Shown: positions 1 through 64,000 of the stretch, one piece after another
Numbering within the stretch: the first letter of the stretch is position 1
How the letters are laid out: the number at the start of each line of letters is the position of its first letter
DNA from: a virus
Length of the DNA stretch: 64,000 bases
IMG/VR virus record: IMGVR_UViG_3300032316_001090
Coordinates: 8,784-72,783 of that record
Strand: one strand, 5' to 3'
Position numbers and translations under genes: made by a program
Notes under the pieces: model-generated
Seen by the model: only the letters and a program-made list of their open reading frames with translations
Database searches by the model: none
What the model was told of the DNA's origin: nothing

Positions 1-31
1 TGATTTGGGTAAATAAGATGTAGGAACAAAA

Positions 32-1090
32 ATGGCCATTACAAACTTTCCAGCTGAGCAGAATCCCGCAGTAGATCCAGAGCTGCCGCAGCCTGCTGGG
101 CAACAGCGGATTATCACACCATTTCCGGCCAACACCACAGTTGCACAAACTTCTGCCAGTGTTTTAAATGCTATTGCAGCAACAGGTGGAGCATTAAATG
201 CCAATACACTTCAGTCTTTTTTGGCCAATCAAGGTGCCGCAGCTGGTACACGTTTGCGTCAGCAGCAGGCTTTGCAGGCCAGCTACAATCAACCCTCCAA
301 TGGAGACTGGCGTGTTAAAATACGTCTAGCACCTGAGTCTACCTACCTTTACAGAAGTGCCCAGCCAGGAATCTTGGCACCACTGGCTGCCAGTGACGGG
401 GTGATATTTCCCTATACTCCCAGCATCAGCACATCTTACAATGCCAACTATGATGTTACTGATCTCACACATTCTAACTACCGTGGTCAATTTTACAAAA
501 ACAGCAATGTGGGTGATATCACTGTGACCGGCACTTTCACTGCACAAGACACTGTGGAAGCTGAATACGTGTTGGCTGTGATACATTTTTTCAGATCAGT
601 GACCAAGATGTTTTACGGCCAAGATCCCGAACGTGGCACGCCACCACCCTTGGTCTACCTCACTGGTCTGGGACAATTTCAATTCAACAATCATCCTTGT
701 GTGGTACGCAGTTTCAACTATGCCTTGCCCACTGACGTGGACTATATTCGCACACAACCCAATAACTTTGGTAACTTGTTGAATCGACGCACCCGAGAAA
801 TTGTTTCACCAGCCAACACCGTGGCATCCGTGCTGAGTCGGCTGGCCAATGCACGAGATATTCTGGGCAATATCTTGCAAAAAGGAGCCAAGCCTCCAGC
901 AGGATCGGACTTGGCCAACACTGGGTTGACCAGTCAGGCAGTGAGCAACACCAATCAGGCCACCTACGTGCCTACCAAACTGGAGATTTCTCTCATCCTA
1001 CTGCCCATTCAAACTCGCAGTCAGGTCAGCCAACAGTTTAGTTTGAAAGGATTTGCCAAAGGTGATTTATTGAAAGATGGGTTCTGGTAA
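32..1090 (+). CDS. virion structural protein (baseplate/tail-tube associated?), 352 aa
   Basis: Uninterrupted 1059-nt ORF heading a co-directional run of baseplate genes with overlapping stop/start junctions; no catalytic motifs recognised; role inferred from synteny only. Confidence 0.55.
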   Translation: MAITNFPAEQNPAVDPELPQPAGQQRIITPFPANTTVAQTSASVLNAIAATGGALNANTLQSFLANQGAAAGTRLRQQQALQASYNQPSNGDWRVKIRLAPESTYLYRSAQPGILAPLAASDGVIFPYTPSISTSYNANYDVTDLTHSNYRGQFYKNSNVGDITVTGTFTAQDTVEAEYVLAVIHFFRSVTKMFYGQDPERGTPPPLVYLTGLGQFQFNNHPCVVRSFNYALPTDVDYIRTQPNNFGNLLNRRTREIVSPANTVASVLSRLANARDILGNILQKGAKPPAGSDLANTGLTSQAVSNTNQATYVPTKLEISLILLPIQTRSQVSQQFSLKGFAKGDLLKDGFW

Positions 1091-1389
1091 TGGCCAACTA
1101 TGACGCAACCAGTCCCTACTATACCACGGGCTACAGCCAGTTTTTTCTGGATGTAATGAACAATCGTGTTATACCTCAGGAAAATGATGATGTGGCTTTT
1201 GAAATCAATCTCACTTATCAATACAGGCCTGATCTCTTAGCCCATGATCTCTATGACGATGCTCGACTATGGTGGGTGTTTTATCAACGCAACCCCAACA
1301 CACTGACTCGACCGCCCTTGGACTTTGCTGTTGGTGCAGTGATCTATCTGCCAAAGATTAGTACCTTGAAATCAGTGCTGGGATTCTAA
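1090..1389 (+). CDS. small hypothetical protein, 99 aa
   Basis: ATG overlaps the TAA of the upstream gene (taATGg) and the ORF ends 1 nt before the next ATG; translational-coupling layout. Confidence 0.5.
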   Translation: MANYDATSPYYTTGYSQFFLDVMNNRVIPQENDDVAFEINLTYQYRPDLLAHDLYDDARLWWVFYQRNPNTLTRPPLDFAVGAVIYLPKISTLKSVLGF

Positions 1390-1390
1390 C

Positions 1391-4231
1391 ATGGCCACTA
1401 TCAACTTGCTTGGCTCACCCACTGTGTTGCCTCCCACAGCGGAAGAGCAACGGAGACAAATATCAAATTACCAAAGCAGTTCTGGTGCAGGCAAAAACAC
1501 AGGTCAAGCCTTTGTAAACGCCACCAACACGTCGGTGTTGTCGGCCATCAGTCAATTCGACCCTGGTGTACAGCAAACAGTGTCAAAAGAGGATCAGGCC
1601 AGAACCAACACCACACAGACTCAGCAACAAACTGTGGCAACTGGCAACATTGATGCACTGGGCTTGATAACTCCTCAACCCAACATTCTGGATCAATTTG
1701 CCAGCACTGTATGGTCAGCTTCGGTGTATTTGTTGAGTCCAGCACAGTACACCGAACTAGTACGAAGTAAACAACGTTCGGTCAATGGCTACAATCTGCT
1801 GTTTCAAACTGGTGGTGCTGGTGTCAATGTGGGCGGACGTCAAGGTCGTGGCAGCCCGGTTGGTCAAGCACCCGGCAACAATGCACCCGATGCTGGCAGA
1901 AATCCAGCATTTGGTCAAGATTTTTATATTGATTCTGTGGAGTTTGAAAATCTTTTGCCTGGCAAAAGCACTCAAGCCGCACACAGTGTTTCCAGACTGA
2001 AATTCACAGTGGTTGAACCAGGCAGTATTACCTTGTTGGATCGTATGTATGCGGCTGTGCAAGACATGGCCCAGGCTCTAGACGAAACTGGGGCAGTAAA
2101 CTACACAGCCACACAGTACCTCATGGTCATGCGCTGGTACGGTTACGACATCAATGGCAATCTCATTGAAGCTCGCAATGCGGCCGATGATCGCGGAGTC
2201 AGCGACACCAAAGCCATAGTGGAAAAATTTATTCCTTTTTTAATCAGAAAAATTGACTGGAGCGTGAGTAGTCGTTTGGTGACCTATGAGTTTGAGTGTG
2301 CGCCAGTGGGACAAAGCGTGGCCGGCGGCACCAACCGAGGTACTGTGCCTTATGATGTACAGTTAAGTGCGCAAACTGTACAGGAACTGTTGAGTGGTGA
2401 CACTGTGTATGCCAGCTTGAGCAGCAGCCAACAACAAGATCCTTCAGGAAGAAGAACAGCCGCAACTGATCCTAGATCTTTCACAGCAGTCAACGTGGCA
2501 GAAACTCCCAGAGCCGCAGCTCCGGCCACACAAGCAGCGGTGCGGGCAGTGGACAATGCTATTGCTGCCAATGGCACGCCTCCGACCAAAACTAATGCTG
2601 CACCCACAAACAAAACCACACTCAAAAGTGGTCTGGCCTCGGCCATGACAAAATTTGCACAGGACCATGTAGATGTAAAAAAAGCATATACCAAGGCGGA
2701 CACTTACACAGTGATCTTTGACGCATCCGCCAAAGAAATTGCTGATGCCACTATAGTTTTGCCTGGCGCCAAGATCAATCAAGCGGCCACGCCCATGGGA
2801 GTCAGTGCCAGTGTCAATGCCAATCAGGCATTATCTCCCGCAGCCAATGGCATGGACATCAAGGCACAAAACTACAGTATCACGGCTGGCATGCAGATGG
2901 TCCAGGCCATTGATTTGGCTATTCGCAACAGCAGTTACATTTGGAATCAAGGGCTGTATATCATTGACAAGTATGGCAAACAAGTGCCCAATCCCAATGC
3001 TGGTCAAAATAAACCAATCAAATGGTACAAAATCAATCTTCAGGCCACTCCAGGTCAGTATGACAAAGCCAGAAATGATTTTGCCTATAACATTACCTAT
3101 GTGATCAGTGCCTATGAAATTCCCAACTTTGACAGCAAATATTTTCCATTGGGTAAATTTCGTGGTGTACACAAGCGATATCCCTATTGGTTCACAGGCG
3201 AAAACACAGCAGTGCTAGATTTCACAGCCAATTTCAATGCAGCCTACAATATGACCATATCTGGTGGTCCTGATCAAGAAAGTGCTGATGCACAACTGCG
3301 CCGACGACTAACCAGCAATACCAAAGACATTATAAAATACAGCTATGCACCTCGCAGCAGCGAAACTGCACAGGGAGGCCCAGTCAAAGGCACTGAGCAA
3401 CAAAGCAATGCTGCTGAGTATCTGTATGCTATTGATCAGCCAGGCGGCAGTGAACTTAGAATCATAGGAGATCCGGCATGGATTCAACAAGGTTCTTTGG
3501 TGGGAGGAGTCACTCCTGAAGATTTTAGTACAAGTGCATTTGGGCCTGATGGTACCATAAACTTTGATAGTAGTCAGGTGTTGTTTGAAATTGCCTGGCA
3601 AAGACCCGAAGACTATGACCTCGGCACTGGCGTGGCCAATCCTTATGCAAGACCAGGCAACACTCCCGGTCAACCACAACAAACCAATGTGTATCAGGCT
3701 ACTCGAGTGGTCAGCGAATTTCGTGGCGGACGATTTGAACAAGTGATCACTGGACTGTTGTATTATATTCCAGTGCCCAACAATCACAGTAACCCAGTCA
3801 CACTACAACCTACTGCCGGCGGAGGCCAGAGCACTGCACAGTTTGCTGCCACAGACGAACGGCGACTTGATCTCAATCGCACACCTGACACTTACTTTGC
3901 TCCAAGAGACAGCCTAGGCACTGGTGTGCGAGCTGATGCGTTGACTGCTGGGTTGGCCGTGGCTCGCAGTGCTGCCGCTGTAGTCACTGGCACCAAACCA
4001 GCACCAATATTTTCCACACCTGATTATTCAGCAGCAGCAATATCTGGCACAGCATCACCTGCAGTGTTGATTCAAAACACTGTGGGATTGCAGAATCCGC
4101 CAGAGCCAGCATCGGGTGGAGGAGTGACCTTGGGCACAGTGGCCGACACAGCACCAGTGTCACTGAGAGGTGCTGCGGTGATCAATGCAGCAGCACTACG
4201 ACCACCACAGGTCATGGCCAAAGATTTTTAA
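1391..4231 (+). CDS. large structural protein, 946 aa (Q/T/A-rich; baseplate hub/tape-measure-like by position)
   Basis: 2.8-kb uninterrupted ORF directly upstream of a gp5-like spike gene; low-complexity Thr/Gln/Ala-rich stretches typical of phage structural proteins. Confidence 0.6.
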   Translation: MATINLLGSPTVLPPTAEEQRRQISNYQSSSGAGKNTGQAFVNATNTSVLSAISQFDPGVQQTVSKEDQARTNTTQTQQQTVATGNIDALGLITPQPNILDQFASTVWSASVYLLSPAQYTELVRSKQRSVNGYNLLFQTGGAGVNVGGRQGRGSPVGQAPGNNAPDAGRNPAFGQDFYIDSVEFENLLPGKSTQAAHSVSRLKFTVVEPGSITLLDRMYAAVQDMAQALDETGAVNYTATQYLMVMRWYGYDINGNLIEARNAADDRGVSDTKAIVEKFIPFLIRKIDWSVSSRLVTYEFECAPVGQSVAGGTNRGTVPYDVQLSAQTVQELLSGDTVYASLSSSQQQDPSGRRTAATDPRSFTAVNVAETPRAAAPATQAAVRAVDNAIAANGTPPTKTNAAPTNKTTLKSGLASAMTKFAQDHVDVKKAYTKADTYTVIFDASAKEIADATIVLPGAKINQAATPMGVSASVNANQALSPAANGMDIKAQNYSITAGMQMVQAIDLAIRNSSYIWNQGLYIIDKYGKQVPNPNAGQNKPIKWYKINLQATPGQYDKARNDFAYNITYVISAYEIPNFDSKYFPLGKFRGVHKRYPYWFTGENTAVLDFTANFNAAYNMTISGGPDQESADAQLRRRLTSNTKDIIKYSYAPRSSETAQGGPVKGTEQQSNAAEYLYAIDQPGGSELRIIGDPAWIQQGSLVGGVTPEDFSTSAFGPDGTINFDSSQVLFEIAWQRPEDYDLGTGVANPYARPGNTPGQPQQTNVYQATRVVSEFRGGRFEQVITGLLYYIPVPNNHSNPVTLQPTAGGGQSTAQFAATDERRLDLNRTPDTYFAPRDSLGTGVRADALTAGLAVARSAAAVVTGTKPAPIFSTPDYSAAAISGTASPAVLIQNTVGLQNPPEPASGGGVTLGTVADTAPVSLRGAAVINAAALRPPQVMAKDF

Positions 4232-4240
4232 GGATCACGC

Positions 4241-5743
4241 ATGTCAGAAGAAATACAACGCAGTAGAGGTAGACCTCAAAATTACAAACCAGACCGCGGC
4301 GGTGCTCCCACTGAGTTTGGTCCATTTGCTGGAGTGGTCATGAACAACGTGGACGCTACCAGATCAGGACGACTGCAAGTGTACATTGAAGCATTTTCAG
4401 ACGGCGACCGCATGGACAGCAACAAATGGACCACAGTCAGCTACTTGCCTGGATTTTTTGGTTACACTCCTGCAGGCAACACCGCCGCAGAAGGAGTGGG
4501 CGAATACACACAAAATCAAAATTCCTACGGCATGTGGTTTACTCCGCCGGACATTGGAATCACTGTGCTGTGTGTGTTTGTCAATGGTGATAGACAGTTG
4601 GGTTTTTACATAGGAGTTGTTCCAGAATCTGGCCTGGGTCACATGGTACCTGCCATTGGCAGCAGCAGCAACTATTTGGCTACCAATAAAAATCAAGAAA
4701 CATATTTTTCTAATGCACCATTGTTGCCAGTCACTGAAGTCAATACTAACAACGATGTGTTGATCAACTCTAGCAGATTTTGGGACCAACAAAAACCTGT
4801 ACACAGTGTGGTGGCTCAGACTTTGTTTCAACAGGGTCTCAGCACAGACACCGAACGTGGTCCTATCACCAGCAGTAGCCAACGTGAAACTCCCAGTTCA
4901 GTGTTTGGCATATCTACTCCTGGCACACCAGTGTATCAAGGAGGCATGAAACCAGCAGACATTGCAAAAAAAATACAACAAAATCAACTGCGGCCCGAAG
5001 ATGCTGCTGTGATTTCTCGCAGGGGCGGCCATAGCTTGGTCATGGATGACGGAGATCTCACTGAGGCCAACGCTTTGTTCCGCCTGCGCACAGCCAAAGG
5101 TCATCAGATCATGATGAATGATTCGGGAAACTTTTTGCACATTATGCATGCCAACGGACAAACTTGGTTGGAGTTTGGCCAAGAAGGCACGGTGGATGTG
5201 TTTAGCACCAATTCTATCAATCTACGCAGTCAAGGAGACATCAATTTGCATGCTGATCGAGACATCAACATGTATGCAGGACGCAATTTCCAATGCCGTG
5301 CGCAAGAGAATGTCAAAATTGAAGCTGATATAGATCTCACAGTGACGGTGAAAAAAAATGTCACTGTGTACAGCAAGGCCACTGTTGGTATCAAAGCCGA
5401 CGGTGCCATGTCCTTGCAAAGCGCCAACGGCAGTTGGCAAGGAGGCGGATCGCTTAAATTTCAAGCCGGCGGCATTGATTTAAATGGACCCTCTGCACCG
5501 GCAGTGACTGCACCTACTCCTATACAAAAAACTCTTCTGGATGATGTAACCTTTAACAGCAGTCAGGGTTGGCAAGTTCTAAAAGATCAACTGAAGAGCA
5601 TTGTGACTCGAGCTCCCACTCACGAACCTTATCCTTATCACAACAAAGGTGTAGCTGTGGAAACCAAGTTTGAGCCCGGCAAACCTACTCCACCACCGGG
5701 CGCATCGCCAGTGCCAGCTGGTGTGGAGGTGACTGCCCAATGA
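4241..5743 (+). CDS. baseplate central spike/hub protein, gp5/VgrG-like (C-terminal beta-helix)
   Basis: N-terminal OB-like segment (RSGRLQVYIEAF) and a C-terminal run of short beta-strand repeats (INLRSQGDINLHADRDINMYAGRNFQCRAQENVKIEADIDLTVTVKKNVTVYSKATVGIKADG) resembling the gp5 needle. Confidence 0.5.
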   Translation: MSEEIQRSRGRPQNYKPDRGGAPTEFGPFAGVVMNNVDATRSGRLQVYIEAFSDGDRMDSNKWTTVSYLPGFFGYTPAGNTAAEGVGEYTQNQNSYGMWFTPPDIGITVLCVFVNGDRQLGFYIGVVPESGLGHMVPAIGSSSNYLATNKNQETYFSNAPLLPVTEVNTNNDVLINSSRFWDQQKPVHSVVAQTLFQQGLSTDTERGPITSSSQRETPSSVFGISTPGTPVYQGGMKPADIAKKIQQNQLRPEDAAVISRRGGHSLVMDDGDLTEANALFRLRTAKGHQIMMNDSGNFLHIMHANGQTWLEFGQEGTVDVFSTNSINLRSQGDINLHADRDINMYAGRNFQCRAQENVKIEADIDLTVTVKKNVTVYSKATVGIKADGAMSLQSANGSWQGGGSLKFQAGGIDLNGPSAPAVTAPTPIQKTLLDDVTFNSSQGWQVLKDQLKSIVTRAPTHEPYPYHNKGVAVETKFEPGKPTPPPGASPVPAGVEVTAQ

Positions 5744-6780
5744 GTATTTACAATTTTGTAAATCCTGCCAATGGTCAAAACTTTGAGATCAAAGGACCGC
5801 CAGGCCTGTCTCGAACACAAGCCAAAGCCATATTTGATCAACAAGTTCAGACTGGCAGTTTGGTGGGTTTCAACTCAGGTGATGTGCTTAGTGCTGCCAC
5901 ACAAGTTGTAGATCAATTGCCGGGTGCGCAGGCACAATTGTCTCAGGCTCTGTCAGGCCGCGGTGGAGATTTGACAGGGGTGATTAGAAACACACCAAGC
6001 ACAGGCGACATTGCTGGTCAGTCGCAGTTGGTTGCAACTCGGTTGCAGAGCAGTGTATCTTTTGTGGCAAACCAGCTGCCAGTTACCAATGGCATCAACA
6101 TAGCTGATTTTGCCAAACAAGGCCCAGCTCTTGTACCCATACAAAAACTGTCAGTGCCCGACGTGACCGCAGCCATGAGCTCAGTCAGTAAACTGGTATC
6201 ACAACCAGCAAGTGAAATTTCTAACAATTTAGGAGTGGGCAAGTTTGGTTTTGATGCCAAGCAATTAGAGGCAGCTGGCATACTCAAACCAGGCACAGCA
6301 TCAACTTGGTTAAGTCAAGGCACTAACTCTTTGACCGATGTATTGAAAAGTCCTGCGGTGTACACTGGCAAAAATGGCATCAACAATCTAGACAGTTTGT
6401 TAAGTTCAGTGCCCAAACAAGATCAGATACAACAACAATTGATGAGTCAAGGACTTGGCGCTGTGAGTGCAGCGGGCATTCCTGTTGCCCTGTTGAGCCG
6501 CGGTCCTCTAGCTGGCCTGGCCAATGCAGCAGCAAAAAGTGTGTCAGACACCTTGGCTTTGGCCAAGGGTTTGCCGTTGCCAGCTGGCATCAAATCTACA
6601 TTAGACAAATTTTTGCGCGATGGTGCATTTGCTGCAAACTTTTCTGCATTCAAAGTTAACAATCCCATGAAAGAATTCATTGTGCCCGTTGCGGCCGTAG
6701 ACACCACAGATCGAGTCACAGTGGATGCTGCCAGCCAACGCATTGTGGGCAACGACAAAGTTCCTGAATTCCAGTATTAA
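5740..6780 (+). CDS. hypothetical baseplate-module protein, 346 aa
   Basis: ATGA overlap with the upstream gene; position between the spike and gp25-like genes. Confidence 0.55.
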   Translation: MSIYNFVNPANGQNFEIKGPPGLSRTQAKAIFDQQVQTGSLVGFNSGDVLSAATQVVDQLPGAQAQLSQALSGRGGDLTGVIRNTPSTGDIAGQSQLVATRLQSSVSFVANQLPVTNGINIADFAKQGPALVPIQKLSVPDVTAAMSSVSKLVSQPASEISNNLGVGKFGFDAKQLEAAGILKPGTASTWLSQGTNSLTDVLKSPAVYTGKNGINNLDSLLSSVPKQDQIQQQLMSQGLGAVSAAGIPVALLSRGPLAGLANAAAKSVSDTLALAKGLPLPAGIKSTLDKFLRDGAFAANFSAFKVNNPMKEFIVPVAAVDTTDRVTVDAASQRIVGNDKVPEFQY

Positions 6781-6815
6781 AAAAATCTTGGTTCAAAATG
6801 CTGTGAGTTAAGCAC

Positions 6816-6823
6816 CATAAATA
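6816..6823 (+). promoter_or_regulatory. T4-like late promoter motif CATAAATA
   Basis: NATAAATA match 6 nt upstream of the gp25-like start codon; the spacing is unusually short. Confidence 0.3.
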
Positions 6824-6828
6824 TAGTC

Positions 6829-7203
6829 ATGACCACCTTTGTCGGCTTCAATACCATCGATCAATACAAAAAGTTTACACTCACAGACTTTGCATTGATT
6901 CAGCGAGATCTACTGAATGCATTCAACATTCGTCAAGGTGAATTGCCAGGACGTCCAGGTTACGGAACAGTGATATGGAACTATCTGTTTGAAAATCAAG
7001 TTGAACAACTGCAACAAAATATTCAGCAGGAGGTACAACGAGTGTGCGGTGGTGATCCTAGAATTGTGCTGAATGATGTACAGGTATTTCCACAAGAGAA
7101 TGGTATCTTGTTGCAGATCGAAGTCACAGTTTCTCAAACTACCACAGCCGAAATACTCAGTATATTTTTTGATCTGCAACAGCGCAATGCCAGTTATGTA
7201 TAA
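6829..7203 (+). CDS. baseplate wedge protein, T4 gp25 / P2 GpW-like
   Basis: 124 aa. GELPGRPGYGTVIWNYLFENQ...GGDPRIVLNDVQVFP...ILLQIEVTVSQ aligns by eye with T4 gp25 (GSRPFDPEFGCDLSDQLFEN...YEPRIDKLAVNVIPV...TLIVEIRFSV), including the LFEN and (D/E)PRI blocks. Confidence 0.8.
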   Translation: MTTFVGFNTIDQYKKFTLTDFALIQRDLLNAFNIRQGELPGRPGYGTVIWNYLFENQVEQLQQNIQQEVQRVCGGDPRIVLNDVQVFPQENGILLQIEVTVSQTTTAEILSIFFDLQQRNASYV

Positions 7204-7222
7204 CTGCGTGGTTTTTGTTGTA

Positions 7223-7230
7223 CATAAATA
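7223..7230 (+). promoter_or_regulatory. T4-like late promoter motif CATAAATA
   Basis: NATAAATA 19 nt upstream of the ATG at 7250, inside a 46-nt intergenic gap. Confidence 0.45.
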
Positions 7231-7249
7231 AACAACAGGCACGATCATA

Positions 7250-10200
7250 ATGGCAACAACCACAAGACAAACAGCAATATTTGGCGTTGAGGACTGGAAA
7301 CAGATCTATCAAACCTATCGCGAAGCTGACTTTCAAAGCTATGACTTTGAAACTCTACGCAAAAGTTTTATTGACTACCTACGCTTGTATTACCCTGAAA
7401 CTTTCAATGACTACATTGAATCATCAGAATTCATTGCTCTGCTAGACGTAATTGCATTTATGGGCCAGGCCCTGGCTTTTCGAACTGACCTTAACACAAG
7501 AGAAAACTATCTAGACACTGCTGAGCGCAGAGATTCTGTGGTGCGTTTGGCCAATCTTGTCAGCTACACTGCCAAGCGCAATACCGCGGCTCAAGGCTTT
7601 CTCAAAGTGTTCAATGTGACCACCACGGAAAACGTGGTAGACTACAACGGTGTGAATTTGTCCAATGTCACTGTAAACTGGGCCGATGCCACCAATCCAG
7701 ACTGGCAAGAACAATTTACTGCCATTATCAACGCCAGTCTAGTAGACAGTCAACGTGTGGGTCGCCCAGGCAATCGACAGACTATTTTGGGTGTGCGCAC
7801 AGACGAATATGGCATTAATCTTGTGCCAGGTTTTTTGCCAGTGATACCTTACACTGCCACAGTGGATGGAGTCAGCATGCCATTTGAAGCCATGACTTCA
7901 ACGTCGGTGGGTGAAGACTATGTGTATGAACCTGCGCCGGTTCCTAATACCACATTTAATATTTTGTTTAAAAATGATCAACTGGGGTTTCAATCAGCCA
8001 ACACCGGTTATTTCTTTTTGTTCAAACAAGGTATCCTGCAAAATCAAGATTTCAATCTAGCTGAGCGCATTGCCAACCGCACTGTGGACATCAACATTGA
8101 AGGTGTCAACAATGAAGACCGTTGGTTGTTTCAGTTGGATGATGTGGGCAATATTGCTCAACAATGGCAGTACACTGAAGACATCTATCAGGCTGCTGCT
8201 GAAAGAGCCACAACCTTGCAGTCAATCTACACAGTGACCAGCCGAGCCAATGATCAAATCACCATGGTATTCGGCGATGGTGTATTTTCTCAAATTCCTG
8301 TGGGCACGTTTCGAGCCTATGTACGGGCCTCAAATGGGCTGCAATACATTATCAATCCTGAAGAAATGCAAAATGTAGTGTTGCCTATTTCTTACACTGA
8401 TCGCAATGGCAATCTACAAACCATTACATTCACCTGCGGCATCACTCGGCCAGTGTCAAACAGCCAGGCACGCGAGCCCATTGCTGCCATTAAACAACGT
8501 GCTCCAGCACGTTACTACACTCAAAATCGCATGGTCAACGGTGAAGACTACAATCTGTTTCCTTATACTGCATACAACTCTATTATCAAAAGCAAGGCAG
8601 TGAATCGTGCATCTATTGGTACCAGCCGATATCTTGACTTGGTTGACAACACTGGCAAATATTCGTCAACCAATACATTTTCTAGTGATGGTGCATTGTG
8701 GCAGGAAAATATCTTGCCCACCATACTGTTTTCATGGACCAACCGCAATGAAATTGCAGATGTGATTACCAATCAAGTACAACCAACTCTGACTCAAGCA
8801 ACAGTCAAACAGTTTTACTATGCTAATTTTCCAAGGGTGACCAGTGCCACTGTTCCCATTGGTGTGACCTGGTTGCCTGGGTACACTTGGAATCAAAGTA
8901 CCACGCTGGCCAACGAAACCACAGGATACTTTAAAAACACCACAATCAGTACAACATTTCCCAGTGGCGCACCAATTCCCATTGGCGCCACAACTACCAC
9001 TATGTTTAAATACGCAGTGGTGGGCAGTTTGATTCAATTTGTGCCTCCTACAGGTTACTATTTTGATCGCAACAATCGACTGGCTCAGGGCACGCCCACT
9101 CGTGCAGGCGAAACTTTAGAGATTTGGGCCAGTTGTCAACAAATCATAGGTGACGGCAGCAACAATGGTGTTGGCAATCTGAGCACAGGATCGGGTCCTG
9201 TGACCATCAACAATTTTGTGCCCACAGGCGCAGTGGTCAATGCCATTATACCACTGTTTGTAACAGACTTGCCCACTTCTGTTGAACAGGCCATGGCCGA
9301 ACAAATTTTGTTGAATCGTAATTTTGGTCTAGGCTACGACAGCAACGGTGACATTACAGGCACACCCTATACCTGGTATGTGATTTTACAACAAAATTTA
9401 TACAGCACACAGCAAAACGGAGACCCTGCTACTTGGGCACAGATTCCTGAATCACCACAAGTAAACACTCCACCAAACGGCAACGCCGGAAACAACAATG
9501 GTATAAATTCAGATGCTTCCTGGCTGATCAAATTTGAAGTGCAAAATCAAAATTACACCATAACTTTTAGAGGGTTAAGCTATAGTTTTGGATCTGTACT
9601 ACAGACCAGATTTTTCTTTTACGAAGACCAGTTGGTATATGACAGTAGAACAGGCACAGTGATCAAAGACTTTGTCAATGTGCTGTCAGTCAACGCACAA
9701 CCCAACAGCACAGCACCATTGCCCGGCGATGTGATAATGACCATTATTGGTCAGCCGGTGGAAAGCGATGGTTACGTTGATGATTTTCAAGTACTGGTGG
9801 GTTACAGAGACAGTGACAATGATGGAGTTCCGGATAATCCTGATTTTTTCAATAACATTGTGGGCCCAGTGACAGCGTCCGGACCATTTGTATTTTTCCA
9901 ACAAACTGTGGATTTTGACAATTTGCAGAGATATCTATTGGTTGAGCCCGGACGTGTAAATTACAGCTACGGCACATTGGACCAAATTGAATTGGCCAAA
10001 ACAGAGTGGTCTCCAGGTCAAGTATTTTATGCATATGCTCAAAATTCTTTTTATGAACTGTTAATTAGTACCACAGGAGTGCGAACAATTGTGAGTGTGT
10101 CAGGATGGTTAGCACAAGGCGGCCGCCAGGCTCTGTATTTTCAATATCGTCACAACAGTCCTCTCAGCAACAGAATTGATCCAGGAACCACCAATATCAT

Positions 10201-10849
10201 TGATCTTTATGTAGTAACTCAAAGTTATTACACAGCTTATCAGAATTGGCTGCGCGATACCACAAACACTGTGCTGCAACCAGAAACGCCTACCATTGAT
10301 GAACTCAGTACAGAATATCAAAAATTACAAGATTATAAAATGATCAGCGATACTATGATTATTAATTCAGTACAGTTTAAACCTTTGTTTGGACCCAAAG
10401 CAGCTCAAGAACTACGAGCCACCATCAAAGTTATACGTGCTCAAAATTCCACAGCCAGTGTGAGTGAAATCAAAAGTTCTGTGTTGGCCGAAATCAACAC
10501 TTATTTTTCCATCGACAAATGGAATTTTGGAGATACCTTTTACTTCAGTGAGCTAGCAGCATATTTGCATCGACAACTGGGTTCTATTATTAGTTCTGTG
10601 GTGTTGGTGCCGTTGGACCAACAAAAAAGTTTTGGTGACCTATACGAAATACGCAGTCAGCCCAACGAAATTTTTGCCAATGGTGCCACCATTGACAACA
10701 TTGATGTTATTCAGGCTCTGACCAGCAGCAATTTACGCACTGCACCGGGCAGTGGTGTTGGAGGCGGTATAGCAACCACGGTAAATGGTACCAGCGCCAG
10801 TGGTACCAGTGTTAGTACCGGTGGCAGTGGTGGCGGTGGAGGCTATTAA
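7250..10849 (+). CDS. baseplate wedge protein, gp6/J-like (by synteny), 1199 aa
   Basis: Large ORF immediately after the gp25-like gene, matching the gp25-gp6 order of T4-like phages; C-terminal Gly/Ser/Thr-rich tail. Confidence 0.45.
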   Translation: MATTTRQTAIFGVEDWKQIYQTYREADFQSYDFETLRKSFIDYLRLYYPETFNDYIESSEFIALLDVIAFMGQALAFRTDLNTRENYLDTAERRDSVVRLANLVSYTAKRNTAAQGFLKVFNVTTTENVVDYNGVNLSNVTVNWADATNPDWQEQFTAIINASLVDSQRVGRPGNRQTILGVRTDEYGINLVPGFLPVIPYTATVDGVSMPFEAMTSTSVGEDYVYEPAPVPNTTFNILFKNDQLGFQSANTGYFFLFKQGILQNQDFNLAERIANRTVDINIEGVNNEDRWLFQLDDVGNIAQQWQYTEDIYQAAAERATTLQSIYTVTSRANDQITMVFGDGVFSQIPVGTFRAYVRASNGLQYIINPEEMQNVVLPISYTDRNGNLQTITFTCGITRPVSNSQAREPIAAIKQRAPARYYTQNRMVNGEDYNLFPYTAYNSIIKSKAVNRASIGTSRYLDLVDNTGKYSSTNTFSSDGALWQENILPTILFSWTNRNEIADVITNQVQPTLTQATVKQFYYANFPRVTSATVPIGVTWLPGYTWNQSTTLANETTGYFKNTTISTTFPSGAPIPIGATTTTMFKYAVVGSLIQFVPPTGYYFDRNNRLAQGTPTRAGETLEIWASCQQIIGDGSNNGVGNLSTGSGPVTINNFVPTGAVVNAIIPLFVTDLPTSVEQAMAEQILLNRNFGLGYDSNGDITGTPYTWYVILQQNLYSTQQNGDPATWAQIPESPQVNTPPNGNAGNNNGINSDASWLIKFEVQNQNYTITFRGLSYSFGSVLQTRFFFYEDQLVYDSRTGTVIKDFVNVLSVNAQPNSTAPLPGDVIMTIIGQPVESDGYVDDFQVLVGYRDSDNDGVPDNPDFFNNIVGPVTASGPFVFFQQTVDFDNLQRYLLVEPGRVNYSYGTLDQIELAKTEWSPGQVFYAYAQNSFYELLISTTGVRTIVSVSGWLAQGGRQALYFQYRHNSPLSNRIDPGTTNIIDLYVVTQSYYTAYQNWLRDTTNTVLQPETPTIDELSTEYQKLQDYKMISDTMIINSVQFKPLFGPKAAQELRATIKVIRAQNSTASVSEIKSSVLAEINTYFSIDKWNFGDTFYFSELAAYLHRQLGSIISSVVLVPLDQQKSFGDLYEIRSQPNEIFANGATIDNIDVIQALTSSNLRTAPGSGVGGGIATTVNGTSASGTSVSTGGSGGGGGY

Positions 10850-13800
10850 TGGCACGTACTAGATCAGTAGATTTTCTACCAGAAATATTTCAAACTCCAG
10901 TCAACAAGCAGTTTTTAGCAGCTACTTTGGATCAGTTGATTCAAGAACCCAAGTTCAAAAAAACACAAGGGTTTATTGGTCGCACTGTGGGTCCTGGGGT
11001 CAACCCCAATGATGCCTATGTGGTAGAACCAGGCAAAACTCGACAGGATTATCAACTTGAACCAGGGGTTGTGTCATTGAAACCCGACACCAATGTCATC
11101 AACAACGTGATCACATATCCAGGGATCAATGATGCAGTGGCATTGCAAGGCGGCAACATTGATCGTGCTGACCTTTTGTACAACAGCGATTATTATACCT
11201 GGGATCCTTTTATTGACTATGACAGTTTCATCAACTTCAGTCAATACTATTGGCTGCCCAGTGGTCCCAGCACAGTTGATGTGAATTCCAGTGGCGTGCC
11301 ATTGCAACAAAATTTTTCAGTCACCCGGGGCACTGATTCTTATCTATTTTCTGGACAGACTGGTGCCAATCCCACGTTGTATCTAGTACGTGGCGGCAAT
11401 TATAATTTTGCAGTGGCTCAAAATGCAACTGAAACTGTGAATTATCGGGTGGCCAATGATTCTTCTTCGTCTTATCAAATTCAACAACAAACCAACCCCA
11501 CATTGACCTTGGTACGTGGCAACACCTATGTGTTCGAATTAAATTTAAACGGCGATTATCCTTTTTGGATCAAAACCGAACCCAGTCTTGGCACAGGCGA
11601 TGCCTATCAAACAGGTGTGCGCCGAAACGGCAGTGCATTTGGCGATATTACCTTTGTGGTTCCTCAGGACGCACCAGACACACTGTACTACACCAGTCAA
11701 AATTTTACCAACATGCAAGGTATTTTGCAAATTGTAGACGGTCAATCAGGTACCGGCCCAGGTTTTTGGATACAGACTGCGCCAGGAATCAGTGGCACAG
11801 TGCCCAGCACACCCAACATCAGCAGCCGCAATGTGTTAGGAGTAATCAACAACGGCACTGATCTTGGCACAATTGAATTTGAGGTACCTTCTAAAACTGC
11901 TCAACAATTTTATTACAATTTGCCCAATGTTGGGCCTGTTGACTTTCTCACCGATCTGCCATTCAATGAAATCAACAATCAACCATTGGCCACATTTATT
12001 CAAACACAAGGCGGCATTGACGGAGTTACCTATCTGCAAAATCGCACCTTGGTGTTTACCAGCACAGAAGAATCTGGTTGGGTCAACGGTGCCAGCACTG
12101 TTGCTCCGGCCGACAGATATCAGATATGGCAAATCAACATTGTGTCAGTGCTTGGTGTTGACGTCATCAATCTTGCAAAAATAGCCAATGTTGGGTTCAA
12201 TCAAAAGTTCACATTGGCCTACGGTAATCAATACAGCAACACCAGTTGGTATAAAAATAATCTTGGTTTATTTCAACAGATACCGTTGTTGTCCGCAGTG
12301 ACGTCTGAATTATATTACCAAGACTCTACAAATCCTGATCTGTTTGGACGCATTGTATTGCTAGATCCAGATCAACAAAACACAATTTTTATAGACAACA
12401 TTTTGGGTCAATCAGCATATACTTCTCCCAATGGAGTGGTATTTACTAATGGTCTCAAAGTGCGTTTCACTGGCGATGTGATACCCGCCAGTGCGGCATC
12501 TAATTCTGCGCAATTCACTTGCACTGCTACCACAGCCGGCAGCAACCTTATTACCTGCAGCAGCACAGCCGGCCTGTATGAAGGTATAGAAATTGTTTTC
12601 TCAGGTACCACAGCCGGTGGCATTGTGCCCGGTGACGTTTACTACGTGAAATCAATTGTTGCCAACGGTATCCAATTTAGTATCAGCACTGTGGTTGATG
12701 GTGCTACTTATGCAGTGAGCACAGCCACCGTGGCTGGATTCACTGCCACCGCTACCAGCAACAATGAATTTTATGTCAGCGGTGTGGGAACAGCTATTGC
12801 ATTGTTGCCTGTGCGAAATTTTGTTACTCCTGAAACTTATGTGGTTGATGCCAACGACAGTACCATTGCCACAGAGCCTGACGAAGTAGACTATCTCACC
12901 ATTGATCGTGCCAGCAATGATCTCAATGCTTGGACACGCAGTAATCGTTGGTTTCATGTGGATGTGATCACCGCTGCTGCTGGCTACAACAACACCGTGA
13001 TTGAACTGAACAACAACTATAGAGCCAAACGACCCATCATAAGTTTCAGACCTGGTATACGATTATTCAACATGGGTGTACAAGGCAAACAACCTGTGGA
13101 CGTGATAGATTTTGAAACCACAGATGCATTTAGCGAAGTTGAAGGTTCTACCGGCTATGCAATTGATGGCTACAGTTTGGTTGATGGATCACGTGTGATC
13201 TTTGCAGCCGACCTTGATCCAGATGTACGAAACAAAATTTACACTGTGCAATTTATAGAACCTGACAGTGTGCCACCATTGATAACACAACCTATCATTC
13301 ATCTGTCATTGACCAGTGACGGTCTAGTGGTGCCCACTCAAAGCACAGTGTGTCTTGAAGGCAATGATCTCAAAGGTATCACGTTCTGGTATGATGGTGT
13401 GGAATGGTTGCAGGCTCAACAAAAAACGTCAGTGCAACAGGCTCCGTTGTTTGATGTGTACGATGCCAACGGTTTCAGTTTTGCAAATACCAACAGTTAT
13501 CCCAGCAGCACTTTTGTAGGCAGTAAATTATTCAGTTATGCTGTGGGAGACACTTCTGTAATTGATCCTATATTAAAATTTCCCCTGCAGTATCTCAACA
13601 TCAACAATGTGGGTGACATTGTTTTTGAAAACAATCTCTACAAAGATACCTTTGTGTATGTGGTAGACAATGTGTCTACCACAGCTGATATCAGCTCTGG
13701 TCTGGCCAGAGAATATGTCAATATTATTGATTATACAAAACTGATTGGCTGGCAGCCAGCTGCTGCTACCAGTCAACAGTATCAACAGTTTAGATTTGTG

Positions 13801-16800
13801 TACACCGGACGGACTCTGACCCTTGACGTGGCTGTGAGCACTACCACTGTGATGCCAGTGCTAAAAATATATGTGGGATCTAATTTTGTCTCTCCCAACG
13901 ATTACACCTATAGGGTGAGCAGCCGCAGCACTGTTATAACTTTTGATCAAGAATATTTGCTCACTGATGTTATTGAAGTACTGGCTCTGAGTGATCAGAG
14001 TTCAACAGTTGGATTTTATCAGGTACCTGTTAACCTTCAAAACAATCCACTCAACAGCAACAGCAACAGCTTTACACTGGGCACTATTCGCACACAGTAT
14101 CAGACTATATGTGAAAATTTGCCTGCATTGACTGGGCCTATTGCTGGAGCCAACAACACCAGAGACCTGGGCAATTTAGTGCCCTATGGACTGACCATAC
14201 TGCAACACAGCGCACCCATGACCTTGGCTGGTTATTTTTTGCGCAGCGACCAATACAACATATGGTCCAGTATGCAGTTTAACAGCAATGAATATTTGAA
14301 ATTCAAAGGTCAACTGCTAAATGCAGTCACACAACAAACCATTCAGTTTCAGGGCACCGCAGACGTTTTAGACACTGCATTGGCTGACATCACTCTGGGA
14401 CGAGTAGAAACTCAGCCTTTTTACTGGAGCGACATGCTGCCTGCTGGTGCTGTGTATACCACATTAAATTACACTGTATCTCGCACCACAACCAATACAT
14501 TTGATGTCACACAGGTTTACAACTACACATCAGCCAACTATCTTGGCATGAATGTGTATTTGAACAATGTGATTCTCATGCGCGACCGCGATTACACTGT
14601 GGCCACTGATGGGCCTAGAATCACTGTGTTGATCAATCTCACTCTGGGCGATCAACTGATGATTCGAGAATATGCTGACACTGCTGGCAATTTTGTACCC
14701 AACACACCTACCAAATTAGGGCTGTATCCGGCCTGGCGACCAGAAATAGTCACCATTCAAACCACTTCGGGCGCTCAAACTGTGATCATAGGTCATGATG
14801 GCAGTCAAACCAGAACTTTTGATGACATACGCGATGATGTGTTGTTGGAATTTGAAACCAGGATTTTTAACAATTTAAAACTGGATGGAAATCCTGTGCC
14901 ACTGACTGCAACAGATGTGATCCCAGGTCAGTTTAGATCAACCGGTTATAGCCTAGATCAAATCAACAACATTTTGGGCACAGATTTTTTAAGCTACGTA
15001 GCTTGGAACAAACTGGACTACAAAACTCAAGATTATCAGGCCAACAACGAATTCAGCTGGAACTATTCTGACAGTCAAAGTCGACTTGACAACAACAGTG
15101 TGCCTGGCGCCTGGCGAGGTATCAATCGCTTGTATTACGACACACAACAACCTCAACTTGTGCCATGGGAACTGTTGGGATTTACTATCAAACCCAGTTG
15201 GTGGCAAGATCGCTATGGCCCAGCACCGTATTCTCAAGACAACTTGGTGTTGTGGGAAGATCTTGAAGCCGGTTATGTGGCTGATCCTGTGGCACCGTAT
15301 TATTTGCCACAGTATGCAAGACCCGGACTGTTGTCTGTGATACCCACCGGCACAGAAGGTCAACTGCTGAGTCCGTTTGACTCAGTGATCAGCACATTTG
15401 ATGCACAGACTTTTAGAAAAAGTTGGAGCCTGGGCGATGGCGGTCCCGTCGAAGCTTCTTGGTGGAATTCCAGCGCCTATCCGTTTGCAGTGATGCGACT
15501 GCTGGCCCTGACACAAACTGCTAAGTTTTTTGCATTGTTTGCTGATCGCGACTTATACAAATTTAATTCTGATTACGGACAATATCTCTATGACAACAGA
15601 TACCGACTCAATGCCAACCGCATTGAAGTGTATGGCAACGGTGTCAGCAAGGCCAGTTACATCAATTGGATTGTTGACTACAATCGTCAGTCTGGTCTAG
15701 ACAGTACCAACGATTTGTCCAATGATCTTGATTTCATTGATGTGCGACTGTGCTACCGTATGGCCAGTTTTTCAGACAAACAATACATCAAGATTTACAC
15801 TGAAAAATCCAGCCCCAATTCTGTTAATACCACTTTTTTAATTCCTGATGAAAATTACAACTTGGTATTGTATAAAAACCAACCTTTTGACCGGGCCAGT
15901 TACAGTGCTGTGGTAATTCAAAAATCCGGCTCGGGCTATGCTGTGTTTGGTTACAGTACCAGTCAACCTTATTTCACAGTGCAACAAAGTATGAGTTCAG
16001 GCCTGTTGCAGACCTATACCGTAGCCGGAGTCACTGTAAAAGTGTCCACAGTTTACACTGATAACACAGTGAACATTCCTTATGGTTATGTGTTTGCCAG
16101 CACCACGGCTGTGGCTGATTTCTTGTTGAGTTATGGACAATACTTGCAGAGACAAGGACTAACGTTTGAAGACAGCACAAATGGTTACATCTTAAACTGG
16201 CCACAGATGGTAACAGAATTTTTGTATTGGAGTCAACAAGGTTGGGACGAGTCTGCTCTAATTAATTTGAATCCTTTGGCATTCAAACTCAGTGTGACCA
16301 AGCCACAGGCCGTGGTTGACAGCATTCAAGCACAGACCACTGACAACATTTTGTTGGACCAAAATCGTCGAGAACTGCCCACACGCAATTTGATTATCAC
16401 ACGTCTAGACAACACATTCACAGTGGAACCGGCCAACGAACAAACTTTAAGTTTTATAGATGTAAAATACACGTCATACGAACACATGATTGTGCTGGAC
16501 AATTCCAGTTTGTTTGGAGATGTAATCTATGATCCTATAACTGGAGCAAGACAAAGTAGATTGAATCTCACAGCAGTGACCACTACAGAATGGAATGGCT
16601 CGGTGGACGCACAAGGATTTGTGCTCAATCAAAACAACATTGAGGAATGGAGTTCTGACCGAACTTACACCAAAGGTGAGATAGTACTGTTCAAAGGAGC
16701 ATACTGGTCCGCAGCCACTATTGTGCAGCCCACAGCAGTATTCAATGCCAATGATTGGATCAAAAGCGACACAGATCAGATACAACTGGGTTTGTTGCCC

Positions 16801-19800
16801 AACTTGGCCACCAAAGCCGACCAATTGACCAACAGTTACAACATCAATTCAGCCAATCTTGAAAGTGACAATGACCTGTTGAGTTACGGGTTGATTGGTT
16901 TTAGGCCACGAGAATACATGACCAGTTTGAATTTGGACGATGTCAGTCAGGTCAATGTGTACCGACAGTTTTTAGATTCCAAAGGCACAGTGCTCAGTGC
17001 AGAATTGTTCAGTCAAGTCAATCTTGGCAAAGAAGCAGCTGACTATGACATATTTGAAAACTGGGCTGTGCAACGAGCAGTTTATGGAGCCAATGCCAAT
17101 CGCAGCTATGTGCAACTGAGACTGGATCAGGCCCTGCTAGATGCCAACCCCAGTGTGATTCAAGTAATCAACACTCAACAGACCAGCAAAGCTGATCAAA
17201 CTGTGCTGGTGTCCGAAATATGGCGTGAAAGTTTTCCTATCACATCACCAGACTTTTTGCCTACAACCACGGATCTGCCCACAGACACAGCATTGCCATC
17301 AGCAGGCTACGTGAATCTTGACGATGTTGATATCACAGTGTTTGATATCAACAACACTGACAGTTTGTCTGCCAGCATTGACAGCATTGGGGTAGGTACC
17401 ACGGTATGGGTGGCCAAGATCAATGACTATGACTGGGCTATCTATCGCACACAGGCTGTGCCTGGAACAATTTCGCATGTTTGTGATAATTTAGATGGCA
17501 CAAGCCTGGTGATATTTACGCAACCACATGAATTATCTGTTGGTGACAAGTTGATCATCAAATTTTTTGATCTAGAAGTCAATGGGGTGTACACAGTGCT
17601 CACTGTGCCCAGTTTGGAAAAAATCACAGTGGCCTTTAGTTTTACCGGTGATCGTACTGTGGTCAATGGCACAGGACTTGGATTCACATTGAAAACACAG
17701 CGTGTGGCACAGGCCAGTGATATCTTGTTGTTACCTTATGCCAACACCATTGAGCCAGGAGCTCGAGTCTGGGTGGACAACAACGGCAATGGCTCGTGGG
17801 CTGTGTTAGAAAAACAAGAAGTGTTTTCTGAATTGTTAAGTGTGAGTCCGGCTGTCAAAGACATCAATCAGCAGTATGGCACCGCAGTGGCACAGGCACA
17901 AAATCGTTTTGCAGCTCTAGTAGGTAGTCCGTTGTATCGGTTACCAGAAACGTTTTCACAATGGAATATCAACGATACTTACACACCTGGTGAAATTGTA
18001 GTGGTGCCTGACCCTGTGCAAGCTGAATTTTTCCAGTGTAAAAATGCTGTTGCAGTGGCAGGAGTTGTGAATATTTACAACACTAGTTATTGGACTCCTT
18101 ATAATATTTCTGTGCAGCCTCAACGAGGTGCAGTATACGTTTACGTCAAAAACAGCAGCGAAATTTATTCACCCATATCGCCGTTGGCTCCTGAAGATGC
18201 TGTGCTGAGCCTTGACGTTTTACATGTCAGCGGCACCAGCACAAATTCCAGCATTTCAGGAACTGTTTTGACTGTGGGCGGCACTGTGACTGGCAGTTTT
18301 GAGCCTGGCATGATACTCACTGGCAACAATGTTGTCAGTGATACTACTATTTTGGCACAGCTTACTGGTACTGCTGGACTTGCCGGCACGTACTCCATAA
18401 GTGTGGACTACACTGCACTGTCGCCTGTGTCTGCCACTGCGGTTGCTGCAAACGTTCCGGCTGTTAGAAATCTTGGTGCGGCACTGACTTTTGGCAATCA
18501 AGACTGGGCGGCTGCTGGCGCCCCAGGCAGCCTGGGCTCCACAGGTACTGCGGACAATGGTTATGCAGTGATTATCTATCGTGCTCCTGAATTGGGCGCA
18601 GCCGGCACCATACCTTTTGCCAATTGGCAACTGTTGACCAGCCCCAACTCAGTTATTGCCGCTGAAAAATTTGGATCAGCTGTGGCCATGAGTCAAGACG
18701 AACGTTGGTTGTACGTGGCAGCCTCTGGGAACAATGCAGTGCATGCCTATGCGCAGGTGCCGTGGGAAGATCAAAAAATTCGTGCTTTTTCAGACGGAGT
18801 CACCAAGTCTTATTTTATTGGCAATACCATACAGATTGATCAAGACACACAATTGACTGTGCTGGTAGAAGGCAACAAGCAAACACTGGGCGTGGATTAC
18901 ACTGTGACTGAACTGTTGACACAAGTGATTTTTGTCACTGCACCAGCGCAAGGTGAGTTCATTGAAATTGTTCGCACCAGCAGAATTTTGTTGGATCAAC
19001 AAGTCTCTTATGATGTTGTTCAAAGTGCCACATCAGGCGCTGGCACTGGCGCCAAATTCACTGTGGTTTATCAACGCAATCAGGTAGGCCCCACAGTAAG
19101 TCAACCCAGCAACACTGTTGGATCAGTTTCAGTATCAGCCGGTGGAGTCAATTACGTCGTAGGCAATACCATTACTTTGCCAGCTGCCAGCTTTGGCGGT
19201 CAAAGTGTGAATGGTGCTATTACCTTGACTGTGTTAGGTGTAGACGCCACCACTGGTGCTGTTTCTACATTCTCTGTGGCCTACACACCCACAGTGTTGG
19301 CCACACAGTTTTCATTGAATGAATACCTGTACACTGTGGACAGTGTTTACAGTTTTTCAGTGCTGGTAGATGGTGTGTTACAACGACCAGGAATTGATTA
19401 TGGGTACAGTGGGCTCAATGACGACATAACATTTTTAAATGTTCCTGTTGCAGGTGCTGCCATACTGATACGGGCTGAAAGCTATTATGAATACTGCAAC
19501 ACCATAACCAATGTCAACAGTGTGAGTGGTGACCAGTTTGGATACAGCGTGAGCACCAGCACTGATGGTCGCCAAATATTGATTGGTGCCAATCAAACCA
19601 CAGTAGATACTGTTGATCAGGCCGGAACTGTTTATGTGTATGATCGCTGTGTGCAAAAATTTATCTATGGTACAGATGGCAGCACTGTTACATTCACAGT
19701 GTTGGGCACAGTGAATAATCCAGTGGCAGTATTGGTCAATGGTGAATTTTTCACCAACGAAATTTCAGCGGCACCCAATGCTACTAACACTTTTACAGTG

Positions 19801-22800
19801 GCTGGCAATATCATAACAATCAATGGTAATCTGCAGGTGGGAGATATTATTGAAATTGAAACCAATGAATTTCAATTGGTACAAACCATCAATCAAAACA
19901 TTGTAGAAAGTTTTGCAAATTATGGTCAAGCTCTTGATTTGTGCAGCTACAATTGCAGCATGTATGTGGGTGCGCCCAACAGCAGTTATCAAATAATCAA
20001 AGGCGGTGTGGTTGAACGTTTGGTCAATCAAAGTCGTGTGTATGGAGTCACGGCCTGTGGCAATCCTGGAGGTACATTGACTGCTGGAAATACCTTACGT
20101 GTCAACAATCAAGACGTAGTGGTGCCTGGCACCTGGAACAACAGCTTGATTTACACTGTAAATACCGTGGTCTACAACACTGCCGACGCTGTTACAAGCA
20201 TATATTCTAGTCTGCAAAGTGTGCCAGCCGGTACTGCCTTGACCAACACATCTTATTGGCGTTTGATTCAAACCACTACAGTGTTGTCATCTGTGGACTA
20301 TCGTGCGCTGGCTGCGCAGATCAACATCGATGTGCCCAATGCAATAGCATCTGTGGATGAACACTTGCATTTGACCATTGCAGTAAAAAATATTGCAGCA
20401 GCAATGCCAGGCAATCTTTTACAAGTGGCTCCAGGCAGTATTGGCACTGCATTTGACGACATTGATTTTACCACTTTTGTTTTGACACAAACTATACAGA
20501 GCCCATACCCAGTGGACTATGCTGGTTTTGGCAGCAGTGTCAGTATTGATGACACCGCTGTCAATTTGGTAGTAGGGGCACCACGCGGCACTTTATACTT
20601 GATCACTGTGTTTGATCTCAACAACACAGATTTTGACGAAGGCGCTACAGATTTCTTTGATCAAGTTTTGCAAAGCGGTGCTGTATATACCTATGATTTA
20701 TTGCCTAGTTCGGACGCATCAGTGACCAACCCTGACAAATTTGTGTTTGGACAACAAATTGACAATCCAGATGTGGCATCTTATGATCAATATGGAACCG
20801 CAGTTGATTACTCATCAGGTGTATTGTTTACAGGAGCACCTGGCAACGAATCTGAAGACAGCACATTGTCTGGCAATTTTGGGCGAGTATTTGTGAGTGT
20901 GAACGAAAACCGTGTGCCGGCCTGGACCACATTACAAAATCAGCAGCCAGTGGTAGATGTTCGATTATTGAATAACGTTTATCTATACGATGTAGTTTCT
21001 TCTGAAACCACACAATATCTGGACTTTTTTGATCCTCTACAGGGCAAAATACTAAGCGCAGCCAGACAAAACATAGATTATCTAGGAGCGATAGATCCTG
21101 CCAGCTACAATGTAGGAGCCAGCGGCATCAATGGCACCACCTGGGGAGAAAATCAAGTGGGCGAAGTATGGTGGGATACCAGCACAGTGAGATTCATTGA
21201 TCCCAACCAAGACGACATTGTGTATGCCAGCAGAAGATGGGGACAGGTGTTTCCAGGCAGCAGTGTGGATGTGTATCAATGGATTGTGAGTCCTACCCCA
21301 CCGTCAGACTATGCTGGGGAAGGCACACCACTGACCACTCTCAGCTACGTGGTAAACTCTGTGTTGTCAAACGAAGGCGTGATCAATCTACAGTATTTTT
21401 TCTGGGTGCAAGGTATTACTGTGGTGGCCACAGCCAAAGGCAAAACTCTTCCAGTCAGTGCCGTGGCCAATTACATAGAAAATCCTCGCGCCACTGGTAT
21501 TGCTTATATGGCTGCTATCAATGCCAGCACCGTGGCCATTTACAACGTTGGAGACTTGCTGAATGCCAATGACACTGTGTTGAGCATTGAATTTGATCGT
21601 GAGTTGACCAATGCCAATGTACACACAGAATATGAATTAATAGCACAAGGCAAAGACAGTGCTTGGCTTAGCCAAAATCTTTATCGCAAATTGCAAGACA
21701 GTTTTTGTGGAGTAGACACAGCAGGAAATTTGGTTCCTGACGTGAACCTCAATGCTGGTGAACGATATGGTGTGCAATTTAGACCACGTCAAAGCATGTT
21801 TGTCAACAGATTTGCTGCGCTGAAAAATTATTTGTCTCGAGCCAACACAGTTTTGTCACGTTATCCTGTCAGCGAAAATCGATCATTTGATCTTTTAAAC
21901 AGTCGAGACCCTGAGCCCACAGCAGGATCAGGCCAATGGAACAAACGAGTGGCCAATTTGGAGATCTTGGGATTTCAAAACATCTATGCAGTGGCCTTGG
22001 GTTACAATTATCTTGTGGTCAGTGACAGCAACAATGGTGGCCTATGGACCATTTACACAGTGACTGAAACTGTTACTGTTGACGGAACGGTGCGACAACT
22101 TGTGTTAAGCCGAGTGCAAAATTATAACACTAGACAATATTGGAACTACATCAACTGGTATCTGCCTGGCTACAATACCAGCTCAAAAATCATTGTTGAA
22201 GTGCCCAACATTGCTGCCTTGAATGAATTGACTGTGCCGGTGGGCAGCAGTGTAAAAGTCACGGCCAATAGTCAGGGCAAATTTGAAATTTATCTGCGCA
22301 CTCAAACTGGTTTTCAACGTGTGGGTCTACAAGATGGTACCATTGAGTTCAGTGCTGTGCTTTGGAATTACGCTCTAGGACGTTATGGATTTGATCTTGA
22401 AGTTTTTGATGCACAGTATTTTGATCAAGAACCTGTGATCGAAACAAGAAAAATAATTCAGGCCATCAATCAAGAACTTTTTGTAGATGATCTTTTGATT
22501 GAGCGTAACAGAGCGTTGACTCTCATGTTTGATTTTGTATTGAGTGAACAAGGCGCACCCGAATGGTTGGTCAAGACATCCTTGATTGATGTGGAACATC
22601 GTATACGTGCGTTGTTGCCATTTCAAAATTACAGTAGAGACAATCAAGAATTTGTAGTAGATTACATTCAAGAAGTCAAACCATATCATGTGCAAATTAG
22701 AGAATTTAATCTGCGCTATTCAGGCCGTGATGTTTGGCCTGGTGATGTGGCAGATTTTGACTTGCCAGCCTACTATAACACTTCTCTAGAAGTGCCTAGA

Positions 22801-25800
22801 TATACCAGTCCAATACTGTTGCCATACGAAGCTGGCACAGCATTCAACAGCGAAATCAACACACTCAGCAATTTGCCAGCCAATAGCACTGTGTGGGACT
22901 CTTGGCCTTATAGTCAATGGTTCAATAATTATTTGTTGTCAGTGATCAGTGTCACAGTGATCAATGGCGGAACCGGCTATGCGGAAATTCCCACAGTTAC
23001 TTTTGTACCCAATGCCAATAATCCTGCACCCATACAAGCAGCACAGGCCACAGCAGTGTTGAATGGTGCAGGTCAAGTGGTTGCTATCAACGTTACACAG
23101 TCAGGTTCAGGATATCGTAGCATACCCACAGTGACCATCACTGGCGGCAACGGCTCAGGCGCCACGGCCTATGCACAACTGGTCAACAATGTTGTCAGAC
23201 AATTTCGCACAGTGATCCGCTATGATCGCTATCAGTATCAGTCAGCTGTGGTGGACTGGAATTCCAACGGCACCTACGAAAACGGCGCCCTGGTAAGATA
23301 CCGCAATCAGGTATGGTCAGCACAAAATGCCGACGGCAGTTCAGCTGTGATTGGGCCCACATTTGATTTAGAAAACTGGGAGTTGGTGGATCCAGCCACC
23401 TATACCTATCCAGGCAGTACCGAGGCCACTGGCCTCACTGGTGTAGATCGCACCATGGGATTGTATGTGCCTGGCATCAATGAACCAGGATTGGAATTAC
23501 CGCTGTTGGTCAACGGAGTAGACTATCCAGGAGTACAAGTTTGGGGAGATTATTTTACCAACACTGCCACGTTGGATGCCAATTATCAAAGCGAATTCGC
23601 AGACATATATCTGGGCACAAGATTTGATGACATCAATGTAAACGGTGGTGAATTTGTTGGTCCTTATGAAGGTCATGCTCCTGAAGAACTAGTCAACGGA
23701 GCCGAATATGACAGTCTAGATTTGAGAGTATACACCAGACCCGGCAGTGATTGGTCTGGTGATGGACATGGCTTTGCCATTGCCAGCACAAGATACAGTT
23801 ATGATGACAACGTGACCACAGTGTTCAGCTGGGCCAATCTTGTGCAGACACCGTTTCAACTGATTGTAAGCAATATTACCACAGGTTTGGTGCTGACTGA
23901 AAATGTAGATTTTGTAACCAACTGGACAAACAGCACAGTGGATGTGTTTGGTGGGGCAGACAATGGAGATATTATCAACATTGATGTGTACGAAATTGGG
24001 GGCGGCAGTCAACTATTTAGAAGCGTATACCCGGCTTCAGAAGTGATTGCCAACAACAACAAAATTCAAATTCCAGTGAACTGGGCAGAGATTTCTGAAT
24101 GCAATATTTTTGTCAATGGGGAAATCATAGCAGATCAACCACTGGCGCCTTACACCAACAGTGTGACATGGTCAATCAACAGCACATTTGCCAATAACAG
24201 CACGGTGTTCAACAACAATGAAATTCAATGCACTGCTACCACAGCAGTATTCAATGTGATCAACTGTTCAAATACTTCAGCACTGACTGTGGGCCAGCCC
24301 ATTGTGTTCTCAGGCACTGTGTTTGGTGGACTTGTGGCCGGACAAGAATATTATGTTTTGTCAGTCCCCAACAGCATACAATTTTTAGTCACTGCCACTG
24401 CAGGCAGCACTGTGCCGGTGACCTTGACCACAGCAGCCGGCACAATGACTGCATCTCCCAAAGGCACTTATTATCGAGCCATACAAGCTGTGCCAGCTGG
24501 CATACAATTAAGCAATACTCAATACTGGTTGCCGTTTGTGCCCAGCCTGTACACTGAAATTACCATCACTGCTGCCATCTCTGCTGGCGACACATTGTCA
24601 ATGCTGGTGCTGGGTAATACCTCAGTAATTCCAGTTACCACAACCACAGTGACCAGCAATGCAATTACACTCTCAGCATCCACAAACTCACTGGTTGTGG
24701 GGCAAACAGTTATCTTCAATGGCTACAGCTTGGGGGGCATTGCCACTGATGTGGTATATCAGATTCTGGCCATTGTTGGCCCAGCTGAAATCACCATAAC
24801 CCAAGATGGTGCGACTCCTGTGGCCTTGATCACAGACACCGCAGACTGGACCAAACAATTGGTGGCCAAATTTATACCGCCAAATTTGGCCAGTTGGAGC
24901 ACACCAGTGATCGAACATTTTGTTGTGGATGCAGGTATTCAGACCCTAGGTTCAGTCACAGTAAGTGATGTGCCTCAAGGAACCAATGCTGCCAACATGG
25001 TGGTGCTACGCAACGGTGTGAGGTTGACAGGTCCTGCATGCATTGAATGGACTGGCGACGACACCACTACAGAATTTGGTTTGCCGCAGCGACTGGGTGT
25101 GAGTTTTTCTCAAGCTACCATTGACCCAGTGACTGACATTCAGGTCTATGTCAACAATGTGTTACAACTGCAATCTTTTGGTGCCATTGTTGGCACATAC
25201 AGTGTGACCAACTATGATGGCAGCAACACTCCAGGTCGCCAGATTGTATTTGTGAATCCACCTGCTGATGGTGATGTAATTTTGATTGCAGTGTCTACCT
25301 TGGCCGATTGTCTCTACGACTATGATCCCAGTGCACCAACGTTTGGTAATCAACTGCAAATTTTGCCAGCATTGAATATCAATGATTTGATTTCTGTGAT
25401 CACCTGGAACGATACCAGTCAACAGCAGGCCTTGACCCAGGCATTTTATGGACCGGTGATCACTGGAACAACCATCACAGAAGGCTATGACGATACCAAC
25501 TATGACAGTGGCTCAGTATCCGGCGCACCTGGCAGCTTTGATTATGCTTTAGGCGTGCTTGTTGCTCAAAATAATTTTGATCTGGGTCGACTCAATGTCA
25601 ATGCTGGTCGACTGTGGGTCAGCCTCAACGGTTTACGGTTGTTTGAAGGCGAGGACTTCACTGTGTCTGGTACTCAGTTGGTGCTGTCTTCTGGAGCAAT
25701 TCAAACCAACCAGGTGTTGACTGTGACTCAATTTACCAGCAGTGTGGTGCCTGAGGCAGTGGCTTTTAGAATTTTTCAGGACATGCGTGGAGTACAAGCT

Positions 25801-26487
25801 ACCTACAGAATGACCACAGCCACTACCACAGTGTTGACACAAGATGTCACTGCCACTGCTGATGTCATATATGTAGCGTCTGTGGATGGATTAACTGAAC
25901 CTGATCTGACAAATGGTGCATTTGGAGTGATAACTGTTGGTGCTGAACGCATTATGTACCGAGTGCGAGACACTGTGACCAACACAGTGTCAGGATTACA
26001 GCGCGGCACAGCAGGCACCGCAACAAATTCACACGCAAGTGGCACCGCAGTGTATAATCTAGGACCAGGCAATTTATTGAATCAAAATTATCAAGACTAC
26101 GTGGTTCGCGATACTGGCATGGGCGACGGTACCACTGTGGTATTCTATGCACCCAATATTAATATTTCTGATTTTGGTGATTCCAGTACAGCGTATGTAG
26201 AAAGCATCGAAGTGTATGTGGGAGGAATTCGTCAATACAACTATTCGCAGCCTGAAGCTCAATCACAGTATCGCTATATTGTGACAGATTTTGGGCCTTT
26301 GGCGGTGGAATTTATCACAGACAATGATCCTGTAGCTCCGTTGCTACCGCCAGCAGCTGGCAGTGAAGTTACAATATTACAACGACGTGGTGTGACTTGG
26401 TATGCACCCGGGGTTGGCACCCCCAGCAATGGTGTTGCATTGCAAGAAACTGACACCATAGCCGCAAGGTTTTTGTGTGACAGATAA
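10849..26487 (+). CDS. giant virion structural protein, 5212 aa (baseplate/fibre-associated; internal repeated modules)
   Basis: Single uninterrupted 15,639-nt ORF, which cannot arise by chance; ATGA overlap with the upstream gene; T/S/N/V/G-rich with recurring ~55-aa modules and short tandem GxGY..IPTVT motifs. Confidence 0.85.
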   Translation: MARTRSVDFLPEIFQTPVNKQFLAATLDQLIQEPKFKKTQGFIGRTVGPGVNPNDAYVVEPGKTRQDYQLEPGVVSLKPDTNVINNVITYPGINDAVALQGGNIDRADLLYNSDYYTWDPFIDYDSFINFSQYYWLPSGPSTVDVNSSGVPLQQNFSVTRGTDSYLFSGQTGANPTLYLVRGGNYNFAVAQNATETVNYRVANDSSSSYQIQQQTNPTLTLVRGNTYVFELNLNGDYPFWIKTEPSLGTGDAYQTGVRRNGSAFGDITFVVPQDAPDTLYYTSQNFTNMQGILQIVDGQSGTGPGFWIQTAPGISGTVPSTPNISSRNVLGVINNGTDLGTIEFEVPSKTAQQFYYNLPNVGPVDFLTDLPFNEINNQPLATFIQTQGGIDGVTYLQNRTLVFTSTEESGWVNGASTVAPADRYQIWQINIVSVLGVDVINLAKIANVGFNQKFTLAYGNQYSNTSWYKNNLGLFQQIPLLSAVTSELYYQDSTNPDLFGRIVLLDPDQQNTIFIDNILGQSAYTSPNGVVFTNGLKVRFTGDVIPASAASNSAQFTCTATTAGSNLITCSSTAGLYEGIEIVFSGTTAGGIVPGDVYYVKSIVANGIQFSISTVVDGATYAVSTATVAGFTATATSNNEFYVSGVGTAIALLPVRNFVTPETYVVDANDSTIATEPDEVDYLTIDRASNDLNAWTRSNRWFHVDVITAAAGYNNTVIELNNNYRAKRPIISFRPGIRLFNMGVQGKQPVDVIDFETTDAFSEVEGSTGYAIDGYSLVDGSRVIFAADLDPDVRNKIYTVQFIEPDSVPPLITQPIIHLSLTSDGLVVPTQSTVCLEGNDLKGITFWYDGVEWLQAQQKTSVQQAPLFDVYDANGFSFANTNSYPSSTFVGSKLFSYAVGDTSVIDPILKFPLQYLNINNVGDIVFENNLYKDTFVYVVDNVSTTADISSGLAREYVNIIDYTKLIGWQPAAATSQQYQQFRFVYTGRTLTLDVAVSTTTVMPVLKIYVGSNFVSPNDYTYRVSSRSTVITFDQEYLLTDVIEVLALSDQSSTVGFYQVPVNLQNNPLNSNSNSFTLGTIRTQYQTICENLPALTGPIAGANNTRDLGNLVPYGLTILQHSAPMTLAGYFLRSDQYNIWSSMQFNSNEYLKFKGQLLNAVTQQTIQFQGTADVLDTALADITLGRVETQPFYWSDMLPAGAVYTTLNYTVSRTTTNTFDVTQVYNYTSANYLGMNVYLNNVILMRDRDYTVATDGPRITVLINLTLGDQLMIREYADTAGNFVPNTPTKLGLYPAWRPEIVTIQTTSGAQTVIIGHDGSQTRTFDDIRDDVLLEFETRIFNNLKLDGNPVPLTATDVIPGQFRSTGYSLDQINNILGTDFLSYVAWNKLDYKTQDYQANNEFSWNYSDSQSRLDNNSVPGAWRGINRLYYDTQQPQLVPWELLGFTIKPSWWQDRYGPAPYSQDNLVLWEDLEAGYVADPVAPYYLPQYARPGLLSVIPTGTEGQLLSPFDSVISTFDAQTFRKSWSLGDGGPVEASWWNSSAYPFAVMRLLALTQTAKFFALFADRDLYKFNSDYGQYLYDNRYRLNANRIEVYGNGVSKASYINWIVDYNRQSGLDSTNDLSNDLDFIDVRLCYRMASFSDKQYIKIYTEKSSPNSVNTTFLIPDENYNLVLYKNQPFDRASYSAVVIQKSGSGYAVFGYSTSQPYFTVQQSMSSGLLQTYTVAGVTVKVSTVYTDNTVNIPYGYVFASTTAVADFLLSYGQYLQRQGLTFEDSTNGYILNWPQMVTEFLYWSQQGWDESALINLNPLAFKLSVTKPQAVVDSIQAQTTDNILLDQNRRELPTRNLIITRLDNTFTVEPANEQTLSFIDVKYTSYEHMIVLDNSSLFGDVIYDPITGARQSRLNLTAVTTTEWNGSVDAQGFVLNQNNIEEWSSDRTYTKGEIVLFKGAYWSAATIVQPTAVFNANDWIKSDTDQIQLGLLPNLATKADQLTNSYNINSANLESDNDLLSYGLIGFRPREYMTSLNLDDVSQVNVYRQFLDSKGTVLSAELFSQVNLGKEAADYDIFENWAVQRAVYGANANRSYVQLRLDQALLDANPSVIQVINTQQTSKADQTVLVSEIWRESFPITSPDFLPTTTDLPTDTALPSAGYVNLDDVDITVFDINNTDSLSASIDSIGVGTTVWVAKINDYDWAIYRTQAVPGTISHVCDNLDGTSLVIFTQPHELSVGDKLIIKFFDLEVNGVYTVLTVPSLEKITVAFSFTGDRTVVNGTGLGFTLKTQRVAQASDILLLPYANTIEPGARVWVDNNGNGSWAVLEKQEVFSELLSVSPAVKDINQQYGTAVAQAQNRFAALVGSPLYRLPETFSQWNINDTYTPGEIVVVPDPVQAEFFQCKNAVAVAGVVNIYNTSYWTPYNISVQPQRGAVYVYVKNSSEIYSPISPLAPEDAVLSLDVLHVSGTSTNSSISGTVLTVGGTVTGSFEPGMILTGNNVVSDTTILAQLTGTAGLAGTYSISVDYTALSPVSATAVAANVPAVRNLGAALTFGNQDWAAAGAPGSLGSTGTADNGYAVIIYRAPELGAAGTIPFANWQLLTSPNSVIAAEKFGSAVAMSQDERWLYVAASGNNAVHAYAQVPWEDQKIRAFSDGVTKSYFIGNTIQIDQDTQLTVLVEGNKQTLGVDYTVTELLTQVIFVTAPAQGEFIEIVRTSRILLDQQVSYDVVQSATSGAGTGAKFTVVYQRNQVGPTVSQPSNTVGSVSVSAGGVNYVVGNTITLPAASFGGQSVNGAITLTVLGVDATTGAVSTFSVAYTPTVLATQFSLNEYLYTVDSVYSFSVLVDGVLQRPGIDYGYSGLNDDITFLNVPVAGAAILIRAESYYEYCNTITNVNSVSGDQFGYSVSTSTDGRQILIGANQTTVDTVDQAGTVYVYDRCVQKFIYGTDGSTVTFTVLGTVNNPVAVLVNGEFFTNEISAAPNATNTFTVAGNIITINGNLQVGDIIEIETNEFQLVQTINQNIVESFANYGQALDLCSYNCSMYVGAPNSSYQIIKGGVVERLVNQSRVYGVTACGNPGGTLTAGNTLRVNNQDVVVPGTWNNSLIYTVNTVVYNTADAVTSIYSSLQSVPAGTALTNTSYWRLIQTTTVLSSVDYRALAAQINIDVPNAIASVDEHLHLTIAVKNIAAAMPGNLLQVAPGSIGTAFDDIDFTTFVLTQTIQSPYPVDYAGFGSSVSIDDTAVNLVVGAPRGTLYLITVFDLNNTDFDEGATDFFDQVLQSGAVYTYDLLPSSDASVTNPDKFVFGQQIDNPDVASYDQYGTAVDYSSGVLFTGAPGNESEDSTLSGNFGRVFVSVNENRVPAWTTLQNQQPVVDVRLLNNVYLYDVVSSETTQYLDFFDPLQGKILSAARQNIDYLGAIDPASYNVGASGINGTTWGENQVGEVWWDTSTVRFIDPNQDDIVYASRRWGQVFPGSSVDVYQWIVSPTPPSDYAGEGTPLTTLSYVVNSVLSNEGVINLQYFFWVQGITVVATAKGKTLPVSAVANYIENPRATGIAYMAAINASTVAIYNVGDLLNANDTVLSIEFDRELTNANVHTEYELIAQGKDSAWLSQNLYRKLQDSFCGVDTAGNLVPDVNLNAGERYGVQFRPRQSMFVNRFAALKNYLSRANTVLSRYPVSENRSFDLLNSRDPEPTAGSGQWNKRVANLEILGFQNIYAVALGYNYLVVSDSNNGGLWTIYTVTETVTVDGTVRQLVLSRVQNYNTRQYWNYINWYLPGYNTSSKIIVEVPNIAALNELTVPVGSSVKVTANSQGKFEIYLRTQTGFQRVGLQDGTIEFSAVLWNYALGRYGFDLEVFDAQYFDQEPVIETRKIIQAINQELFVDDLLIERNRALTLMFDFVLSEQGAPEWLVKTSLIDVEHRIRALLPFQNYSRDNQEFVVDYIQEVKPYHVQIREFNLRYSGRDVWPGDVADFDLPAYYNTSLEVPRYTSPILLPYEAGTAFNSEINTLSNLPANSTVWDSWPYSQWFNNYLLSVISVTVINGGTGYAEIPTVTFVPNANNPAPIQAAQATAVLNGAGQVVAINVTQSGSGYRSIPTVTITGGNGSGATAYAQLVNNVVRQFRTVIRYDRYQYQSAVVDWNSNGTYENGALVRYRNQVWSAQNADGSSAVIGPTFDLENWELVDPATYTYPGSTEATGLTGVDRTMGLYVPGINEPGLELPLLVNGVDYPGVQVWGDYFTNTATLDANYQSEFADIYLGTRFDDINVNGGEFVGPYEGHAPEELVNGAEYDSLDLRVYTRPGSDWSGDGHGFAIASTRYSYDDNVTTVFSWANLVQTPFQLIVSNITTGLVLTENVDFVTNWTNSTVDVFGGADNGDIINIDVYEIGGGSQLFRSVYPASEVIANNNKIQIPVNWAEISECNIFVNGEIIADQPLAPYTNSVTWSINSTFANNSTVFNNNEIQCTATTAVFNVINCSNTSALTVGQPIVFSGTVFGGLVAGQEYYVLSVPNSIQFLVTATAGSTVPVTLTTAAGTMTASPKGTYYRAIQAVPAGIQLSNTQYWLPFVPSLYTEITITAAISAGDTLSMLVLGNTSVIPVTTTTVTSNAITLSASTNSLVVGQTVIFNGYSLGGIATDVVYQILAIVGPAEITITQDGATPVALITDTADWTKQLVAKFIPPNLASWSTPVIEHFVVDAGIQTLGSVTVSDVPQGTNAANMVVLRNGVRLTGPACIEWTGDDTTTEFGLPQRLGVSFSQATIDPVTDIQVYVNNVLQLQSFGAIVGTYSVTNYDGSNTPGRQIVFVNPPADGDVILIAVSTLADCLYDYDPSAPTFGNQLQILPALNINDLISVITWNDTSQQQALTQAFYGPVITGTTITEGYDDTNYDSGSVSGAPGSFDYALGVLVAQNNFDLGRLNVNAGRLWVSLNGLRLFEGEDFTVSGTQLVLSSGAIQTNQVLTVTQFTSSVVPEAVAFRIFQDMRGVQATYRMTTATTTVLTQDVTATADVIYVASVDGLTEPDLTNGAFGVITVGAERIMYRVRDTVTNTVSGLQRGTAGTATNSHASGTAVYNLGPGNLLNQNYQDYVVRDTGMGDGTTVVFYAPNINISDFGDSSTAYVESIEVYVGGIRQYNYSQPEAQSQYRYIVTDFGPLAVEFITDNDPVAPLLPPAAGSEVTILQRRGVTWYAPGVGTPSNGVALQETDTIAARFLCDR

Positions 26488-26491
26488 CCAG

Positions 26492-26499
26492 GATAAATA
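26492..26499 (+). promoter_or_regulatory. T4-like late promoter motif GATAAATA
   Basis: NATAAATA in the 165-nt gap after the giant gene. Confidence 0.35.
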
Positions 26500-26506
26500 A
26501 AAGACC

Positions 26507-26656
26507 ATGGCAAACACATCACAAGATCAAACTAAACCTCAAACTCAACCACCTGCAGCACGCCGTCCCAACGAAACAGGCACCATCAGTGTACAGGCCT
26601 ATATGAGAATTTTTGACCCAAAGACCCAAAAAACTTTGGTGGAGGGGCGAGCATGA
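26507..26656 (+). CDS. small ORF, 49 aa, C-terminus duplicates the N-terminal motif of the next gene
   Basis: ATG 7 nt after the late-promoter motif; its stop overlaps the next start (gcATGA); ...IFDPKTQKTLVEG resembles ...IHDPKTGEVLVEK at the start of 26653..27258. Confidence 0.25.
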   Translation: MANTSQDQTKPQTQPPAARRPNETGTISVQAYMRIFDPKTQKTLVEGRA

Positions 26657-27258
26657 TTCAGTCAGGGCTGTGTAAAATTGAAGGATTTATCAAGATACAT
26701 GATCCCAAAACTGGTGAAGTGTTGGTGGAGAAAAAGAATGCCATTCACTATGAAAACATCAGTTTGGCCATGGCGCAAACGCTGAGTGATCGAAACACTG
26801 GTTATATCTACCAAATGGCATTTGGTAATGGCGGCAGTTCGGTGGACCCCACTGGTGTTATTACATATTTGCCCCCAAATACCACAGGTCAGAACGCTGA
26901 CCTGTACAACGAAACCTATGCCAAGGTTGTAGACGACAATTCAGCAGCTGACACAGATCCTGAAAACAACAAGATGACTCCATTGCATGTGAGTGGCAAT
27001 GTATACAGCGATATTCTTGTGACCTGCTTGTTGGACTATGGCGAACCCCCTGAACAACAGGCCTTTGATAACTCAACCAATTTCAATGGTGAATTTGTGT
27101 TTGACGAATTGGGATTGAAAACTTGGAATGGTGCAGCAGATAATTTGCGGTTGATCACCCATGTGATTTTTCACCCTGTACAAAAGAGTTTGAATCGTCA
27201 GATTCAAATTGATTACACACTGCGTATTCAAACGCTGAGCAACATAAATGCTGTATAA
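26653..27258 (+). CDS. hypothetical structural protein, 201 aa
   Basis: ORF between the giant gene and the tail-fibre gene. Confidence 0.55.
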   Translation: MIQSGLCKIEGFIKIHDPKTGEVLVEKKNAIHYENISLAMAQTLSDRNTGYIYQMAFGNGGSSVDPTGVITYLPPNTTGQNADLYNETYAKVVDDNSAADTDPENNKMTPLHVSGNVYSDILVTCLLDYGEPPEQQAFDNSTNFNGEFVFDELGLKTWNGAADNLRLITHVIFHPVQKSLNRQIQIDYTLRIQTLSNINAV

Positions 27259-27261
27259 ATA
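27254..27261 (+). promoter_or_regulatory. T4 late promoter consensus TATAAATA
   Basis: Exact TATAAATA 21 nt upstream of the fibre-gene ATG at 27283. Confidence 0.5.
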
Positions 27262-27282
27262 TGGCAACTAGGAACCTTTGAC

Positions 27283-29085
27283 ATGGCATATACAATCAAT
27301 CTAACAGACGGAACACTTTTTGCTACCATTTCTGATGGTACAGTGAACACCACAGCTGGGTTTGCGACCTCAGCACCACTAACGCTGGTGGGTAAAAACT
27401 ACGCTGGCTACGGCGAGTTCTTGGACGAAAACTTCCTTCACTTGTTGGAAAATGGTGCAAGCGCCACGGCGCCGGCAGCCCCATTGACCGGTCAATTATG
27501 GTGGGACAAAACACTCAACCTGCTAAAAGTCTACAACGGTACAATTTTCAAAACCATATCAGCTGCCACAGCCAGCCCCACAGCACCCACCAGCAACGTC
27601 ACTGGAGATCTGTGGTATGACACTACAAATCAACAACTCAAAGTCTGGACCGGTGCAGCATTTTTGGTTGTGGGTCCGGGATTCTCACAGGCTCAGGGCA
27701 CATCAGGCGCCATACCTGAAACTATTTTAAATTCAGTTGGCGCCACAAAATATATTACAAGTTTGTATGTGAACAATGTGCGAGTGGCCATTGTGTACGA
27801 AGGCAGCAGTTTTGTTCCGCAGTCATCATTGCAAGCAGCATTTCCCACGGTGTTTTCTGGTATTACATTGAGCGCATCAGTGGCCAGTGCAGTTTTTGCA
27901 GGCACAGCCAGCAACGCTGCTTTGTTGGGCAATCTCAACAATACTCAATTCATGCGCTCAGACACTGCCACAGCCACTACAGGCATTTTGCAAGTACAAA
28001 ACAACTCAGGTTTGTTTGTGGGTGCAGCCAATGTGTTCAACGTCAACACCACCTCAACCGACGCCAACATCAAGAGCAACATTCAAGATGGCAATTTAGT
28101 TATCCAGGCCAATGTTGGTGGCACCACATACAACGTGGCCCGAGCCTTGGGCGCTAGTGGTACATTTGCTGTGAGCAACGCACTCACAGTTGGAACCACG
28201 GCCAGTGTGACCGGCAACATCACAGGTAGTAATTTGATCACAAGTGGATTGGTCACAGCCACTGGCAACATCACAGGTGGCAACGTCAACGGTGTTTTGG
28301 TTGCTGCTACTACATTAAGTGCCACTGGCAATGTGCAAGGTGGCAATTTACGCACTGCTGGATTGATTTCGGCCACTGGTAACATTACCTCAGCAGCCAA
28401 CATTGCAGGCACCTACTTTATTGGCAATGGTAGTCAACTCAGTGGTTTGAGTCTGGGCGTGTCTGTGACAAAAATTGAAAATACTACCAGTCAGGTCGAA
28501 ATCAATGCACCAGGCGGTAATGCAACAGTCACAATTGGCGGAATCAGCAATGTGGTAGTGTTTACCTCAGGCACTGCATATTTTAGTGGCAATGTCAGCA
28601 CCATTGGCATTGAAAAAACTGGCACCAATGCAATTGGTAACATTGGATCTAGTTCCAACTACTTCAACCGAATATTTGCCACTGCTACCACTGCTCTATA
28701 CGCTGACGTTGCAGAACGCTTTGCCGCTGATGAATTTTTGGAACCCGGCACAGTTGTGGAATTGGGTGGCACTAAAGAAATCACTCGTTCAACTCAAGAC
28801 TTGAGTGAAAATGTTTTTGGTGTTATAAGCACAAGACCAGCCTACACCATGAATGGTGGTGCTGGCAAAGACGATACTCACCCTCCGGTTGCAATGACCG
28901 GCCGAGTTCCTGTAAAATGTATAGGTATAGTTCGCAAAGGTGATCGACTTGTGAGTGCCGGGCATGGAGTGGCCAGATCCGCACTGCCTGGAGAAGCCAC
29001 AGCATTTAACACCATTGGTCGGTCTCTGGAAAATAAACCAATCCCAGAACAGGGCATAATTGAAGCAATTGTGACTATCAAGTGA
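27283..29085 (+). CDS. tail fibre protein, 600 aa
   Basis: N-terminus MAYTINLTDGT...; central repeats (TATGNITGGNVNGVLVAATTLSATGNVQGGNLRTAGLISATGNITS); follows baseplate genes. Confidence 0.6.
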   Translation: MAYTINLTDGTLFATISDGTVNTTAGFATSAPLTLVGKNYAGYGEFLDENFLHLLENGASATAPAAPLTGQLWWDKTLNLLKVYNGTIFKTISAATASPTAPTSNVTGDLWYDTTNQQLKVWTGAAFLVVGPGFSQAQGTSGAIPETILNSVGATKYITSLYVNNVRVAIVYEGSSFVPQSSLQAAFPTVFSGITLSASVASAVFAGTASNAALLGNLNNTQFMRSDTATATTGILQVQNNSGLFVGAANVFNVNTTSTDANIKSNIQDGNLVIQANVGGTTYNVARALGASGTFAVSNALTVGTTASVTGNITGSNLITSGLVTATGNITGGNVNGVLVAATTLSATGNVQGGNLRTAGLISATGNITSAANIAGTYFIGNGSQLSGLSLGVSVTKIENTTSQVEINAPGGNATVTIGGISNVVVFTSGTAYFSGNVSTIGIEKTGTNAIGNIGSSSNYFNRIFATATTALYADVAERFAADEFLEPGTVVELGGTKEITRSTQDLSENVFGVISTRPAYTMNGGAGKDDTHPPVAMTGRVPVKCIGIVRKGDRLVSAGHGVARSALPGEATAFNTIGRSLENKPIPEQGIIEAIVTIK

Positions 29086-29098
29086 CAGGAAAACGCAC

Positions 29099-30055
29099 AT
29101 GACATATTCATCAGGGGGCTTGATTGAGGCCACAGACTACAACGGTTTTGTAAGTACCACAGCGGGGGCCAACGTCAACGCAACCTGGTCAACTGGCACA
29201 ACATCAGCCGGCTACGGACAAACTGCTATATCAACAGTGGCGGCCGCAGGCACTGTAACAGCCACACAATGGGCTACCTTGGTCAATACCATTTCTTCTA
29301 TAGCCGCACATCAAGGCACCACAGTCACAGCCAGAACAGCGCCCACAGCAGGAACATTGATTTCGGTACTGGCTGCTGTTAACACCGACATCACCAACTG
29401 CTATAACAATCGAGGCAATGCTGTTGCCAATGGCACACAATTTACTGGTTGGACCGGCACCAACTCTAAAACTGCAGCCACATCAGGCAGCCCCTGGAGC
29501 ATAACATTTACCAACACCGTGACTTTTGCATCAGCTGACGCTGCTAGATATTTTTTCAATGCTGGTGGACGTATCAAAATTGACGTGTCAAAAACTTCAA
29601 CTGGTGCTACAGGCGATCCAGAATGGAATGACTTGGCCAACACCTTGTGCGGTGACATTTTCATCACCGGTGGCGCCTACAGTCAAACCATTGCTAGTGT
29701 TGTGTACACTGGAACCACCAAGTCGGGTGGCACAGGAACACCCAATACCTTGGCCACTACCATTGGCTGGTTTGATTTGACTGGTACCCCCACAATTGTG
29801 TACAAACAGTTTGCGGACACAGCTCCTTACACTTCAAACTTTATTCAACACAGCCTGTCGGCCACTGCCACAGTGTTGACCATAACCACACTGTGGTCAG
29901 CTTCGGACGGCGACCCCATTACTGGTGGTACTGCTGCGTCAGGGGCCACTCCTGGCACAGCACCTTGTACTATTGTGACATACTTCCCACCTAGCACAAC
30001 CTATTTGACCACTGCAAGTTGGGGCACGCCAACTGTAGCTGCTACCACAACTTAA
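29099..30055 (+). CDS. fibre-like Thr/Ala/Gly-rich structural protein, 318 aa
   Basis: Low-complexity T/A/G/S-rich ORF 13 nt after the fibre gene; AGGAAA 8 nt upstream of the ATG. Confidence 0.55.
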   Translation: MTYSSGGLIEATDYNGFVSTTAGANVNATWSTGTTSAGYGQTAISTVAAAGTVTATQWATLVNTISSIAAHQGTTVTARTAPTAGTLISVLAAVNTDITNCYNNRGNAVANGTQFTGWTGTNSKTAATSGSPWSITFTNTVTFASADAARYFFNAGGRIKIDVSKTSTGATGDPEWNDLANTLCGDIFITGGAYSQTIASVVYTGTTKSGGTGTPNTLATTIGWFDLTGTPTIVYKQFADTAPYTSNFIQHSLSATATVLTITTLWSASDGDPITGGTAASGATPGTAPCTIVTYFPPSTTYLTTASWGTPTVAATTT

Positions 30056-30058
30056 CCA

Positions 30059-30086
30059 AAAGGGGCAGCAGCCCCTTTACTTTTAT
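30059..30086 (+). terminator. rho-independent terminator hairpin + U-tract
   Basis: AAAGGGGC-AGCA-GCCCCTTT perfect 8-bp stem followed by ACTTTTAT, directly after the stop of 29099..30055. Confidence 0.6.
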
Positions 30087-30104
30087 CTAAATCTCCTGTA
30101 CAAT
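30076..30104 (+). promoter_or_regulatory. sigma70-like promoter (TTTACT-N17-TACAAT), leaderless geometry
   Basis: -10 TACAAT at 30099-30104 is 5 nt before the ATG at 30110; -35-like TTTACT at 30076-30081 with a 17-nt spacer. Confidence 0.3.
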
Positions 30105-30109
30105 AACTT

Positions 30110-30418
30110 ATGGATACTGAAGCCTTGGTTGCTCACGCACGAGCAAGATTTGATCATGCAGCCGCCCGACGGGTGCTAAAAGAAAAATACGAAGCACGGA
30201 TGGTGTTTGCCTACGCCGGCGGCATGTGGCGTGCTGGGCCAGAATTGCTGACTACACTGCTGGCCTGCGCACAGGACAAAGATATTGTAATTTTAGATTT
30301 ATACGAAACCCCGGTACAGATCACTGTAACAGATTTGTTTGCTCTAGCACACGAACGCTGGCAAGAACAAATGAATGCATGGAAAGTAGAATGGGACGAA
30401 CTAAACAAACGACGTTGA
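30110..30418 (+). CDS. hypothetical protein, 102 aa
   Basis: First ORF after the terminator/promoter; heads the biosynthetic island. Confidence 0.45.
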   Translation: MDTEALVAHARARFDHAAARRVLKEKYEARMVFAYAGGMWRAGPELLTTLLACAQDKDIVILDLYETPVQITVTDLFALAHERWQEQMNAWKVEWDELNKRR

Positions 30419-31212
30419 GCCAAGGTGTGCTAATCTTTGCCTTTAACAACGAGGCAACAGACTACATTGCCATGGCTGCATGGTCGGCCCGGAATATTCG
30501 CAGACATTTGAACTTGCCTGTGGCAGTGGTCACAGATGATCCTGCAGCAGCCGCCGAGCATGAATTTGAACACATCATTGCAACTGTAGCAGACACTGGA
30601 GGCACAAGACACTTTGCCGACTACAATGCCAATGTGACTTGGCACAATGCCGGACGCATCACGGCCTACGAACTGTCACCGTTTGATCAAACCTTGGTAC
30701 TGGATGCTGACTATGTGATAGCCAGTGATAGATTATTGCAAGTACTAACACTACCACAACAATTTGCAGCCTTCAAGGATGGATTTGATCCCAGCGGTAT
30801 GACCAATCTTGAAACATTTGGTGCGTACAATATGCCCATGTGGTGGGCCACTGTAATGATGTTCCGGCGTGGCAACGTCAGCCAATACATATTTGATTCA
30901 ATGCAAATGATACGAGCCAACTGGCAGCACTACCGGGACTTGTACGGTATTCATCAAAGCAACTATCGCAATGACTATGCCCTGAGCATTGCCCTGGGCT
31001 TGGTAGCAGGCGCTGAACAATCAGTGCATGAAATATTCTTCCCCATGCTCAACGTCATGCCAGAACACGGATTAACTTGTGTGGAACAGGATCATTATGA
31101 AGTCACGTACACCAACTCTGAAGGCCGACTCAAAACTTTGAGTTGGGCTGGATTAGACTTTCACGCCATGTGTAAACGGCATCTGGAGGTGATAGTTGCA
31201 GCCCATGGATGA
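30379..31212 (+). CDS. glycosyltransferase, GT-A fold (GT8-like, DXD), paralog 1
   Basis: VLIFAFNNEATDYIAMAAW...PVAVVTDD and LVLDADYVI resemble the GT8/GT-A nucleotide-sugar-binding and DXD motifs; start uncertain (ATGs at 30226, 30379, 30391). Confidence 0.45.
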   Translation: MESRMGRTKQTTLSQGVLIFAFNNEATDYIAMAAWSARNIRRHLNLPVAVVTDDPAAAAEHEFEHIIATVADTGGTRHFADYNANVTWHNAGRITAYELSPFDQTLVLDADYVIASDRLLQVLTLPQQFAAFKDGFDPSGMTNLETFGAYNMPMWWATVMMFRRGNVSQYIFDSMQMIRANWQHYRDLYGIHQSNYRNDYALSIALGLVAGAEQSVHEIFFPMLNVMPEHGLTCVEQDHYEVTYTNSEGRLKTLSWAGLDFHAMCKRHLEVIVAAHG

Positions 31213-31966
31213 ACAAGGTTACTTAATTGTTGCTGTCAACAGCGACACAGTTGACTATCAAGACTGTGCCCGTGCCCTGGCCAAGACCATACGTTACTGG
31301 GATCCGTCAGCACGTATTTGTCTGGTCACAGACAGCCCTTACACTGACCCCATATATGATCACCACAGACAACTTGTGCCACAGGCCAATCCCTATGCCA
31401 ATGATGCACAACTGTTCCGACTCACACCATTTCGTGAAACCATCAAACTGGAAGCAGACATGTTTGTTGTATCACCTATCTCTCATTGGTGGGATCAGTT
31501 TAGACACCGTGATGTTGTAGTATCCACAGGCTGTAGAGACTGGCAGGATCGTGAGAGCACAGCAAGACACTATCGTCGCGTTTTTGATGCCAACAACTTG
31601 CCTGATGTGTACAATGCCATCACATATTGGCGTCGCAGTGAAACTGCCAAGGAATTTTTTGGCTGGATACGAGACATATTTGACAATTGGGCAGAGTTCA
31701 AAAAACTCATCAAGTTTCCTGATGAGACGCCATCAACTGACCTGGTGTATGCCATGGCAGCAGAGATCATGGGTCGGGATCGTGTGACCATGCCATTCAG
31801 CACATATCCAAAGATAGTGCATATGAAACGACACACAGCAGGCACTGCCACGGAAGCCTGGACCAAGGAACTGGTTTGGGAATATCAGGATTGTCGCTTG
31901 CGAATACAAACAGTAGCACAGACAGGTGCGTTTCATTACAATGTCAAACAGTGGCGGGCTCAATGA
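31205..31966 (+). CDS. glycosyltransferase, GT-A fold (GT8-like), paralog 2
   Basis: YLIVAVNSDTVDYQDCARALAKTIRYWDPSARICLVTDS parallels the previous protein; LEADMFVV DXD-like. Confidence 0.45.
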   Translation: MDEQGYLIVAVNSDTVDYQDCARALAKTIRYWDPSARICLVTDSPYTDPIYDHHRQLVPQANPYANDAQLFRLTPFRETIKLEADMFVVSPISHWWDQFRHRDVVVSTGCRDWQDRESTARHYRRVFDANNLPDVYNAITYWRRSETAKEFFGWIRDIFDNWAEFKKLIKFPDETPSTDLVYAMAAEIMGRDRVTMPFSTYPKIVHMKRHTAGTATEAWTKELVWEYQDCRLRIQTVAQTGAFHYNVKQWRAQ

Positions 31967-32355
31967 AAAAAGTGTTTGTCAACGGCACATTTGATATATT
32001 ACATGTGGGACACATTGCCTTGCTTGACTATGCAAAGAGCCTGGGTGACAAGTTGGTTGTAGCAATTGACAGTGATGCTAGAGTTAGATTGCTAAAAGGA
32101 TCCCATAGACCTATAAATTCTCAAAATGAACGAGGCACACTACTCAGCGCACTCAAAAGCGTAGATGAAGTGTTTGTATTTGACACAGACGATGAATTAA
32201 GAAGCCTCATTCAAGCGTGTGATGTCATGGTAAAAGGTTCAGACTACAAACACAAACCCATAGTTGGTCAAGAGGTATGCAAAGAAATAGTTTTTTTTGA
32301 AAGATTAAATGGATACAGCACAACAAACAAAATACAAGATATTGTTAATCGGTGA
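31963..32355 (+). CDS. heptose-1-phosphate nucleotidyltransferase, HldE domain II / HldC-like (cytidylyltransferase fold)
   Basis: KVFVNGTFDILHVGHIALLDYAKSLGDKLVVAIDSDARVRLLKGSHRPIN...VKGSDYK...STTNKI aligns along its length with the HldE adenylyltransferase domain (VFTNGCFDILHAGHVSYL...LIVAVNSDAS...GDSRPVN...VKGGDY...STTNII); ATG overlaps the upstream stop (ATGA). Confidence 0.75.
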   Translation: MKKVFVNGTFDILHVGHIALLDYAKSLGDKLVVAIDSDARVRLLKGSHRPINSQNERGTLLSALKSVDEVFVFDTDDELRSLIQACDVMVKGSDYKHKPIVGQEVCKEIVFFERLNGYSTTNKIQDIVNR

Positions 32356-33070
32356 TGACTGCAATGACGTTTACACATATGGCTATGTGAAACGCATCAG
32401 TCCCGAAGCACCGGTTCCAGTATTTGAACCACACTATACCATTCGCCGGGATGGTATGGCAGGCAATGTAAAAAATAATCTAGAAGCATTGGGATGTGTG
32501 GTTGATTTCATAAGAGACAAAGACAGAGTCAGTGAGAAAAACAGACTGATCGACGAGCGTACCAAACAACAATTACTGCGTGTGGATCGAGATGTTGAAG
32601 GCAACCCCATCACTTTTGAAACAGCAATACCTCCGGTGTACGATGCCATTGTGATCAGCGACTACAACAAAGGCACAGTGACTTACGAACTCATAGAAGA
32701 ACTGATTCGAGAAATCAACATACCCATCTTTGTTGACACAAAGAAAACAGACCTAGCAAGACTCTCAGGATGTTATGTCAAGATCAATGCACTGGAAAAA
32801 AGTCGTGCAACCAGTTTGCCTGACCCAGCGCATTTGATTGTCACACACGGTGACAATGGTGCTGAATGGAATGGCTGGGTATTTCCTGCTGAAATTGTGG
32901 GCGACGTCACTGACGTATGTGGTGCAGGTGATACATTCTTGGCAGCTCTTGCGTACAAATTCCTAGAGACCAAAGACATGAGACAAGCAGTTATATTTGC
33001 AAACAAGGCCGCATCAATAACAGTGCAACACATAGGCGTGTACGCACCAAGACTGGACAAAATCAAATGA
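32309..33070 (+). CDS. sugar (heptose-7-phosphate) kinase, HldE domain I / HldA-like, pfkB family
   Basis: KILLIGDDCNDVYTYGYVKRISPEAPVPV matches the HldE kinase N-terminus (ILVVGDVMLDRYWYG...RISPEAPVPV); C-terminal GAGDTFLAALAY is the pfkB signature. Confidence 0.75.
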   Translation: MDTAQQTKYKILLIGDDCNDVYTYGYVKRISPEAPVPVFEPHYTIRRDGMAGNVKNNLEALGCVVDFIRDKDRVSEKNRLIDERTKQQLLRVDRDVEGNPITFETAIPPVYDAIVISDYNKGTVTYELIEELIREINIPIFVDTKKTDLARLSGCYVKINALEKSRATSLPDPAHLIVTHGDNGAEWNGWVFPAEIVGDVTDVCGAGDTFLAALAYKFLETKDMRQAVIFANKAASITVQHIGVYAPRLDKIK

Positions 33071-33426
33071 CAAGACTAACAGGCAGAGTAGAAAAAGGTT
33101 GGGGTTCAGAAGAAATTTGGGTATCCAATGATCGTTACTGTAGCAAGTTCATGCACTTTAATACAGGTGCAAAATTCAGTATGCATTTTCACCGTGAGAA
33201 GGAAGAGACTTGGCGTATCATGTCAGGCAAGTTTTTGGTCAAACATATTCAAACTGTCAATGCACAGGTGTTTGAAAAGATTGCAGAAGCCGGAGCAGTG
33301 TTTCACAACGCACCTTTGCATCCGCATCAAGTCATCTGCATAGAAGCAGGCACAATATTGGAAGTCAGTACAGCAGATTCGGTAGAAGACAACTATCGTG
33401 TGTTACCCGGAGACAGTCAAAAATGA
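33067..33426 (+). CDS. cupin-fold sugar(-phosphate/nucleotide-sugar) isomerase-like protein, 119 aa
   Basis: KGWGSEEIW ... SMHFHREKEETWRIMSGKFLV resembles the type II phosphomannose-isomerase / FdtA-WxcM cupin motifs; ATGA overlap with the kinase gene. Confidence 0.5.
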   Translation: MTRLTGRVEKGWGSEEIWVSNDRYCSKFMHFNTGAKFSMHFHREKEETWRIMSGKFLVKHIQTVNAQVFEKIAEAGAVFHNAPLHPHQVICIEAGTILEVSTADSVEDNYRVLPGDSQK

Positions 33427-33740
33427 AATACATGGTTGATATCGACGGCACAATATGTAACAACACTTACGGTGATTATCACAGTGCTGTTCCGTTTGTG
33501 GATAGAATTGAACATTTTAATAAATTGTTTGATGCAGGGCATGAAATACATTACTGGACAGCCAGGGGAGGCAACACCGGAATTGACTGGACCATTCTGA
33601 CCGCACAGCAATTTGCCAACTGGCAAGTAAAGTATACAAGTTTGCGAATGCACAAACCAACTTATGATATCTGGATTGATGACAAAGCAATCAATGTAGA
33701 AAATTATTTTGTAGAGAACGCAGACAAAAATGACGCCTGA
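33423..33740 (+). CDS. minimal HAD-superfamily phosphatase (GmhB-like candidate), 105 aa
   Basis: HAD motif I DIDGT (aa 6-10), motif II YWTAR, motif III K (MHKP), motif IV WIDDKA; sits between the kinase and downstream GT genes. Confidence 0.5.
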   Translation: MKYMVDIDGTICNNTYGDYHSAVPFVDRIEHFNKLFDAGHEIHYWTARGGNTGIDWTILTAQQFANWQVKYTSLRMHKPTYDIWIDDKAINVENYFVENADKNDA

Positions 33741-34065
33741 ACAACTGCAACAACTATTCCAGGCCACGCCCGAACCACCACCGCTATTTTATCGATTGTA
33801 CTATGATGATCAGGGACGTCCATTATTCTACAGCATGGAAGATTGCCCTGGTACATACATTGAGATTGACCAGGAAACTTTTGCTCGCAGTGCCTCCAAC
33901 GTGCGTGTGCGTGATGGTCAGTTGGTAGAAATAACGTGGGCAACCACAACAAAATTGGTCCCTGGCAACTGTGGCACACCTTGTCATCCTGACAATGTTG
34001 CTGTCGTTGTTGCCGAGAATCAACCTCATACTTGCTGGAGCAAACAAACATATGAATCAAATTGA
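33730..34065 (+). CDS. hypothetical protein, 111 aa
   Basis: ORF with ATGA-type overlap at both ends. Confidence 0.4.
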   Translation: MTPEQLQQLFQATPEPPPLFYRLYYDDQGRPLFYSMEDCPGTYIEIDQETFARSASNVRVRDGQLVEITWATTTKLVPGNCGTPCHPDNVAVVVAENQPHTCWSKQTYESN

Positions 34066-34978
34066 CATTGCAGACTTGGACTGTGTATACTTGAGTTACG
34101 ACGAACCTGAAAAAGAGGAGTTTTGGGTAAAAATTAAAAACATGATACCTTGGGCCACTCGAGTAGATGGCGTCAAAGGGTCAGACGCTGCACACAAAGC
34201 CGCAGCCGCAGCCAGCACCACTGAACGCTTTGTATTGATCGACGGTGACAACATTCCTGATGTAGCCTTCTTCAACCAAACATTGACATTTGCCACACCC
34301 GACTGGGAACAGGCAGTGTTTCGTTGGCGTGCTCATAATCACATCAATGGATTGATGTATGGCAATGGTGGATTGAGTTCATGGACACGTGAGTTTGTTA
34401 ACAACATGCAAACGCATGAAGCCACAGATGGGCGTGTGGAAACTGAAGTAGAATTTTGTTTTGATCCCTTGTACTGGCCCATGTACGATTGTTACTCAAC
34501 CACATACCCCAATGGCTCTCCTTTTCAAGCATGGCGTGCTGGATTCCGTGAAGGTGTCAAAATGTGCTTGAGCCGAGGCGCAAAACCCACTGTGGAACAG
34601 TTTCAACAACAGGTACATCAACGCAATTTGGATCATTTGACCATTTGGCACAACATCGGTGCAGATGTTAACAATGGACAGTGGGCCATGGCCGGCGCCA
34701 GACAGGGCACATACATGACCATGCTCACAAACTGGGATCATAGACAGGTACAAGACTTTGACGCTCTGTCTGAAATTTGGGACACTGTAAAAAATTCTGA
34801 CCCAAGATTGTTGGGCGGGCGTGTGGCGGATGATCTGCATTCACAATTGGACTTGCCCATGGCCATATTTGAAGGTGAGCAGAGTCGTTTCTTCAAACAA
34901 CATTATCGTTCAAACTGGTCAAATCGTGGCATCATGGTCAGAGAGATTGACGTTATTAGACAACAAGAAGGTTGGTGA
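34052..34978 (+). CDS. glycosyltransferase-like protein (GT-A, DXD), 308 aa
   Basis: VYLSYDEPEKEEFW ... RFVLIDGDNIPD (DGD as the DXD motif); start taken at MNQIDIADLD. Confidence 0.4.
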   Translation: MNQIDIADLDCVYLSYDEPEKEEFWVKIKNMIPWATRVDGVKGSDAAHKAAAAASTTERFVLIDGDNIPDVAFFNQTLTFATPDWEQAVFRWRAHNHINGLMYGNGGLSSWTREFVNNMQTHEATDGRVETEVEFCFDPLYWPMYDCYSTTYPNGSPFQAWRAGFREGVKMCLSRGAKPTVEQFQQQVHQRNLDHLTIWHNIGADVNNGQWAMAGARQGTYMTMLTNWDHRQVQDFDALSEIWDTVKNSDPRLLGGRVADDLHSQLDLPMAIFEGEQSRFFKQHYRSNWSNRGIMVREIDVIRQQEGW

Positions 34979-36378
34979 TGAACAAAGGTGATGAGTCAAT
35001 AGGAACCAAGAGCAAGTTTTTGAATTCTGCTGAGCAGATGAAGGAACAACTAGGTCCTGCACTTTGTTTGGCCAAGTGGAAACAAGTCAGTTTGCACTTG
35101 CCCACCGGGCTGAATAACAGTTGTTATCATCCTCCACTACACAAAATACCTGTAGAAAACTTAGCCGCTGATCCTGGATCCTTGCACAACACACCGCACA
35201 AAAAAGCGCAACGTGTGATGATGTTGCAGAACGAAAAGCCCGCAGAATGTCAGTACTGCTGGAACATGGAAGCGGAAAACAAGCTGAGTGATCGTCACTA
35301 TAGATCTGGCGAGCCCTGGGCGGCTGTGGACTTTGAATCAATAAAGAATAGCACAGGAGAAGAAAATGACGTTATCCCTAGCTACGTTGAGGTTAATTTT
35401 AATAATGTGTGTAATCTCATGTGCAGTTATTGCAGTCCGCAATTCTCTAGCAGCTGGCAACAAGAAGTGGACCGATTGGGTGGCTACCCTACTGCTAGGG
35501 TTCACAATGATCCTGGGCATTTTGGTGGAGATCGCAGGGTTATACCGGTTAGAGAGCATAACCCTTATGTAGAAGCCTTTTGGCAGTGGTGGCCTACCTT
35601 GTACCCACACCTAGAACATTTTAGAATGACTGGTGGTGAGCCACTGTTAGACAAGAATACCTATCGTGTGTTTGATTATGTGTTGAAGAACCCCAGTCCC
35701 AAACTGCATTTGAATGTCACCAGTAACTTCAGTGTAGATGAAAAGTCATGGCAAAAGTACTTGGCGTATGTAAAACAAATCTGTGATGGTCGCATTGAGC
35801 ATTTCATGCAGTATGTGAGCTTGGACGGCTGGGGATCTCAAGCAGAATACATGCGACATGGTCTGGATTTTAACTTGTTGTGGGATCGAGTAAATCAATT
35901 CTTAACTGAAGTGCCCAACCACTCGAGCCTTACATTTATCATCACAATGAACAATCTCAGTGTGACCAGTTTGGACAAGTTATTTGCTGGCATATTGGGC
36001 CTGCGAAAAGTCTACAGTCATACCTATCAACGTGTGTGGTTTGACACCCCTGTATTACGAGAACCTGCCTGGCAAAGCCTGCAGATCTTGCCTGAAAGTT
36101 ATGCAGAAAAATTAGAATGGTTGTGGGCATGGATGATGCGTCAGATTGAAACAGAGGCAGAACCATTCAAAGGATTCAAAGACTATGAACTGCACAGACT
36201 GGATCGTGACATTGCCTGGATGCGATCAGCACAATTAGAAAATCACTCTCAAGCCAAGGCCGACTTCTATCGTTTTTTCAATGAACATGACCGCCGGCGC
36301 GGTACGGACTTTTTGAAGACATTTCCAGAAATGAAAACCTGGTGGGAGGAGTGTGCATACCATGCTAGGCAATCGTAA
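34978..36378 (+). CDS. radical SAM enzyme, subfamily A (N-terminal Cys4 domain + CX3CX2C)
   Basis: CNLMCSYC at nt 35410-35433; GGEPLL glycine-rich SAM motif; N-terminal C-x18-C-x41-C-x2-C; tgATG overlap with the upstream gene. Confidence 0.7.
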   Translation: MNKGDESIGTKSKFLNSAEQMKEQLGPALCLAKWKQVSLHLPTGLNNSCYHPPLHKIPVENLAADPGSLHNTPHKKAQRVMMLQNEKPAECQYCWNMEAENKLSDRHYRSGEPWAAVDFESIKNSTGEENDVIPSYVEVNFNNVCNLMCSYCSPQFSSSWQQEVDRLGGYPTARVHNDPGHFGGDRRVIPVREHNPYVEAFWQWWPTLYPHLEHFRMTGGEPLLDKNTYRVFDYVLKNPSPKLHLNVTSNFSVDEKSWQKYLAYVKQICDGRIEHFMQYVSLDGWGSQAEYMRHGLDFNLLWDRVNQFLTEVPNHSSLTFIITMNNLSVTSLDKLFAGILGLRKVYSHTYQRVWFDTPVLREPAWQSLQILPESYAEKLEWLWAWMMRQIETEAEPFKGFKDYELHRLDRDIAWMRSAQLENHSQAKADFYRFFNEHDRRRGTDFLKTFPEMKTWWEECAYHARQS

Positions 36379-37468
36379 AATCATTGTGGATGAATGGGCG
36401 GAAGTATGGGACCTGCTGAAATCTTATGCTGATGAGAGTTTTTGGCAATGGCCTGCGGAACCAGACTCTGACGCTGTTTACATTGTGGGCAGAGTTGTGC
36501 TCAAAGAAAACTGGGTGGCCATAACTGAATGGGCTGACAAATACCCAGGGCACATTGTATTCTCTAATCCTGCTGAAGGCAGTGAAACTATACTGTTACA
36601 ACTGCGTAGATTGGTAATAACAGAACATGTGCGTGATGGGCGTATTGGATTATTGACATCTGGCAGTATGGAACCAGGATGGAATTACTGCAAAACAGAC
36701 TGTTACTTTGCCAACATTGTGGAGTACCTGGAAAACTTACGTGCGCACGAGTCTTATCCACAAGTGTATCACAAACTTAACAAACCCTACAACTTCTTGT
36801 TTTTAAACGGACGACTACGTCCACATCGCAAGTACTTGATAGATACATTTCGATCACGTGGATTGCTGGATCGTGCTTTATGGACCAACCTACAAAGTAC
36901 TGTAGACATGACATGGTCAAGCCAATTAGAAACCAACAAACTTGAGCAGATAAGACTGTTGCCACCAGAATACGAAATTGATCGTGCTCGCCCAAATTTG
37001 ACGCCAGCTATGTTGGACGCAGGATTTGCCAAACATCAACTGTTTAACAACACCTGGGGAGATGCCGAAGTCAATCCTGCTGCCTACATTGACACTTACT
37101 TCAGTGTGGTTACAGAAACCATTTATGACTACCCGTACACATTCCGCACAGAAAAGATCTGGAAACCAATGATCATGTGTCATCCATTTGTGGCAGCAGC
37201 CAACCGTGGGTATTATAGAGACTTACACTCAGCAGGATTCCAAACATTTGGGCACTTGATTGACGAAACATTTGACCAGATTGATGACCCACGAGATCGT
37301 GCTGACAGAATAGTTGACGTTGTTGCTGATATATGTTATAATGGTGCTGCCAGTTTCTTGGAGTCAGCTAGATCGGTTTGTAAATACAACTATCAACAAC
37401 TTCGCGAACACAATCGTCGCGAACGTGCAGAACTTCCTGAACGACTGGCCCAATACATAAATGAATGA
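36353..37468 (+). CDS. glycosyltransferase, fucosyltransferase-like TEK-motif family (GT10/GT11-like), paralog 1
   Basis: TFRTEKIWKPMIMCHPFVAAANRGY resembles the alpha1,3-fucosyltransferase motif (YVTEKFW..A....VPVV.G); paralogous to 46926..48116 and 48100..49191. Confidence 0.45.
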   Translation: MHTMLGNRKIIVDEWAEVWDLLKSYADESFWQWPAEPDSDAVYIVGRVVLKENWVAITEWADKYPGHIVFSNPAEGSETILLQLRRLVITEHVRDGRIGLLTSGSMEPGWNYCKTDCYFANIVEYLENLRAHESYPQVYHKLNKPYNFLFLNGRLRPHRKYLIDTFRSRGLLDRALWTNLQSTVDMTWSSQLETNKLEQIRLLPPEYEIDRARPNLTPAMLDAGFAKHQLFNNTWGDAEVNPAAYIDTYFSVVTETIYDYPYTFRTEKIWKPMIMCHPFVAAANRGYYRDLHSAGFQTFGHLIDETFDQIDDPRDRADRIVDVVADICYNGAASFLESARSVCKYNYQQLREHNRRERAELPERLAQYINE

Positions 37469-38810
37469 TTTAGAATTTAAACAACAGGTGTTGGACTCTG
37501 TGTCCCCAAGTTTTTGTGCAGCGAAATGGTACAATGCTACCATTTGGTTAGGAAGTGGGCAGACCACAAGTTGTCATCACCCGCCAGCTCATTTGATTGA
37601 CATTGATAAAGTCAATAACAACTCTAGGCTGCTGCACAATACTGATCAAAAGAAAGCGGACCGACGCAAGATGTTGGCTGGAGAGCGTCCTGCAGGCTGT
37701 GAATACTGCTGGAAGATTGAAGATATGGACACCAATGCTGTGAGTGACCGTGTGTACAAATCAAAAATTTATCCCATAAAGGCCTTGCATGAAGCAGTCA
37801 ACACCCCCATCCAAGATGATGTCAATCTTAGAACACTGGAAATCAGTTTCGATCGCACCTGTCAATTTGCTTGTTCTTATTGCAATCCTGCTTTCAGTAG
37901 CACTTGGGTTAACGATATACGAAAACATGGACCCTATAACGGGCTGGTCAGCGATGGCAGGAACCATTTTACTCATACTCATGATAGCAGTCAACTTTAT
38001 AAATTCGGTGAAACTAATCCTTACGTGGAAGCCTTCTTTGACTGGTGGGAAAGAGACCTCCACAGAACACTGCAAGAACTCCGAATAACCGGCGGCGAGC
38101 CCTTGATGTCAGGCTATACCTGGAAACTGATAGAGTGGTTCAAAACCAATCAAGGACGTAGTACAACCCGATTGGCTATCAATTCAAACTTGGGCATTGA
38201 CTTGGACAAGATCAAAGAATTTGCTGTGGCAATAGCCACATTGCCCAAGGTAGATCTATATACTTCAATGGAAGCCACCTGGGCGCAGGCTGAATACATT
38301 CGTGACGGGCTAGATTACAATCAATGGCTCGACAATGTGTTGTTTTTGTTACAAGGTCAATTTGTTAGTGCTGTGCATGTGATGTGTACCGTCAATGCCT
38401 TGTGTCTGGACAGTCTTGTGGACCATCTCAATCTGATGTTGAGTTTAAAGCAACGTTATGGTCGCGATCAAGTTAACTTTACATTGAACATCTTGCGCTT
38501 TCCTAGTTTTCAAAGTGCGTTGGTATTGCCGGATGACATTCGAAATCGTTATTGTTTGCAGTTGAAAGCATGGTTGTTCCACAATCGTGAAAACCCTTGC
38601 TTGCATGAACACGAAATAAATCATGTACAACGCCTGATTGATTACCTGGACATAGTAAAAACTCCGCACTCAGAAGCATTTGAATTATCCAAACTATTAA
38701 ATGACTTCCGGCAGTTTTACACACAATACGATCAGCGTAGATCAAAAGATTTTAGCACAGCATTTCCCAATTTGAAAGAATGGTATGACAGCTTACAAAT
38801 ACAACAGTAG
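37461..38810 (+). CDS. radical SAM enzyme, subfamily A (paralog of 34978..36378)
   Basis: CQFACSYCNPAFSSTW (CX3CX2C); ITGGEPLM; same N-terminal C-x18-C-x41-C-x2-C spacing as 34978..36378. Confidence 0.7.
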   Translation: MNDLEFKQQVLDSVSPSFCAAKWYNATIWLGSGQTTSCHHPPAHLIDIDKVNNNSRLLHNTDQKKADRRKMLAGERPAGCEYCWKIEDMDTNAVSDRVYKSKIYPIKALHEAVNTPIQDDVNLRTLEISFDRTCQFACSYCNPAFSSTWVNDIRKHGPYNGLVSDGRNHFTHTHDSSQLYKFGETNPYVEAFFDWWERDLHRTLQELRITGGEPLMSGYTWKLIEWFKTNQGRSTTRLAINSNLGIDLDKIKEFAVAIATLPKVDLYTSMEATWAQAEYIRDGLDYNQWLDNVLFLLQGQFVSAVHVMCTVNALCLDSLVDHLNLMLSLKQRYGRDQVNFTLNILRFPSFQSALVLPDDIRNRYCLQLKAWLFHNRENPCLHEHEINHVQRLIDYLDIVKTPHSEAFELSKLLNDFRQFYTQYDQRRSKDFSTAFPNLKEWYDSLQIQQ

Positions 38811-40047
38811 TGATCTAGTAAGACCCACGGAATTAACCGAACGTGAAGAATTCTTATTGAAAGATTCAAAGACATTCTGCATATATCCCTGGATTCATCT
38901 ACATGCTTACCCCACAGGCGAAGCATACCCTTGTTGTCATGCTGAAATGAAGCCAGGTGTGGTGGGCAACTGTAGAACAAATACACTAGAAGAAATATGG
39001 CAGGATGCACCCATGCAGAAGCTACGTGCAGATATGTTGAGCGAAACACCACATGCTGCCTGTACACGTTGCTATGAGCAGGAAGAATCTGGATTCTTCT
39101 CAGGTCGTCGGTCAGCTAACAAACATCATGGGCATCATATTAAAAAGCTAGAAAAGAACCCATTTGAAATGACTTATTGGGACATTCGTTTCTCAAACCT
39201 ATGCAATTTGAAGTGTCGTTCATGCGGGCATATCTTCAGCAGCCAATGGTATCAGGATCAAGCCAAGCTGGCTGGAGGCGACTGGAAAGAACGCAACACT
39301 GTGTTAAACTATGCAGGGCGCACAGAAACAGACATGTGGACACAACTAGAGCCGCACTTGGATTATGTAGAGCAGATATACTTTGCCGGCGGCGAACCAT
39401 TGTTGATGGAAGAACACTACAATATTTTAGAAGAGCTTGTGAAACGTGGACGGTTTGATGTTAGATTAATATACAACACAAACTTCACGCACACAGACTT
39501 AAAAGGTCGCTCAGTTTTTGAATACTGGAAACAATTCAAAAGTGTGGCAGTGGGTGCCAGTTTGGATGCCATGGGCCGTCCTGCAGAGTATATTAGAAAA
39601 GGCACTACCTGGGCCGACGTGGTAAAGAATCGTCATGACATGATACGCACCTGCCCCCAGGTGGACTTTTATATTTCGCCCACACTCAGCATAATGAATG
39701 CTTGGCACCTGCCAGACTTTCACAGAGAATGGGTGGCCCATGGATTGATTCGCGCTCAGGATCTAAATGTAAATATTCTTCAAGACCCAGCCTATTTCAG
39801 AATAGATATTGCTCCTGCTGACTACAAACAACGACTAGAAGCCAAGTACCGTAAACATCTTGACTGGATCAGTGATAGAGATCCGCTACAACGTGCCACA
39901 CAGGGCTTTGAAAGTGCTATAACGTTTATGAATGCCACAGACAACACCAATCTCATTGATACATTCTGGCGTAAAACACATGAGTTAGATGCCATACGAA
40001 ATGAAAACATCCTGGATGTACTGCCAGAACTAAAGGCTTTAAAATGA
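38785..40047 (+). CDS. radical SAM enzyme, subfamily B
   Basis: CNLKCRSCGHIFSSQW (CX3CX2C); AGGEPLLM; N-terminal C-x17-CC...C-x2-C. Confidence 0.7.
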   Translation: MTAYKYNSSDLVRPTELTEREEFLLKDSKTFCIYPWIHLHAYPTGEAYPCCHAEMKPGVVGNCRTNTLEEIWQDAPMQKLRADMLSETPHAACTRCYEQEESGFFSGRRSANKHHGHHIKKLEKNPFEMTYWDIRFSNLCNLKCRSCGHIFSSQWYQDQAKLAGGDWKERNTVLNYAGRTETDMWTQLEPHLDYVEQIYFAGGEPLLMEEHYNILEELVKRGRFDVRLIYNTNFTHTDLKGRSVFEYWKQFKSVAVGASLDAMGRPAEYIRKGTTWADVVKNRHDMIRTCPQVDFYISPTLSIMNAWHLPDFHREWVAHGLIRAQDLNVNILQDPAYFRIDIAPADYKQRLEAKYRKHLDWISDRDPLQRATQGFESAITFMNATDNTNLIDTFWRKTHELDAIRNENILDVLPELKALK

Positions 40048-41252
40048 ATGTGCCACACGATAAATTTTGCGTATTGCCCTGGGTCAGCCTAGAAGCTTCA
40101 CCCATTGGCACAGTGCGTCCTTGCTGCTTGGCCGACGACGAATTGGTAGATGATGCAGGCCACAAGTTCTCACTGTTGTCAGCTGACTTTGAAAGCATAC
40201 AAAATTCTCGTGCAATGACACAATTGCGTGAAGAGTTCTTGGCAGGTAAAAAACCGCAGACCTGTCGCAAGTGCTGGAATGAAGAACGTGCTGGCCGTAC
40301 AAGCAAACGCATGCACACCCTGGACAGAATGAAGCACATGGGCATCAGCAATGAATGGACCACCGATGCCAAGCCCCTGATGTTCCTAGATCTAAAGCTG
40401 GGCAACATCTGCAATTTAAAATGCCGCATATGCGGCTCATGGTCATCAAGTCAATTTGCCACAGAAGAACTCAATGACATGCCGCCGGATGAGGATAAAA
40501 AGAAATCGTTTCCCTATCAAATGCTGCGAGCCGGAGCCTGGCCCAGAGAAAATCAATCATTTTGGGCAGAAATTGATCAGTGTTTAAATCACATACGCTA
40601 CATTGAATTCACTGGTGGCGAACCATTCATGATTCGAGAACACTTTGCCATGTTACAAGGCATTGTGGATCGTGGTATTGCACATCAGGTAGAGATACAC
40701 TACAACACCAATGGCACACACTATCCTGCAGAAGCAGAATCAATTTGGCGGCATTTTAAAACAGTGGAAGTGGCATTCTCCATAGATGATCTGGGTGCAA
40801 GATTTGAATATCAACGAACCAATGCAGACTGGGCTGTGGTGGAAGACACAATCACAAGTTTTCAATATCTACGAGATCAAATGCCCAACTTGAGACTGCA
40901 ATGTTGTTCAACCGTGAACATATTCAATGTGCGTTACATTGACAAACTGGCCCACTGGATAGCACTGCAACGCTTTGACTTTGTGTACTGGAACATGATG
41001 CATGACGCATGGTATTTTTCCATTGCCACACTACCAGACAGTGCTAAAACGCAAATCACTGATCATTTACGTTCAGCTGACGTGCCCACACAGTATCGTG
41101 AAGAATTTGATCGTATCATTGACTTTATGAATCGTGGTGCCTCATCAGACGGATTTATGTTGCGCATGAAGATTGCAGACTTGGATCGCAAACGCAATCA
41201 AAACTTGCGCACAGTTGAACCTGAACTTGCGGACTTGATTGATTACCAATGA
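40044..41252 (+). CDS. radical SAM enzyme, subfamily B
   Basis: CNLKCRICGSWSSSQF (CX3CX2C); TGGEPFM; N-terminal C-x17-CC-x45-C-x2-C; ATGA overlap. Confidence 0.7.
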   Translation: MNVPHDKFCVLPWVSLEASPIGTVRPCCLADDELVDDAGHKFSLLSADFESIQNSRAMTQLREEFLAGKKPQTCRKCWNEERAGRTSKRMHTLDRMKHMGISNEWTTDAKPLMFLDLKLGNICNLKCRICGSWSSSQFATEELNDMPPDEDKKKSFPYQMLRAGAWPRENQSFWAEIDQCLNHIRYIEFTGGEPFMIREHFAMLQGIVDRGIAHQVEIHYNTNGTHYPAEAESIWRHFKTVEVAFSIDDLGARFEYQRTNADWAVVEDTITSFQYLRDQMPNLRLQCCSTVNIFNVRYIDKLAHWIALQRFDFVYWNMMHDAWYFSIATLPDSAKTQITDHLRSADVPTQYREEFDRIIDFMNRGASSDGFMLRMKIADLDRKRNQNLRTVEPELADLIDYQ

Positions 41253-42526
41253 GTCTTTGCATGGCACCTTGGGTGCATACTTATTTGAGCCCACAAACAG
41301 AACGTCGCATGTGTTGTGCAAGTCGTGAGCCTGCACAAAACTTTGAACAGTACATAGACACAGCCGCTGGCACAGGCCGGTATATCCCCATCACCTTGGA
41401 CGAACACTGGAACTCGCCACACATGATGAGTGTGCGCAGTAGAATGATGGCAGGTGAAACACTGCCTGAGTGTGAAGTGTGCAATGACAAGTTGTTAAAC
41501 ACTGATGTTTACCGCACATATTTTTGGCAGTTGTTCAAACATAAGTATCCTGATATTTGGGAAACTACAGACACCGCGGGTCGCACCACAATGCAGCCTG
41601 TGAGTTGGGATTATAGATTTTCAAATTTGTGCAATTTTAAATGTAGAACCTGCGGTGACATGTTGAGCAGTAGTTGGGAAACAGAACAACGCCAACATGG
41701 AATGACAGATTGGTCAAATCCCAAGAACACCTGGATGAGACCTGAAGTGCGGCGAGAAATTTCTGCATTTCAAGACAGTCAAATTGAACAAGAGTTTGCT
41801 GATGCTGTAGAACAACACCGTGTTGAAGAAGTGTACTGGGTAGGCGGAGAGCCACTTATGTACGAACAACATTGGCGTTATATGAAACGCATAGTTGAAC
41901 TAGGGGATGGACCACGAGTATATGCTAGATACAATACAAATTTATCCAGAGTGGATTATCGGGGTGTTAACTTATATTGTGATATTCTTTCTGGGTTGCG
42001 TGATTGGCAGATATGTGCAAGTCTCGACGGCACAGGCGCAATTGGTGAATACATCAGAACAGGTCTTGACTATGATCGCTGGCTTGAGCATTTTGGTCAA
42101 GCAGTTGAGATCCAACGTCACAGACGTCAAGTCCGAATTGACTTTACGCTCACTTTGCCCGGAATGTTCGAAGTTACACGCATTAGACAACTTGCCGAAA
42201 CATACGGGGTCGACGTCCTTGCCAAAGTGATATTTTCATTCTCTCCAGACATTGTGATGAGTCCATTGGCTTTGCCTAGATCTTTGTTAGAACCTTGGAT
42301 TGATGAACTTGTGCCCCAAGTGGATGGCGCATTACGTGATGTGTTGTTACAACTAAAAACTAGGCCTACTTTTGAAGAACAATGGCCTGATCAGTATGCA
42401 AAAGGTCTTGCAAAAGGCAAGGCACGTGTGTTACAATTAGAAAGCATACGCACACAGAAGATCACCATGACAGAAATACTTGCTGATCGTTCTGCGGTGC
42501 TAGAATGGTGGAACAACATTGCTTGA
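41249..42526 (+). CDS. radical SAM enzyme, subfamily B
   Basis: CNFKCRTCGDMLSSSW (CX3CX2C); VGGEPLM; N-terminal C-x17-CC-x51-C-x2-C; ATGA overlap. Confidence 0.7.
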   Translation: MSLCMAPWVHTYLSPQTERRMCCASREPAQNFEQYIDTAAGTGRYIPITLDEHWNSPHMMSVRSRMMAGETLPECEVCNDKLLNTDVYRTYFWQLFKHKYPDIWETTDTAGRTTMQPVSWDYRFSNLCNFKCRTCGDMLSSSWETEQRQHGMTDWSNPKNTWMRPEVRREISAFQDSQIEQEFADAVEQHRVEEVYWVGGEPLMYEQHWRYMKRIVELGDGPRVYARYNTNLSRVDYRGVNLYCDILSGLRDWQICASLDGTGAIGEYIRTGLDYDRWLEHFGQAVEIQRHRRQVRIDFTLTLPGMFEVTRIRQLAETYGVDVLAKVIFSFSPDIVMSPLALPRSLLEPWIDELVPQVDGALRDVLLQLKTRPTFEEQWPDQYAKGLAKGKARVLQLESIRTQKITMTEILADRSAVLEWWNNIA

Positions 42527-43544
42527 TAGAATTGAAATAGACCTGCGTGGCGCAGACACGCTCACATTGTACATTGATGTCACAGACAACAGTCTCAGTC
42601 GCAAATGGCTGGCTGCACTGAACAATATTTTACGCAGTGATTTGCATTTAGAAAAAAACTATTGTTGGCTAGGATGGACTGAAAGTGCGCGAACAGCAGA
42701 ATATATAATTGAGAGCATCAATGCCAGTATTCAAGCAATAAACACAGCTAATTTAGGGTACACCATTGATGATTATTTTACCGTGGGAGAGACCATACAA
42801 GATAATTTGAATGTCGACCATGATCGTATGAATCAACTGCATCGGTACTTTGAAGACCTACAGGGTCACTCTGGGCACATGAGTGCTTATTGGAGCAAAG
42901 CAGATGCTGCCACACGTTGGCACATACGCCAACTGAACTTGTTGTGTCATGAATATGAGAGTCTTGTGCTCAGCATGCGCAAGGTCATACAAGCACCTGC
43001 CTGGCGCCGACCTAGTCAGTTGATGTGCTGGCTCAATGCACCACGTTTTGCATTGGACACAGAAGATTTTGAACTGTTTGGAATAGACACACTCAACAGA
43101 CAAATGGGTGCAGTGTACGTTGGTGTAAACAAAGCAGTGGGCAAAACACACTGGGAAGTATTCAATGACGAAGGGCGTGATGTGGACGAGTTGGTTACCA
43201 CAGGACTGCGTAATCAAACTGAGGCAGCTGGCGATTTTGATATTGAGTGGGCACGGGATCCAGGTGCATATCCGTGGCAAATACAAAAAATTGCAGAATT
43301 TCGAACATGGTTAGTAGACAATGGATTTGATCCCGAAGATCGGTCGCTGACCATTGGCCATCCCAAGGTAGCGCAAGTTAATTTGTCAAAATCATTTGGC
43401 ACCTTGGACTACAATAAAATTTGGCAACAGATTTCAAATAGATTGGATGTATATAAAATTCGTACCAGTGACGCAGAAGCTACATATGAGTATCGCTGGA
43501 GCGATCGAGATTATGCTGAACAGCAAATAAGGAGATTAACATGA
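42519..43544 (+). CDS. hypothetical protein, 341 aa
   Basis: ORF overlapping the last radical-SAM gene by 8 nt. Confidence 0.5.
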   Translation: MLDRIEIDLRGADTLTLYIDVTDNSLSRKWLAALNNILRSDLHLEKNYCWLGWTESARTAEYIIESINASIQAINTANLGYTIDDYFTVGETIQDNLNVDHDRMNQLHRYFEDLQGHSGHMSAYWSKADAATRWHIRQLNLLCHEYESLVLSMRKVIQAPAWRRPSQLMCWLNAPRFALDTEDFELFGIDTLNRQMGAVYVGVNKAVGKTHWEVFNDEGRDVDELVTTGLRNQTEAAGDFDIEWARDPGAYPWQIQKIAEFRTWLVDNGFDPEDRSLTIGHPKVAQVNLSKSFGTLDYNKIWQQISNRLDVYKIRTSDAEATYEYRWSDRDYAEQQIRRLT

Positions 43545-43642
43545 AATGGTTACGCAGACTTTGGGATAGAATTACTTTGGAAATTCGTTACAGAAAAAAA
43601 CTTAAAGAACTACGCAAACGAGATCCATTTATTTACAAATGA
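43541..43642 (+). CDS. small basic peptide ORF, 33 aa (MKWLRRLWDRITLEIRYRKKLKELRKRDPFIYK)
   Basis: AAGGAG 7 nt upstream, one of the few strong SD sequences in the window; its ATG overlaps the upstream stop (ATGA) and its TGA overlaps the downstream ATG (ATGA). Confidence 0.3.
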   Translation: MKWLRRLWDRITLEIRYRKKLKELRKRDPFIYK

Positions 43643-45120
43643 ATATCTTAGGTATCAGTGCCGGCTTTCATGATGCCGCTGCCTCGGTAATCAATAGCCA
43701 AGGTGACATTGTATTTGCTGGACACAGTGAGCGTTACAGCAAACGCAAAAATGATGCAGACATTCACAAAGACTTGATATGGGACGCATGCAATGTCGGC
43801 GGTATTGATCATGTGGCCTACTACGAAACACCTTGGAAAAAACAACTACGCCAGTGGTACAGCGGTCAAGGCATAGAGTGGAACAAGTTGACCACAAAAC
43901 AAATTCTCGAGCAACAGCTCAAAGGATTTTTTCCAACAGCATCACGCAGTTGCCACAGTCATCATTTAAGCCATGCGGCCGGTGGTTTTCAAACCAGCCC
44001 ATATGACCGTGCCACAGTGGTGGTAATTGATGCCATAGGCGAGTGGGACACAATCACAATCTGGGCAGCAGAATATGACAAAAAAGGATGAGCACAGTAC
44101 AAGCCACTGTGGGCACAACGATATCCTCACAGCCTGGGTCTGTTTTACAGTGCAATTACTAAGCGTGTGGGCCTACACCCACTAGACGAAGAATACATCA
44201 CCATGGGCATGGCAGCATATGGTGATGACCATTACCATGATCTCATGGAAGCAGTATTGATCAGTGATCCCAGCACCGCAGAGTTCAAACAAAACTTACA
44301 TACCGGAGTCAGTGATACCTTCATGGGCGGTCTTGATCATGTGGATATTGCTGCCAGTGCTCAGAGATTGTTAGAACGTTTGATAGGCAACGTCATGCGT
44401 AGGGCCAGAGACTTTGGATGGTCAACAAATCTTGTGTATCAAGGTGGTGTTGCACTCAACTGTTTGGCCAACAGAACTCTAGGAGAATACTTTGACAACA
44501 TCTGGGTCATGCCCTGCCCTGGCGATGCTGGATCAAGTCTTGGAGCCGCTGCTCTTGCTTATGGTCGAAGGTTGCATTGGCACAATGCTTACCTTGGTCA
44601 CAATATCCCTGGCGCTTATCCTGTTGACAATCTTGTTTGCGGTTTACTCCAGGATGGTATTGCGGGAGCGGCCAGTGGCCGTGCTGAGTTTGGTCCCAGA
44701 GCACTAGGAAATCGTAGTCTACTGGCTGACCCACGTAGGCCCAACATAAAAGGTCAAGTAAATGCAATCAAACGCAGACAACAATTCAGACCCTTTGCAC
44801 CAGTTATATTGGTCGAACTGGCTGATCAATATTTTGACATCAAGCCTGGCTGGCATACTCACAGTTATATGCAGTCCGTTGCTCATTGCCGCCAATCTGA
44901 TGTTTACCCTAGTATATGTCATGTTGATGGCACCAGCCGAGTACAAACGGTGACAGCGGATGGATCAGGAATAAGACAATTGTTGGAAGCCTGGTATGCT
45001 GAAACTGGTTGTCCCATGTTGCTCAACACCAGTTTGAACATACGTGGAGAGCCCATGGTCAACGATCGTGCAGATGCTGATCGTTTTGAAATGTTATATG
45101 GTGTAACGGTGTATTCGTGA
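43639..45120 (+). CDS. carbamoyltransferase, NodU/CmcH/TobZ family, interrupted by one in-frame TGA (44089-44091)
   Basis: N-terminus MNILGISAGFHDAAASV...; the continuation after the stop lies in the same frame and carries the family hallmark YPHSLGLFYSAIT and MPCPGDAGSSLGAAALAY; table ORFs 43639..44091 and 44167..45120 are two halves of one gene. Confidence 0.6.
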
Positions 45121-45902
45121 TTAAATCTACAAAAACTCGATACTGCAATGAATTTTGGTACCATAGCAATGATCTAATGATTGGTACCAGCATTGATCGT
45201 TATGGTGAATACAGTCAGTGCGAAATTGATTTTATCCTGAGTTTTTTAACTGATGATGCTGTGGTATATGATGTGGGAGCCAACATAGGATATCATACCA
45301 CAGCATTTGCCACACGGGCCAGACGTGTGTATGCATTTGAACCGCACCCTGGTAACTATGCTTTGTTAGAAAAAAACACTGAAAATTTTGACAATGTGTT
45401 CTTGGGACAGTATGCAGTAAGCAACACTAGATCAACATGCTATATCTCAGATTATGATCCTGATCAGACCAGCAATTTTGGTGCTGTCAGCGTGGTTGGT
45501 AGCACCACAGGAATTCCGGTCCGTGCCATTGATTTAGACACTGCCGGCTTGGAGCCGCCGGACTTTGTCAAGATTGATGCAGAAGGTCACGAATTACAGG
45601 TGCTGCAAGGTTGTCAACAAATCATACAACAATATTGTCCTGTGGTCTACTACGAAGCACATGAAAGCCCAGATCTTAAACAAATATATCTGCTATTAGG
45701 AGATGACAGATATAGATTTTATTGGGCGCAGGTCAACAATTATAATCCTGCTAATTTTGCCGGTAACACTGACAATATTTTTGGCGGGAGTGCATTGATG
45801 AGTATTCTAGCCTGGCCTAGAACGCTAGGAGAGTTGCCAATGACTCCTGTAACAGGGCCCGACGACACTGCCAATAGATTTTATCGGGACGGGCATCCTT
45901 AG
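45117..45902 (+). CDS. FkbM-family methyltransferase
   Basis: VYDVGANIGYHTTAFA...VYAFEPHPGNYALL is the FkbM-domain SAM-binding motif; ATGA overlap with the upstream gene. Confidence 0.6.
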   Translation: MIKSTKTRYCNEFWYHSNDLMIGTSIDRYGEYSQCEIDFILSFLTDDAVVYDVGANIGYHTTAFATRARRVYAFEPHPGNYALLEKNTENFDNVFLGQYAVSNTRSTCYISDYDPDQTSNFGAVSVVGSTTGIPVRAIDLDTAGLEPPDFVKIDAEGHELQVLQGCQQIIQQYCPVVYYEAHESPDLKQIYLLLGDDRYRFYWAQVNNYNPANFAGNTDNIFGGSALMSILAWPRTLGELPMTPVTGPDDTANRFYRDGHP

Positions 45903-46942
45903 AGGTAAGTCTCTAATCCGCCGCGTCTGCGGATGTCTTGTGTACAGCATGAGATGCCACCGTCCCAGAAGTACGAATGACGCAGTTCGCTGATGATAGG
46001 TTCTATCCGATGCCGGCGGCAGTAGTCAAACACTTCTCGATTGTATGCTGAGAATATAACATGTGACTCATCTAACACAAGACAGTTCACATCAAACACA
46101 GTTTCAGCAACAAAGCCAGTCCACTTGGTTAGATAAGTGTCCACAAACTGTGTGAACTCTGCGGTAGGTGTTTGTCCTTGTACATACCAAGCACCCGGTG
46201 ATTGTTCGTACTTGAACTTGCCAACTTCCATAGCTGCCCATATTGAGCTATCCCAAATTTTACAAACGTCCCAACCAGGAAAGTCTCGGGCTAGATCCAA
46301 ATTAACATCGTGCTTGCTACTCAGCAGCACTCCAGGCTTGAGAATAGCAAACACCGCATCGCCGTGCCCGTCTGTGATGGCTTCGTGTATGCGATATTCT
46401 GGTCCCAACACATTGTCCACAATCCAACGAGTTTGATCAGGGCGCAAGAAATCTGAGTTATCAAAGAATACATCACGGCCTACTCGCACAATGCATGACG
46501 CCGACGCACCGTTTAGGATGCAGTTCTCGTCCCAACCAGTAGTACCGTGTGGATTGATCACTGCGCCAGGCTGTGCGGCCGCATATTCAGCGCACAGTGA
46601 ATCAAGCTCTTGCATGGGCAACACACGCAACAATTTATCGCCCAGGGTGATTTGCCAGTCGCGTGGCGTCAGTGGCGGCAGTGCAGCACCTCCTCCTTCG
46701 GTCTGAAACCATACAAATTGATCTTTGTTGGGCAAATCAGGACGCCGCACTTGAGCACCGTATTGTTCAATGGTTCGTTGCAGGTTGTTGAGATCTTCTT
46801 CAGTTTCATGGAGAATCTGTTGCAATTGATTGCGCACCTGTGGATTGTCTATAAAATCAAAGTAGTCAGGTGTGTAGGCCCGTCCCACAATGACTTCTTC
46901 TAGTGGTTGCCACGACGTATATGAATTAACTATATTGCTCAT
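45899..46942 (-). CDS. amidinotransferase-superfamily enzyme (GATM/StrB1-like)
   Basis: C-terminal FWDGGISCCTQDIRRRG resembles the active-site Cys segment of glycine/inosamine-phosphate amidinotransferases; its stop overlaps the FkbM stop convergently (ttag). Confidence 0.45.
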   Translation of the reverse strand: MSNIVNSYTSWQPLEEVIVGRAYTPDYFDFIDNPQVRNQLQQILHETEEDLNNLQRTIEQYGAQVRRPDLPNKDQFVWFQTEGGGAALPPLTPRDWQITLGDKLLRVLPMQELDSLCAEYAAAQPGAVINPHGTTGWDENCILNGASASCIVRVGRDVFFDNSDFLRPDQTRWIVDNVLGPEYRIHEAITDGHGDAVFAILKPGVLLSSKHDVNLDLARDFPGWDVCKIWDSSIWAAMEVGKFKYEQSPGAWYVQGQTPTAEFTQFVDTYLTKWTGFVAETVFDVNCLVLDESHVIFSAYNREVFDYCRRHRIEPIISELRHSYFWDGGISCCTQDIRRRGGLETYL

Positions 46943-48116
46943 GAATTTTCCTGATCAAGCTATTTAAACGATCAGCTTTGTTGGCAACAAATAATCGTTG
47001 GTTGTGTTCCAGCTGTGGCCTGGCAGCTTCAAACAATTCAGACAAATGTGGCCTGGCAGCTTCTATACTGTCACGCAGGCGTTCCCAACGCTGTGTGTGA
47101 TTTGGTATGGTGTCATAACTGTTGTCTAACAAGTCATCAAACACTTGATAGCCCAAGTCACGCAACACTTGCAAACTGCCTGCGCCGCCTGCTACAAAGA
47201 ACAGTTGCCCGTGTTTGATGGGCTTGAATGTTTTTTCTGTGACAAATGCCCCACCTGATTGATCCACATCAAATTGACTTTCCAACACAATTTGACAGTA
47301 GGAGTCTCCATAGTATTTGGGCACCATGACAGCATGATTGTTACGATCAAAATCTGATAACTCGTCACTGACATAAGGTGCTTGTTGTAAAAATTTGGTT
47401 CGATCATATCGCAAGCGACTGATCATATCAACTTCAATGGGACAGTCTGTGTCAGCATCGTAAGGTGCTTCACAGTAACTCCAGTAACTGTTGCTCAGCA
47501 AGCCTGTGCGATGCAAGTCTGCCATGGCAGTGGCACGCCACCATTTGTGCAGTCTGCTCAAACAAGTAAAGTCTCGCTGTCTGGGCTCGCGATGTATCAT
47601 GTAAGGTGTGCTGGTCAAGTTACGCTGATAATACCATAACTCAAAGTCATGAAATGTAACAAAGCCCGGCAACTGATCAGCCGCGGTGTTGGCACTTACA
47701 AAAACATAGCAATCTGGCGGAAGCAAATGGTTTTCTGCTAGACTATCCAATCTGTTTTTGATGCGCCTGGGATTGTCGCCTTCGTGATACATGAATAACA
47801 CACGCAGTTTGTCTTGCCGTAGCTTTTTTCTAACTTCGGGAGACATGAGTTCAAAGTAATCAATTTCAAAGTCAAAGAATCCCAAGCAGATGGGATAGTA
47901 ACTGTTGTCAGGGCAATCAGTGTCTACAGCATAGTTATTGATCACAATGCTGTGTTCACGGCAGTACTCTTCCAAGCGCAGGGGTGTGGTGTAGGGCCAA
48001 TGTTGTCCAAACTCACGCCAGCTTTGCGTGTATGGTCGGCCTTGATGACGAGCCAGGGCTGGGTATATACGCCCTTTGATGGTGCTGTCAACTACAAAAT
48101 TAAACTGTGAATTCAT
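46926..48116 (-). CDS. glycosyltransferase, fucosyltransferase-like TEK-motif family, paralog 2
   Basis: GAFVTEKTFKPIKHGQLFFVAGGAGSLQVLRDLGYQVFDDLLDNSYD is collinear with paralog 3 and with 36353..37468. Confidence 0.45.
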   Translation of the reverse strand: MNSQFNFVVDSTIKGRIYPALARHQGRPYTQSWREFGQHWPYTTPLRLEEYCREHSIVINNYAVDTDCPDNSYYPICLGFFDFEIDYFELMSPEVRKKLRQDKLRVLFMYHEGDNPRRIKNRLDSLAENHLLPPDCYVFVSANTAADQLPGFVTFHDFELWYYQRNLTSTPYMIHREPRQRDFTCLSRLHKWWRATAMADLHRTGLLSNSYWSYCEAPYDADTDCPIEVDMISRLRYDRTKFLQQAPYVSDELSDFDRNNHAVMVPKYYGDSYCQIVLESQFDVDQSGGAFVTEKTFKPIKHGQLFFVAGGAGSLQVLRDLGYQVFDDLLDNSYDTIPNHTQRWERLRDSIEAARPHLSELFEAARPQLEHNQRLFVANKADRLNSLIRKIHEQYS

Positions 48117-49191
48117 CCAACATGCCCATGAGCTCTTGCCATAATATCTTGGTCAGCCCACCGTTGTAGAAGTGATTGAAGTTGTGTTCTACAATTTCAA
48201 CACAGCCCTGGTGTATGCGCTGACGTTCCTCAACGCCTAACTTTTCTAGATGTTTTAGCAGCTGGGTGACCTTTTCTACTCGCACTATGTCATCAGTTTC
48301 CAAGTCATAGCTCTCATCAAACACTGAATCAAATGTGCGGAAACCATATTCTCGCATGTAGGCCAGGCTGCCAGCAGGAGCCACCAACACAAACGGCATT
48401 TCCATGGCAATGGCCTTGAAGGTCTTTTCTGTGATGTGTGTACGGCGTCCAAAGTACACAGTTTCGGTGGGCACGTATACTAGACTGTCGGCAGCCTCAT
48501 CAAAGTTTGTGAGCCAACAACTGGCCATTTGTTGAGTCTCTTCACCGGGAAACAGTTTAGGCAATGGCGCTGCCGCAAACACTTGCTCAATGTCGGGATA
48601 TATGTTATTATACTTACGAGCTATCTTACTGATATCAACACCCTCATAGGTGCAGGTTCTAGGAGCCGATATCCAGTTGTGATCCAGCTCATGTTTGAAT
48701 ACGTTATACAAGAACAACACACGATGATCACGCTTGCCGGCCACAATACGATTGGGACTCATAAAAGTCCGTGTGGGCTGCCGATCTCGTGCTCGCGGAA
48801 TCAAAAAACTCTTGTCGTAGCCTCGAAACCAATCCTGACAGGCCCAACCATGATAAAAATAGTAATGCGGAGTCCAGCCATACACACGACACATTTCTTC
48901 CACATGCTCGCCCCGCTCGCTAACTACTACATGACCAGGCGGTTGAACCCAAATATCATCGTTGCGGCGAATCACATCATCAAACAAAGGCTTGTGCAAG
49001 TCCATGTGAACAGGTTCTTGATCATGCATGAATATATAGTCAATTTCGCGCACATCGTCTCCACCGTAGTTGAACAAACTTTCGGAATCACTGCGCCCCG
49101 GTGGATCACAAAAAAATACTCTAGTACCAGGAACATGTTGCCGAATCCAAGGCCAAAAGGTGTTGTTGTAAATTTCGTCTATTCTAATCAT
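48100..49191 (-). CDS. glycosyltransferase, fucosyltransferase-like TEK-motif family, paralog 3
   Basis: RRTHITEKTFKAIAMEMPFVLVAPAGSLAYMREYGFRTFDSVFDESYD; start codon overlaps the divergent start of 49190..52408 (CATG). Confidence 0.45.
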   Translation of the reverse strand: MIRIDEIYNNTFWPWIRQHVPGTRVFFCDPPGRSDSESLFNYGGDDVREIDYIFMHDQEPVHMDLHKPLFDDVIRRNDDIWVQPPGHVVVSERGEHVEEMCRVYGWTPHYYFYHGWACQDWFRGYDKSFLIPRARDRQPTRTFMSPNRIVAGKRDHRVLFLYNVFKHELDHNWISAPRTCTYEGVDISKIARKYNNIYPDIEQVFAAAPLPKLFPGEETQQMASCWLTNFDEAADSLVYVPTETVYFGRRTHITEKTFKAIAMEMPFVLVAPAGSLAYMREYGFRTFDSVFDESYDLETDDIVRVEKVTQLLKHLEKLGVEERQRIHQGCVEIVEHNFNHFYNGGLTKILWQELMGMLDEFTV

Positions 49192-52100
49192 GTTTGATAT
49201 TTTTTATTCAGGACCTAAGCCTAATTTGTTTGTGCATGAGCGCAAAGTTGACAGTATTGAACATGCACGGCAATTGAGCACCACTAGATACTTTTGGTGG
49301 GTAAATTACTTAGCGGACTACAGTAACTTTGATTTTCTTTGGGAACCTGTGCCCTGGCAGGCCAATCAAATTCATACATGGCCCAGCCAATGGCACGAAT
49401 ATTCAGGAACTTACCTGGTTCCAAAACAACCCACCGATCAATTGAACTTCCACAGTGAGATTGTTCCTAACCAATCTCTAAGAAAAAACTGGCATGTGTT
49501 GCACGCCATAGACGAAACTGGTTGGAATTGGACCTGGGCTCCACATCCATTGGATCCACCTTACATCTATGTGTTCGGTAATCAGTGGTGGCCCGGTGAA
49601 ATCATGCCCACTGTGGAATATCATGTGCCTGGCGCCACAGAACGCAAGTACATGGACATGACTGCAACATTAGTCCAAGACAAAACCAACTGGACCATGC
49701 ATGCATGTGTCAAACAATGGGATTACAGCTGGGTGCCAGATCCTGGATCACCACCGTATGTCTATGTGTGGGGCAATCAACATTGGCCTGGCGAAATCAT
49801 GCCTACTATGACATACACAGTGCCTGGTGCAGTAGAGATCAAATACGTAGATGGTCCACAACCTGAGCTCAGCAGTTGCATGAGTGGCTGGGAGTTTTGC
49901 GAAGATATTGACCACAGTGCCTGGGATTGGACCTGGGTACCAAACCCCAAAGACCCACCTTACATCTATGTGTGGGGCAACCAATGGAATCCACCAGAGT
50001 TCAAAGCCAGCTTGAGATATCATGTGTCCGGCGCAACAGAAATCAAGTACATGGATCGCCGCACACGCCGGTTGCCCAACTACAGCAATCATTGGCGTGT
50101 GCATATCAATGTAGAACAATTTGATTACTCCTGGGAACCCAATCCGTTTGATCCTCCTTACATTTATGTGTTTGGAAATCAATGGAACAGCGCAGTGCTA
50201 GAGCCCACTGTGGCCTATCATGTGCCTGGTGCCACAGAACGCAAGTATGTGGAAGATATTGTGGCCACAGTGGCGCAGAATCCTGCTGCGTTTGAACTGA
50301 TTGATGATGTACTAGAATTTGATTATTCCTGGAGACCCAACCCTACTGATCCGCCTTATGTGTATGTGTTCGGTAATCAATGGCTCACACCTGAACAGCG
50401 GCCAGCATTGCAGTACACCGTTGGTAACGCTACAGAAATCAAGTACATGGATGAGCCAAAGGCACAGCGCAAAGGCGATCCAGAAAAGTTTCAAACATTG
50501 TTTGATTGTGTGTTTGATTGGTCGTGGGAACCAGAACCTGGCAGCCCTCCATACAACTATATGTTTGGTAATCAATGGCATGCTGCCGAAGTCATGCCCA
50601 CTGTGGAATATCGCATGCCGGGTGCCACAGAAGTCAAATACATGGATGAGCCAAAAGCCCAGTTACCTGAGAACCCCAATCGACCTTGGTACAACGTAGT
50701 TGAAAGTGACATGGATTATTCTTGGGTGCCCGACCCAGGCGACCCTCCGTACATTTACGTGTTTGGCAACCAATGGCATGCTGCCGAAATCATGCCCACT
50801 GTGGAATATCGCATGCCCGGTGCCGCAGACCGCAAGTACATGGACTCACCTGTGGCTGAATTACCAGCAGACATGACATTATGGCATGTGCCAGACAATG
50901 TTGATATTCGGGACATGGATTTCTCTTGGGTACCGGATCCTGGATCACCGCCTTACATCTATCAATTTGCTACACAGCATCAAAAAACCGGAGGCCCACA
51001 GTATCGTATGCCAGGTGCAACAGAAATCAAGTATGTGGACATGATGCAAGCCGAAGTCAAAGCTGAATCTGTGCCTGTTGTTGAGATCGATCACTTGGAT
51101 GGCCATGCAGGCAATATTCCCAACACCATTAAGCGTATACGATATTTTGACAACTATCGTGACACATTGATTCGCCTGGCCAAAAGTCTTGTGGGCACAC
51201 ATGAACATGTGTGGGTGTGTAGTTCAATATGCGATTACACTGACTTTGATTTTTCCTGGCACCCAGAAAAGTGGCAAAGCACCATGCTGCATGTGTTCCC
51301 CAGCAACGAACAAAAGTTTGGAGACACATTCTACATGCATGTTCCAACCTTTGCTGAACGTGCAGAAAAGAAACAGTTGTTGGAATGGTACTCGGTAAAC
51401 TATGTGTCTCGGCGCAAGGCACTGCGTAGACCCATGCCTGTGATTGAACACAGTGAGGATAGCCAAGTCAATGTTGTTAAGAACACCAATTGGGCAGGAC
51501 CGCTGGCTACATTTACCACAACAGATTATGTGCCGGGCGATATGGTCACTGTTCCACTGTGGCGTACTGAAACCAAGACCATTACGCCACTCAGCCGAGG
51601 TGCAACCAGTGTGATTGTGCCAAAGTCGGCAGTGGGACACATACGCACACAGTTGTACGATTATCCTTACATAGACAAAACACATCGTTTATTAAAAGAT
51701 GAACCATTAGACATTGTGTTTATCAGCAATGGCGAACCCAATGCCAAGTCTAATTATTTGCAGATGACCGTGTATCTGGCCAACGAGTCAAGGTACACAA
51801 ACCGAGTTCATGTGGTAGAAGGAGTAAATGGACGAGTGGCAGCATATCATGCGGCTGCTAGAGCCAGCACCACACCTTGGTTCTTTGCTGTGTTTGCCAA
51901 GCTAGAAGTAAATCAAATGTTTGATTGGACCTGGCAACCTGATCGTATGCAACAGCCCAAACACTATATTTTCCATGCTGGTAATCCTGTAAATGGATTG
52001 GTGTACGGCCATCAGGCTATGATTGCTTACAACCGACAATTGGTATTAGAGAACACAGGTGTTGGTTTGGATTTTACGCTGGATCAAGCACACGAAGTTG

Positions 52101-52408
52101 TACCTGTCGTCAGTGGCACAGCCATGTATGCCGAAACACCTTGGATGGCCTGGCGCACCGCGTTCCGTGAAGCACTCAAACTACGTGCCAGCTTGCCTGA
52201 CGTGGAAAATGAATATAGACTAAAAGTCTGGTTAAAGGAAGACTCCGGTACCATTGCTAACGGACATTGGAGCTCAAAAGGCGCACAGGATGCAGTGGAG
52301 TATTATGACGCAGTCGGGGGTGACTTTGCAGAACTGCGCAAGAGTTATGACTGGGCTTGGTTGGCCAGCTATGCATTTATGCGTCGCAGTCTAACAACTG
52401 ATCAATAA
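49190..52408 (+). CDS. tandem-repeat protein, 1072 aa (8 x ~67-aa DYSWxPxPxxPPYIYVFGNQW repeats)
   Basis: Long uninterrupted ORF; eight consecutive repeats, near-identical at the nucleotide level; related degenerate modules at the N-terminus (DFDFLWEPVPW) and C-terminus (DFDFSWHPEKW; DWTWQPD). Confidence 0.75.
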   Translation: MFDIFYSGPKPNLFVHERKVDSIEHARQLSTTRYFWWVNYLADYSNFDFLWEPVPWQANQIHTWPSQWHEYSGTYLVPKQPTDQLNFHSEIVPNQSLRKNWHVLHAIDETGWNWTWAPHPLDPPYIYVFGNQWWPGEIMPTVEYHVPGATERKYMDMTATLVQDKTNWTMHACVKQWDYSWVPDPGSPPYVYVWGNQHWPGEIMPTMTYTVPGAVEIKYVDGPQPELSSCMSGWEFCEDIDHSAWDWTWVPNPKDPPYIYVWGNQWNPPEFKASLRYHVSGATEIKYMDRRTRRLPNYSNHWRVHINVEQFDYSWEPNPFDPPYIYVFGNQWNSAVLEPTVAYHVPGATERKYVEDIVATVAQNPAAFELIDDVLEFDYSWRPNPTDPPYVYVFGNQWLTPEQRPALQYTVGNATEIKYMDEPKAQRKGDPEKFQTLFDCVFDWSWEPEPGSPPYNYMFGNQWHAAEVMPTVEYRMPGATEVKYMDEPKAQLPENPNRPWYNVVESDMDYSWVPDPGDPPYIYVFGNQWHAAEIMPTVEYRMPGAADRKYMDSPVAELPADMTLWHVPDNVDIRDMDFSWVPDPGSPPYIYQFATQHQKTGGPQYRMPGATEIKYVDMMQAEVKAESVPVVEIDHLDGHAGNIPNTIKRIRYFDNYRDTLIRLAKSLVGTHEHVWVCSSICDYTDFDFSWHPEKWQSTMLHVFPSNEQKFGDTFYMHVPTFAERAEKKQLLEWYSVNYVSRRKALRRPMPVIEHSEDSQVNVVKNTNWAGPLATFTTTDYVPGDMVTVPLWRTETKTITPLSRGATSVIVPKSAVGHIRTQLYDYPYIDKTHRLLKDEPLDIVFISNGEPNAKSNYLQMTVYLANESRYTNRVHVVEGVNGRVAAYHAAARASTTPWFFAVFAKLEVNQMFDWTWQPDRMQQPKHYIFHAGNPVNGLVYGHQAMIAYNRQLVLENTGVGLDFTLDQAHEVVPVVSGTAMYAETPWMAWRTAFREALKLRASLPDVENEYRLKVWLKEDSGTIANGHWSSKGAQDAVEYYDAVGGDFAELRKSYDWAWLASYAFMRRSLTTDQ
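49517..51020 (+). repeat. coding tandem repeat array, ~200-nt period x 8
   Basis: Recurring ...caatggcatgctgccgaaRtcatgcccactgtggaatatcgcatgccSggtgcc... blocks; protein-level period ~65-70 aa. Confidence 0.8.
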
Positions 52409-52409
52409 A

Positions 52410-53216
52410 CTATTTTAGCAAATTGTTGTGAGTTTGAATTAATGCATACACATGTTGTGTATTGGTTAGGTAACGATCTTCAAACAGTGCGCCGTCATAA
52501 ATTTTACACATCTTTGATAAATTATAATTGATCCAGGCCTGTTCAATGACTGTACAATCTATCTCTGTGTCAGTGTTGGCAAATATATTTTCTATTATGC
52601 GATTACATTTGATAAAAGATTGCCAACCTTGATTTTTTGCTATAAATTCGCGCCATAACACATACAGTGATTGATCAGGAAAAAATGTTTGATTCAAGAA
52701 AGTTGCCAAAGAATTTAATTCAACGCAAAAATTTTTGAAAGAAAAAAAAGATTCAAACTTAAACTCATGCACAGAATTTGATATTGATAAAAAGTCAGCA
52801 TAGTAGTTGGCATACTTTTTGCGATCATCAAATTTGCAGTACCAATTGTCTCTTAATTTAATTGTGTGATTTCTAACAGAATCAGGTAAGTTCAACTGTT
52901 GCTTTTCAAATCCTATATCACCAGCTTTGAAAATTAAATTGGTAAGTGCAATAAAAAAAGTATCATCGTTATCAGAATCTATTACAATCCTAATAACTTG
53001 ATCACCATCATTGATTTTTAACTTAGTGTGTGGAGCTGAAAAATGTCCACACTCAATTATGCGGTTGTTGAGATAACCATCATCAGGATTATGCGCAGAG
53101 TAGGTAGGCGGTCTAAAAATACTGCGTTGACTTGGTGCAGTCTGCATGATATATACGTTACTGACATATTCTAAAAAATGGCCATGTGTACTACCGTGAA
53201 AATCTATTTTAATCAT
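52410..53216 (-). CDS. hypothetical protein, 268 aa
   Basis: ORF convergent with the repeat gene, 1-nt gap; first of a co-directional - strand run. Confidence 0.5.
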   Translation of the reverse strand: MIKIDFHGSTHGHFLEYVSNVYIMQTAPSQRSIFRPPTYSAHNPDDGYLNNRIIECGHFSAPHTKLKINDGDQVIRIVIDSDNDDTFFIALTNLIFKAGDIGFEKQQLNLPDSVRNHTIKLRDNWYCKFDDRKKYANYYADFLSISNSVHEFKFESFFSFKNFCVELNSLATFLNQTFFPDQSLYVLWREFIAKNQGWQSFIKCNRIIENIFANTDTEIDCTVIEQAWINYNLSKMCKIYDGALFEDRYLTNTQHVYALIQTHNNLLK

Positions 53217-54289
53217 AAAATAACATCTAACAACTGATCAATGATGTATTCAACTTCAAGATCAGTCAGTTCAGGATAGATAGGCAAACTCAAGCAACGT
53301 CTGCTCAATGAGCTAGCAGCACTGAGTATATCTGGACCTGGATAATGCTGATATGCCGGTAGCTCGTGCAATGGGTGTGTGTAATGCACTCTAGTATCAA
53401 TACCTGCCGTTAGCAGCCTGGCTCGAACTTGATCTCGATTGTCTATGTCAACCACAAACTTGTGGAAACAATGCTTGTCAAAATTACTTTTGTCTATTAG
53501 CGATCGTGCAGGCGATTTGTCCAAGCGGTTCATCCAATAGGCAGCAATGGTGCTTCTGCGACTTTGCCATGCAGCCAAGTGCCGGGTCTTGACCATCATC
53601 TGCGCACAATCCACTTCACTCATGCGACTGTTGGTGCCTATCTCGGCATAGCCTGTGCTCTTGCCGTTGTTGACCCAACTACGAGCATAATTCAACAACT
53701 CATAATCATCTGTAACAACGGCACCACCGTTGCCATAGTTGCCTAGATTTTTCATGGGATCAAAACTAATAGCGGTTGACCCATATCTGATACAACCATT
53801 AGAGAGCCAATGCTGGGCGGCATCTTCAATCAAGCCTGAACCCATTCGATTTTGTAATACGTTGGGCAACGCTGATCCGTACAAGCCAATACCAAGAATG
53901 GCTTGATAGGATACATCAGGATTGATTTTTGTAAGATTCATGTTACCATACGCATCAGTGTCTACAAAATGCAGATTCCAGCCAGCGCGAACAAATGCAT
54001 TGGCTGATGCAGGAAAGGTCATTGATGGAACAAGCACTGTGGGCGGATTTATTCCCAGTCTTTGTCGAGCAAAGCTGGCAATAATTTCTAGTGCTTGTGT
54101 GCCTGAATGACAGGTAACAGCATGTTTGACATGATTTTCGTAGGCCAACCATGACTCAAAGTTGGCAGTGTGCTCTGCATTCATGAGACGCCCAGATGCT
54201 AGGACGTGATCCGTTGCATCCAGTATCTCTTGGCGTAGATTGTTATACTGTCTTTGAAGACCAGTAAACTGAATTAGAGAGCCATTCAT
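53213..54289 (-). CDS. DegT/DnrJ/EryC1/StrS-family PLP-dependent sugar aminotransferase
   Basis: N-terminus LIQFTGLQRQY...; TCHSGTQALEI; PLP-lysine segment ISFDPMKNLGNYGNGGAVVTDDYEL...NNGKS. Confidence 0.8.
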   Translation of the reverse strand: MNGSLIQFTGLQRQYNNLRQEILDATDHVLASGRLMNAEHTANFESWLAYENHVKHAVTCHSGTQALEIIASFARQRLGINPPTVLVPSMTFPASANAFVRAGWNLHFVDTDAYGNMNLTKINPDVSYQAILGIGLYGSALPNVLQNRMGSGLIEDAAQHWLSNGCIRYGSTAISFDPMKNLGNYGNGGAVVTDDYELLNYARSWVNNGKSTGYAEIGTNSRMSEVDCAQMMVKTRHLAAWQSRRSTIAAYWMNRLDKSPARSLIDKSNFDKHCFHKFVVDIDNRDQVRARLLTAGIDTRVHYTHPLHELPAYQHYPGPDILSAASSLSRRCLSLPIYPELTDLEVEYIIDQLLDVIL

Positions 54290-55217
54290 AGTAATTTTGA
54301 AATCCTTGTTCTACGTCTACTCGGGGGTCAAAGCTCAAAATGGTTCTGGCTCTGTCAATGTTCAATGCACCACGTGATGGAAAGTCAGCATCTCGGTCAC
54401 CGACTTCAATGGTGCCTCGGCCCACAATCTTCACAATCATTTCTGCGGCTTCTAGTAGGCTTACTGAATGACTCTTGGTGATATTGAATGTCATGTTGCG
54501 GCACATGATGCGTGTGGCAGCGGCAACAATGCCATCAGCGGCGTCATCCACATAGGTAAAGTCCAAGGTTTCATTGGCACCATTTACCTTGAGAGTTTCT
54601 CCTCGCATGGCAGCAAGCATGAATTTTGCAATCACACGATCCGCCACGTCAAGAGGTCCGTACACAGCACTGGGACGAATGATCACATACTCAAAGCCAC
54701 AGCGACGAGCATAATCTTTGACCAGTTCTTCTCCACATAATTTCAAGATACCATACTGTCCTTTGGGATGGCATGGATCATCCTCCAGCACGTCATCTTC
54801 AAAGTCTCCGTACACCATGCTGGAACTGATGTACACAAATCGTTCAATGCCGTGCTTTTTGGCACTCTCAAGCATGTTGACCAGACCCCGCATCATGACA
54901 TCAGCGGCCTCAGTTGGCTTGTGATTCACGGCCTTTTGTCTGGGGTAGCTGGCACAATGAATGATGACCCGGGGTTTATGGTTGAGTACCGCCAAGTCAC
55001 AGGTCCAAAAGTTTGAAATATCAAAGCATTCAATTTTTGTGTCTGGTGCAATCTTTTTCTGTCGCTCTGCCATCAAGTAGTCAAGTTCCTCTTGAGGAAT
55101 AAAATTGTGATAAGTGGTTTTTGTGTCTAATATGACCACCTGTTCATCACGTGCTTGAAGACGTTGTACTACGTTGTGCCCAATAAGGCCTAGGCCGCCT
55201 GTTACTAAAAATGTCAT
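54243..55217 (-). CDS. NAD-dependent sugar epimerase/dehydratase (extended SDR)
   Basis: N-terminal TGGLGLIGHNVVQRL (GxxGxxG Rossmann motif); catalytic YGILK (YxxxK). Confidence 0.8.
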   Translation of the reverse strand: MTFLVTGGLGLIGHNVVQRLQARDEQVVILDTKTTYHNFIPQEELDYLMAERQKKIAPDTKIECFDISNFWTCDLAVLNHKPRVIIHCASYPRQKAVNHKPTEAADVMMRGLVNMLESAKKHGIERFVYISSSMVYGDFEDDVLEDDPCHPKGQYGILKLCGEELVKDYARRCGFEYVIIRPSAVYGPLDVADRVIAKFMLAAMRGETLKVNGANETLDFTYVDDAADGIVAAATRIMCRNMTFNITKSHSVSLLEAAEMIVKIVGRGTIEVGDRDADFPSRGALNIDRARTILSFDPRVDVEQGFQNYYEWLSNSVYWSSKTV

Positions 55218-55552
55218 TTGAATTTTAACCTAAAAAATGTTTGATTTGGTTCGCTGAGTCTGGCCATGATTCGATACTGGTAGCCATAACTGCTGTGATC
55301 TACCCGACGAATCCAGTATGGTGTTTGCACAGCATGAGCTATGACCCACTGACCCGATTCACTTTTTTCCCATTCCCATAACGGTTGTGCCGCATACAAG
55401 TCTGGATCGTCTACGTCGCCCATAGTAAACTCATGCACACAAATATCACTGAAACGCACCAGTCGGTCGTTGATAATTTTGCATTCTTCGGCCTGCCAGT
55501 GCATGGATGTTTCATAATTGTTGCATGTTGTTGACATACAACATTGTAGCAT
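55214..55552 (-). CDS. hypothetical protein, 112 aa
   Basis: ORF overlapping the start of the epimerase gene. Confidence 0.45.
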   Translation of the reverse strand: MLQCCMSTTCNNYETSMHWQAEECKIINDRLVRFSDICVHEFTMGDVDDPDLYAAQPLWEWEKSESGQWVIAHAVQTPYWIRRVDHSSYGYQYRIMARLSEPNQTFFRLKFK

Positions 55553-55557
55553 AATTT

Positions 55558-56517
55558 TTATGTTGGTGCAACCAACGTTTGTATTTTTTGATAGATTTGA
55601 TCAGCATAAAATGCATGTGTTTTGATTCCGGGATGTAGCAGGTCAGACCCTATATCTATAAACATATTGCTGGGATCTCTACCCCAGATTCCATTTAACA
55701 TTACTAAATTAGGAAAATCTTGAATGTAGTTAATCACTGACTGATCGAACAGGTTAGCCAATATTAATTTTGCATTTATCTTTGTGCAAAAGTTGATGAC
55801 CTGATGCACACTGATAACTGAGTGATACAGAGCTTGATCACTAACAAGATACTCTGTTGTTGATGGCGTTTGTTTCCACACTGAGTGATTTAGGCCAAAA
55901 CATCGGATCTCGTTCATTTCAAATTTAGTAAGCCTTGTATGAGATGTTATTCCCCATACCACAAGATCTCCAGGTCTAATGTCTGATCTGAGAATTTGAT
56001 CAGCTGCCCATACAATAGATGAGCCTGAGTGCGTTAGGAAACTTGCACTGATATTTAATCGATCTGCTAGTAATTGTCCATATCGTGTGCGGGTGTCTAC
56101 ACCGTCGCCCTTGCTTATACTACATCCAGCAATCCATAGTTGTGAACTGTCTGTTTTTCTTGTGTCAGCAAGTGTTAATATCTGATCAAATTCTGGCTCA
56201 CGAGCATTGGTATAGTTTTCTACCTGGCATCGGAATCTGAATATATTTAAATAATCTTCAGTCCATGTTTGCATCTGACTCTTGCCAAACAAACTGTCGC
56301 TCCATTTGTCAGGCGGCGGAGAATACACAATACGATCGGCTTGCTGTAGCACATCGCCTAACACTGCTAAATTAGTTAAATCGCCTAAACTGGTAAAGTA
56401 TGTTCCGGACTCTAAGTTCTTGTAATTTTCTTCAGTGATTAACTGCGCATCTGGATCTGACATAACAGCCTGTTGTCTTAGATAGTCAGTTATATCACCA
56501 AGATAGATTGTGATCAT
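55558..56517 (-). CDS. hypothetical protein, 319 aa (weak SGNH-hydrolase-like GCSISKGDG segment)
   Basis: ORF between the ThyX and epimerase genes. Confidence 0.5.
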   Translation of the reverse strand: MITIYLGDITDYLRQQAVMSDPDAQLITEENYKNLESGTYFTSLGDLTNLAVLGDVLQQADRIVYSPPPDKWSDSLFGKSQMQTWTEDYLNIFRFRCQVENYTNAREPEFDQILTLADTRKTDSSQLWIAGCSISKGDGVDTRTRYGQLLADRLNISASFLTHSGSSIVWAADQILRSDIRPGDLVVWGITSHTRLTKFEMNEIRCFGLNHSVWKQTPSTTEYLVSDQALYHSVISVHQVINFCTKINAKLILANLFDQSVINYIQDFPNLVMLNGIWGRDPSNMFIDIGSDLLHPGIKTHAFYADQIYQKIQTLVAPT

Positions 56518-56523
56518 TTTACA

Positions 56524-57210
56524 CTATTTTATCAAGTCGGAGGCCAATGGAAAAATTGCTGTGATGGCCTGGGCACAGGCTCTGGCCACTTCTTGATGTT
56601 CTTTTTGTGTGCCATTTGCTGATCGCAATTCAATAAAGTGAATCCATGAACGCAAGGTACCATTCATGTACATGCGGCTCACAGTGAGACCTTCAGGTAA
56701 CACAGCACGAGCTTGTTCCTTGGCAATACCGTTCTTGATAGCCCAGGAGTATTCTTGTTTGACTGAGAACAGCACACGCCGTTGAGCACGTTCCCATTCA
56801 ATGGCCAAGAGCCGTTGTGCCTCATCCGCCATGTCCAAGTCTACGCTGTTCTGTCGATTCTTGGTGTCTTGGAATCGTGCCTCACGTAGCACAAACGCTT
56901 CGTCGAGTTCAGCTGTAGGATCAGCATATCGCTGGGAGAACTCTTGAAAGCTGAAACTTCTGTGACGTAGAATCTGTCGGGCAATGTCACGGGTGGTGAC
57001 AATTTCACAACAGGCAGAGACCATTTCCAAGGGTGACCAGTGTTGGTGTCGCACCAGGTACTGTATGAGTCGTTCGCTTGTTTCAGTGTTGAATTGGTTG
57101 GCTGGATTGGACACACGGGCGCAATAGGCAATGAGTTCTTGTGCGTCTCCGATGCCTTGGCTTGCAAATTCCTCGGTAGATTGACTGTAGCTGAGTAAGC
57201 GAACATTCAT
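56524..57210 (-). CDS. thyX: flavin-dependent thymidylate synthase ThyX
   Basis: ThyX signature RHRSFSFQEFSQRY (RHR-x7-S...SxRY) and overall length ~228 aa. Confidence 0.85.
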   Translation of the reverse strand: MNVRLLSYSQSTEEFASQGIGDAQELIAYCARVSNPANQFNTETSERLIQYLVRHQHWSPLEMVSACCEIVTTRDIARQILRHRSFSFQEFSQRYADPTAELDEAFVLREARFQDTKNRQNSVDLDMADEAQRLLAIEWERAQRRVLFSVKQEYSWAIKNGIAKEQARAVLPEGLTVSRMYMNGTLRSWIHFIELRSANGTQKEHQEVARACAQAITAIFPLASDLIK

Positions 57211-57557
57211 AAGTCTTTTAATAGTTTGTCTGTTTCAGGTTGTACAATTGTGGCAATGGCGCCAACGTCCAAGATAAAATCAACGTCACGTACTTGTTCG
57301 CCGAGGTCGGTCAAGGTCCTGGTCATCACAGTTTCAATTTCTTCAATGTCAAGACCTTGACGTCGTAGTAGGTCAAGATTGATGGTACGTTGTTTTTTAC
57401 CATACAACTTGACCACAACTTTTTTAATACACTCCAGTGGAACGTCTGTGATGTCTACATCGTCAATGATGTGTTCCCAGCGTTCCAAGAACTCATCACT
57501 GAACTGCATCAGCCGCTGCCTTCTTGCGACTGCGTGTTTTAGCGGCAGCAGGTTCAA
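57207..57557 (-). CDS. hypothetical protein, 116 aa
   Basis: ORF with ATGA-type overlap onto thyX. Confidence 0.45.
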   Translation of the reverse strand: MNLLPLKHAVARRQRLMQFSDEFLERWEHIIDDVDITDVPLECIKKVVVKLYGKKQRTINLDLLRRQGLDIEEIETVMTRTLTDLGEQVRDVDFILDVGAIATIVQPETDKLLKDL

Positions 57558-58230
57558 CGGCAGTGGCCACAGGCACGGGTTTAGCAGATTTCATATTGAC
57601 ACTGGGAAACATTTTCTGTGCTTCTTTTTTCATTCTGGCCGCTTCGGCCACCAAGCCCTTGGCATCCGCTTCCATGCGTTTGGCCTGAGCCAGCATGTTG
57701 GCCGCCAGTGATTGGTCATCCAATGCGCCACCAGCAGGTGCTGCCAACGGTGCAACAAGTGCTTCAGCTTCACTCATGCGACCTTCTTTGAAAGCCTTTT
57801 CTGCTTTGCGTTTTACAGCAGGATCAACAAAGCCGGCATTGGCATCCAATTCCCGCATGCGTTTGAGAGCATCAGCACCAGATTCCATTTCTTTCACAAT
57901 GCGGTTCAGTTCGTCCAGCTTGACGTTGCTCTGTGCTGTGGGTGTGACGATGACCTGGTTGGTTTGAATTTTCTTCAACATGCCTTCATTGTGCAAGGCT
58001 TGCAAAATAACTCTGCCATCAGGCAACAAGTTGCGATGCAACACATCAGCCAAGTTGGGTGAGGCCTGACCTGGTGGGCTTTCCAAAATACCCATGATAG
58101 TGTTGTGAAAGTGAGTGGGCAATGTCTCGGGGTAGATTACCAAACACATGTGGTCCTCGCCGGGTAGTTCTCTAAATATGATTGCAACCTTGCGGTCACC
58201 GTGTCGTCCTATGTGTTTCAACATTGTCAT
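57496..58230 (-). CDS. hypothetical protein, 244 aa (Ala/Lys-rich C-terminal half)
   Basis: ORF in the co-directional - strand run. Confidence 0.5.
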   Translation of the reverse strand: MTMLKHIGRHGDRKVAIIFRELPGEDHMCLVIYPETLPTHFHNTIMGILESPPGQASPNLADVLHRNLLPDGRVILQALHNEGMLKKIQTNQVIVTPTAQSNVKLDELNRIVKEMESGADALKRMRELDANAGFVDPAVKRKAEKAFKEGRMSEAEALVAPLAAPAGGALDDQSLAANMLAQAKRMEADAKGLVAEAARMKKEAQKMFPSVNMKSAKPVPVATAVEPAAAKTRSRKKAAADAVQ

Positions 58231-58436
58231 TCTCCTTGTGTGAGTTCAGCTGGTTGTTGTGCTTCAGCTTGTGCGGCCAATTGAGTTTGAGTGGCTGTTA
58301 AGAAAGCATCTAGTTTGTCATAGATGTTGCCTACAGTGCTCATTTCATTGGCACGAAAAGCGCCACGTGCAGTGGCAGCTTCAATTAAGTTCTTGATTGA
58401 TGCCATATCGGCTAAGGTAAGTGATGCGTTTTCCAT
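58227..58436 (-). CDS. hypothetical protein, 69 aa
   Basis: Small ORF with 4-nt overlap onto the downstream gene. Confidence 0.35.
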   Translation of the reverse strand: MENASLTLADMASIKNLIEAATARGAFRANEMSTVGNIYDKLDAFLTATQTQLAAQAEAQQPAELTQGE

Positions 58437-58473
58437 GCAAATATTTAAGGCAGAGATTTACCAGTGTAATATT

Positions 58474-58683
58474 TTATGGTGTATTTTGGAAGTATTCTTC
58501 AGCACGAATTTGTGCTTCTTCTTGGGTGACGGCCCACACAGTGACCATGGCTACATGGCCCATGATCTCCAGGTCAAACGGAACAGTACCAGTAAACTCA
58601 AAATCCTCAGGAACAGGCACTCGCACCACAAACTGTTTTAGTCCACGGATGCGATCAAGTACCTGTTGGATTGTATCAGCCAC
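58474..58683 (-). CDS. hypothetical protein, 69 aa (GTG start)
   Basis: Small ORF; its GTG overlaps the TGA of the small ORF upstream. Confidence 0.35.
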   Translation of the reverse strand: MADTIQQVLDRIRGLKQFVVRVPVPEDFEFTGTVPFDLEIMGHVAMVTVWAVTQEEAQIRAEEYFQNTP

Positions 58684-58804
58684 GCTTGTGCCAATCTTTT
58701 CGTGCTATACGTGCTTCTTCAATGCAACGGCTGATCAAGGGCCAAACGTAAGGCGCCACAAATCCAAACATGGCACCGTATACGAACCATTCAAATTCAA
58801 TCAT
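58676..58804 (-). CDS. small hydrophobic protein, 42 aa (MIEFEWFVYGAMFGFVAPYVWPLISRCIEEARIARKDWHKRG)
   Basis: Absent from the >=60-aa ORF table; fills the 118-nt gap; ATG overlaps the upstream TGA (ATGA) and its TGA overlaps the downstream GTG; one predicted TM helix plus a basic tail. Confidence 0.3.
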   Translation of the reverse strand: MIEFEWFVYGAMFGFVAPYVWPLISRCIEEARIARKDWHKRG

Positions 58805-59022
58805 ACCACTCGTCCCATCACAGCATACATCAACGAATCCATCAGGTGTTCGTATGCTTGTCCTTGTCTGCGCAGGTAGTAAATTTGTTCCACGATTTCT
58901 CGGGCATTGGCATTGCCTTCTGGAGGCAATGCGCCGCGTGATTCCAACTCTTCTAACAAATCGTCTGTGTCAAAATCTACTAGATCCACATCAACTTCTA
59001 CTTCGGTGTACACTGTTGGCAT
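58801..59022 (-). CDS. hypothetical acidic protein, 73 aa
   Basis: Small ORF in the - strand run. Confidence 0.4.
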   Translation of the reverse strand: MPTVYTEVEVDVDLVDFDTDDLLEELESRGALPPEGNANAREIVEQIYYLRRQGQAYEHLMDSLMYAVMGRVV

Positions 59023-59268
59023 TTAAAACTCCTTCATGCGTCTAACGTCTCGATGCTTGACAATTACCACAGTTTTCACTGTGCCATTGTATCTAATAGG
59101 CAAATCCAAATGCACACTGATCCTGGGTCCTTCCACAGGACTGATCAAGGTATCATTGCCCACAGTGCCTGCAAAGGGAATGCCATTCCAGTGACCGAAT
59201 ACTCTGTCGCCTATCACGTACTCGGGCTGGTACCCTGTGCGCTCAAAGTATTCGGTCTGGTTGCCCAT
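59023..59268 (-). CDS. hypothetical protein, 81 aa
   Basis: Small ORF adjacent to the previous one with no gap. Confidence 0.4.
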   Translation of the reverse strand: MGNQTEYFERTGYQPEYVIGDRVFGHWNGIPFAGTVGNDTLISPVEGPRISVHLDLPIRYNGTVKTVVIVKHRDVRRMKEF

Positions 59269-59269
59269 G

Positions 59270-60238
59270 TTACTTGGGCATCATCAATGCGTTGAAGTTT
59301 GAGGGCACCACAATGGTCTGCACTTGGCCGTTCTTGATACCTTCGGAGATGTTCAACATGGCCTGTGCCTGCATGAATGCAATACTCGCACCCGAGTTGT
59401 TGGCCAATGCTGCCATACGTCGGCTTTCGGCCTGGGCTGTTTGCACTTCAACTTCCTTTTGCTTGAGTTCGTTCTTGCTACGAACCAAGGCATTGGCACT
59501 CTCCACAACTGCATCTGCTGGCAAAACATTGCGAATCAGGACCTGGCTGATCATGATGGTACCGTCCAGCTTTTCTTCTGCAAGGTTACGCACAATCTCG
59601 TCCTTGATGTAGTTCTCCATGTCGCTACGAGCGTCGGCCATGTCCAAGGCTTCGTACTTGCGAGCGGCCTTGTAGATGGCATTGCGAGCATTTTGCACAA
59701 TGTAGTTGTACATCACATAGGTGTCACCTTTGAACTCAGCATGGAAGGCTTTGTTCTTGGTTGAATACAGTTCGGCCACTTGCTGTGGATTGATGTTGTA
59801 GACCACAACTGCATCAAAGTCTTTCATGGTTGAGTTGTCTTTGGCCACAGGAGTCATATCGTTCAACTGTACGTTGACATCCTTGATGGGAAAGGTCAAA
59901 ACCTCGCCGATGATGGTTTGGTTAAAGCTACCCGGCAACAGTTCACCTGGTTGAACCTGTTTGTCGAAGCCTACACGAACACCGACTTCGCCGGTTTCAA
60001 TACGAGTACAACCTGCGGCCAAAACGGCAGCAGCCAAAATAGAGAGAGTGAAAATACGCTTCATGTGTGCCTTTAAAATAAAACTACCACGGCTGTCATT
60101 GCCATCAACGCCAGCAGTGCAACAATTATACTGTACCCTATGCTTTTTGTCAAGGCTAGTTGTTCTTTTCCTTCCATCTTTCTCCAAGCAGTAATGCCAA
60201 AGTGAATCAACGCTGCCAGGACCGCAAATGCCAACCAA
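59270..60238 (-). CDS. SPFH/band-7 (prohibitin/stomatin-like) domain lipoprotein
   Basis: Signal peptide with lipobox LAAGC; then a typical SPFH core (TGEVGVRVGF...DVNVQLND...VVYNI...) and a C-terminal coiled-coil (ELKQKEVEVQTAQAESRRMAAL). Confidence 0.6.
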   Translation of the reverse strand: MVGICGPGSVDSLWHYCLEKDGRKRTTSLDKKHRVQYNCCTAGVDGNDSRGSFILKAHMKRIFTLSILAAAVLAAGCTRIETGEVGVRVGFDKQVQPGELLPGSFNQTIIGEVLTFPIKDVNVQLNDMTPVAKDNSTMKDFDAVVVYNINPQQVAELYSTKNKAFHAEFKGDTYVMYNYIVQNARNAIYKAARKYEALDMADARSDMENYIKDEIVRNLAEEKLDGTIMISQVLIRNVLPADAVVESANALVRSKNELKQKEVEVQTAQAESRRMAALANNSGASIAFMQAQAMLNISEGIKNGQVQTIVVPSNFNALMMPK

Positions 60239-60245
60239 AGTCTAA

Positions 60246-60515
60246 TCATAGTTCAACTCCGAAATGTTCTCTAATCTGTTTAGCAATGATAGCACCCATA
60301 TCATCATCACGGTGGCTATTTTTTAGTGATACTTGTTCACATTTCTGCACAATCAACTCGGCGAACTTTTCTAATCCGATTCCTTTAGTATAAACAATCT
60401 TTTCAAGACCTGTTGCTGATGGGATATACCACTCGCCATCCATAACTTTACATCCGGCTTGTTCAGCAAGTTCACGAATTCGTTGGTTCATGCCACTTCC
60501 TTTAGTTTTTTCCAC
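60246..60515 (-). CDS. hypothetical protein, 89 aa
   Basis: Small ORF. Confidence 0.4.
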   Translation of the reverse strand: MEKTKGSGMNQRIRELAEQAGCKVMDGEWYIPSATGLEKIVYTKGIGLEKFAELIVQKCEQVSLKNSHRDDDMGAIIAKQIREHFGVEL

Positions 60516-60832
60516 ATGGCCTGTTGCTCTATTTCAGTGCGATATGCAGTACGGCGTCCACCCAAATCATCACGCCACTGTTCAATGGCTCGGTAACTGC
60601 CACGTGACTCAGCAGGTGTACGGTCGTTGATCCACATGGCAATACACCAGAACATCTGACGGTTGGCTGTGTCAGCCGAGTACAAGGCACGTTCGTAATC
60701 TCGGGCAATCATGCTTTCAACAAACCCGCCCGGAGCCCAGCCCCGGAGCAGGTAGTTGGTGATGGTGTCACGAGTATGCTGGGGAATTTCCATTCCCATG
60801 TGCTTGAGATTGTAGTCATCAAAATCAATCAT
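60488..60832 (-). CDS. hypothetical protein, 114 aa
   Basis: ORF with 4-nt overlap onto the upstream VWA gene. Confidence 0.4.
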   Translation of the reverse strand: MIDFDDYNLKHMGMEIPQHTRDTITNYLLRGWAPGGFVESMIARDYERALYSADTANRQMFWCIAMWINDRTPAESRGSYRAIEQWRDDLGGRRTAYRTEIEQQAMWKKLKEVA

Positions 60833-62151
60833 TGTTTGGACTCGTCATAGTAGGCATGTGTGCCCCAGGGTGGAACAATGGTTGTGGTGCCATGCAAGAT
60901 CCAAGTGGTGTCGCAGTATTCGGCATCACCCCAAGAACCAAACGGGTAGCCGTCTGTGAACACAATCAGTCGGCGTGGTGTGATTTCTTGATCTTTCAAG
61001 TAGGTAAAGATACAATCAAAATCAGTACCACCACCACCGGACACTTCATAATCAATCATTGAATCCAAATTGTCCGAGTCATATTGTGCAGGATTGTAGC
61101 AGTCGGTGTCAAACGTTGCCACATGAATCTTGTATGCTGGGAACGAGTCCATGATGCCTTGGATCTCACTCAAGAAGTCCTTCAACATAGTTTCGCTGAT
61201 ACTGCCAGACGCATCCAACATCACTGCAATGTCAATCATTTCGTCGGGCTTTTGGCCGGGCATCACAGCATCCATGTGCCAACCTTTGCGGCTGGCCCGC
61301 ATCCATGTGTAGTCGGCTTTGATGGTGCTCTCCAAGTTCATGCGCAACAATTCACGCCAGTTCATCTGTGGCTCTGTCAGCTGTTGGATCAGTCGTTTGA
61401 CACCTGCGGGCAAGTTGCCAGCACCGTCCACTGTGGCCGCTGCCGCCAGCATGGCTTCTTTGATCTCGTCCTTGATGGCTTGTTTGTCCTCGGCCGTCAA
61501 CTTAGGACGACCCTTGCCTTCACCTTCCTGATCGCCATCACCATCTCCGTCACCATCCAAATGCTCGTCAATCAACTGATCCAGCAATTTGCCAATGTCG
61601 ATCTTTTCGGCATTTTCGTACAAGGCATCGTACACTTCTTCTGAACTCATGCCGTCATACTTGCGATCATACAGGCAAGGCACTGACGTGATCTTCTCAC
61701 CCACATTGTGCTTGACCAAGTCACTGTTCACACAATAGTCATTGGCAATGTTCCACAACTGTGGGTCACGATCACCGCGACGTCCAAAGTGATCATATAC
61801 ACAATGCAACACCTCATGTCCAAACAAAAACTCAATTTCTTTGGGACGCAACATCTCAATGAAGCGGGTGTTGTAATAAAAATTTCTGCCGTCTGTGGCG
61901 GCTGTGGCACACCACTCATCAGCATTGATCAGTTTCAAACGTGTTGCAAGATTGCCAAAGAAACTGGCTTTCAGCAACAGGCCCACACGGGCTGAAATCA
62001 ATTTTTCACGTACCACTCGATCCAGTTTGGCATCCATGGGACCGATCAAGTTGGCAAATTTCTTTGCATCATCTTTGGTGGCAGTGGTACCTGCTGTGGC
62101 ATGTAGTACGTCAGGGTTAAAATAGTGCATGCGATTCCTTGTTTGTTTCAT
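60829..62151 (-). CDS. DUF2201-type protein: N-terminal HExxH putative metallopeptidase domain + C-terminal VWA (MIDAS) domain; CobT/MoxR-partner-like
   Basis: FLFGHEVLHCVYDHF (HExxH); DIAVMLDASGSISE (DxSGS MIDAS motif); paired with the AAA+ gene at 62889..63980. Confidence 0.6.
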   Translation of the reverse strand: MKQTRNRMHYFNPDVLHATAGTTATKDDAKKFANLIGPMDAKLDRVVREKLISARVGLLLKASFFGNLATRLKLINADEWCATAATDGRNFYYNTRFIEMLRPKEIEFLFGHEVLHCVYDHFGRRGDRDPQLWNIANDYCVNSDLVKHNVGEKITSVPCLYDRKYDGMSSEEVYDALYENAEKIDIGKLLDQLIDEHLDGDGDGDGDQEGEGKGRPKLTAEDKQAIKDEIKEAMLAAAATVDGAGNLPAGVKRLIQQLTEPQMNWRELLRMNLESTIKADYTWMRASRKGWHMDAVMPGQKPDEMIDIAVMLDASGSISETMLKDFLSEIQGIMDSFPAYKIHVATFDTDCYNPAQYDSDNLDSMIDYEVSGGGGTDFDCIFTYLKDQEITPRRLIVFTDGYPFGSWGDAEYCDTTWILHGTTTIVPPWGTHAYYDESKQ

Positions 62152-62157
62152 ACGTAT

Positions 62158-62186
62158 ATTATAACAGATTGTGAATTAATGGTCAA
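62158..62186 (-). promoter_or_regulatory. sigma70-like promoter TTGACC-N17-TATAAT, leaderless geometry
   Basis: On the - strand, -35 at 62186-62181 and -10 at 62163-62158, then 6 nt to the ATG at 62151; sits in a 50-nt intergenic gap. Confidence 0.45.
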
Positions 62187-62201
62187 TGTAGTACTTGAGT
62201 A

Positions 62202-62504
62202 TTACAAATACTTTAGTATGAACCATGACTGTGCGGACTCGGTATAGAAGTCCAAATGCACTTGGTAATCATAGTGGTAGCCGGGTTGAGCTACCGTTGC
62301 AAACGAATCCATCACGCCACCCAGTTTGCGATGAGGTACCAACCCACGATGATCACGTGCGGTAAATCCCAGTTCACGCCGCATGATGTGCCGCATGCGT
62401 ATGGCAGTGCCAAAATCTTGTTCCAAGCGGTCCAGCACCTGAGCCCAGTCATCGGGATTGTGAAAGATGATAAGATTCCGCTTGGTGGTTACTCGATAGG
62501 ACAT
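62202..62504 (-). CDS. hypothetical protein, 100 aa
   Basis: ORF. Confidence 0.4.
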   Translation of the reverse strand: MSYRVTTKRNLIIFHNPDDWAQVLDRLEQDFGTAIRMRHIMRRELGFTARDHRGLVPHRKLGGVMDSFATVAQPGYHYDYQVHLDFYTESAQSWFILKYL

Positions 62505-62938
62505 TATGCAGTGCCTGAATGTGTGAGTTCAAAGAACATGAGTTCCTTGTCCGAAGCCACGTAGATTCTATAGTTGCGGTACTCGGTGCTGTAGGCCCAC
62601 TGTAGGTTTAGATCATCCGGTTGATGGCTCGAAGGTACCGTGTCATTGAGTTGGCCGGCAATCTCATTCTGTGTTCGGACATCTGTGCTCCAACCATATG
62701 TGCGATTGAACCAACGTCGAGCTCGATCAAACTCCAGCACACCACTGCTGTATGTGCCCTTGGGAAACTCAATGGTGTACCGGTAGATCTTGTGCCAACT
62801 GTGGCGACCGTCCAATTGAACAATATTATACATCATAGAAAAAGGGTGGCGCAGCCACAGCCCTTGCAGACTGCGCCACCCACCCCCATCAATTGGCTTG
62901 CAAAATGTACTTGCCGTAACGAGCATGGAACTCGTCAA
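62504..62938 (-). CDS. hypothetical protein, 144 aa
   Basis: ORF; overlaps the end of the AAA+ gene by ~50 nt, so the true start may be internal. Confidence 0.4.
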   Translation of the reverse strand: MTSSMLVTASTFCKPIDGGGWRSLQGLWLRHPFSMMYNIVQLDGRHSWHKIYRYTIEFPKGTYSSGVLEFDRARRWFNRTYGWSTDVRTQNEIAGQLNDTVPSSHQPDDLNLQWAYSTEYRNYRIYVASDKELMFFELTHSGTA

Positions 62939-63980
62939 ACACCTTGATCTTGGTAGGCTGCATCGGCAACATGTATGTGGTCAACGCAATTCTAGCACCC
63001 AACACCACCAGTTCAGTTTCAAAGTTCTTCATCATGTATGCCAAAAAGTTATTGCTCATTTCATGGAACTCTTTGTCCGAAACTTTCTTCTGCTCAATGG
63101 CGTCCTTGAGTTCGTAGCACATTGAGATCACCAATGAATACATGGCTGAAACTTCTTTTACATTCAAGTCAGTGACCTTGCCACTCAGGATGTCTGTGGG
63201 CTGTGGCATCTTGCCCGATACCTTGCGGTGAGCCTTGAATTTCACAGCAAGACCCTCGCCCACAGTACCTGCAATCAGGTTCATTTCTGTGTCCTCGTCA
63301 CATTCGTCTGCCAACAACTCACTCACAAAACTCCAAGAGCGCGGTGTGGCAAACGCACGTGAACTGGACTTGGCATCAAAATCGTACAAGTCCTGCTTGG
63401 CAAAACTCAAATAACCCACCACGTCTTTGTGGATGTTGTGTTTGACTGCCCACTCTTGCCAACTAGCAAAGTCCACACGCATTTCCTGGTGAACAAAACG
63501 ATTTGCCAAGGGAGTCGGCATGCGGAAGGTGACACCCTTGTCACTTTCACGATTGCCTGCCGCAACCATCACAACATTGTCGGGTAACTTGTACTTGCCA
63601 ATGCGTCGATTCAAAATCAACTGATATGCGGCACTCTGCACTGACGCTGGAGCCGAGTTCATTTCGTCCAAGAACAGCACCACCACAGGGTACTGGCTGG
63701 CAGTTTCTTCATCGGGCATTTCCACAGGCGGAGCCCAGTCCATCTTGCCTGAATCTTTGTTGTAAAACGGAATACCACGAATGTCTGTGGGCTCCATCTG
63801 ACCCAGGCGTAGGTCAATCATTAAACCACCAAGTTCTTCTGTGATGCCAGCCACAACTTCGGACTTGCCGATGCCGGGAGGACCCCACAAAAACATAGGA
63901 CGCTTTTTCTTAAAAGCATGCATGATGGATTTGCGAACTTGGGCACTGGTTACTGTACGTGCGTCTGATACTGCTGACAT
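62889..63980 (-). CDS. AAA+ ATPase, MoxR/CobS-like (AAA_5)
   Basis: Walker A FLWGPPGIGKSEV; Walker B VVVLFLDEMN; sensor-like VMVAAGNRE; its size and pairing with a VWA protein match the CobS/CobT-like pair of marine T4-like phages. Confidence 0.7.
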   Translation of the reverse strand: MSAVSDARTVTSAQVRKSIMHAFKKKRPMFLWGPPGIGKSEVVAGITEELGGLMIDLRLGQMEPTDIRGIPFYNKDSGKMDWAPPVEMPDEETASQYPVVVLFLDEMNSAPASVQSAAYQLILNRRIGKYKLPDNVVMVAAGNRESDKGVTFRMPTPLANRFVHQEMRVDFASWQEWAVKHNIHKDVVGYLSFAKQDLYDFDAKSSSRAFATPRSWSFVSELLADECDEDTEMNLIAGTVGEGLAVKFKAHRKVSGKMPQPTDILSGKVTDLNVKEVSAMYSLVISMCYELKDAIEQKKVSDKEFHEMSNNFLAYMMKNFETELVVLGARIALTTYMLPMQPTKIKVFDEFHARYGKYILQAN

Positions 63981-64000
63981 GGGCTGTTTCCTTTCGGGGG

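Follow-up and report, generated by a model that had tools for sequence, protein, structure and literature searches.

A set of about 25 soluble enzymes for the activation, linkage and chemical decoration of sugars is encoded in a 64,000-nucleotide stretch of viral DNA (the window), and this cluster is a conserved genomic component in a clade of freshwater jumbo myophages that is abundant and uncultivated. With roughly even confidence, we read it as a soluble cytoplasmic system that activates sugars, transfers glycosyl groups and tailors glycans, most likely on virion (fibre) proteins. No published description of the cluster was found in the literature.

Conservation and modular organization of the cluster

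A previous annotation made from the sequence alone (the sequence-only reading) had placed the enzyme genes at positions 30110-55217 of the window. The gene set was borne out, whereas the end point had to be moved, as the conserved unit extends one gene further, to 55552 (Table 1). For several genes the true start is located further downstream than that of the mechanical ORF: the first GT8-like gene starts near 30379-30391 instead of 30226, and the start of the GT-A-fold gene was corrected from 33971 to 34052 because all its homologs have 308 aa.

The same reading had compared the region to the hypervariable, acquired islands of cyanomyophages. The structural genes are nearest to those of the Rak2-like jumbo phages Phosso, Atu_ph07, XbC2 and SCTP-2 (~33% identity), and the phage is a Rak2-like jumbo myophage, with the clade only distantly related to the Rak2-like phages. 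Saprospiraceae are the candidate host family. Core gene order was kept in all 42 fully flanked relatives and recurs in at least 147 viral contigs, with variable tailoring genes confined to a few slots. Among those contigs the amidinotransferase, the best-conserved gene of the cluster, is 82-100% identical; its median identity is 88%, compared to 80% for the neighbouring ThyX. Given the Rak2-like structural genes and the conserved syntenic core, a cyanomyophage hypervariable island was rejected.

Nor is a single unit supported, as had been assumed; the region is made up of three juxtaposed modules. Module 1, adjacent to the fibre genes, comprises the two GT8-like transferases, the GT-A-fold protein and, overlapping the latter, an N-twitch radical-SAM enzyme; the cultured Ralstonia phage RsoM2USA shares this part. 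Module 2 holds the cupin, the HldA-like kinase, the HAD phosphatase and the HldC-like nucleotidyltransferase, and in 26 of 29 relatives the HldC/HldA/cupin trio has different surroundings. The strictly syntenic core is module 3, which encodes three to five N-twitch radical-SAM enzymes, the 341-aa His/Glu-motif protein, carbamoyltransferase, amidinotransferase, two GT-B proteins, the 1072-aa protein, DegT, SDR and the 112-aa protein; it adjoins ThyX in a syntenic arrangement, and part of it runs in the opposite direction to the structural genes. Amidinotransferase, carbamoyltransferase and N_Twi_rSAM genes are also neighbours in two marine contigs, one viral and one from a MAG. Together with the synteny in 42/42 relatives, this adjacency argues for one pathway rather than a chance mix.

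Table 1. Features of the gene cluster and its borders (positions in the window).
Feature	Position	Strand	Evidence or remark
Terminator-like hairpin	30059..30078	+	Closes fibre gene unit; fibre-like gene ends 30055
Promoter-like site	30076-30104		Follows terminator-like hairpin
102-aa conserved hypothetical	30110..30418	+	First gene of + strand block; no family match
GT8-like (retaining GT-A) glycosyltransferase 1	30391..31212	+	DxD motif LDADY; glycogenin profile match; RsoM2USA ORF353 29% identical
GT8-like glycosyltransferase 2	31205..31966	+	Paralog, motif LEADM; phrog_1903 E 2.5e-11; RsoM2USA ORF352 29% identical
HldC/RfaE-domain-II-like sugar-1-phosphate nucleotidyltransferase	31963..32355	+	TIGR02199 E 7e-36; Pfam CTP_transf_like 1e-15
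HldA/RfaE-domain-I-like PfkB sugar-phosphate kinase	32309..33070	+	TIGR02198 E 7e-39; PfkB 1e-16
Small cupin	33067..33426	+	PMI C-terminal domain E 3e-4, Cupin_2 7e-4, both under cut-offs
Small HAD-type phosphatase	33423..33740	+	DIDGT motif; NF046079 E 1.8e-5, capsule phosphatase TIGR01689 1.3e-4, both under cut-off
111-aa hypothetical	33730..34065	+	No family match; kept in 3/29 loci
308-aa GT-A-fold (nucleotide-diphospho-sugar transferase) protein, predicted	34052..34978	+	Nearly invariant DGD motif
N-terminal-twitch radical SAM enzyme 1 (subgroup b)	34978..36378	+	NF033640 E 4e-96, 323 bits
GT-B TEK-motif glycosyltransferase-like protein 1	36362..37468	+	Paralog of proteins 2 (E 1e-11) and 3 (E 2e-8)
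N-terminal-twitch radical SAM enzyme 2 (subgroup b)	37461..38810	+	NF033640 E 6e-86
N-terminal-twitch radical SAM enzyme 3 (subgroup a)	38785..40047	+	NF033640 E 1e-118, 397 bits
N-terminal-twitch radical SAM enzyme 4 (subgroup a)	40044..41252	+	NF033640 E 6e-98
N-terminal-twitch radical SAM enzyme 5 (subgroup a)	41249..42526	+	NF033640 E 2e-79
341-aa protein, undescribed family	42519..43544	+	42/42 relatives
NodU/CmcH/TobZ-type carbamoyltransferase, 493 codons	43639..45120	+	Pfam Carbam_trans_C E 9e-47, Carbam_trans_N
FkbM-family methyltransferase, accessory	45117..45902	+	TIGR01444 E 4e-26; only 5/42 relatives
AGAT/StrB1-family amidinotransferase	45899..46942	-	PDB phmmer: AGAT 1.4e-14, StrB1 4.5e-12, HsvA, SxtG
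GT-B TEK-motif glycosyltransferase-like protein 2	46926..48116	-	Paralogy; 41/42 relatives
GT-B TEK-motif glycosyltransferase-like protein 3	48100..49191	-	Paralog of protein 1
1072-aa repeat protein	49190..52408	+	42/42 relatives, gene length variable
268-aa accessory protein	52410..53216	-	No family match; 1/42 relatives
DegT/DnrJ/EryC1-family PLP sugar aminotransferase	53213..54289	-	PF01041 E 2e-55
Extended-SDR NDP-sugar epimerase or 4,6-dehydratase	54243..55217	-	PF01370 E 3e-44; TIGR01181 7e-33, under cut-off
112-aa conserved hypothetical, core member	55214..55552	-	42/42 relatives; no family match; beyond the end given previously
319-aa accessory protein	55558..56517	-	Variable slot between core and ThyX; no family match; 1/42 relatives

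Sugar activation and glycosyl transfer

Nearly every enzyme call of the sequence-only reading held up in HMM, profile or fold analyses. For the nucleotide-heptose module the families were matched, but scores stayed under the equivalog or family cut-offs (HldC-like: TIGR02199 123 bits, cut-off 181; HldA-like: TIGR02198 134 bits, cut-off 345). The HldA-like kinase is shorter (253 aa) than the 315-position model and is 55-92% identical across at least 178 viral contigs. An NCBIfam/HMM scan of the region found no GmhA. The cupin accompanies HldC and HldA in 28-29 of 29 loci and is a candidate sugar-phosphate isomerase or epimerase, which may replace the absent GmhA step. The product of module 2 is most likely a nucleotide-activated heptose or a similar sugar.

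No significant named match was obtained for the glycosyltransferase-like genes in Pfam, NCBIfam or PHROG, the sole PHROG match being the unannotated phrog_1903 on 31196-31966. A profile built from the GT8-like pair and its homologs matched only glycogenin (GT8; E 3.4e-5), via the DxD motif, in line with the previous assignment. The 308-aa protein is predicted to adopt the proposed GT-A fold, with low model confidence (pLDDT 62). As for the three fucosyltransferase-like TEK proteins, a GT-B fold nearest to GT10 fucosyltransferase was supported for one, and the other two are its paralogs. At least six glycosyltransferase-like genes had been counted before, and a seventh domain was added: the 1072-aa protein has eight tandem ~66-aa repeats (motif W.P.P..PPY.Y, residues ~95-640), and its C-terminal domain is a homolog of the GT-A-fold protein, with 30% identity to RsoM2USA ORF348.

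Radical-SAM and other tailoring enzymes

All five predicted radical-SAM enzymes scored above the cut-off of 170 on NCBIfam NF033640 (268-397 bits), and CX3CX2C, GGEP and four N-terminal Cys are kept in each. Enzyme 3 additionally matched Pfam SPASM (residues 32-97) and Radical_SAM, and enzyme 5 was found in 42/42 relatives at 70-92% identity. In Saprospiraceae genomes, N_Twi_rSAM members lie inside polysaccharide loci that also encode DegT, SDR, GT2 and an ABC exporter, which by analogy supports a glycan role for the family. The family is not sugar-specific, because its Paenibacillus members lie within an ACP/ketosynthase lipid cluster.

Clear family matches were obtained for the carbamoyltransferase, FkbM, DegT and SDR proteins, as had been predicted. 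The amidinotransferase call also held, with both catalytic residues, Cys 332 and His 192, aligned to AGAT/StrB1. HMM and structure tests assigned none of the radical-SAM, amidinotransferase or carbamoyltransferase proteins to unrelated families. In the window, the carbamoyltransferase gene is broken by an in-frame TGA (44089-44091), a single nonsense SNP; a near-identical contig (L001) has CGA at this site, and no stop interrupts the gene in any of 71 relatives. For the DegT protein the best NCBIfam match was PseC (9e-40, under cut-off).

The family of the 341-aa protein numbers 5138 clusters when grouped at 90% identity and about 400 when grouped at 50%; no relatives were found in Pfam or PDB. 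The protein has invariant His/Asn/Lys residues and the motifs LNxLHHHFE, QLNxLCHExE and GKTHxEAF, and is a putative metal-dependent enzyme.

Proposed pathway and acceptor of the glycan

Substrates, step order and acceptor we infer as follows. SDR and DegT would produce a 4-amino-deoxy sugar nucleotide and module 2 an activated heptose-type sugar, from which up to seven GT domains could build an oligosaccharide in the cytoplasm. Tailoring of this glycan may involve O-carbamoylation, conversion of an amine to a guanidino group by amidination, and radical-SAM reactions of a kind that epimerise, dehydrogenate or deoxygenate, while lineage-variable methyl, acyl, deacetyl and sulfate steps would be encoded in the insertion slots. 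The analysis supports the earlier proposal of a heavily tailored glycan with heptose-type and amino sugars. The acceptor would be a macromolecule made during infection, with virion proteins as the likeliest candidates, specifically the fibre proteins whose genes lie directly upstream, resembling fibril and capsid glycosylation in giant viruses.

A cytoplasmic acceptor is favoured by the lack of any credible transmembrane segment in the island proteins. The fibre link is favoured by the placement of module 1, which in this phage as in RsoM2USA comes after a giant structural protein and a fibre gene, despite a baseplate identity of only ~33% between this phage and its cultured jumbo relatives, and by the protein encoded directly upstream of the enzyme set, 31% of which is Ser+Thr; such richness is common among fibre proteins and for that reason also counts against the reading. 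Further points against it are the sub-cut-off heptose assignments with no GmhA, the pLDDT of the GT-A model, the interrupted carbamoyltransferase and the Paenibacillus lipid cluster.

The main rival is hypermodification of DNA, in which a tailored glycan on a 5-hydroxymethyl- or 5-hydroxy-pyrimidine of the phage genome would block host nucleases and the cluster would be an elaborate version of phage DNA-glycan clusters. Published clusters of kinase/HAD, cytidylyltransferase and GT-B genes place mono- or di-heptose on 5hmC, and arabinosylation pathways share the kinase, HAD phosphatase and nucleotidyltransferase logic. This cassette, together with the position of module 3 next to ThyX and partly opposite in strand to the structural genes, speaks against a virion glycan; the solubility of all proteins also fits, and strain-variable tailoring suits an arms race with restriction systems. 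We nevertheless consider modification of DNA unlikely: the scanned window genes include no cytosine methyltransferase, TET/5mYOX or ThyA-type hydroxymethylase (~280 kb of the genome lies outside), the DNA glycans known so far contain no more than three sugars compared to up to seven GT domains here, module 1 stays behind the fibre genes across deep divergence, and GT8-like (glycogenin-type) transferases are not known to act on DNA. Rather improbable, too, is a remodelling of the LPS core, O-antigen or capsule during infection that would prevent superinfection or the trapping of progeny on debris. HldA/HldC-type and GT8 enzymes are typical of LPS-core functions, GT25 (LOS-type) and Peptidase_S11 occur among accessory genes of relatives, O-antigen-like loci of the candidate host family contain bacterial N_Twi_rSAM homologs, and a cyanophage amidinotransferase adjoins KdsA, KdsB and GTs. 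Such remodelling would depend on host lipid carriers and export machinery. Against it, the region encodes no membrane protein, initiating phosphoglycosyltransferase, flippase, polymerase, ligase or exporter; moreover, ~25 genes, including the most conserved of the region, are a large investment for a late surface change by a lytic phage. Because this membrane machinery is lacking, the cluster is not a copied host LPS locus, and wholesale acquisition of one was rejected also in view of the 78 bacterial genome loci, none of which held the whole set, a result that likewise weighs against envelope remodelling.

Very improbable is a diffusible aminoglycoside-, nucleoside- or guanidino-sugar-type metabolite made during infection. 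The pairing of amidinotransferase and carbamoyltransferase is known from streptomycin/bluensomycin- and saxitoxin-type pathways (PDB matches StrB1 and SxtG), twitch radical-SAM enzymes such as BtrN and HygY act on aminoglycosides, and all enzymes are soluble. The aminoglycoside analogy drawn previously gained no specific support, however: Pfam and NCBIfam revealed no cyclitol synthase, scaffold-forming enzyme, exporter or self-resistance gene, seven GT domains together with the 1072-aa repeat protein indicate an oligosaccharide attached to a macromolecule, and synteny with structural genes has no rationale for a metabolite.

Accessory and hypothetical proteins

Across the relatives, fixed slots hold 39 accessory gene clusters, among them methyltransferases, PIG-L deacetylase, GT25, GFO/IDH/MocA oxidoreductase, an APS-kinase-like protein, DUF6071 proteins and extra radical-SAM enzymes; apart from the DUF6071 proteins, several accessory proteins of no assigned family carry a GDS-type motif at their start. 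Such slot-wise variation is the pattern expected of a surface-exposed glycan under recognition. The 102-aa protein is 80-92% identical in three relatives with the same arrangement. The gene of the 268-aa accessory protein lies in a low-GC stretch (GC 0.41).

Phage identity and position of the cluster

The virion proteins encoded over positions 1-30055 of the window comprise a baseplate hub, a gp6-like wedge, a giant ORF of 5212 amino acids and fibre-like proteins. The wedge protein was nearest to Rak2-like jumbo phages (about 33% identity), with relatives in Sinorhizobium phage Phosso, Agrobacterium phage Atu_ph07, Xanthomonas phage XbC2, Yersinia phage fHe-Yen9-04 and Salicola phage SCTP-2, and megablast searches with pieces of 20-25 kb gave no DNA-level match among 50,697 phage records. 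Based on these two results, the source genome is that of an uncultivated jumbo myophage. The sequence-only reading had pointed to sugar genes in hypervariable islands of cyanomyophages as a known parallel; a cyanophage origin is ruled out by the Rak2-like backbone, and the core of the cluster was syntenic in 42 of 42 relatives. A paper on the 'moraphage' lineage was considered as a description of this clade and rejected, as it deals with another lineage and says nothing of these enzymes.

From the hairpin and promoter-like site that follow the last fibre-like gene, genes are tightly packed up to about position 55552. Two features of the initial gene map were discarded: the apparent membrane-spanning stretch at the N-terminus of ORF 33971 derived from an over-extended GTG start, and antisense ORFs at 33417-34060 were artefacts of mechanical ORF picking. 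Close relatives encode versions of the 5212-aa ORF with 54-67% identity, and one part of the ORF corresponds to a 2541-aa virion protein (ORF361) of Ralstonia phage RsoM2USA. Beyond the cluster, a 244-aa neighbour of ThyX gave nothing meaningful in a single-sequence search of the PDB, and a conserved gene pair on the minus strand matches phrog_1314 and phrog_1297; genes matching these two families are also adjacent in a distant relative (L136).

Positions of features in and around the cluster (nucleotides of the window)
Feature	Position	Remarks
5212-aa single ORF	10849-26487	directly 3' of baseplate wedge gene
318-aa fibre-like protein	29099-30055	31% Ser+Thr; no family match; immediately upstream of cluster
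Terminator-like hairpin	30059-30078	3' of last fibre-like gene, followed by promoter-like site
GT-A-fold protein	34052-34978	
TEK protein	36362-37468	GT-B fold
341-aa protein	42519-43544	
In-frame TGA	44089-44091	within carbamoyltransferase frame
TEK protein	46926-48116	GT-B fold
TEK protein	48100-49191	GT-B fold
1072-aa protein	49190-52408	
Tandem repeats	49475-51110	within 1072-aa protein gene
Most similar DNA repeat copies	50545-50646, 50743-50844	86% identical
Lowest GC of window	52001-54000	0.41 (0.43-0.49 elsewhere)
Accessory gene	52410-53216	in 1 of 42 relatives
ThyX	56524-57210	other non-structural genes beyond
440-aa protein, labelled HNH endonuclease	60829-62151	minus strand; phrog_1314
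CobS/MoxR-type ATPase	62889-63980	minus strand; phrog_1297

Tailoring enzymes of the cluster

All five radical-SAM proteins scored above the curated cut-off of 170 bits (323, 289, 397, 328 and 268 bits) on NF033640, the 'twitch domain-containing radical SAM protein' family (N_Twi_rSAM). The CX3CX2C motif (C140/C144/C147), the GGEP motif (G202-P205) and the N-terminal cysteines C32, C50, C93 and C96 are invariant in all five, the SPASM domain was placed N-terminally by Pfam, and the proteins split into two subgroups. A single-sequence PDB search with one of them returned nothing meaningful, and no description of the function of this family was found in the literature searched.

The amidinotransferase showed similarity to human AGAT (1.4e-14), StrB1 (4.5e-12), HsvA (2.2e-11) and SxtG (1.3e-9). 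Its Cys332 (GGISCCTQD) aligned to GGFHCWTCD of AGAT and its His192 (GHGDAVF) to MHIDATF, with the triad Asp just outside the aligned block. The Pfam amidinotransferase model gave no match up to an E-value of 5, and the protein is, as judged from these alignments, a divergent member of the AGAT/StrB1 type. For the carbamoyltransferase, 159 bits were obtained on Carbam_trans_C (cut-off 27) and 52 and 45 bits on Carbam_trans_N (cut-off 24). Its frame is broken by an in-frame TGA into ORFs of 150 and 317 amino acids. L001, another assembly from this population, has CGA instead, and this is the sole mismatch in 15,529 bases; the gene was intact at this site in 71 of 71 relatives. Stop-codon reassignment or recoding was therefore rejected, and the TGA is a lone nonsense variant.

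The radical-SAM, amidinotransferase and carbamoyltransferase assignments of the sequence-only reading thus survived HMM and sequence checks, and its FkbM, DegT and SDR calls gave unambiguous HMM matches. Amidinotransferase, carbamoyltransferase and N_Twi_rSAM genes are also grouped in a marine single-cell virus contig.

Glycosyltransferase-like proteins and undescribed families

No named family was assigned to the glycosyltransferase-like, 341-aa, 1072-aa, 268-aa and 319-aa proteins by Pfam, NCBIfam or PHROGs, the sole library match among the glycosyltransferase-like proteins being the unannotated phrog_1903. Single-sequence PDB searches with a TEK protein, both GT8-like proteins and the GT-A-fold protein likewise gave nothing meaningful. 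A profile built from eight homologs of the GT8-like pair, both paralogs included, matched 19 PDB sequences, all of them glycogenins (best E-value 3.4e-5), and aligned through the nucleotide-binding region with its DxD motif (LDADY against MDADT). This bears out the earlier GT8-like call for the two genes, to which the Pfam GT8 model itself gave no match. The predicted GT-B fold of the TEK protein came equally close to GT10-type fucosyltransferases and to the DNA glycosyltransferases of T4, and the model of the GT-A-fold protein was of low confidence.

In the 1072-aa protein, eight tandem repeats of about 66 amino acids are followed by a C-terminal homolog of the GT-A-fold protein, which would represent a seventh glycosyltransferase-like domain. 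The repeats carry the motif W.P.P..PPY.Y. Among relatives the gene is about 2-4 kb long, suggesting that the number of repeats varies.

The 341-aa protein contains His/Glu-rich motifs and the invariant residues H108, G116, N140, H144, G197 and K209. Its family forms about 400 clusters at 50% identity, a few members having N-terminal extensions of 140-400 amino acids, and a profile of 83 diverse members produced only chance-level matches in PDB and Pfam. In metagenomes these families are extremely abundant: clustering at 90% identity gives 3086 clusters of TEK proteins, 5138 of 341-aa family members and over 8000 of the GT-A-fold family, all annotated 'hypothetical'.

The putative nucleotide-heptose cassette

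Kinase and nucleotidyltransferase best matched RfaE/HldE domains (E-values 7e-39 and 7e-36), with 134 and 123 bits that lie below the HldA and HldC equivalog cut-offs of 345 and 181. The small HAD protein weakly matched the BT0820 model (2e-5) and a capsule phosphatase model (1e-4), and the cupin, conserved beside the two enzymes, is PMI-like by a weak match. No GmhA or SIS-domain protein was detected in Pfam and NCBIfam scans of the cluster; the ketose-to-aldose isomerization that is normally the task of GmhA might fall to the PMI-like cupin. Given the scores below cut-off, the weak cupin and HAD matches and the missing GmhA, the nucleotide-heptose module proposed earlier is plausible only. 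The trio of HldC-like, HldA-like and cupin genes was kept in 28-29 of 29 loci found via the kinase, three of which share the arrangement of the window, and unrelated genes surround it in those more distant jumbo contigs that were examined.

Conservation of the core and variable slots

At least 147 IMG/VR contigs, the longest of 364 kb, encode the amidinotransferase at 82-100% identity. Synteny was counted in 42 loci with full 10-kb flanks, covering 10 kb on either side of each match with mechanically called ORFs. In 41-42 of these the same gene order was present: three radical-SAM enzymes, the 341-aa protein, carbamoyltransferase, amidinotransferase and two TEK proteins, followed by the repeat protein, DegT, SDR and a 112-aa protein. 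ThyX was located beside this core in 39 of the 42, and median identity was higher for the amidinotransferase (88%) than for ThyX (80%).

FkbM, in contrast to this core, was present in five loci, and the genes for the 268-aa and 319-aa proteins in one each. Altogether 39 accessory clusters were counted among the relatives, with variable genes confined to fixed slots. Those with a family match comprise extra radical-SAM proteins, class I methyltransferases, a PIG-L deacetylase, GT25, a GFO/IDH/MocA oxidoreductase, an APS-kinase-like protein, Peptidase_S11 and DUF6071 proteins; several unassigned ones begin with a GDS-type motif. In the window, the stretch of lowest GC coincides with an accessory gene.

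Homologs in bacterial genomes

N_Twi_rSAM homologs were searched in 185,579 species genomes with a profile seeded by an alignment of three paralogs, since that of all five was too divergent, and 78 genome loci with homologs were examined. Other genes of the island were present in only three of them (L169-L171), where the phage gene order is reproduced and, in L170, a fibre-gene homolog adjoins; for this reason the three are taken to be phage contigs binned into MAGs. L169 and L170 (NZ_JBBAKG010000003.1 and NZ_JBBAKG010000001.1; 148 kb and 183 kb) belong to a RefSeq Haliscomenobacter MAG and are 83-89% identical, while L171 (PBLX01000002.1) and L172 are relatives in 'Legionellales' and 'Porticoccaceae' MAGs. 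On the marine 'Legionellales' MAG contig, the carbamoyltransferase and the N_Twi_rSAM arrays follow the order of the island, and no amidinotransferase homolog was found within its 21 kb. The presence of such relatives in MAGs reflects either bin contamination or a hint at the host, and Saprospiraceae are a weakly supported candidate.

Within the island, Pfam and NCBIfam gave no match to an initiating transferase, Wzx/Wzy, flippase, polymerase, ABC exporter or ligase, and none of its proteins has a credible transmembrane segment. A host LPS locus acquired wholesale, the possibility raised in the sequence-only reading, is contradicted by this lack of membrane machinery and by the lack of a bacterial match among the 78 loci.

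Genuine bacterial N_Twi_rSAM homologs were 33-43% identical and frequently arranged in tandem arrays. In Saprospiraceae their neighbours are DegT, SDR, GT2, UbiA-type and ABC-exporter genes of polysaccharide loci. An Elusimicrobia MAG (L178) and L176 have N_Twi_rSAM domains repeated four to six times in tandem, and in the former the domains are fused to long TPR-repeat regions in ORFs of 564-1128 amino acids. Two Paenibacillus isolates (L198, L206) have the gene among two ACPs, an acyl ligase-like protein and FabG-, FabF- and FabZ-like proteins in a ketosynthase context, together with a thioesterase, a membrane GT2 and an ABC transporter; these surroundings are those of a lipid or glycolipid pathway and not of sugars alone. 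Vibrio phage K566 (L164, OZ196521.1, 161548-168284; 255 kb) harbors four paralogs in a row amid hypothetical genes, and weaker single copies are found in phages nt-1 and CZ01. The bacterial contexts and the K566 array point to a family that is versatile, yet recurrently tied to glycans.

Comparison with other viral glycan clusters

Giant eukaryotic viruses, a few mycobacteriophages and phage DNA are established cases of virus-encoded glycosylation, and virus-encoded glycan clusters are as a kind already known. We take the fibril glycan genes of Mimivirus to include the 4,6-dehydratase R141 and the aminotransferase L136 together with glycosyltransferases, and chlorovirus capsids to be glycosylated by glycosyltransferases of their own. 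On this understanding, the giant-virus clusters and the present one are both virus-encoded, soluble and independent of membrane machinery, and share a 4,6-dehydratase-type SDR, a DegT aminotransferase and multiple GT-A and GT-B proteins. In contrast to the giant-virus systems, the host is bacterial here and glycosylation of virion proteins is a prediction; beyond their enzyme sets, the cluster has five N-twitch radical-SAM enzymes, an amidinotransferase, a carbamoyltransferase and a heptose-type cassette.

A small version of the fibre-adjacent module was identified in the cultured jumbo phage RsoM2USA (L168, MG752970.1, 215949-226089; ORF348-353 and ORF358), with homologs of two GT8-like proteins (29% identical), two GT-A-fold proteins (39% and 32%), an N_Twi_rSAM (34%) and an SDR (26%). 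As in the present phage, it follows a giant structural protein (2541 aa) and a fibre gene. This shared position suggests that the fibre-adjacent module is older than the other parts of the cluster. No tblastn match to the amidinotransferase, the 341-aa protein or the TEK proteins was obtained in RsoM2USA, and the 30-kb locus around the mini-cluster contains no homolog of the heptose cassette or the syntenic core. Its genes are all annotated as hypothetical, and none is among the ten identified virion bands.

The sugar/LPS region of Synechococcus phage S-SCSM2R also contains glycosyltransferases, a small cupin 'MPI' and an AGAT-family amidinotransferase (30% identical). The latter (L165, PQ898602.1, 213353-214246) adjoins KdsA, KdsB, 2OG-Fe(II) oxygenases and glycosyltransferases, and no N_Twi_rSAM or carbamoyltransferase homologs were found in the region examined; this is a separate association of a phage amidinotransferase with sugar genes. 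Sugar regions of cyanomyophages belong to a different phage lineage and are variable, whereas the present core is strictly conserved.

Possible acceptors of the glycan

Since membrane segments, initiating transferase, flippase, polymerase, ligase and exporter are lacking, assembly would proceed on a cytoplasmic acceptor or with borrowed host machinery. As an overall explanation we favour glycosylation of virion proteins of the giant-virus type, which we hold to be about evenly poised between right and wrong, the acceptor itself being less sure. It is favoured because the fibre-adjacent module has kept its position behind the fibre genes across deep divergence, because the 318-aa protein upstream is so rich in Ser and Thr, because GT8 has a protein-glycosylating member, and because variable tailoring would suit a recognized surface.

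The main rival, which we regard as unlikely, is hypermodification of DNA. Heptose is a documented DNA appendage in phages, where clusters with a kinase/HAD, a cytidylyltransferase and a GT-B enzyme place it on 5hmC (10.1101/2023.12.21.572611), and the present cluster shares with them a sugar kinase, a HAD phosphatase, a cytidylyltransferase-like enzyme and GT-B proteins. The resemblance of the GT-B model to the T4 enzymes and the location of the core next to ThyX speak for the same acceptor. However, the scanned genes of the 64-kb window include ThyX only, and neither an MT plus TET pair, a ThyA-like hydroxymethylase nor another base-hydroxymethylating or -hydroxylating enzyme; glycosyltransferases and tailoring enzymes are also far more numerous here. 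Radical-SAM, amidino and carbamoyl chemistry is mentioned neither for these phage DNA-glycan clusters (10.1101/2023.12.21.572611) nor for arabinosyl-5hoC pathways (PMC13326640).

Remodelling of the host envelope is less likely than either virion or DNA glycosylation, and we give it little credence. Capsule loci of the Campylobacter jejuni type likewise combine nucleotide-heptose genes, a cupin, SDR, aminotransferase and methyltransferases with strain-variable accessory genes, but their kinase and nucleotidyltransferase are of the HddA/HddC type, whereas those found here are closest to the HldA/HldC (ADP-heptose) type, and unlike bacterial O-antigen and capsule loci the cluster lacks export, polymerization and lipid-carrier machinery. 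A diffusible metabolite, also ranked behind the virion and DNA readings, seems very improbable. Pathways of the streptomycin/bluensomycin and saxitoxin types do pair an amidinotransferase (StrB1, SxtG) with a NodU/CmcH-type carbamoyltransferase; they also have scaffold enzymes, whereas no cyclitol synthase, PKS, export or resistance genes are found here and the context is that of macromolecular glycosylation.

With virion-protein glycosylation as the preferred reading, a fuller scheme can be proposed tentatively, with the odds somewhat against it, for which we infer the substrates and the order of steps. Globally abundant freshwater jumbo phages, possibly infecting Saprospiraceae (Bacteroidota), may use a factory of the giant-virus type to put a guanidino- and carbamoyl-bearing glycan of heptose and amino sugars on tail fibres or other virion proteins; the twitch radical-SAM enzymes would remodel it after assembly, and tailoring enzymes encoded in the variable slots would confer a strain-specific 'serotype'. 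If true, these would be the first virus particles with a guanidino-glycan, and the N_Twi_rSAM family and the 341-aa family with its His/Glu motifs would gain a functional context for the first time.

In the literature searched, no description was found of a phage cluster of about 25 genes with such chemistry, and the combination (five N-twitch radical-SAM enzymes, amidinotransferase, carbamoyltransferase, heptose-type cassette, seven glycosyltransferase domains and two undescribed families), the strictness with which an abundant clade of jumbo phages conserves it and the variation of its tailoring genes slot by slot are all undescribed there. Once product and acceptor are resolved, thousands of 'hypothetical' proteins would gain a function and the N-terminal-twitch radical-SAM family a substrate class, and a new phage route to masking virions or DNA may come to light. 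As part of the system is present in RsoM2USA, a culturable phage of Ralstonia, the question is experimentally tractable.

Follow-up and report, generated by a model that had tools for sequence, protein, structure and literature searches.

A four-gene phage cassette predicted to make nucleotide-activated heptose, with a cupin proposed in the place of GmhA

Introduction

ADP-heptose synthesis, whose committed first enzyme is taken to be GmhA, serves as a target for antibiotics and gives rise to a major innate-immune signal; the GmhA and GmhB steps are common to the bacterial alpha-GDP and beta-ADP heptose routes. We examined a phage locus that encodes homologs of other heptose enzymes and no recognizable GmhA. 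The locus lies in a 64-kb stretch of DNA, called the window here, from a jumbo T4-like myovirus that is Rak2/Atu_ph07-like. A preliminary description of this DNA had read four genes as a nucleotide-heptose route, and had suggested that the cupin among them either replaces GmhA or is a 3,4-ketoisomerase. The profile margins given below make such a route the best reading of the four predicted enzymes. We consider it rather probable that the genes form a complete NDP-heptose route, in which the cupin is a non-orthologous sedoheptulose-7-P isomerase and a small HAD protein (the mini-HAD) is the 7-phosphatase.

Results

Four overlapping genes

The cassette consists of four overlapping genes in the order NT-kinase-cupin-HAD. 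They encode, in turn, an HldC-like nucleotidyltransferase (NT), an HldA-like kinase, a cupin of 119 aa and a capless HAD of 105 aa. Independent assemblies gave identical calls for all four ORFs, with coordinates unchanged from the preliminary description. As described there, the NT and kinase are separate genes in the reverse of the HldE domain order; their overlap is 47 nt and out-of-frame. ATGA start/stop overlaps occur at the upstream-GT/NT, kinase/cupin and cupin/HAD junctions, and the cassette genes are translationally coupled. The features of the region are as follows.

30379..31212, + strand: wGTa, 277 aa, function not assigned, maybe a glycosyltransferase; LDADY DxD-like motif; start from an independent gene call
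31205..31966, + strand: wGTb, GT-A-fold glycosyltransferase-like, from a model and a PHROG match (phrog_1903); stop overlaps the NT start (ATGA)
31963..32355, + strand: NT, HldC-like sugar-1-phosphate nucleotidyl(adenylyl)transferase, 130 aa; HxGH and STT motifs; TIGR02199; phrog_7878
32309..33070, + strand: HldA-like pfkB kinase, 253 aa; TIGR02198; phrog_8133; BLASTP to HldE
33067..33426, + strand: single-domain metal cupin, 119 aa, proposed sedoheptulose-7-P isomerase; H40, H42, E47, H87
33423..33740, + strand: capless HAD phosphatase, 105 aa, of the 1xpj/AfhF/EcbF-BcbF type, proposed heptose-1,7-bisphosphate 7-phosphatase; phrog_1238; PDB matches
33730..34065, + strand: 111-aa protein without a family match; overlaps the HAD stop codon; kept after the cassette in window-type loci
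34052..34978, + strand: 308-aa protein without a family match; downstream partner kept in window-type loci; start from an independent gene call
34972..45902, + strand: sugar-tailoring island with five twitch/SPASM radical-SAM paralogues, 371-aa protein paralogues, a carbamoyltransferase and an FkbM methyltransferase

When the region was compared at the DNA level with 50,697 phage records, the only match was an irrelevant one of 213 bp.

The nucleotidyltransferase and kinase resemble the two halves of HldE

Over its whole length the NT is 45% identical to residues 341-471 of E. coli HldE (E 1e-29), in agreement with the whole-length alignment described previously. Among NCBIfam models it scores highest on TIGR02199 (rfaE_dom_II), with 122.7 bits compared to 64.6 bits for TagD, so that HldE domain II is preferred by ~58 bits over the glycerol-3-P cytidylyltransferases that had been named as a possible better match. 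A PDB search placed 5x9q first (E 2e-20), above 1coz, and both the HxGH and (I)STT motifs are present. HldC/HldE domain II is thus the best-matching family, at a score below the curated TIGR02199 equivalog cut-off of 181.5 bits.

The kinase is 28% identical to E. coli HldE residues 10-299 (BLASTP E 1e-22, 22% gaps), and the RISPEAPVPV block and GAGDTF motif noted earlier are present together with NxxE (INALE). TIGR02198 (rfaE_dom_I) is the best model at 133.8 bits and ribokinase scores 47.3 bits; this difference of ~86 bits runs against the suggestion that the protein might be a ribokinase-like enzyme for another sugar. The top PDB match is 4e84. Profile and motifs together place the kinase with HldA/HldE domain I among pfkB kinases. 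It is compact, with 253 aa for ~315 model positions, ~60 aa shorter than HldA, and its 133.8 bits fall in three stretches, whereas the TIGR02198 equivalog cut-off is 345 bits with full-length coverage. All four cassette proteins lie under curated equivalog cut-offs, which counts against the heptose reading. The E-values for the NT and kinase nevertheless put their sequence similarity to HldE far beyond chance. Judged from homology alone, the predicted NT would form an ADP sugar rather than one with another nucleotide. Split HldA/HldC genes also occur in Neisseria and Ralstonia (PMC10221265).

Related loci add further heptose enzymes and no GmhA

Phage NDP-heptose synthesis had been thought unusual, which did not hold: the cassette is on at least 178 IMG/VR contigs, and marine cyanomyoviruses such as P-SSM2 and S-CAM1 carry the same four families side by side, where they have been annotated for years. 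We collected 80 IMG/VR kinase relatives, of which the 66 loci flanked on each side by 1.5 kb or more served as the counting set. A short SDR adjoins the cassette in 53 of these 66 and scores 210-242 bits on TIGR02197 (ADP-glyceromanno-heptose 6-epimerase) compared to ~54 bits for GalE. An HldD-type 6-epimerase next to the kinase implies heptose. In 65/66 loci no more than 2.5 kb separates the cupin from the kinase; in one locus, L081, the NT-kinase pair has no adjoining cupin. On one contig from a metagenome-assembled genome (MAG) the order is fused HldE, HldD, cupin, GmhB. A recognizable phosphatase is absent nearby in 39 of the 66, suggesting that these phages lean on other enzymes for some steps, and reliance on host GmhA is equally possible. 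One weak kinase match, MT838225, was set aside as a canonical fused HldE with HldD that is probably bacterial.

In three cyanophages (Bellamy, SynMITS9220M01 and AG-345-E15) the kinase and NT are swapped for non-homologous HddA/HddC-like enzymes, with the cupin kept between them. The Bellamy kinase matches HddA over its full length at 278.8 bits, the next family scoring 86 bits, and Bellamy also retains a mini-HAD nearby.

The reported lack of an SIS isomerase was borne out, as no GmhA/SIS-like ORF was detected in the 64-kb window by phmmer at E<=10 with filters off. The window and 88 related loci (~20 kb inspected in each) likewise gave no such ORF (best E=3), and tblastn detected none in any cassette-bearing cyanophage genome. 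Since ~20 kb per locus was inspected of genomes of 350-480 kb, a very divergent isomerase could lie elsewhere. Among ORF families within related cassettes considered as a hidden isomerase or phosphatase, four (f3, f4, f0 and f8) are 2OG-Fe(II) oxygenases and none is SIS; f18 is an NT5C-like HAD and not an SIS isomerase, and f55 and f43 had no family matches.

The mini-HAD occupies the GmhB slot and belongs to another family

The 105-aa protein carries all four HAD motifs attributed to it (DIDGT, WTARG, K78 and IDD) and aligns with the small HADs 9iqw (E 7e-12), for which we found no literature, and 1xpj (E 1.5e-5). Its motifs, absence of a cap, significant family similarity and size within the ~100-135 aa range identify it as a small capless HAD. 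It matches phrog_1238 (E 8e-25) and, weakly, NF046079 and TIGR01689 (25.1 and 21.9 bits, under the curated NCBIfam cut-offs). It is 32-39% identical to the RB69 gp51/AfhF-type HAD, and homologs occur in 388 phage records, RB69-like phages included.

The protein had been placed where GmhB would be expected. The position stands, as the HAD slot in related loci holds a GmhB-like or NT5C-like HAD instead, including a true GmhB homolog in 12/66 loci (130-133 bits on NF006506). Family membership does not: the mini-HAD is of the 1xpj/AfhF type, with no TIGR00213 or NF006506 match and a BLASTP E of 1.4 to E. coli GmhB. Because true GmhB homologs fill the same slot, the link between the two is one of functional equivalence only. 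AfhF is a Mg-dependent arabinose-1,5-bisphosphate 5-phosphatase in a phage pathway that follows the same isomerase-kinase-phosphatase-transferase logic (PMC13326640).

A metal cupin between kinase and phosphatase

The 119-aa cupin does lie between the kinase and phosphatase with the HxH motif noted earlier. H40-x-H42, E47 and H87 are invariant in 34 homologs and form a canonical 3His-1Glu metal site. The fold is a beta-barrel and not SIS. Against Pfam PF01050, the PMI C-terminal domain, the cupin is borderline (21.3 bits; gathering threshold 23.6); its relative P0248 passes that threshold at 31 bits, and several relatives carry precomputed PF01050 matches. Among its structural neighbors are D-lyxose isomerases, cupin PGI and a phosphomannose isomerase of 112 aa. 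Searches of the PDB by single sequence and by profile returned generic metal cupins only, oxalate decarboxylase first, and are uninformative for function. Among cellular genome contigs, cupin homologs turned up at only 11 loci, most of them on MAG contigs of possible phage origin; the sole isolate genome is Marinoscillum, where the context is unrelated.

We propose that the cupin stands in for GmhA by functional analogy and not by family membership. GmhA's own reaction is Zn-assisted (PMC11056994). We found no report of a cupin-type heptose isomerase acting on sedoheptulose-7-P in the searchable literature, and the candidate role of the cupin in this cassette is not previously described.

Flanking genes

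wGTa had no Pfam, NCBIfam or PHROG match; in window-type loci it stands ahead of the cassette without exception, the order wGTa-wGTb-NT-kinase is kept in 8 related loci, and it may be a glycosyltransferase. The AlphaFold2 model of wGTb (pLDDT 78.5, pTM 0.80) had glycogenin (GT8), the LH3 GT domain and RmlT as its top Foldseek PDB matches, at E ~3e-7 and a TM-score of only ~0.44. No GT9-type heptosyltransferase (E. coli WaaC/WaaF-like) was found in any locus, which is a point against the heptose route. Downstream, the 111-aa protein had no match in Pfam, NCBIfam or PHROG and is syntenic in five loci (L013, L017, L036, L041 and L042), and the 308-aa protein had none in Pfam or NCBIfam. The island matches NF033640 (322.6 bits) and the Pfam families Radical_SAM/SPASM, Carbam_trans_N/C and Methyltransf_21, with the carbamoyltransferase in two pieces. 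A carbamoyltransferase also adjoins the cassette in cyanophages and many IMG/VR loci, and we infer that the island belongs to the same pathway as the cassette. In both jumbo phages and cyanophages, Ser/Thr-rich tail fibers border the cassette, and in some lineages the cassette sits among replication genes.

Discussion

Proposed pathway

In the route that we propose, the metal cupin would isomerize sedoheptulose-7-P, yielding D-glycero-D-manno-heptose-7-P, which is the step that GmhA, the missing SIS enzyme, otherwise carries out. Homology gives the next step to the HldA-like pfkB kinase, which would phosphorylate O1 and form heptose-1,7-bisphosphate. The mini-HAD would strip the 7-phosphate, as its AfhF-type homology and the equivalence of the GmhB slot suggest, and the HldC-like transferase, again by homology, would form the nucleotide sugar. 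Because an HldD-like epimerase is missing from the window cassette, the product would remain D,D. The two upstream GT-like proteins presumably use the activated heptose, which the downstream radical-SAM, carbamoyl- and methyl-transferase island may tailor. The end target would be a phage-specified glycan, for which virion fibers, the host envelope and DNA are candidate acceptors; as with the cupin reaction, we infer the acceptor. Our literature search on phage heptosylation returned nothing relevant.

Alternative functions for the cupin and the sugar

One alternative, which we regard as improbable, grants that NDP-heptose is made and has the cupin act later, as a tailoring C3/C5 epimerase or 3,4-ketoisomerase (the CapF cupin domain, RmlC/DdahB or FdtA-like), while host GmhA supplies heptose-7-P. 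A 4,6-dehydratase with a reductase is the setting of 6-deoxy-heptose epimerases; Bellamy-type cassettes have a GMD-like 4,6-dehydratase and an RmlD-like reductase adjoining the cupin, and an SDR adjoins it in most loci. However, the common adjacent SDR is HldD-like and not a 4,6-dehydratase, for which reason we rejected it as a reductase partner of the cupin, and the cupin is present without any SDR in the window cassette and in L005, L034 and L063, where none lies within 10 kb. Judged by fold neighbors and by co-occurrence with a 4,6-dehydratase that would supply a 4-keto substrate, the cupin does not fall with the RmlC/FdtA-type enzymes, and its family has the strict 3His-1Glu site whereas RmlC and FdtA enzymes are metal-independent. 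Moreover, a single tailoring cupin would need both ADP-beta- and GDP-alpha-linked substrates. Heptose is also absent from cyanobacterial LPS (PMC4390846), which makes a supply of heptose-7-P from those hosts unlikely. We favor replacement of GmhA over 3,4-ketoisomerization because the cupin is kept with the kinase regardless of the SDR, is kept with HddA/HddC-like enzymes and is never accompanied by an SIS protein in the loci and cyanophage genomes inspected.

It is quite unlikely, in our estimation, that the four-step logic serves a different sugar, for example by converting fructose-6-P to mannose-6-P with a PMI-like cupin followed by NDP-beta-mannose formation, or a pentose of the kind handled by the phage arabinose pathway. 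In favor of this reading, the cupin's one family-level resemblance in sequence is to the type II phosphomannose isomerase domain, the characterized mini-HAD relative acts on the arabinose bisphosphate, the kinase and NT score under the equivalog cut-offs with a kinase shorter than HldA, and the window's own cassette lacks HldD. Against this, the kinase homologs beside the HldD-like 6-epimerases and GmhB homologs are 55-92% identical to the window kinase, and the Bellamy kinase fits the HddA heptose-7-P kinase model.

We consider it very improbable that the cupin is no pathway enzyme and simply accompanies the cassette, for example as an oxygenase or as a small protein with a regulatory or metal-binding role. 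In favor of that view, the family carries the label 'cysteine dioxygenase' in RefSeq and PHROG, its neighbors by sequence and fold include oxalate decarboxylase and dioxygenases, and 2OG-Fe(II) oxygenases occur nearby in several loci. Against it, the cupin is translationally coupled by ATGA within the operon, is linked in 65/66 loci and across two non-homologous kinase/NT versions, is highly conserved (66-100% identity across the 120 best of 2,671 cluster representatives), and is naturally fused to the HldC-like NT and to two kinds of phosphatase (mini-HAD and NT5C-HAD).

Returning to the cupin as the sedoheptulose-7-P isomerase, a broader version of the proposal is possible though doubtful. 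The cupin would be the founder of a second class of sedoheptulose-7-phosphate isomerase, distinct from the SIS enzymes and common among phages, and the ADP-heptose would glycosylate the phage's own components (the flanking Ser/Thr-rich tail fibers, or DNA) and not host LPS.

If the pathway is correct, the cupin would be a clean non-orthologous displacement of GmhA, and two widespread annotations, 'cysteine dioxygenase' for the cupin and 'phosphoheptose isomerase' for the HAD, would be corrected. It would account for the ability of phages infecting heptose-free hosts, marine cyanobacteria among them, to make heptose from central metabolism, and the purpose of the cyanophage 'LPS genes', a question since the first cyanophage genomes, would become directly testable. 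A four-gene ADP-heptose set of ~1.8 kb would also suit synthetic biology as a module.

Comparison with known systems

The window shares with the bacterial ADP-heptose pathway its four-step logic, a kinase homologous to HldA/HldE-N and a transferase homologous to HldC/HldE-C, and related phage loci add HldD and GmhB homologs. It differs in having the cupin instead of SIS-type GmhA, a capless HAD phosphatase that is sequence-unrelated to GmhB, the order NT-kinase, and neither HldD nor a GT9 heptosyltransferase.

The cyanomyovirus 'LPS/heptose' cassettes (P-SSM2 PSSM2_309-313, S-CAM1, S-CAM3, S-SSM7, S-T4, P-TIM68 and S-SM2) comprise the same families (PHROGs 7878, 8133, 7851 and 1238), their NT also overlaps the kinase, and they adjoin carbamoyltransferase and tail-fiber genes. 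Their proteins, however, are only 31-47% identical to those of the window, and their order is NT-kinase-HAD-cupin followed by an HldD-like SDR, whereas the window has the cupin before the HAD and no HldD. In GenBank their cupin is labeled 'cysteine dioxygenase' or 'nucleotidyltransferase' and their HAD 'phosphoheptose isomerase'.

The GDP-D-glycero-alpha-D-manno-heptose pathway (GmhA, HddA, GmhB, HddC) has a phage version in Synechococcus phage Bellamy with the same pathway logic as the window. The two share the mini-HAD and the cupin (36% identical, E 2e-24), but Bellamy uses a GHMP kinase, an NTP_transferase-fold enzyme, a dehydratase and a reductase where the window has a pfkB kinase and a cytidylyltransferase-fold enzyme.

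The phage UDP-arabinofuranose pathway of arabinosyl-5-hydroxycytosine DNA (RB69 gp51-55, DLP3 gp81-83, HY126 AfhE/AfhF; PMC13326640) likewise combines an isomerase, an anomeric kinase, an omega-phosphatase and a nucleotidyltransferase, with a phosphatase of the same 1xpj-like small HAD family. Unlike the window, it has an SIS isomerase, a kinase and transferase of other folds that are fused, a pentose and a DNA acceptor (PMC13326640). Compared to the known cupin-type isomerases (PF01050 type II PMI, the 112-aa T. kodakarensis PMI 7zvy, D-lyxose isomerase and archaeal cupin PGI), the window cupin is sub-threshold in sequence, and its proposed substrate is a heptulose phosphate.

Genomic setting of the cassette

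The window belongs to a jumbo T4-like myovirus, with genes for a gp5-like hub, a gp6-like baseplate wedge and tail-fibre-like proteins. The wedge protein is ~33% identical to its counterparts in Atu_ph07, Phosso, XbC2 and Rak2-like phages (350-490 kb), and no DNA-level relative of the window was found among 50,697 deposited phages. The cassette occupies a run of same-strand genes between tail-fibre genes, coupled through ATGA start/stop overlaps, and identical 130-, 253-, 119- and 105-aa products were called in independent metagenome assemblies.

Genes of the cassette run
30379-31212, plus strand: GT-like protein wGTa, upstream of the nucleotidyltransferase
31205-31966, plus strand: GT-like protein wGTb, upstream of the nucleotidyltransferase
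31963-32355, plus strand: nucleotidyltransferase (NT), 130 aa
32309-33070, plus strand: kinase, 253 aa
33067-33426, plus strand: cupin, 119 aa
33423-33740, plus strand: HAD, 105 aa
After the HAD, plus strand: two uncharacterised proteins

Immediately after the baseplate-wedge gene there is one unbroken 5,212-aa ORF (10849-26487, plus strand), presumably encoding a giant structural or fibre protein. Some related loci likewise have family f13 proteins, 2,600-2,700 aa long, beside the cassette. On the minus strand lie genes for a ThyX flavin-dependent thymidylate synthase (56524-57210) and for a large protein resembling HNH endonucleases (phrog_1314; 60829-62151).

Kinase and nucleotidyltransferase

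The preliminary description of a split HldE at this locus is borne out by alignments to both HldE domains and by the independent gene calls. The NT aligns over its full length with the C-terminal domain of E. coli HldE (45% identity, E 1e-29), and its top match among solved structures is 5x9q, Burkholderia HldC. The kinase, a compacted form ~60 residues shorter, aligns with HldE residues 10-299 (E 1e-22) and retains the RISPEAPVPV block, the NxxE motif and GAGDTF. The NT scored 122.7 bits on the HldE-domain-II model versus 64.6 bits for glycerol-3-P cytidylyltransferase, and the kinase 133.8 bits on the HldE-domain-I model versus 47.3 bits for ribokinase, with both HldE scores under the NCBI equivalog cut-offs. 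A transferase closer to other cytidylyltransferases and a ribokinase-like kinase had been named as the outcomes that would speak against heptose, and the profile margins therefore favour heptose on both counts.

Enzymes accompanying the kinase in related loci

We surveyed the best 80 IMG/VR loci, taking counts from the 66 whose kinase is flanked by 1.5 kb or more on each side and scoring presence within 2.5 kb of it.

Genes within 2.5 kb of the kinase (66 loci)
NT: 64/66
Cupin: 65/66
Short HldD-like SDR: 53/66
GmhB homologue: 12/66
Mini-HAD: 8/66
NT5C-like HAD, identified by Pfam: 7/66
No recognisable phosphatase: 39/66

On the ADP-glyceromanno-heptose 6-epimerase model the short SDR scored 210-242 bits, versus ~54 bits for GalE; the GmhB homologues reached 130-133 bits on the GmhB model. 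According to the literature some bacteria can dispense with GmhB, which may account for the phosphatase-less loci. On one MAG contig (L099), a fused HldE in canonical order is followed by HldD, cupin and GmhB. From the survey and this contig, homology thus identifies four of the five canonical ADP-L,D-heptose enzymes across the family, and it is highly likely that the cassette makes an NDP-heptose. GmhA is the sole canonical enzyme never found, and the cupin is the extra gene, missing from one locus (L081).

One IMG/VR lineage (L025, L037-L040, L044-L047, L051, L065) carries three to four different 2OG-Fe(II) oxygenase genes around the cassette, one of them between cupin and NT, and no recognisable phosphatase was found at its cassette. 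In a 342-kb phage contig (L005/L007), an apparent tRNA-like sequence, recognised by eye, lies right after the cupin stop at 10361-10440.

The cupin as a candidate isomerase

The preliminary description saw no SIS-domain isomerase, and this holds: the 64-kb window encodes no SIS protein, and phmmer with E. coli GmhA, run with filters off on ~0.95 million residues from the window and 88 related loci (each covered over ~20 kb), returned a best E of 3. Similarly, a tblastn search of all deposited phages with GmhA as query, which recovered homologues down to 31% identity, gave no match in the cassette-bearing cyanophage genomes. Heptose is absent from cyanobacterial LPS (PMC4390846), so the hosts of these cyanophages are unlikely suppliers of heptose-7-P.

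Two roles had been put forward for the cupin, replacement of GmhA or a later ketoisomerase step. As a 4-keto-sugar epimerase or ketoisomerase it would be expected to act with a redox partner; however, the cassette SDR is missing in the window and several other loci where the cupin is still present, and the SDR usually found near the cupin resembles HldD, not a 4,6-dehydratase. The cupin thus appears independent of a redox partner, which counts against this second role.

Replacement of GmhA is the role that stands, probably, and it draws on gene exchange and fusion as well as on the missing SIS protein. Bellamy, SynMITS9220M01 and AG-345-E15 have a GHMP kinase with a full-length match to the HddA heptose-7-P kinase model (278.8 bits) in place of the pfkB kinase, and an HddC-like NTP-transferase in place of the cytidylyltransferase-fold NT. 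The cupin is kept between these two enzymes, and in Bellamy a mini-HAD is also retained nearby. In bacteria, the isomerase and phosphatase steps are common to the GDP-alpha and ADP-beta heptose routes. Among metagenomic proteins, the cupin is fused with an HldC-like NT (P0338), with a mini-HAD (P0252) and with an NT5C-like HAD (P0248), the last passing the Pfam threshold for the phosphomannose isomerase (PMI) domain.

The window cupin itself matches the type II PMI domain at borderline level, and its metal site (H40-x-H42...E47...H87) is invariant. It was modelled as a 3His-1Glu barrel (pLDDT 84). A fold search placed near it a 112-aa archaeal phosphomannose isomerase, D-lyxose isomerases and a cupin phosphoglucose isomerase, among others, but is non-discriminating: scores at least as high went to the CapF cupin domain, KdgF and dioxygenases. 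Such a metal site would fit the chemistry of the GmhA reaction, a Zn-assisted aldose-ketose isomerisation (PMC11056994). On balance we lean towards the cupin being the sedoheptulose-7-P isomerase.

The mini-HAD phosphatase

The 105-aa HAD has all four HAD motifs and resembles two small capless HADs, 9iqw (E 7e-12) and 1xpj. It shares 32-39% identity with a small HAD present in 388 phage records, among them those of RB69-like, Acinetobacter and Shewanella T4-like phages. This protein, known as RB69 gp51, DLP3 gp81 or HY126 AfhF, is reported to be a Mg-dependent phosphatase that turns arabinose-1,5-bisphosphate into arabinose-1-phosphate (PMC13326640). In related heptose cassettes the phosphatase slot is filled by GmhB-like or NT5C-like HADs instead. 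Together, the AfhF kinship and these slot equivalents support, by analogy, a role as heptose-1,7-bisphosphate 7-phosphatase. The proposal that this HAD stands in GmhB's place is upheld to that extent; membership of the GmhB family is not, as neither profile models nor direct comparison with GmhB found similarity.

Glycan island and fate of the sugar

The cassette sits in a 25-kb glycan island inside the tail-fibre module, along with radical-SAM paralogues, a carbamoyltransferase, an FkbM methyltransferase and a separate aminotransferase and SDR pair.

Other features of the island
34972-42526 and 36353-37468, plus strand, with 46926-48116 and 48100-49191, minus strand: five tandem radical-SAM paralogues and three ~370-aa paralogues
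43639-44091 and 44167-45120, plus strand: Nol-like carbamoyltransferase in two ORFs, the middle of its N-terminal domain (profile ~170-273) missing
53213-55217, minus strand: DegT/EryC1 aminotransferase (189 bits) overlapping an SDR nearest dTDP-glucose 4,6-dehydratase (114 bits)

The radical-SAM proteins have an N-terminal twitch/SPASM domain (322.6 bits on NF033640 for the first), and the uncharacterised ~370-aa paralogues are interleaved among them; the radical-SAM proteins may be sugar-tailoring enzymes. The two-ORF carbamoyltransferase may reflect a split or degenerate gene or else an unusual variant; that of locus L085 is likewise in two pieces. The aminotransferase and SDR form a predicted second route, to an amino-deoxy-sugar nucleotide. 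The wGTb model has a GT-A fold closest to glycogenin (GT8), with modest TM-scores, and no GT9 heptosyltransferase was found in the window or related loci.

Other lineages have the cassette amid replication genes or beside a QueE-like gene. QueE is a radical-SAM enzyme of 7-deazaguanine synthesis. In L060, L061, L063, L066, L067, L080 and L081, the next gene after the cassette has a QueE-like N-terminus (by eye) and precedes a flap-endonuclease-like gene, and in L004 the cassette lies between gp32/UvsX/helicase and DnaB; these contexts are replication modules, not tail fibre. Possible uses of the heptose are virion glycosylation, host-surface remodelling or DNA glycosylation.

Comparison with known systems

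The preliminary description was largely right in its interpretation and overstated novelty in calling phage NDP-heptose synthesis unusual. Kinase and cupin match nearly the same set of ~35 marine cyanomyovirus records, kinase relatives are encoded on at least 178 IMG/VR stretches, and split HldA/HldC is already known from Neisseria and Ralstonia (PMC10221265). Of the cupin's 2,671 cluster representatives, the best 120 are 66-100% identical to the window copy, and phage contigs of 340-480 kb are among the contexts. In P-SSM2 and S-CAM1 the order is NT, kinase, HAD, cupin and then SDR, flanked by carbamoyltransferase and tail-fibre genes.

All four proteins are assigned to existing PHROGs, and a genome announcement counts such genes among heptose-related LPS genes (PMC7378029). 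GenBank labels in cyanophages are inconsistent, with the HAD called 'phosphoheptose isomerase' and the cupin 'cysteine dioxygenase' or 'putative nucleotidyltransferase'; mis-annotation of these two small proteins is systematic in RefSeq cyanophage records (L001, L003, L008) and PHROGs 1238 and 7851. The cassette is a known, poorly annotated phage module. What is new is the strong comparative case for a small cupin in place of GmhA; the searchable literature yielded no earlier example.

Tail-fibre or large structural genes recurrently adjoin the cassette in cyanophages and several jumbo-phage groups, a placement that resembles the 'host recognition cluster' of cyano- and pelagimyophages (PMC7029224). 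A parallel in logic is the phage UDP-arabinose route, which has the same isomerase-kinase-phosphatase-transferase scheme as that proposed for the window cassette and whose AfhF-type phosphatase finds its best structural match in 1xpj (PMC13326640), a structure that the mini-HAD matches too.

Follow-up and report, generated by a model that had tools for sequence, protein, structure and literature searches.

Carbamoyltransferases of the NodU/CmcH/TobZ type combine a Kae1-like and a YrdC-like domain, and the closest solved structures to the protein described here are those of NovN, GdmN and TobZ (PDB 3VEN, 9S2T and 7VZQ for TobZ, NovN and GdmN), which range from 576 to 702 aa. The same family also supplies accessory genes to large myoviruses, in the form of the ‘Nol-like’ carbamoyltransferases of cyanophages and pelagiphages. 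The nearest cultured relative is Ralstonia jumbo phage RsoM2USA, whose ORF199 is 45% identical over 99% of the query, while the proteins of S-CAM8 and S-SSM5 are about 30% identical; all of these are intact ORFs. The GenBank record of RsoM2USA annotates CDS features only, every one of them as ‘hypothetical protein’. All that we know of the clade examined here comes from metagenome contigs, the longest of about 360 kb.

Among bacterial stop codons UGA is the leakiest, and the A1 protein of Q-beta is the classic case. Programmed readthrough of this kind involves an in-frame UGA beyond which the coding sequence continues in frame, and the stops concerned recur in related sequences and lengthen a protein that is already complete. 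An ordinary CGA-to-TGA nonsense mutation is a single transition that produces a stop not conserved in relatives.

We analysed a 64,000-nucleotide stretch of viral DNA (IMG/VR record IMGVR_UViG_3300032316_001090, positions 8,784 to 72,783; the whole stretch is referred to as the window), in which an in-frame TGA at 44089–44091 (codon 151) splits a carbamoyltransferase gene of 493 codons (43639–45120, + strand) with no frameshift. The window protein has its two-domain architecture in common with TobZ, NovN and GdmN; it is shorter, at 493 aa, and it is cut at codon 151. As in the Q-beta case, coding sequence continues in frame beyond the UGA, but the stop in the window is unique and lies inside a catalytic domain. 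If the T is real, nothing sets the locus apart from an ordinary nonsense mutation, with which it shares both the single transition and a stop that is not conserved.

The interrupted gene and its neighbourhood

Translation and Pfam searches bear out the original prediction of a carbamoyltransferase gene carrying a single in-frame TGA, with both halves in one frame. The gene, its parts and its immediate neighbours are as follows.

43541–43642, + strand: 33-aa upstream ORF, whose TGA overlaps the carbamoyltransferase ATG (ATGA); seen in the sequence and a called gene in an identical ENA contig
43639–45120, + strand: carbamoyltransferase gene of the NodU/CmcH/TobZ type, 493 codons and a stop, disrupted at codon 151; from translation, Pfam, structures and homologs
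43639–44091, + strand: N-terminal fragment ORF of 150 aa, with the HxxxH motif (108–112) and the IDAIGE aspartate motif (130–135) of the Kae1-like domain
44089–44091, + strand: premature TGA at codon 151, with T at 44089 where the ancestral CGA (Arg) had C; from comparison with relatives
44092–45120, + strand: in-frame remainder, codons 152–493, with YPHSLG (162–167), GDAGSS (295–300) and the entire C-terminal YrdC-like domain
45117–45902, + strand: FkbM-type methyltransferase gene (PF05050, E 8e-19), whose GTG start overlaps the carbamoyltransferase stop (GTGA)

Read from the ATG at 43639, the frame runs through 150 sense codons to the TGA at 44089–44091 and then through 342 more to the TGA at 45118–45120. 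When the joined translation was searched with codon 151 masked, Carbam_trans_N (PF02543, Kae1-like) matched residues 104–304, across the stop, with an E-value of 6.7e-35 and 121.6 bits (cut-off 24), and Carbam_trans_C (PF16861, YrdC-like) matched with an E-value of 2.2e-46 and 158 bits (cut-off 27). Both domains exceed their gathering scores, which places the protein in the NodU/CmcH/TobZ family. The motifs HHLSH (108–112), IDAIGE (130–135) and GDAGSS (295–300) align with their equivalents in NovN and GdmN, and GPRALGNRS and FRPFAP are conserved in the C-terminal part. By analogy with the rest of the family, HxxxH, D and DAG in the Kae1-like domain are taken to be metal- and nucleotide-binding ligands. 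In the homologs and viral loci examined both domains are carried by a single uninterrupted polypeptide, and in the window they are not. The loop around residue 151 differs in length between the solved homologs and is variable in sequence as well, and R, Q and L are tolerated at the residue itself.

The two parts are unlikely to work as a functional split gene. The earliest possible restart for the remainder is the GTG at 44167 (codon 177), which has no Shine-Dalgarno-like sequence upstream and comes after the conserved YPHSLG, and the stop separates conserved motifs that belong to one domain. Shortly before the stop is a run of six A (GAC AAA AAA GGA, 44074–44088) that is specific to the lineage of the window; in relatives, codons 148–149 encode Arg, Lys, Gln, Thr, Ser or Gly. 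Frameshifting at this run was considered and rejected, since the two halves share a frame and a shift would destroy the protein instead of restoring it. The run is irrelevant to the stop, but sequencing could be error-prone there.

The overlap of the carbamoyltransferase stop with the GTG of the FkbM methyltransferase gene suggests that the latter is probably translationally coupled to the former. If so, the premature stop may break the coupling, and the methyltransferase would then be under-expressed, a polar effect that we read from the gene arrangement. A DegT aminotransferase, an epimerase/dehydratase, a CTP-transferase-like protein and a PfkB kinase are encoded in the identical contigs, and the surrounding genes suggest an accessory block for glycan or nucleotide-sugar modification. 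Because the carbamoyltransferase gene lies in such a block, its loss is plausibly tolerated. The block would also take in the FkbM methyltransferase gene and three tandem paralogous radical SAM/SPASM genes at 38785–42526 (+ strand); in the first two products, the SPASM iron-sulfur domain matches close to the N-terminus (residues 32–97 and 9–78) and stands ahead of the radical SAM core (135–281 and 119–287), the reverse of the usual order.

Elsewhere in the window, an ORF of 5212 aa (10849–26487, + strand) ends in TAA and has a faint match to FG-GAP_2 as its sole recorded Pfam match. It comes after a gp25-like baseplate gene (6829–7203), which matches PF04965 in the identical contig, and after a DUF8360 protein of 1199 aa, and its product is presumably a very large baseplate or tail-fibre protein of this jumbo phage. 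Two direct repeats of 102 nt (50545–50646 and 50743–50844), 86% identical to each other, lie inside a 1072-aa ORF (49190–52408) for which there was no convincing Pfam match, and these repeats produce secondary BLAST hits. A gene for a ThyX-type (Thy1) thymidylate synthase lies at 56524–57210 on the − strand, and in a 351-kb relative Band_7, TerC and Rpb6-like genes are found further downstream of ThyX; all four are typical jumbo-phage auxiliary genes. The 440-aa ORF at 60829–62151 is not on record as a called protein.

Codon 151 in relatives and in a near-identical assembly

A search of a large protein collection returned thousands of relatives of the carbamoyltransferase. The best 120 of them are 79–99% identical to it and 478–500 aa long, and since all are uninterrupted single proteins the window gene is not a chance juxtaposition of two ORFs; at the position of codon 151 they carry Arg (94 proteins), Gln (23) or Leu (3), and never Cys. 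By tblastn, Arg stands at 151 in all of the 120 viral loci listed for the CGN control pattern given below (54–91% amino acid identity, 80 of the alignments spanning at least 470 residues), and the gene is free of in-frame stops throughout. From 22 related loci a full-length ORF was extracted; codon 151 is CGA in 21 of these and CGT in the other, and dN/dS against the window gene has a median of 0.16, which indicates that the gene is normally under purifying selection in this clade.

The original prediction had proposed that a TGA shared by related genomes would argue for functional recoding. None was found in any collection, and this result speaks against recoding. The pattern G-TGA-A-x-Y-x-x-L-W-x-Q-x-Y-P-H had no match in the viral, metagenome and reference-genome collections; with CGN in place of TGA, as a positive control, it had at least 120 in just the viral collection. 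That collection had no match to the exact local sequence, with either C or T at 44089, which indicates that the strain is absent from the viral sequences searched. Megablast of positions 43000–46000 against GenBank phages likewise gave no match, and distant protein-level relatives are all that is found there. Across the sequences compared, the TGA is private to the window, and the gene is normally functional in the clade.

Exact-protein look-ups of window genes led to an ENA assembly, ERZ28593720 (sample SAMEA4981855), two scaffolds of which, scaffold_267 (42.3 kb) and scaffold_1242 (19.6 kb), tile window positions 1–60980. Over these 60,980 nt there are no indels and only two substitutions, at 12900 and 44089. 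At 44089 the window has T (TGA) and scaffold_1242 has C (CGA, Arg), the sole difference over window positions 41414–55902. Because an otherwise essentially identical genome has the gene intact, the stop can be traced to one C-to-T transition in an Arg codon; CGA, one of the single-base changes that had been predicted to restore the ORF, is the codon actually present in the near-identical contig. The nearest homolog protein is encoded on a 4.4-kb ENA contig from another sample, with 99.28% DNA identity to the window and again CGA at codon 151, and contigs 98.3–99.3% identical to the window were found in two other samples of the same series as SAMEA4981855.

The second substitution, C in the window and T in the scaffold at 12900, is synonymous (Thr684, ACC/ACT) and falls in the 5212-aa ORF; it suggests that the window was assembled independently, from a near-identical strain. 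The end of scaffold_267 and the start of scaffold_1242 overlap by 55 nt at 41414–41468, and the window bridges this assembly break. On the right the window extends about 3 kb past scaffold_1242 (60981–64000), and the best match found for that part, about 97% identical, is on a contig of 351,693 bp (JGI 3300045436 Ga0492740_0000001).

Nonsense allele, artefact and recoding

The reading that we prefer, with a probability of roughly 0.65, is that of a recent, private nonsense allele, with TGA in place of CGA, by which an accessory gene that is normally conserved has been cut short and inactivated. In an intact O-carbamoyltransferase gene kept by selection, a C-to-T transition at 44089 would have replaced the Arg151 codon (CGA) with an opal stop. 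Since the remainder of the gene and about 61 kb around it match the sister assembly with one other, synonymous, difference, this would have happened very recently. The locus has the character of a nascent pseudogene, in that the sense codon of its closest relatives is one substitution away and there are no other disabling changes; elsewhere the gene does not differ from the intact allele and shows no secondary decay. The absence of indels and the single synonymous transition in 61 kb favour a real allele, in a microdiverse population, over an error. Stop-creating substitutions make up 4.2% of all those possible in 17283–60980, and 3.2% of the transitions, and a lone nonsense difference is somewhat unexpected; the surprise is lowered by the fact that the site was selected for being a stop.

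The predicted consequence of a nonsense allele is that translation ends after 150 residues, in a fragment that keeps the HxxxH and first aspartate motifs. Such a fragment would be without YPHSLG, GDAGSS and the C-terminal domain, leaving the enzyme inactive apart from the host's basal UGA leakiness, and neither piece should be active alone. What little readthrough product arose would probably be active, because residue 151 lies in a substitution-tolerant variable loop. Inactivation may therefore be incomplete, and nothing suggests more than background leakage.

It is possible, but rather unlikely, that sequencing, consensus calling, polishing or some other artefact produced the T at 44089, and that the real genome has CGA and an intact gene. 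An otherwise identical contig of the same population has C, no other assembly in the collections searched has T, a look-up of the 150-aa fragment found none on record as a called protein, and the site follows the A6 homopolymer, a context in which some platforms err. Against these points stands the apparent accuracy of the window, which has no indels and one other, synonymous, difference in 60,980 nt. Consensus substitution errors are rare in assemblies of such quality, and homopolymer errors are usually indels.

A nonsense mutation and a sequence error jointly account for nearly all of the probability, and these are the two that survive of the four options originally put forward; for the other two, readthrough and a phage suppressor tRNA, no positive evidence was found, and neither is required to account for the sequence. 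Functional recoding in any form, all versions taken together, we regard as improbable.

Partial readthrough of a real TGA, by near-cognate decoding or through its context, would yield a reduced amount of full-length enzyme from an attenuated or regulated form of the gene. Position 151 lies in a variable loop tolerating R, Q and L, so that a readthrough product would probably work. Nevertheless we consider this explanation very improbable, since the stop is conserved in no relative found and the RNA downstream is without significant structure: the 91 nt from just before the stop have a minimum free energy of −18.8 kcal/mol against a shuffle mean of −21.5 (z = +0.87), and no Rfam family matched the window at gathering scores or the interval 43900–44300 at E-values up to 1. 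Of the two marks of programmed readthrough, a stop conserved in orthologs and a stimulatory structure or element downstream, neither was seen. The surroundings are moreover the same as those of the intact CGA allele, so nothing has evolved around the stop.

Just as doubtful is a version of this idea in which the TGA allele is segregating and is kept because leaky UGA decoding yields a low dose of active carbamoyltransferase. If it were true, the allele would act as a single-base ‘dimmer’ on an accessory pathway that modifies surfaces or glycans, and the coupled methyltransferase might be subject to polar effects; the leak would come from near-cognate tRNAs of the host or from a phage opal suppressor, at a loop position that tolerates substitutions.

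An opal suppressor tRNA (anticodon UCA) encoded elsewhere in the genome of about 350 kb could also decode the TGA, and large tRNA sets do occur in this group. RsoM2USA has 44 tRNA genes including an amber suppressor (PMC8504454), and our own ARAGORN scan of that genome (50–112 kb) recovered 44, one of which, with anticodon CTA and labelled tRNA-Pyl, is the amber suppressor of that report. None of the 44 has the anticodon TCA, however, and ARAGORN scans of the window, the 120 related viral loci listed and the near-identical contigs came back without any tRNA gene; the related loci amount to about 1.1 Mb and cover the neighbourhood of the carbamoyltransferase gene only. TGA is the commonest ordinary stop in the window, ending 22 of 47 ORFs (those of at least 70 aa, with the internal stop counted), and many of these stops lie in ATGA or GTGA gene overlaps, so that an efficient opal suppressor would be costly. 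The TGA at 5741–5743, cited in the original prediction as a genuine stop, does indeed end an ORF (4241–5743) in an ATGA overlap with the next gene, and stop-codon usage agrees with the accompanying view that global recoding is unlikely. The CGA allele also shows that the stop has not come about within a recoded gene. A suppressor thus merits even less credence than leaky decoding.

Selenocysteine, or a phage genetic code that reassigns TGA to an amino acid (codes 4 or 25), can be dismissed: nothing beyond the in-frame TGA itself speaks for either, the best 120 homologs have Arg, Gln or Leu in place of Cys or selenocysteine, no hairpin lies just 3' of the UGA, the window holds no Rfam SECIS match and no tRNA-Sec, and TGA is neither avoided as a terminator (21 other ORFs end in it) nor frequent inside genes, no other long gene in the window being split by it and long uninterrupted ORFs, one of 5212 aa, running throughout.

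Consequences for annotation and for the phage lineage

The interruption is an ordinary nonsense change, or else a base-call error; it is nothing new in kind and raises no fresh biological question. Annotators should mark the gene as disrupted, or as awaiting verification against reads, and should not enter it as two genes. The stop is not usable as evidence for stop-codon recoding in the jumbo-phage lineage to which the window belongs. More generally, a lone in-frame stop in a metagenome-derived phage genome is resolvable once it is set against public contigs of near-identical sequence. A real allele would provide a convenient strain marker and an example of the loss of an accessory glycan-modification gene.

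What the first reader, a model, noticed from the sequence alone, without database searches (positions are those of the whole stretch)
43639..46942. Tailoring trio (carbamoyltransferase, FkbM methyltransferase, amidinotransferase-like) with convergent overlapping stops
Three group-transfer enzymes are typical of antibiotic and capsule tailoring: O-carbamoylation (TobZ/NodU family), methylation (FkbM family), and amidino transfer (GATM/StrB1-like segment FWDGGISCCTQDIRRRG). The + and - genes end on shared nucleotides 45899-45902 (ttag). Amidino and carbamoyl decorations are unusual for phage-encoded glycans.
Basis: partly seen in the sequence, partly recalled or inferred. Interest (0 to 1): 0.65.

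Follow-up and report, generated by a model that had tools for sequence, protein, structure and literature searches.

The report
Phage sugar-tailoring genes, one broken
The three enzyme genes are real, but they are part of a much larger sugar-building gene island in a giant freshwater-type phage. The carbamoyltransferase gene carries a premature stop codon in this copy. The amidinotransferase-like gene belongs to a large phage enzyme family that nobody has characterised.

Summary
FkbM methyltransferase (45117-45902, +) is confirmed by HMM. The 45899-46942 (-) protein is a true homologue of arginine amidinotransferases (AGAT, StrB1, HsvA, SxtG) by sequence and by predicted fold. The 4-nt "ttag" stop overlap exists. 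The carbamoyltransferase (43639-45120) has an in-frame TGA at 44089-44091. A 15.5-kb public contig that is otherwise identical has CGA (Arg) there. TGA is an ordinary stop in this window, so this copy is truncated, by mutation or by sequencing error.

The amidinotransferase-like protein keeps the nucleophile Cys332, His193 and both guanidinium-binding Asp (95, 195). The third triad residue (AGAT Asp254) aligns to Ser147, in a column that varies across the family.

The trio is not a conserved unit. Among 80 viral loci with a relative, the carbamoyltransferase is nearby in 3 and FkbM in 4. The recurrent partners are arrays of radical SAM enzymes and a family shown here to have a GT-B glycosyltransferase fold.

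The window is a jumbo myophage. Its ~25-kb island also holds heptose-activation genes, a dehydratase/epimerase-type SDR enzyme and a DegT aminotransferase. The best reading is a phage glycoconjugate-tailoring island. The target (virion, host envelope or DNA) and the amidino acceptor are unresolved.

The parts
43639..45120 (+). O-carbamoyltransferase of the NodU/CmcH/TobZ/NovN family (493 codons), interrupted by an in-frame stop
   Evidence: Pfam Carbam_trans_N and Carbam_trans_C. PHROG 1601 at 1.5e-70. PDB NovN 1.5e-49, GdmN, TobZ. Intact 493-aa orthologues in L001, L003 and L019.
44089..44091 (+). Premature TGA (codon 151); CGA (Arg) in near-identical contigs
   Evidence: It is the only mismatch to L001 in 15,529 bases. 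TGA ends 23 of 49 called ORFs in the window. No tRNA genes in the window.
45117..45902 (+). FkbM-family SAM-dependent methyltransferase; its GTG start overlaps the carbamoyltransferase stop (GTGA)
   Evidence: PF05050 at 8e-19. TIGR01444 at 4.3e-26, 92 bits. PHROG 8156.
45899..45902 (.). Shared 'ttag' where the convergent ORFs end (TAG on +, TAA on -)
45899..46942 (-). Amidinotransferase-like pentein (347 aa). Has Cys332, His193, Asp195 and Asp95. Ser147 stands at the AGAT Asp254 position. Family motif FWDGGxHC.
   Evidence: phmmer against the PDB: AGAT 1.4e-14. Profile A1: SxtG 2e-35, AGAT, HsvA, StrB1. AlphaFold pLDDT 87.8. Foldseek: AGAT 6e-21, TM about 0.65. Column counts. No Pfam or NCBIfam hit.
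46926..48116 (-). GT-B-fold glycosyltransferase-like paralogue (396 aa); overlaps the amidinotransferase-like start by 17 nt
   Evidence: Paralogue of the 363-aa protein. Fold inferred from the model of that paralogue.
48100..49191 (-). GT-B-fold glycosyltransferase-like protein (363 aa); first gene of the minus-strand operon
36353..37468 (+). Third paralogue of the GT-B-like family (371 aa)
   Evidence: Clusters with the 363-aa and 396-aa proteins.
34972..42526 (+). Array of five radical SAM paralogues with an N-terminal twitch/SPASM domain (34972-36378, 37461-38810, 38785-40047, 40044-41252, 41249-42526)
   Evidence: NCBIfam NF033640 N_Twi_rSAM at 1e-118 to 1.7e-79 for four of them. Pfam Radical_SAM/SPASM. 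The fifth is joined to them by blastp clustering.
42519..43544 (+). 341-aa protein of unknown family upstream of the carbamoyltransferase; kept next to it in L019 (60% identity)
   Evidence: No Pfam, PHROG or NCBIfam hit. Synteny.
31876..33070 (+). HldE-like pair: nucleotidyltransferase (31876-32355) and PfkB-family sugar kinase (32309-33070)
   Evidence: PF01467 at 1.2e-15. PHROG 7878 'heptose 7-P kinase/heptose 1-P adenylyltransferase' at 1.7e-43. PF00294 at 1.3e-16.
53213..55217 (-). DegT/DnrJ/EryC1 sugar aminotransferase (53213-54289) overlapping an NAD-dependent epimerase/dehydratase (54243-55217)
   Evidence: PF01041 at 1.7e-55 and PF01370 at 2.9e-44.
49190..52408 (+). 1072-aa protein with about nine tandem repeats; unknown function; lies inside the island
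   Evidence: sequence. No credible family or PDB hit. Conserved in L019.

Best explanation
The window is part of an uncultured jumbo myophage. From about 31.9 kb to 55.2 kb it carries an island that makes and decorates an unusual activated sugar or glycoconjugate.

Shown:
- The family or fold of each enzyme.
- The operon layout.
- The premature stop in the carbamoyltransferase.
- The recurrent linkage of this amidinotransferase-like family with radical SAM arrays and glycosyltransferases in unrelated phages.

Inferred:
- An HldE-like kinase and nucleotidyltransferase activate a (heptose-type) sugar phosphate.
- An SDR dehydratase/epimerase plus a DegT aminotransferase make an amino-deoxy sugar.
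- Three GT-B-fold paralogues transfer sugars.
- Five N-twitch radical SAM enzymes, the FkbM methyltransferase, the O-carbamoyltransferase and the amidinotransferase-like enzyme tailor the product.
- The amidinotransferase-like enzyme most likely uses the covalent mechanism of AGAT and StrB1. Cys332 would attack a guanidinium held by Asp95 and Asp195, His193 would act as acid/base, and the amidino group would pass to an amine, plausibly the DegT-derived amino sugar, giving a guanidino group.
- It lacks the His-orienting Asp of characterised amidinotransferases, so its substrates may differ, and it could even be a hydrolase rather than a transferase.
- In this assembled copy the carbamoyltransferase is truncated at codon 151 and should be inactive, unless the base is an error.
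- The target of the glycan (virion proteins, host envelope or phage DNA) is not determined.
For: - Phage identity: gp6-like baseplate wedge (PHROG 10646 at 3e-277; 33% identity to jumbo phages Atu_ph07, Phosso, XbC2), a gp5-like hub and a 5212-aa ORF.
- Enzyme families.
- Amidinotransferase homology and fold. Conserved Cys332, His193, Asp195 and Asp95.
- GT-B fold of the operon partners.
- Translational coupling: 17-nt and 4-nt overlaps.
- Recurrence in the 94 loci that carry the family (80 viral, 13 from bacterial MAG contigs, and the window itself): radical SAM arrays in 25, the GT-B-like family in 12, the nucleotidyltransferase in 15, the SDR in 13.
- Campylobacter phage CP220 has five radical SAM genes, a 24.5%-identical amidinotransferase-like gene, two GT-A-like genes and PAP2, directly after its baseplate genes (PMC2853527).
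- Cyanophage S-SCSM2R has a 30%-identical homologue next to KdsA and KdsB, and a separate trio of DegT-like, radical SAM and amidinotransferase genes (PMC12801897).
- L019 (80% identity for this protein) keeps the island with cassette swaps, as glycan loci typically do.
- Premature stop.
Against: - No substrate or product is known for any member of this amidinotransferase-like clade.
- AGAT Asp254 aligns to Ser147, and that column varies across the family.
- There is no Pfam or NCBIfam hit.
- In most distant relatives the neighbours are different: an ATE_C-like/DUF6614 cassette, or FolE and QueE-like genes. The family may therefore serve several pathways.
- The radical SAM enzymes of CP220 are not detectably homologous to those in the window.
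- No lipid-carrier, flippase or polymerase genes were found in the window, so an envelope polysaccharide route is not shown.
Confidence: 0.6

Rival explanations
1. The island hypermodifies phage DNA. The GT-B enzymes glycosylate a modified base, as T4 alpha- and beta-glucosyltransferases do. The amidino, carbamoyl and methyl enzymes decorate the DNA-bound sugar or base, protecting the genome from host nucleases.
Confidence: 0.2
2. The genes make a diffusible small molecule: an aminoglycoside- or aminocyclitol-like compound, or another guanidino metabolite. The amidinotransferase would play the StrB1 role, the carbamoyltransferase the TobZ role, DegT the StsC/BtrS role, and a radical SAM enzyme the BtrN role.
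For: The closest characterised homologues of four of the enzymes work in antibiotic pathways: StrB1 and SxtG, TobZ/NovN/GdmN, FkbM, DegT/StrS. The authors of the S-SCSM2R paper read their homologues as 'antibiotic synthesis genes' (PMC12801897).
Against: There is no inositol-phosphate synthase or 2-deoxy-scyllo-inosose synthase, and no resistance or export genes in the window. The radical SAM enzymes are the N-twitch type (NF033640), not BtrN-like, and have no PDB relatives. Three glycosyltransferase paralogues and paralogue arrays that swap between strains fit surface or DNA glycan diversification better. A lytic jumbo phage has little time to benefit from an antibiotic.
Confidence: 0.08
3. 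The amidinotransferase-like gene acts independently of its neighbours. It could be a stand-alone auxiliary metabolic gene that reroutes host arginine (to guanidinoacetate or homoarginine, or by deimination). Alternatively, it could modify proteins or virions. Its proximity to the carbamoyltransferase and FkbM would be incidental.
For: The family occurs in at least 579 IMG/VR stretches with very varied neighbours. Several phages carry two or three paralogues. The S-SCSM2R homologue was detected in purified virions (PMC12801897). The trio is rarely conserved.
Against: In the window the gene is translationally coupled to a GT-B-like gene (17-nt overlap). Linkage to radical SAM arrays and glycosyltransferases recurs across very distant phages.
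Confidence: 0.12

Closest known systems
L-arginine:glycine amidinotransferase (AGAT/GATM, PDB 1JDW) and relatives StrB1 (1BWD), HsvA (5WPI), SxtG (6U1R)
   Same: Same pentein fold (Foldseek E 6e-21 to 1e-20, TM about 0.65). Profile E 2e-35 to 5e-32. Same N-terminal 'SYxxWxPLEEVIVG' motif and C-terminal 'GGxxCxTxDxRRRGxLxxYL' motif. Conserved nucleophile Cys332 (= C407), His193 (= H303), Asp195 (= D305) and Asp95 (= D170).
   Different: Identity is only about 20%. There is no Pfam or NCBIfam hit. AGAT Asp254 is Ser147 here, in a variable column. The residue before the Cys is Ser, not His, in this clade. There is a family-specific invariant F325/C332 and nearly invariant W326/D327 ('FWDGG') and an insertion of about 45 residues (positions about 232-278) that does not align to AGAT. 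The AGAT module at about 195-250 is absent. The gene is phage-encoded and sits in an operon with GT-B-like genes. Substrates are unknown.
Radical SAM + 'glycine amidinotransferase' module of Campylobacter phages CP220 and CPt10 (Timms et al. 2010, PMC2853527)
   Same: A myophage island placed right after the baseplate genes. It contains about five radical SAM genes, one amidinotransferase-like pentein and glycosyltransferases. That paper describes it as an interchangeable module, and cassette swapping is seen here between the window and L019.
   Different: The CP220 pentein is only 24.5% identical (E 6e-4). Its radical SAM enzymes are not detectably homologous to the window's N-twitch type. 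Its glycosyltransferases are GT-A-like. It has no carbamoyltransferase or FkbM. No function is known there either.
O-carbamoyltransferases TobZ, NovN and GdmN, and cyanophage 'Nol-like carbamoyltransferases' (PHROG 1601)
   Same: Two-domain Kae1-like plus YrdC-like architecture (Pfam N and C domains). HxxxH metal motif 'HHLSH'. E 1e-49 to 1e-35 against solved members. Common in phages: 136 records.
   Different: Shorter (493 aa against 570-700). Interrupted by TGA at codon 151 in this window. Acceptor unknown.
Phage DNA-glycan hypermodification clusters (Pyle et al., bioRxiv 10.1101/2023.12.21.572611)
   Same: Kinase plus cytidylyltransferase plus GT-B glycosyltransferase, near structural genes. 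Heptose chemistry.
   Different: No 5mC methyltransferase/TET or hydroxymethylase is seen in the window. The word search of that paper found no mention of amidino or carbamoyl groups or of radical SAM enzymes.

Membership tests
Amidinotransferase family (AGAT/StrB1) within the pentein (guanidino-group-modifying enzyme) superfamily | Five-fold pseudo-symmetric beta/alpha-propeller (pentein) fold | tested here: met
   AlphaFold model with pLDDT 87.8. The top seven Foldseek PDB hits are amidinotransferases at E about 1e-20; ADI, DDAH and AgDI follow at about 1e-10.
Amidinotransferase family (AGAT/StrB1) within the pentein (guanidino-group-modifying enzyme) superfamily | C-terminal nucleophilic Cys (AGAT C407) that forms the covalent amidino-enzyme | tested here: met
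   Cys332 aligns to C407 and is invariant in 48/48 family members.
Amidinotransferase family (AGAT/StrB1) within the pentein (guanidino-group-modifying enzyme) superfamily | Catalytic His (AGAT H303) and the adjacent guanidinium-binding Asp (D305) | tested here: met
   'GHGDAVF' aligns to 'MHIDATF'. His193 is present in 47/48 and Asp195 in 48/48.
Amidinotransferase family (AGAT/StrB1) within the pentein (guanidino-group-modifying enzyme) superfamily | Third triad residue Asp (AGAT D254, 'FDAADF') that orients the His | tested here: not met
   The profile alignment, with high posterior probability, puts D254 on Ser147. That column holds S9, D7, N6, A5, E3, P3 and others.
Amidinotransferase family (AGAT/StrB1) within the pentein (guanidino-group-modifying enzyme) superfamily | Second guanidinium-binding Asp (AGAT D170, 'PRD') | tested here: met
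   'TPRDW' has Asp95, present in 47/48.
Amidinotransferase family (AGAT/StrB1) within the pentein (guanidino-group-modifying enzyme) superfamily | Residues that bind the alpha-carboxylate and alpha-amino groups of L-arginine (AGAT R322, S355) | tested here: inconclusive
   The R322 region aligns to 'SSKHD' with no conserved Arg. The S355 region lies in a segment HMMER left unaligned.
Amidinotransferase family (AGAT/StrB1) within the pentein (guanidino-group-modifying enzyme) superfamily | Reaches curated family HMM thresholds (Pfam PF02274; NCBIfam) | tested here: not met
   No Pfam or NCBIfam family at E <= 0.01. Only PHROG 25854, 'unknown function', at 1e-11.
Amidinotransferase family (AGAT/StrB1) within the pentein (guanidino-group-modifying enzyme) superfamily | Amidino transfer from arginine to an amine acceptor (enzyme activity) | not testable with these tools
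   Needs an enzyme assay.
NodU/CmcH/TobZ O-carbamoyltransferases | Kae1-like N-domain plus YrdC-like C-domain above Pfam thresholds | tested here: met
   PF02543 (44.8 and 52.2 bits against 24) and PF16861 (159 bits against 27). PDB NovN at 1.5e-49.
NodU/CmcH/TobZ O-carbamoyltransferases | Uninterrupted reading frame that encodes both domains | tested here: not met
   In-frame TGA at 44089-44091. The frame is intact in L001, L003 and L019.
FkbM-family methyltransferases | FkbM domain HMM above threshold | tested here: met
   TIGR01444 at 92.1 bits (cutoff 37.7) and PF05050 at 68.8 bits (cutoff 22.7).
GT-B glycosyltransferases (for the 363/396/371-aa paralogues) | Two Rossmann-like domains (GT-B fold) | tested here: met
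GT-B glycosyltransferases (for the 363/396/371-aa paralogues) | Sequence membership in a CAZy or Pfam GT family | tested here: not met
   No Pfam, PHROG, NCBIfam or PDB sequence hit.

The most novel reading that the evidence does not exclude
The FWDGGxHC pentein family may be a phage-specific amidinotransferase lineage. Together with radical SAM arrays and divergent GT-B enzymes, it would build guanidino-bearing (and here also carbamoylated and methylated) sugars on phage DNA or virion proteins. That would be a previously undescribed chemical class of phage hypermodification, widespread in aquatic myophages and jumbo phages and in Campylobacter phages.
Probability: 0.2. Interest if true: 0.8.

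Novelty: new variant of a known kind. Interest (0 to 1): 0.45.

Why it matters
The carbamoyltransferase and FkbM genes are routine.

The amidinotransferase-like gene is not. It belongs to a very large family: 3,683 database proteins at E <= 1e-3, at least 579 IMG/VR stretches and 691 clusters at 50% identity. The family is almost entirely viral or metagenomic and has no curated model and no known substrate.

It recurs next to arrays of radical SAM enzymes and glycosyltransferases in phages as distant as Campylobacter phage CP220, where the pairing was noted in 2010 and, as far as I found, never explained.

Identifying its acceptor would show what these variable islands next to the tail and baseplate genes make. 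It could also reveal a new guanidino modification of a phage glycan or of phage DNA, with consequences for host recognition or for evading host defences.

Tried and rejected
- Stop-codon recoding, selenocysteine or readthrough at the TGA: rejected. TGA ends 23 of 49 ORFs in the window, there are no tRNA genes, and relatives encode Arg (CGA) at that codon.
- Independent occurrences of the TGA allele: none found. The exact 150-aa product is not on record, and a 29-nt pattern scan of JGI metagenomes found neither allele. A real variant cannot be told from an error.
- Megablast of the region against 50,697 phage records: no match.
- A functional bidirectional terminator at the convergent junction: only a weak hairpin at 45916-45934, inside the amidinotransferase-like coding sequence. 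Terminator-like sites are not enriched (9 found against 6.9 expected).
- The trio as a conserved cassette: rejected by the neighbourhood census.
- A 7-deazaguanine link for this window: FolE, QueE-like and PRT genes flank some distant relatives, but none is in the window.
- Sequence searches gave nothing for the 396-aa and 363-aa proteins, a radical SAM paralogue and the C-terminal half of the 1072-aa protein against the PDB.
The afdb50 fold library was unavailable.
- I could not inspect model coordinates, so I could not look for a substitute for Asp254.


Full report
**What is in the sequence**

The ORF list shows, on the plus strand:
- 43639-44091 (150 aa)
- 44167-45120 (317 aa)
- 45117-45902 (261 aa)

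On the minus strand it shows:
- 45899-46942 (347 aa)
- 46926-48116 (396 aa)
- 48100-49191 (363 aa)

The first two plus-strand ORFs are in the same frame. Translating 43639-45120 gives one 493-codon carbamoyltransferase with a single internal TGA at 44089-44091 ('...EYDKKG*AQYKPLWAQRYPHSLG...').

The peptide FWDGGISCCTQDIRRRG lies at the C-terminus of the minus-strand protein.

**The premature stop**

Three public contigs carry exactly the same 347-aa protein. L001 (ENA, 15.5 kb held of a 19.6-kb contig) matches the window at 15,528 of 15,529 bases. The only difference is C instead of T at 44089, which gives CGA (Arg). L003 (99.3% identical) also has CGA. In both contigs the gene was called as an intact 493-aa protein. 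The more distant relative L019 has an intact orthologue too (70% identity over residues 1-493).

TGA is the commonest stop codon of the window's ORFs (23 of 49), and many genes overlap through ATGA. No tRNA gene is present. The TGA is therefore a genuine premature stop or a base error, not recoding.

The truncation falls after the HxxxH metal motif but before the 'YPHSLG' segment and the whole YrdC-like domain. A full-length enzyme cannot be made from this copy as assembled. I found no second occurrence of the T allele, so a real variant and an error cannot be told apart.

**Family assignments**

- Carbamoyltransferase: Pfam Carbam_trans_N and Carbam_trans_C, both above threshold. PHROG 1601 'Nol-like carbamoyltransferase' at 1.5e-70. 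Solved relatives are NovN at 1.5e-49, GdmN and TobZ.
- Methyltransferase: Pfam FkbM domain at 8e-19 and TIGR01444 at 92 bits against a cutoff of 37.7.
- The 347-aa protein has no Pfam or NCBIfam hit. phmmer against the PDB finds only amidinotransferases: AGAT at 1.4e-14, then StrB1, HsvA and SxtG.
- A profile of 48 diverse relatives raises these to 2e-35 to 5e-32.
- An AlphaFold model built on that alignment is confident (pLDDT 87.8, pTM 0.89). Its best structural matches are the same four enzymes (E about 1e-20, TM about 0.65). Arginine deiminase, DDAH and agmatine deiminase follow about ten orders of magnitude behind.

**The catalytic-triad test**

The residue roles in human AGAT are taken from established knowledge (Humm et al. 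1997, recalled, not re-read). The profile alignment and the column counts give:

| AGAT residue | Role | Here | Conservation in 48 relatives |
|---|---|---|---|
| C407 | Nucleophile | Cys332 | 48/48 |
| H303 | Acid/base | His193 | 47/48 |
| D305 | Binds guanidinium | Asp195 | 48/48 |
| D170 | Binds guanidinium | Asp95 | 47/48 |
| D254 | Orients the His | Ser147 | Variable (S, D, N, A, E, P) |

- AGAT's 'FDAADFIRAGRD' aligns with high posterior probability to 'ASASCIVRVGRD'. That places D254 on Ser147.
- The residue before the nucleophile is Ser here, where most relatives and AGAT have His.
- The family has its own 'FWDGG' motif (Phe325 invariant; Trp326 and Asp327 nearly so) and an insertion of about 45 residues that does not align to AGAT.
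The chemistry-bearing Cys and His and the guanidinium clamp are present. The classical triad Asp is not.
- I could not inspect coordinates to see whether another acidic residue takes its place.

**What the window is**

PHROG hits identify a gp6-like baseplate wedge (3e-277), a gp5-like hub and virion proteins. The wedge protein is about 33% identical to those of jumbo myophages: Sinorhizobium phage Phosso, Agrobacterium phage Atu_ph07, Xanthomonas phage XbC2 and the Yersinia fHe-Yen9 phages. A 5212-aa ORF follows it. No phage record is similar at the nucleotide level. Relatives of the island's proteins sit on metagenomic contigs of up to about 350 kb.

**The island**

Between the tail genes and ThyX lie the following genes.
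- Sugar activation and amination:
  - a nucleotidyltransferase (PF01467; PHROG 7878 'heptose 7-P kinase/heptose 1-P adenylyltransferase' at 1.7e-43)
  - an overlapping PfkB sugar kinase
  - on the far side, an overlapping SDR epimerase/dehydratase and DegT aminotransferase pair
- Radical SAM array: five paralogues with an N-terminal twitch domain (NF033640 at up to 1e-118).
- Unknown proteins, then the 33-aa ORF, the carbamoyltransferase and FkbM at the end of the plus-strand operon.
- The convergent minus-strand operon: 363-aa, then 396-aa, then the amidinotransferase-like gene.
- A 1072-aa repeat protein.

The 363-aa, 396-aa and 371-aa (36353-37468) proteins are paralogues. They belong to a family of more than 4,600 'hypothetical' proteins.

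The amidinotransferase-like gene is therefore the last gene of an operon with two glycosyltransferase-like genes, and it overlaps the second by 17 nt.

**Is the trio a unit?**

The amidinotransferase-like family is very common in viral contigs. At least 579 IMG/VR stretches encode the FWDGGxHC motif and a confirmed relative. It forms 691 clusters at 50% identity.

In the 80 best viral loci (with up to 10 kb of flank on each side), tblastn with the window's proteins finds:
- the carbamoyltransferase in 3
- FkbM in 4
- the N-twitch radical SAM family in 11
- the GT-B-like family in about 10

De novo clustering of all ORFs from 94 loci gives different leading partners:
- a small DUF6875-like protein (36 loci)
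- an ATE_C-like protein (31)
- radical SAM paralogues (25, often in arrays of 3-8)
- DUF6614 (22)
- the nucleotidyltransferase (15)
- the SDR (13)
- the GT-B-like family (12)
- FolE and QueE-like genes (11 each)

The closest distinct relative, L019 (80% identity), keeps ThyX, SDR, DegT, the repeat protein, the 363-aa GT-B-like gene, the amidinotransferase-like gene, the carbamoyltransferase, the 341-aa protein and the radical SAM array. It lacks FkbM and the 396-aa paralogue, and it has an extra amidinotransferase-like paralogue and an extra radical SAM gene.

The trio is thus a local juxtaposition inside a larger island with swappable cassettes. Some carbamoyltransferase/amidinotransferase linkage does recur: L017, L090, and the 7.9-kb marine virus contig MH319727, which also carries an N-twitch radical SAM gene.

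**Precedent**

- Timms et al. 2010 (PMC2853527) described an interchangeable module in Campylobacter phages CP220 and CPt10. It has five radical SAM genes and a putative glycine amidinotransferase.
- The CP220 protein is a distant homologue of the one here (24.5% identity over 96% of the query, E 6e-4).
- Its module lies directly after the gp5-like and PAAR baseplate genes. It also contains two nucleotide-diphospho-sugar transferase genes and a PAP2 phosphatase.
- The CP220 radical SAM enzymes are not detectably homologous to the window's. What is conserved is the architecture, not the individual genes.
- Cyanophage S-SCSM2R has a 30%-identical homologue beside KdsA and KdsB. That protein was detected in purified virions. 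The phage also has a separate trio of DegT-like, radical SAM and amidinotransferase genes.
- Phage carbamoyltransferases are common: 136 phage records, mostly cyanophages.

**Interpretation**

The most economical reading is a phage-encoded pathway that activates a sugar, aminates it, transfers it with GT-B enzymes, and tailors it by radical SAM chemistry, methylation, carbamoylation and amidino transfer. The amidinotransferase-like enzyme would work through a Cys332 thiouronium intermediate, as AGAT and StrB1 do.

Which macromolecule is decorated is open. Virion proteins or host envelope glycans are my first choice. DNA glycan hypermodification is a serious rival because of three observations:
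- the T4 glucosyltransferase matches;
- the reconstituted kinase/cytidylyltransferase/GT-B cluster that puts heptose on 5hmC;
- the adjacency of ThyX.

A diffusible aminoglycoside-like product, or an independent metabolic role for the pentein, is less likely.

**Verdict**

The family calls are right. The 'trio' framing and the stop overlap carry little meaning. The interesting element is the uncharacterised, phage-wide amidinotransferase-like family and its repeated association with radical SAM arrays and glycosyltransferases.

Noticed in passing
window 10849-26487 (+): A single 5212-aa ORF lies immediately after the gp6-like baseplate wedge gene. It is presumably a giant fibre or structural protein.
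   Followed up: no
window 49190-52408 (+): A 1072-aa protein has about nine tandem repeats of about 75 aa (W.W.P.P.DPPYIYVFGNQW...VPGA.E.KY) and a conserved C-terminal half. It has no credible Pfam, PHROG or PDB hit. It sits inside the sugar island and is conserved in L019.
   Followed up: partly
window 34972-42526 (+); L010, L013, L015, L087: Tandem arrays of N-twitch radical SAM paralogues (NF033640): five in the window, six to nine per locus in Pseudobdellovibrionaceae MAG contigs and in one viral contig, each surrounding an amidinotransferase-like gene. The family has no solved or characterised member.
   Followed up: partly
L006, L026, L029, L032, L041, L053, L056, L063, L081 and others: In distant relatives the commonest context is a four-gene cassette: a DUF6875-like small protein, an ATE_C-like (arginyl-tRNA-protein-transferase-like) protein, the amidinotransferase-like gene, and DUF6614. 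The cassette is absent from the window.
   Followed up: partly
L027, L028, L038, L044, L050, L078-L080, L086: About eleven relatives lie among GTP cyclohydrolase I, a QueE-like radical SAM gene and a phosphoribosyltransferase. This suggests that some family members act in a 7-deazapurine-type pathway.
   Followed up: no
window 43541-43642 (+): A 33-aa, highly basic ORF (MKWLRRLWDRITLEIRYRKKLKELRKRDPFIYK) bridges the 341-aa gene and the carbamoyltransferase through ATGA overlaps. It was called as a gene in L001 and L003.
   Followed up: no
window 45916-45934: The hairpin ATCCGCCGCGTCTGCGGAT lies 14 nt after the FkbM stop. It is formed by the codons for the conserved RRRGG of the opposite-strand gene. 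It could act as a weak terminator for the plus-strand operon.
   Followed up: no
window 56524-57210 (-), 60829-62151 (-), 62889-63980 (-): ThyX, a DUF2201 metallopeptidase/VWA protein and a MoxR/CobS-like ATPase follow the island. ThyX also sits between the amidinotransferase-like and carbamoyltransferase genes in L017.
   Followed up: no
L019 5033-6052 and 10001-11023; L029; L066; L098: Several phages carry two or three divergent amidinotransferase-like paralogues within 10 kb.
   Followed up: no
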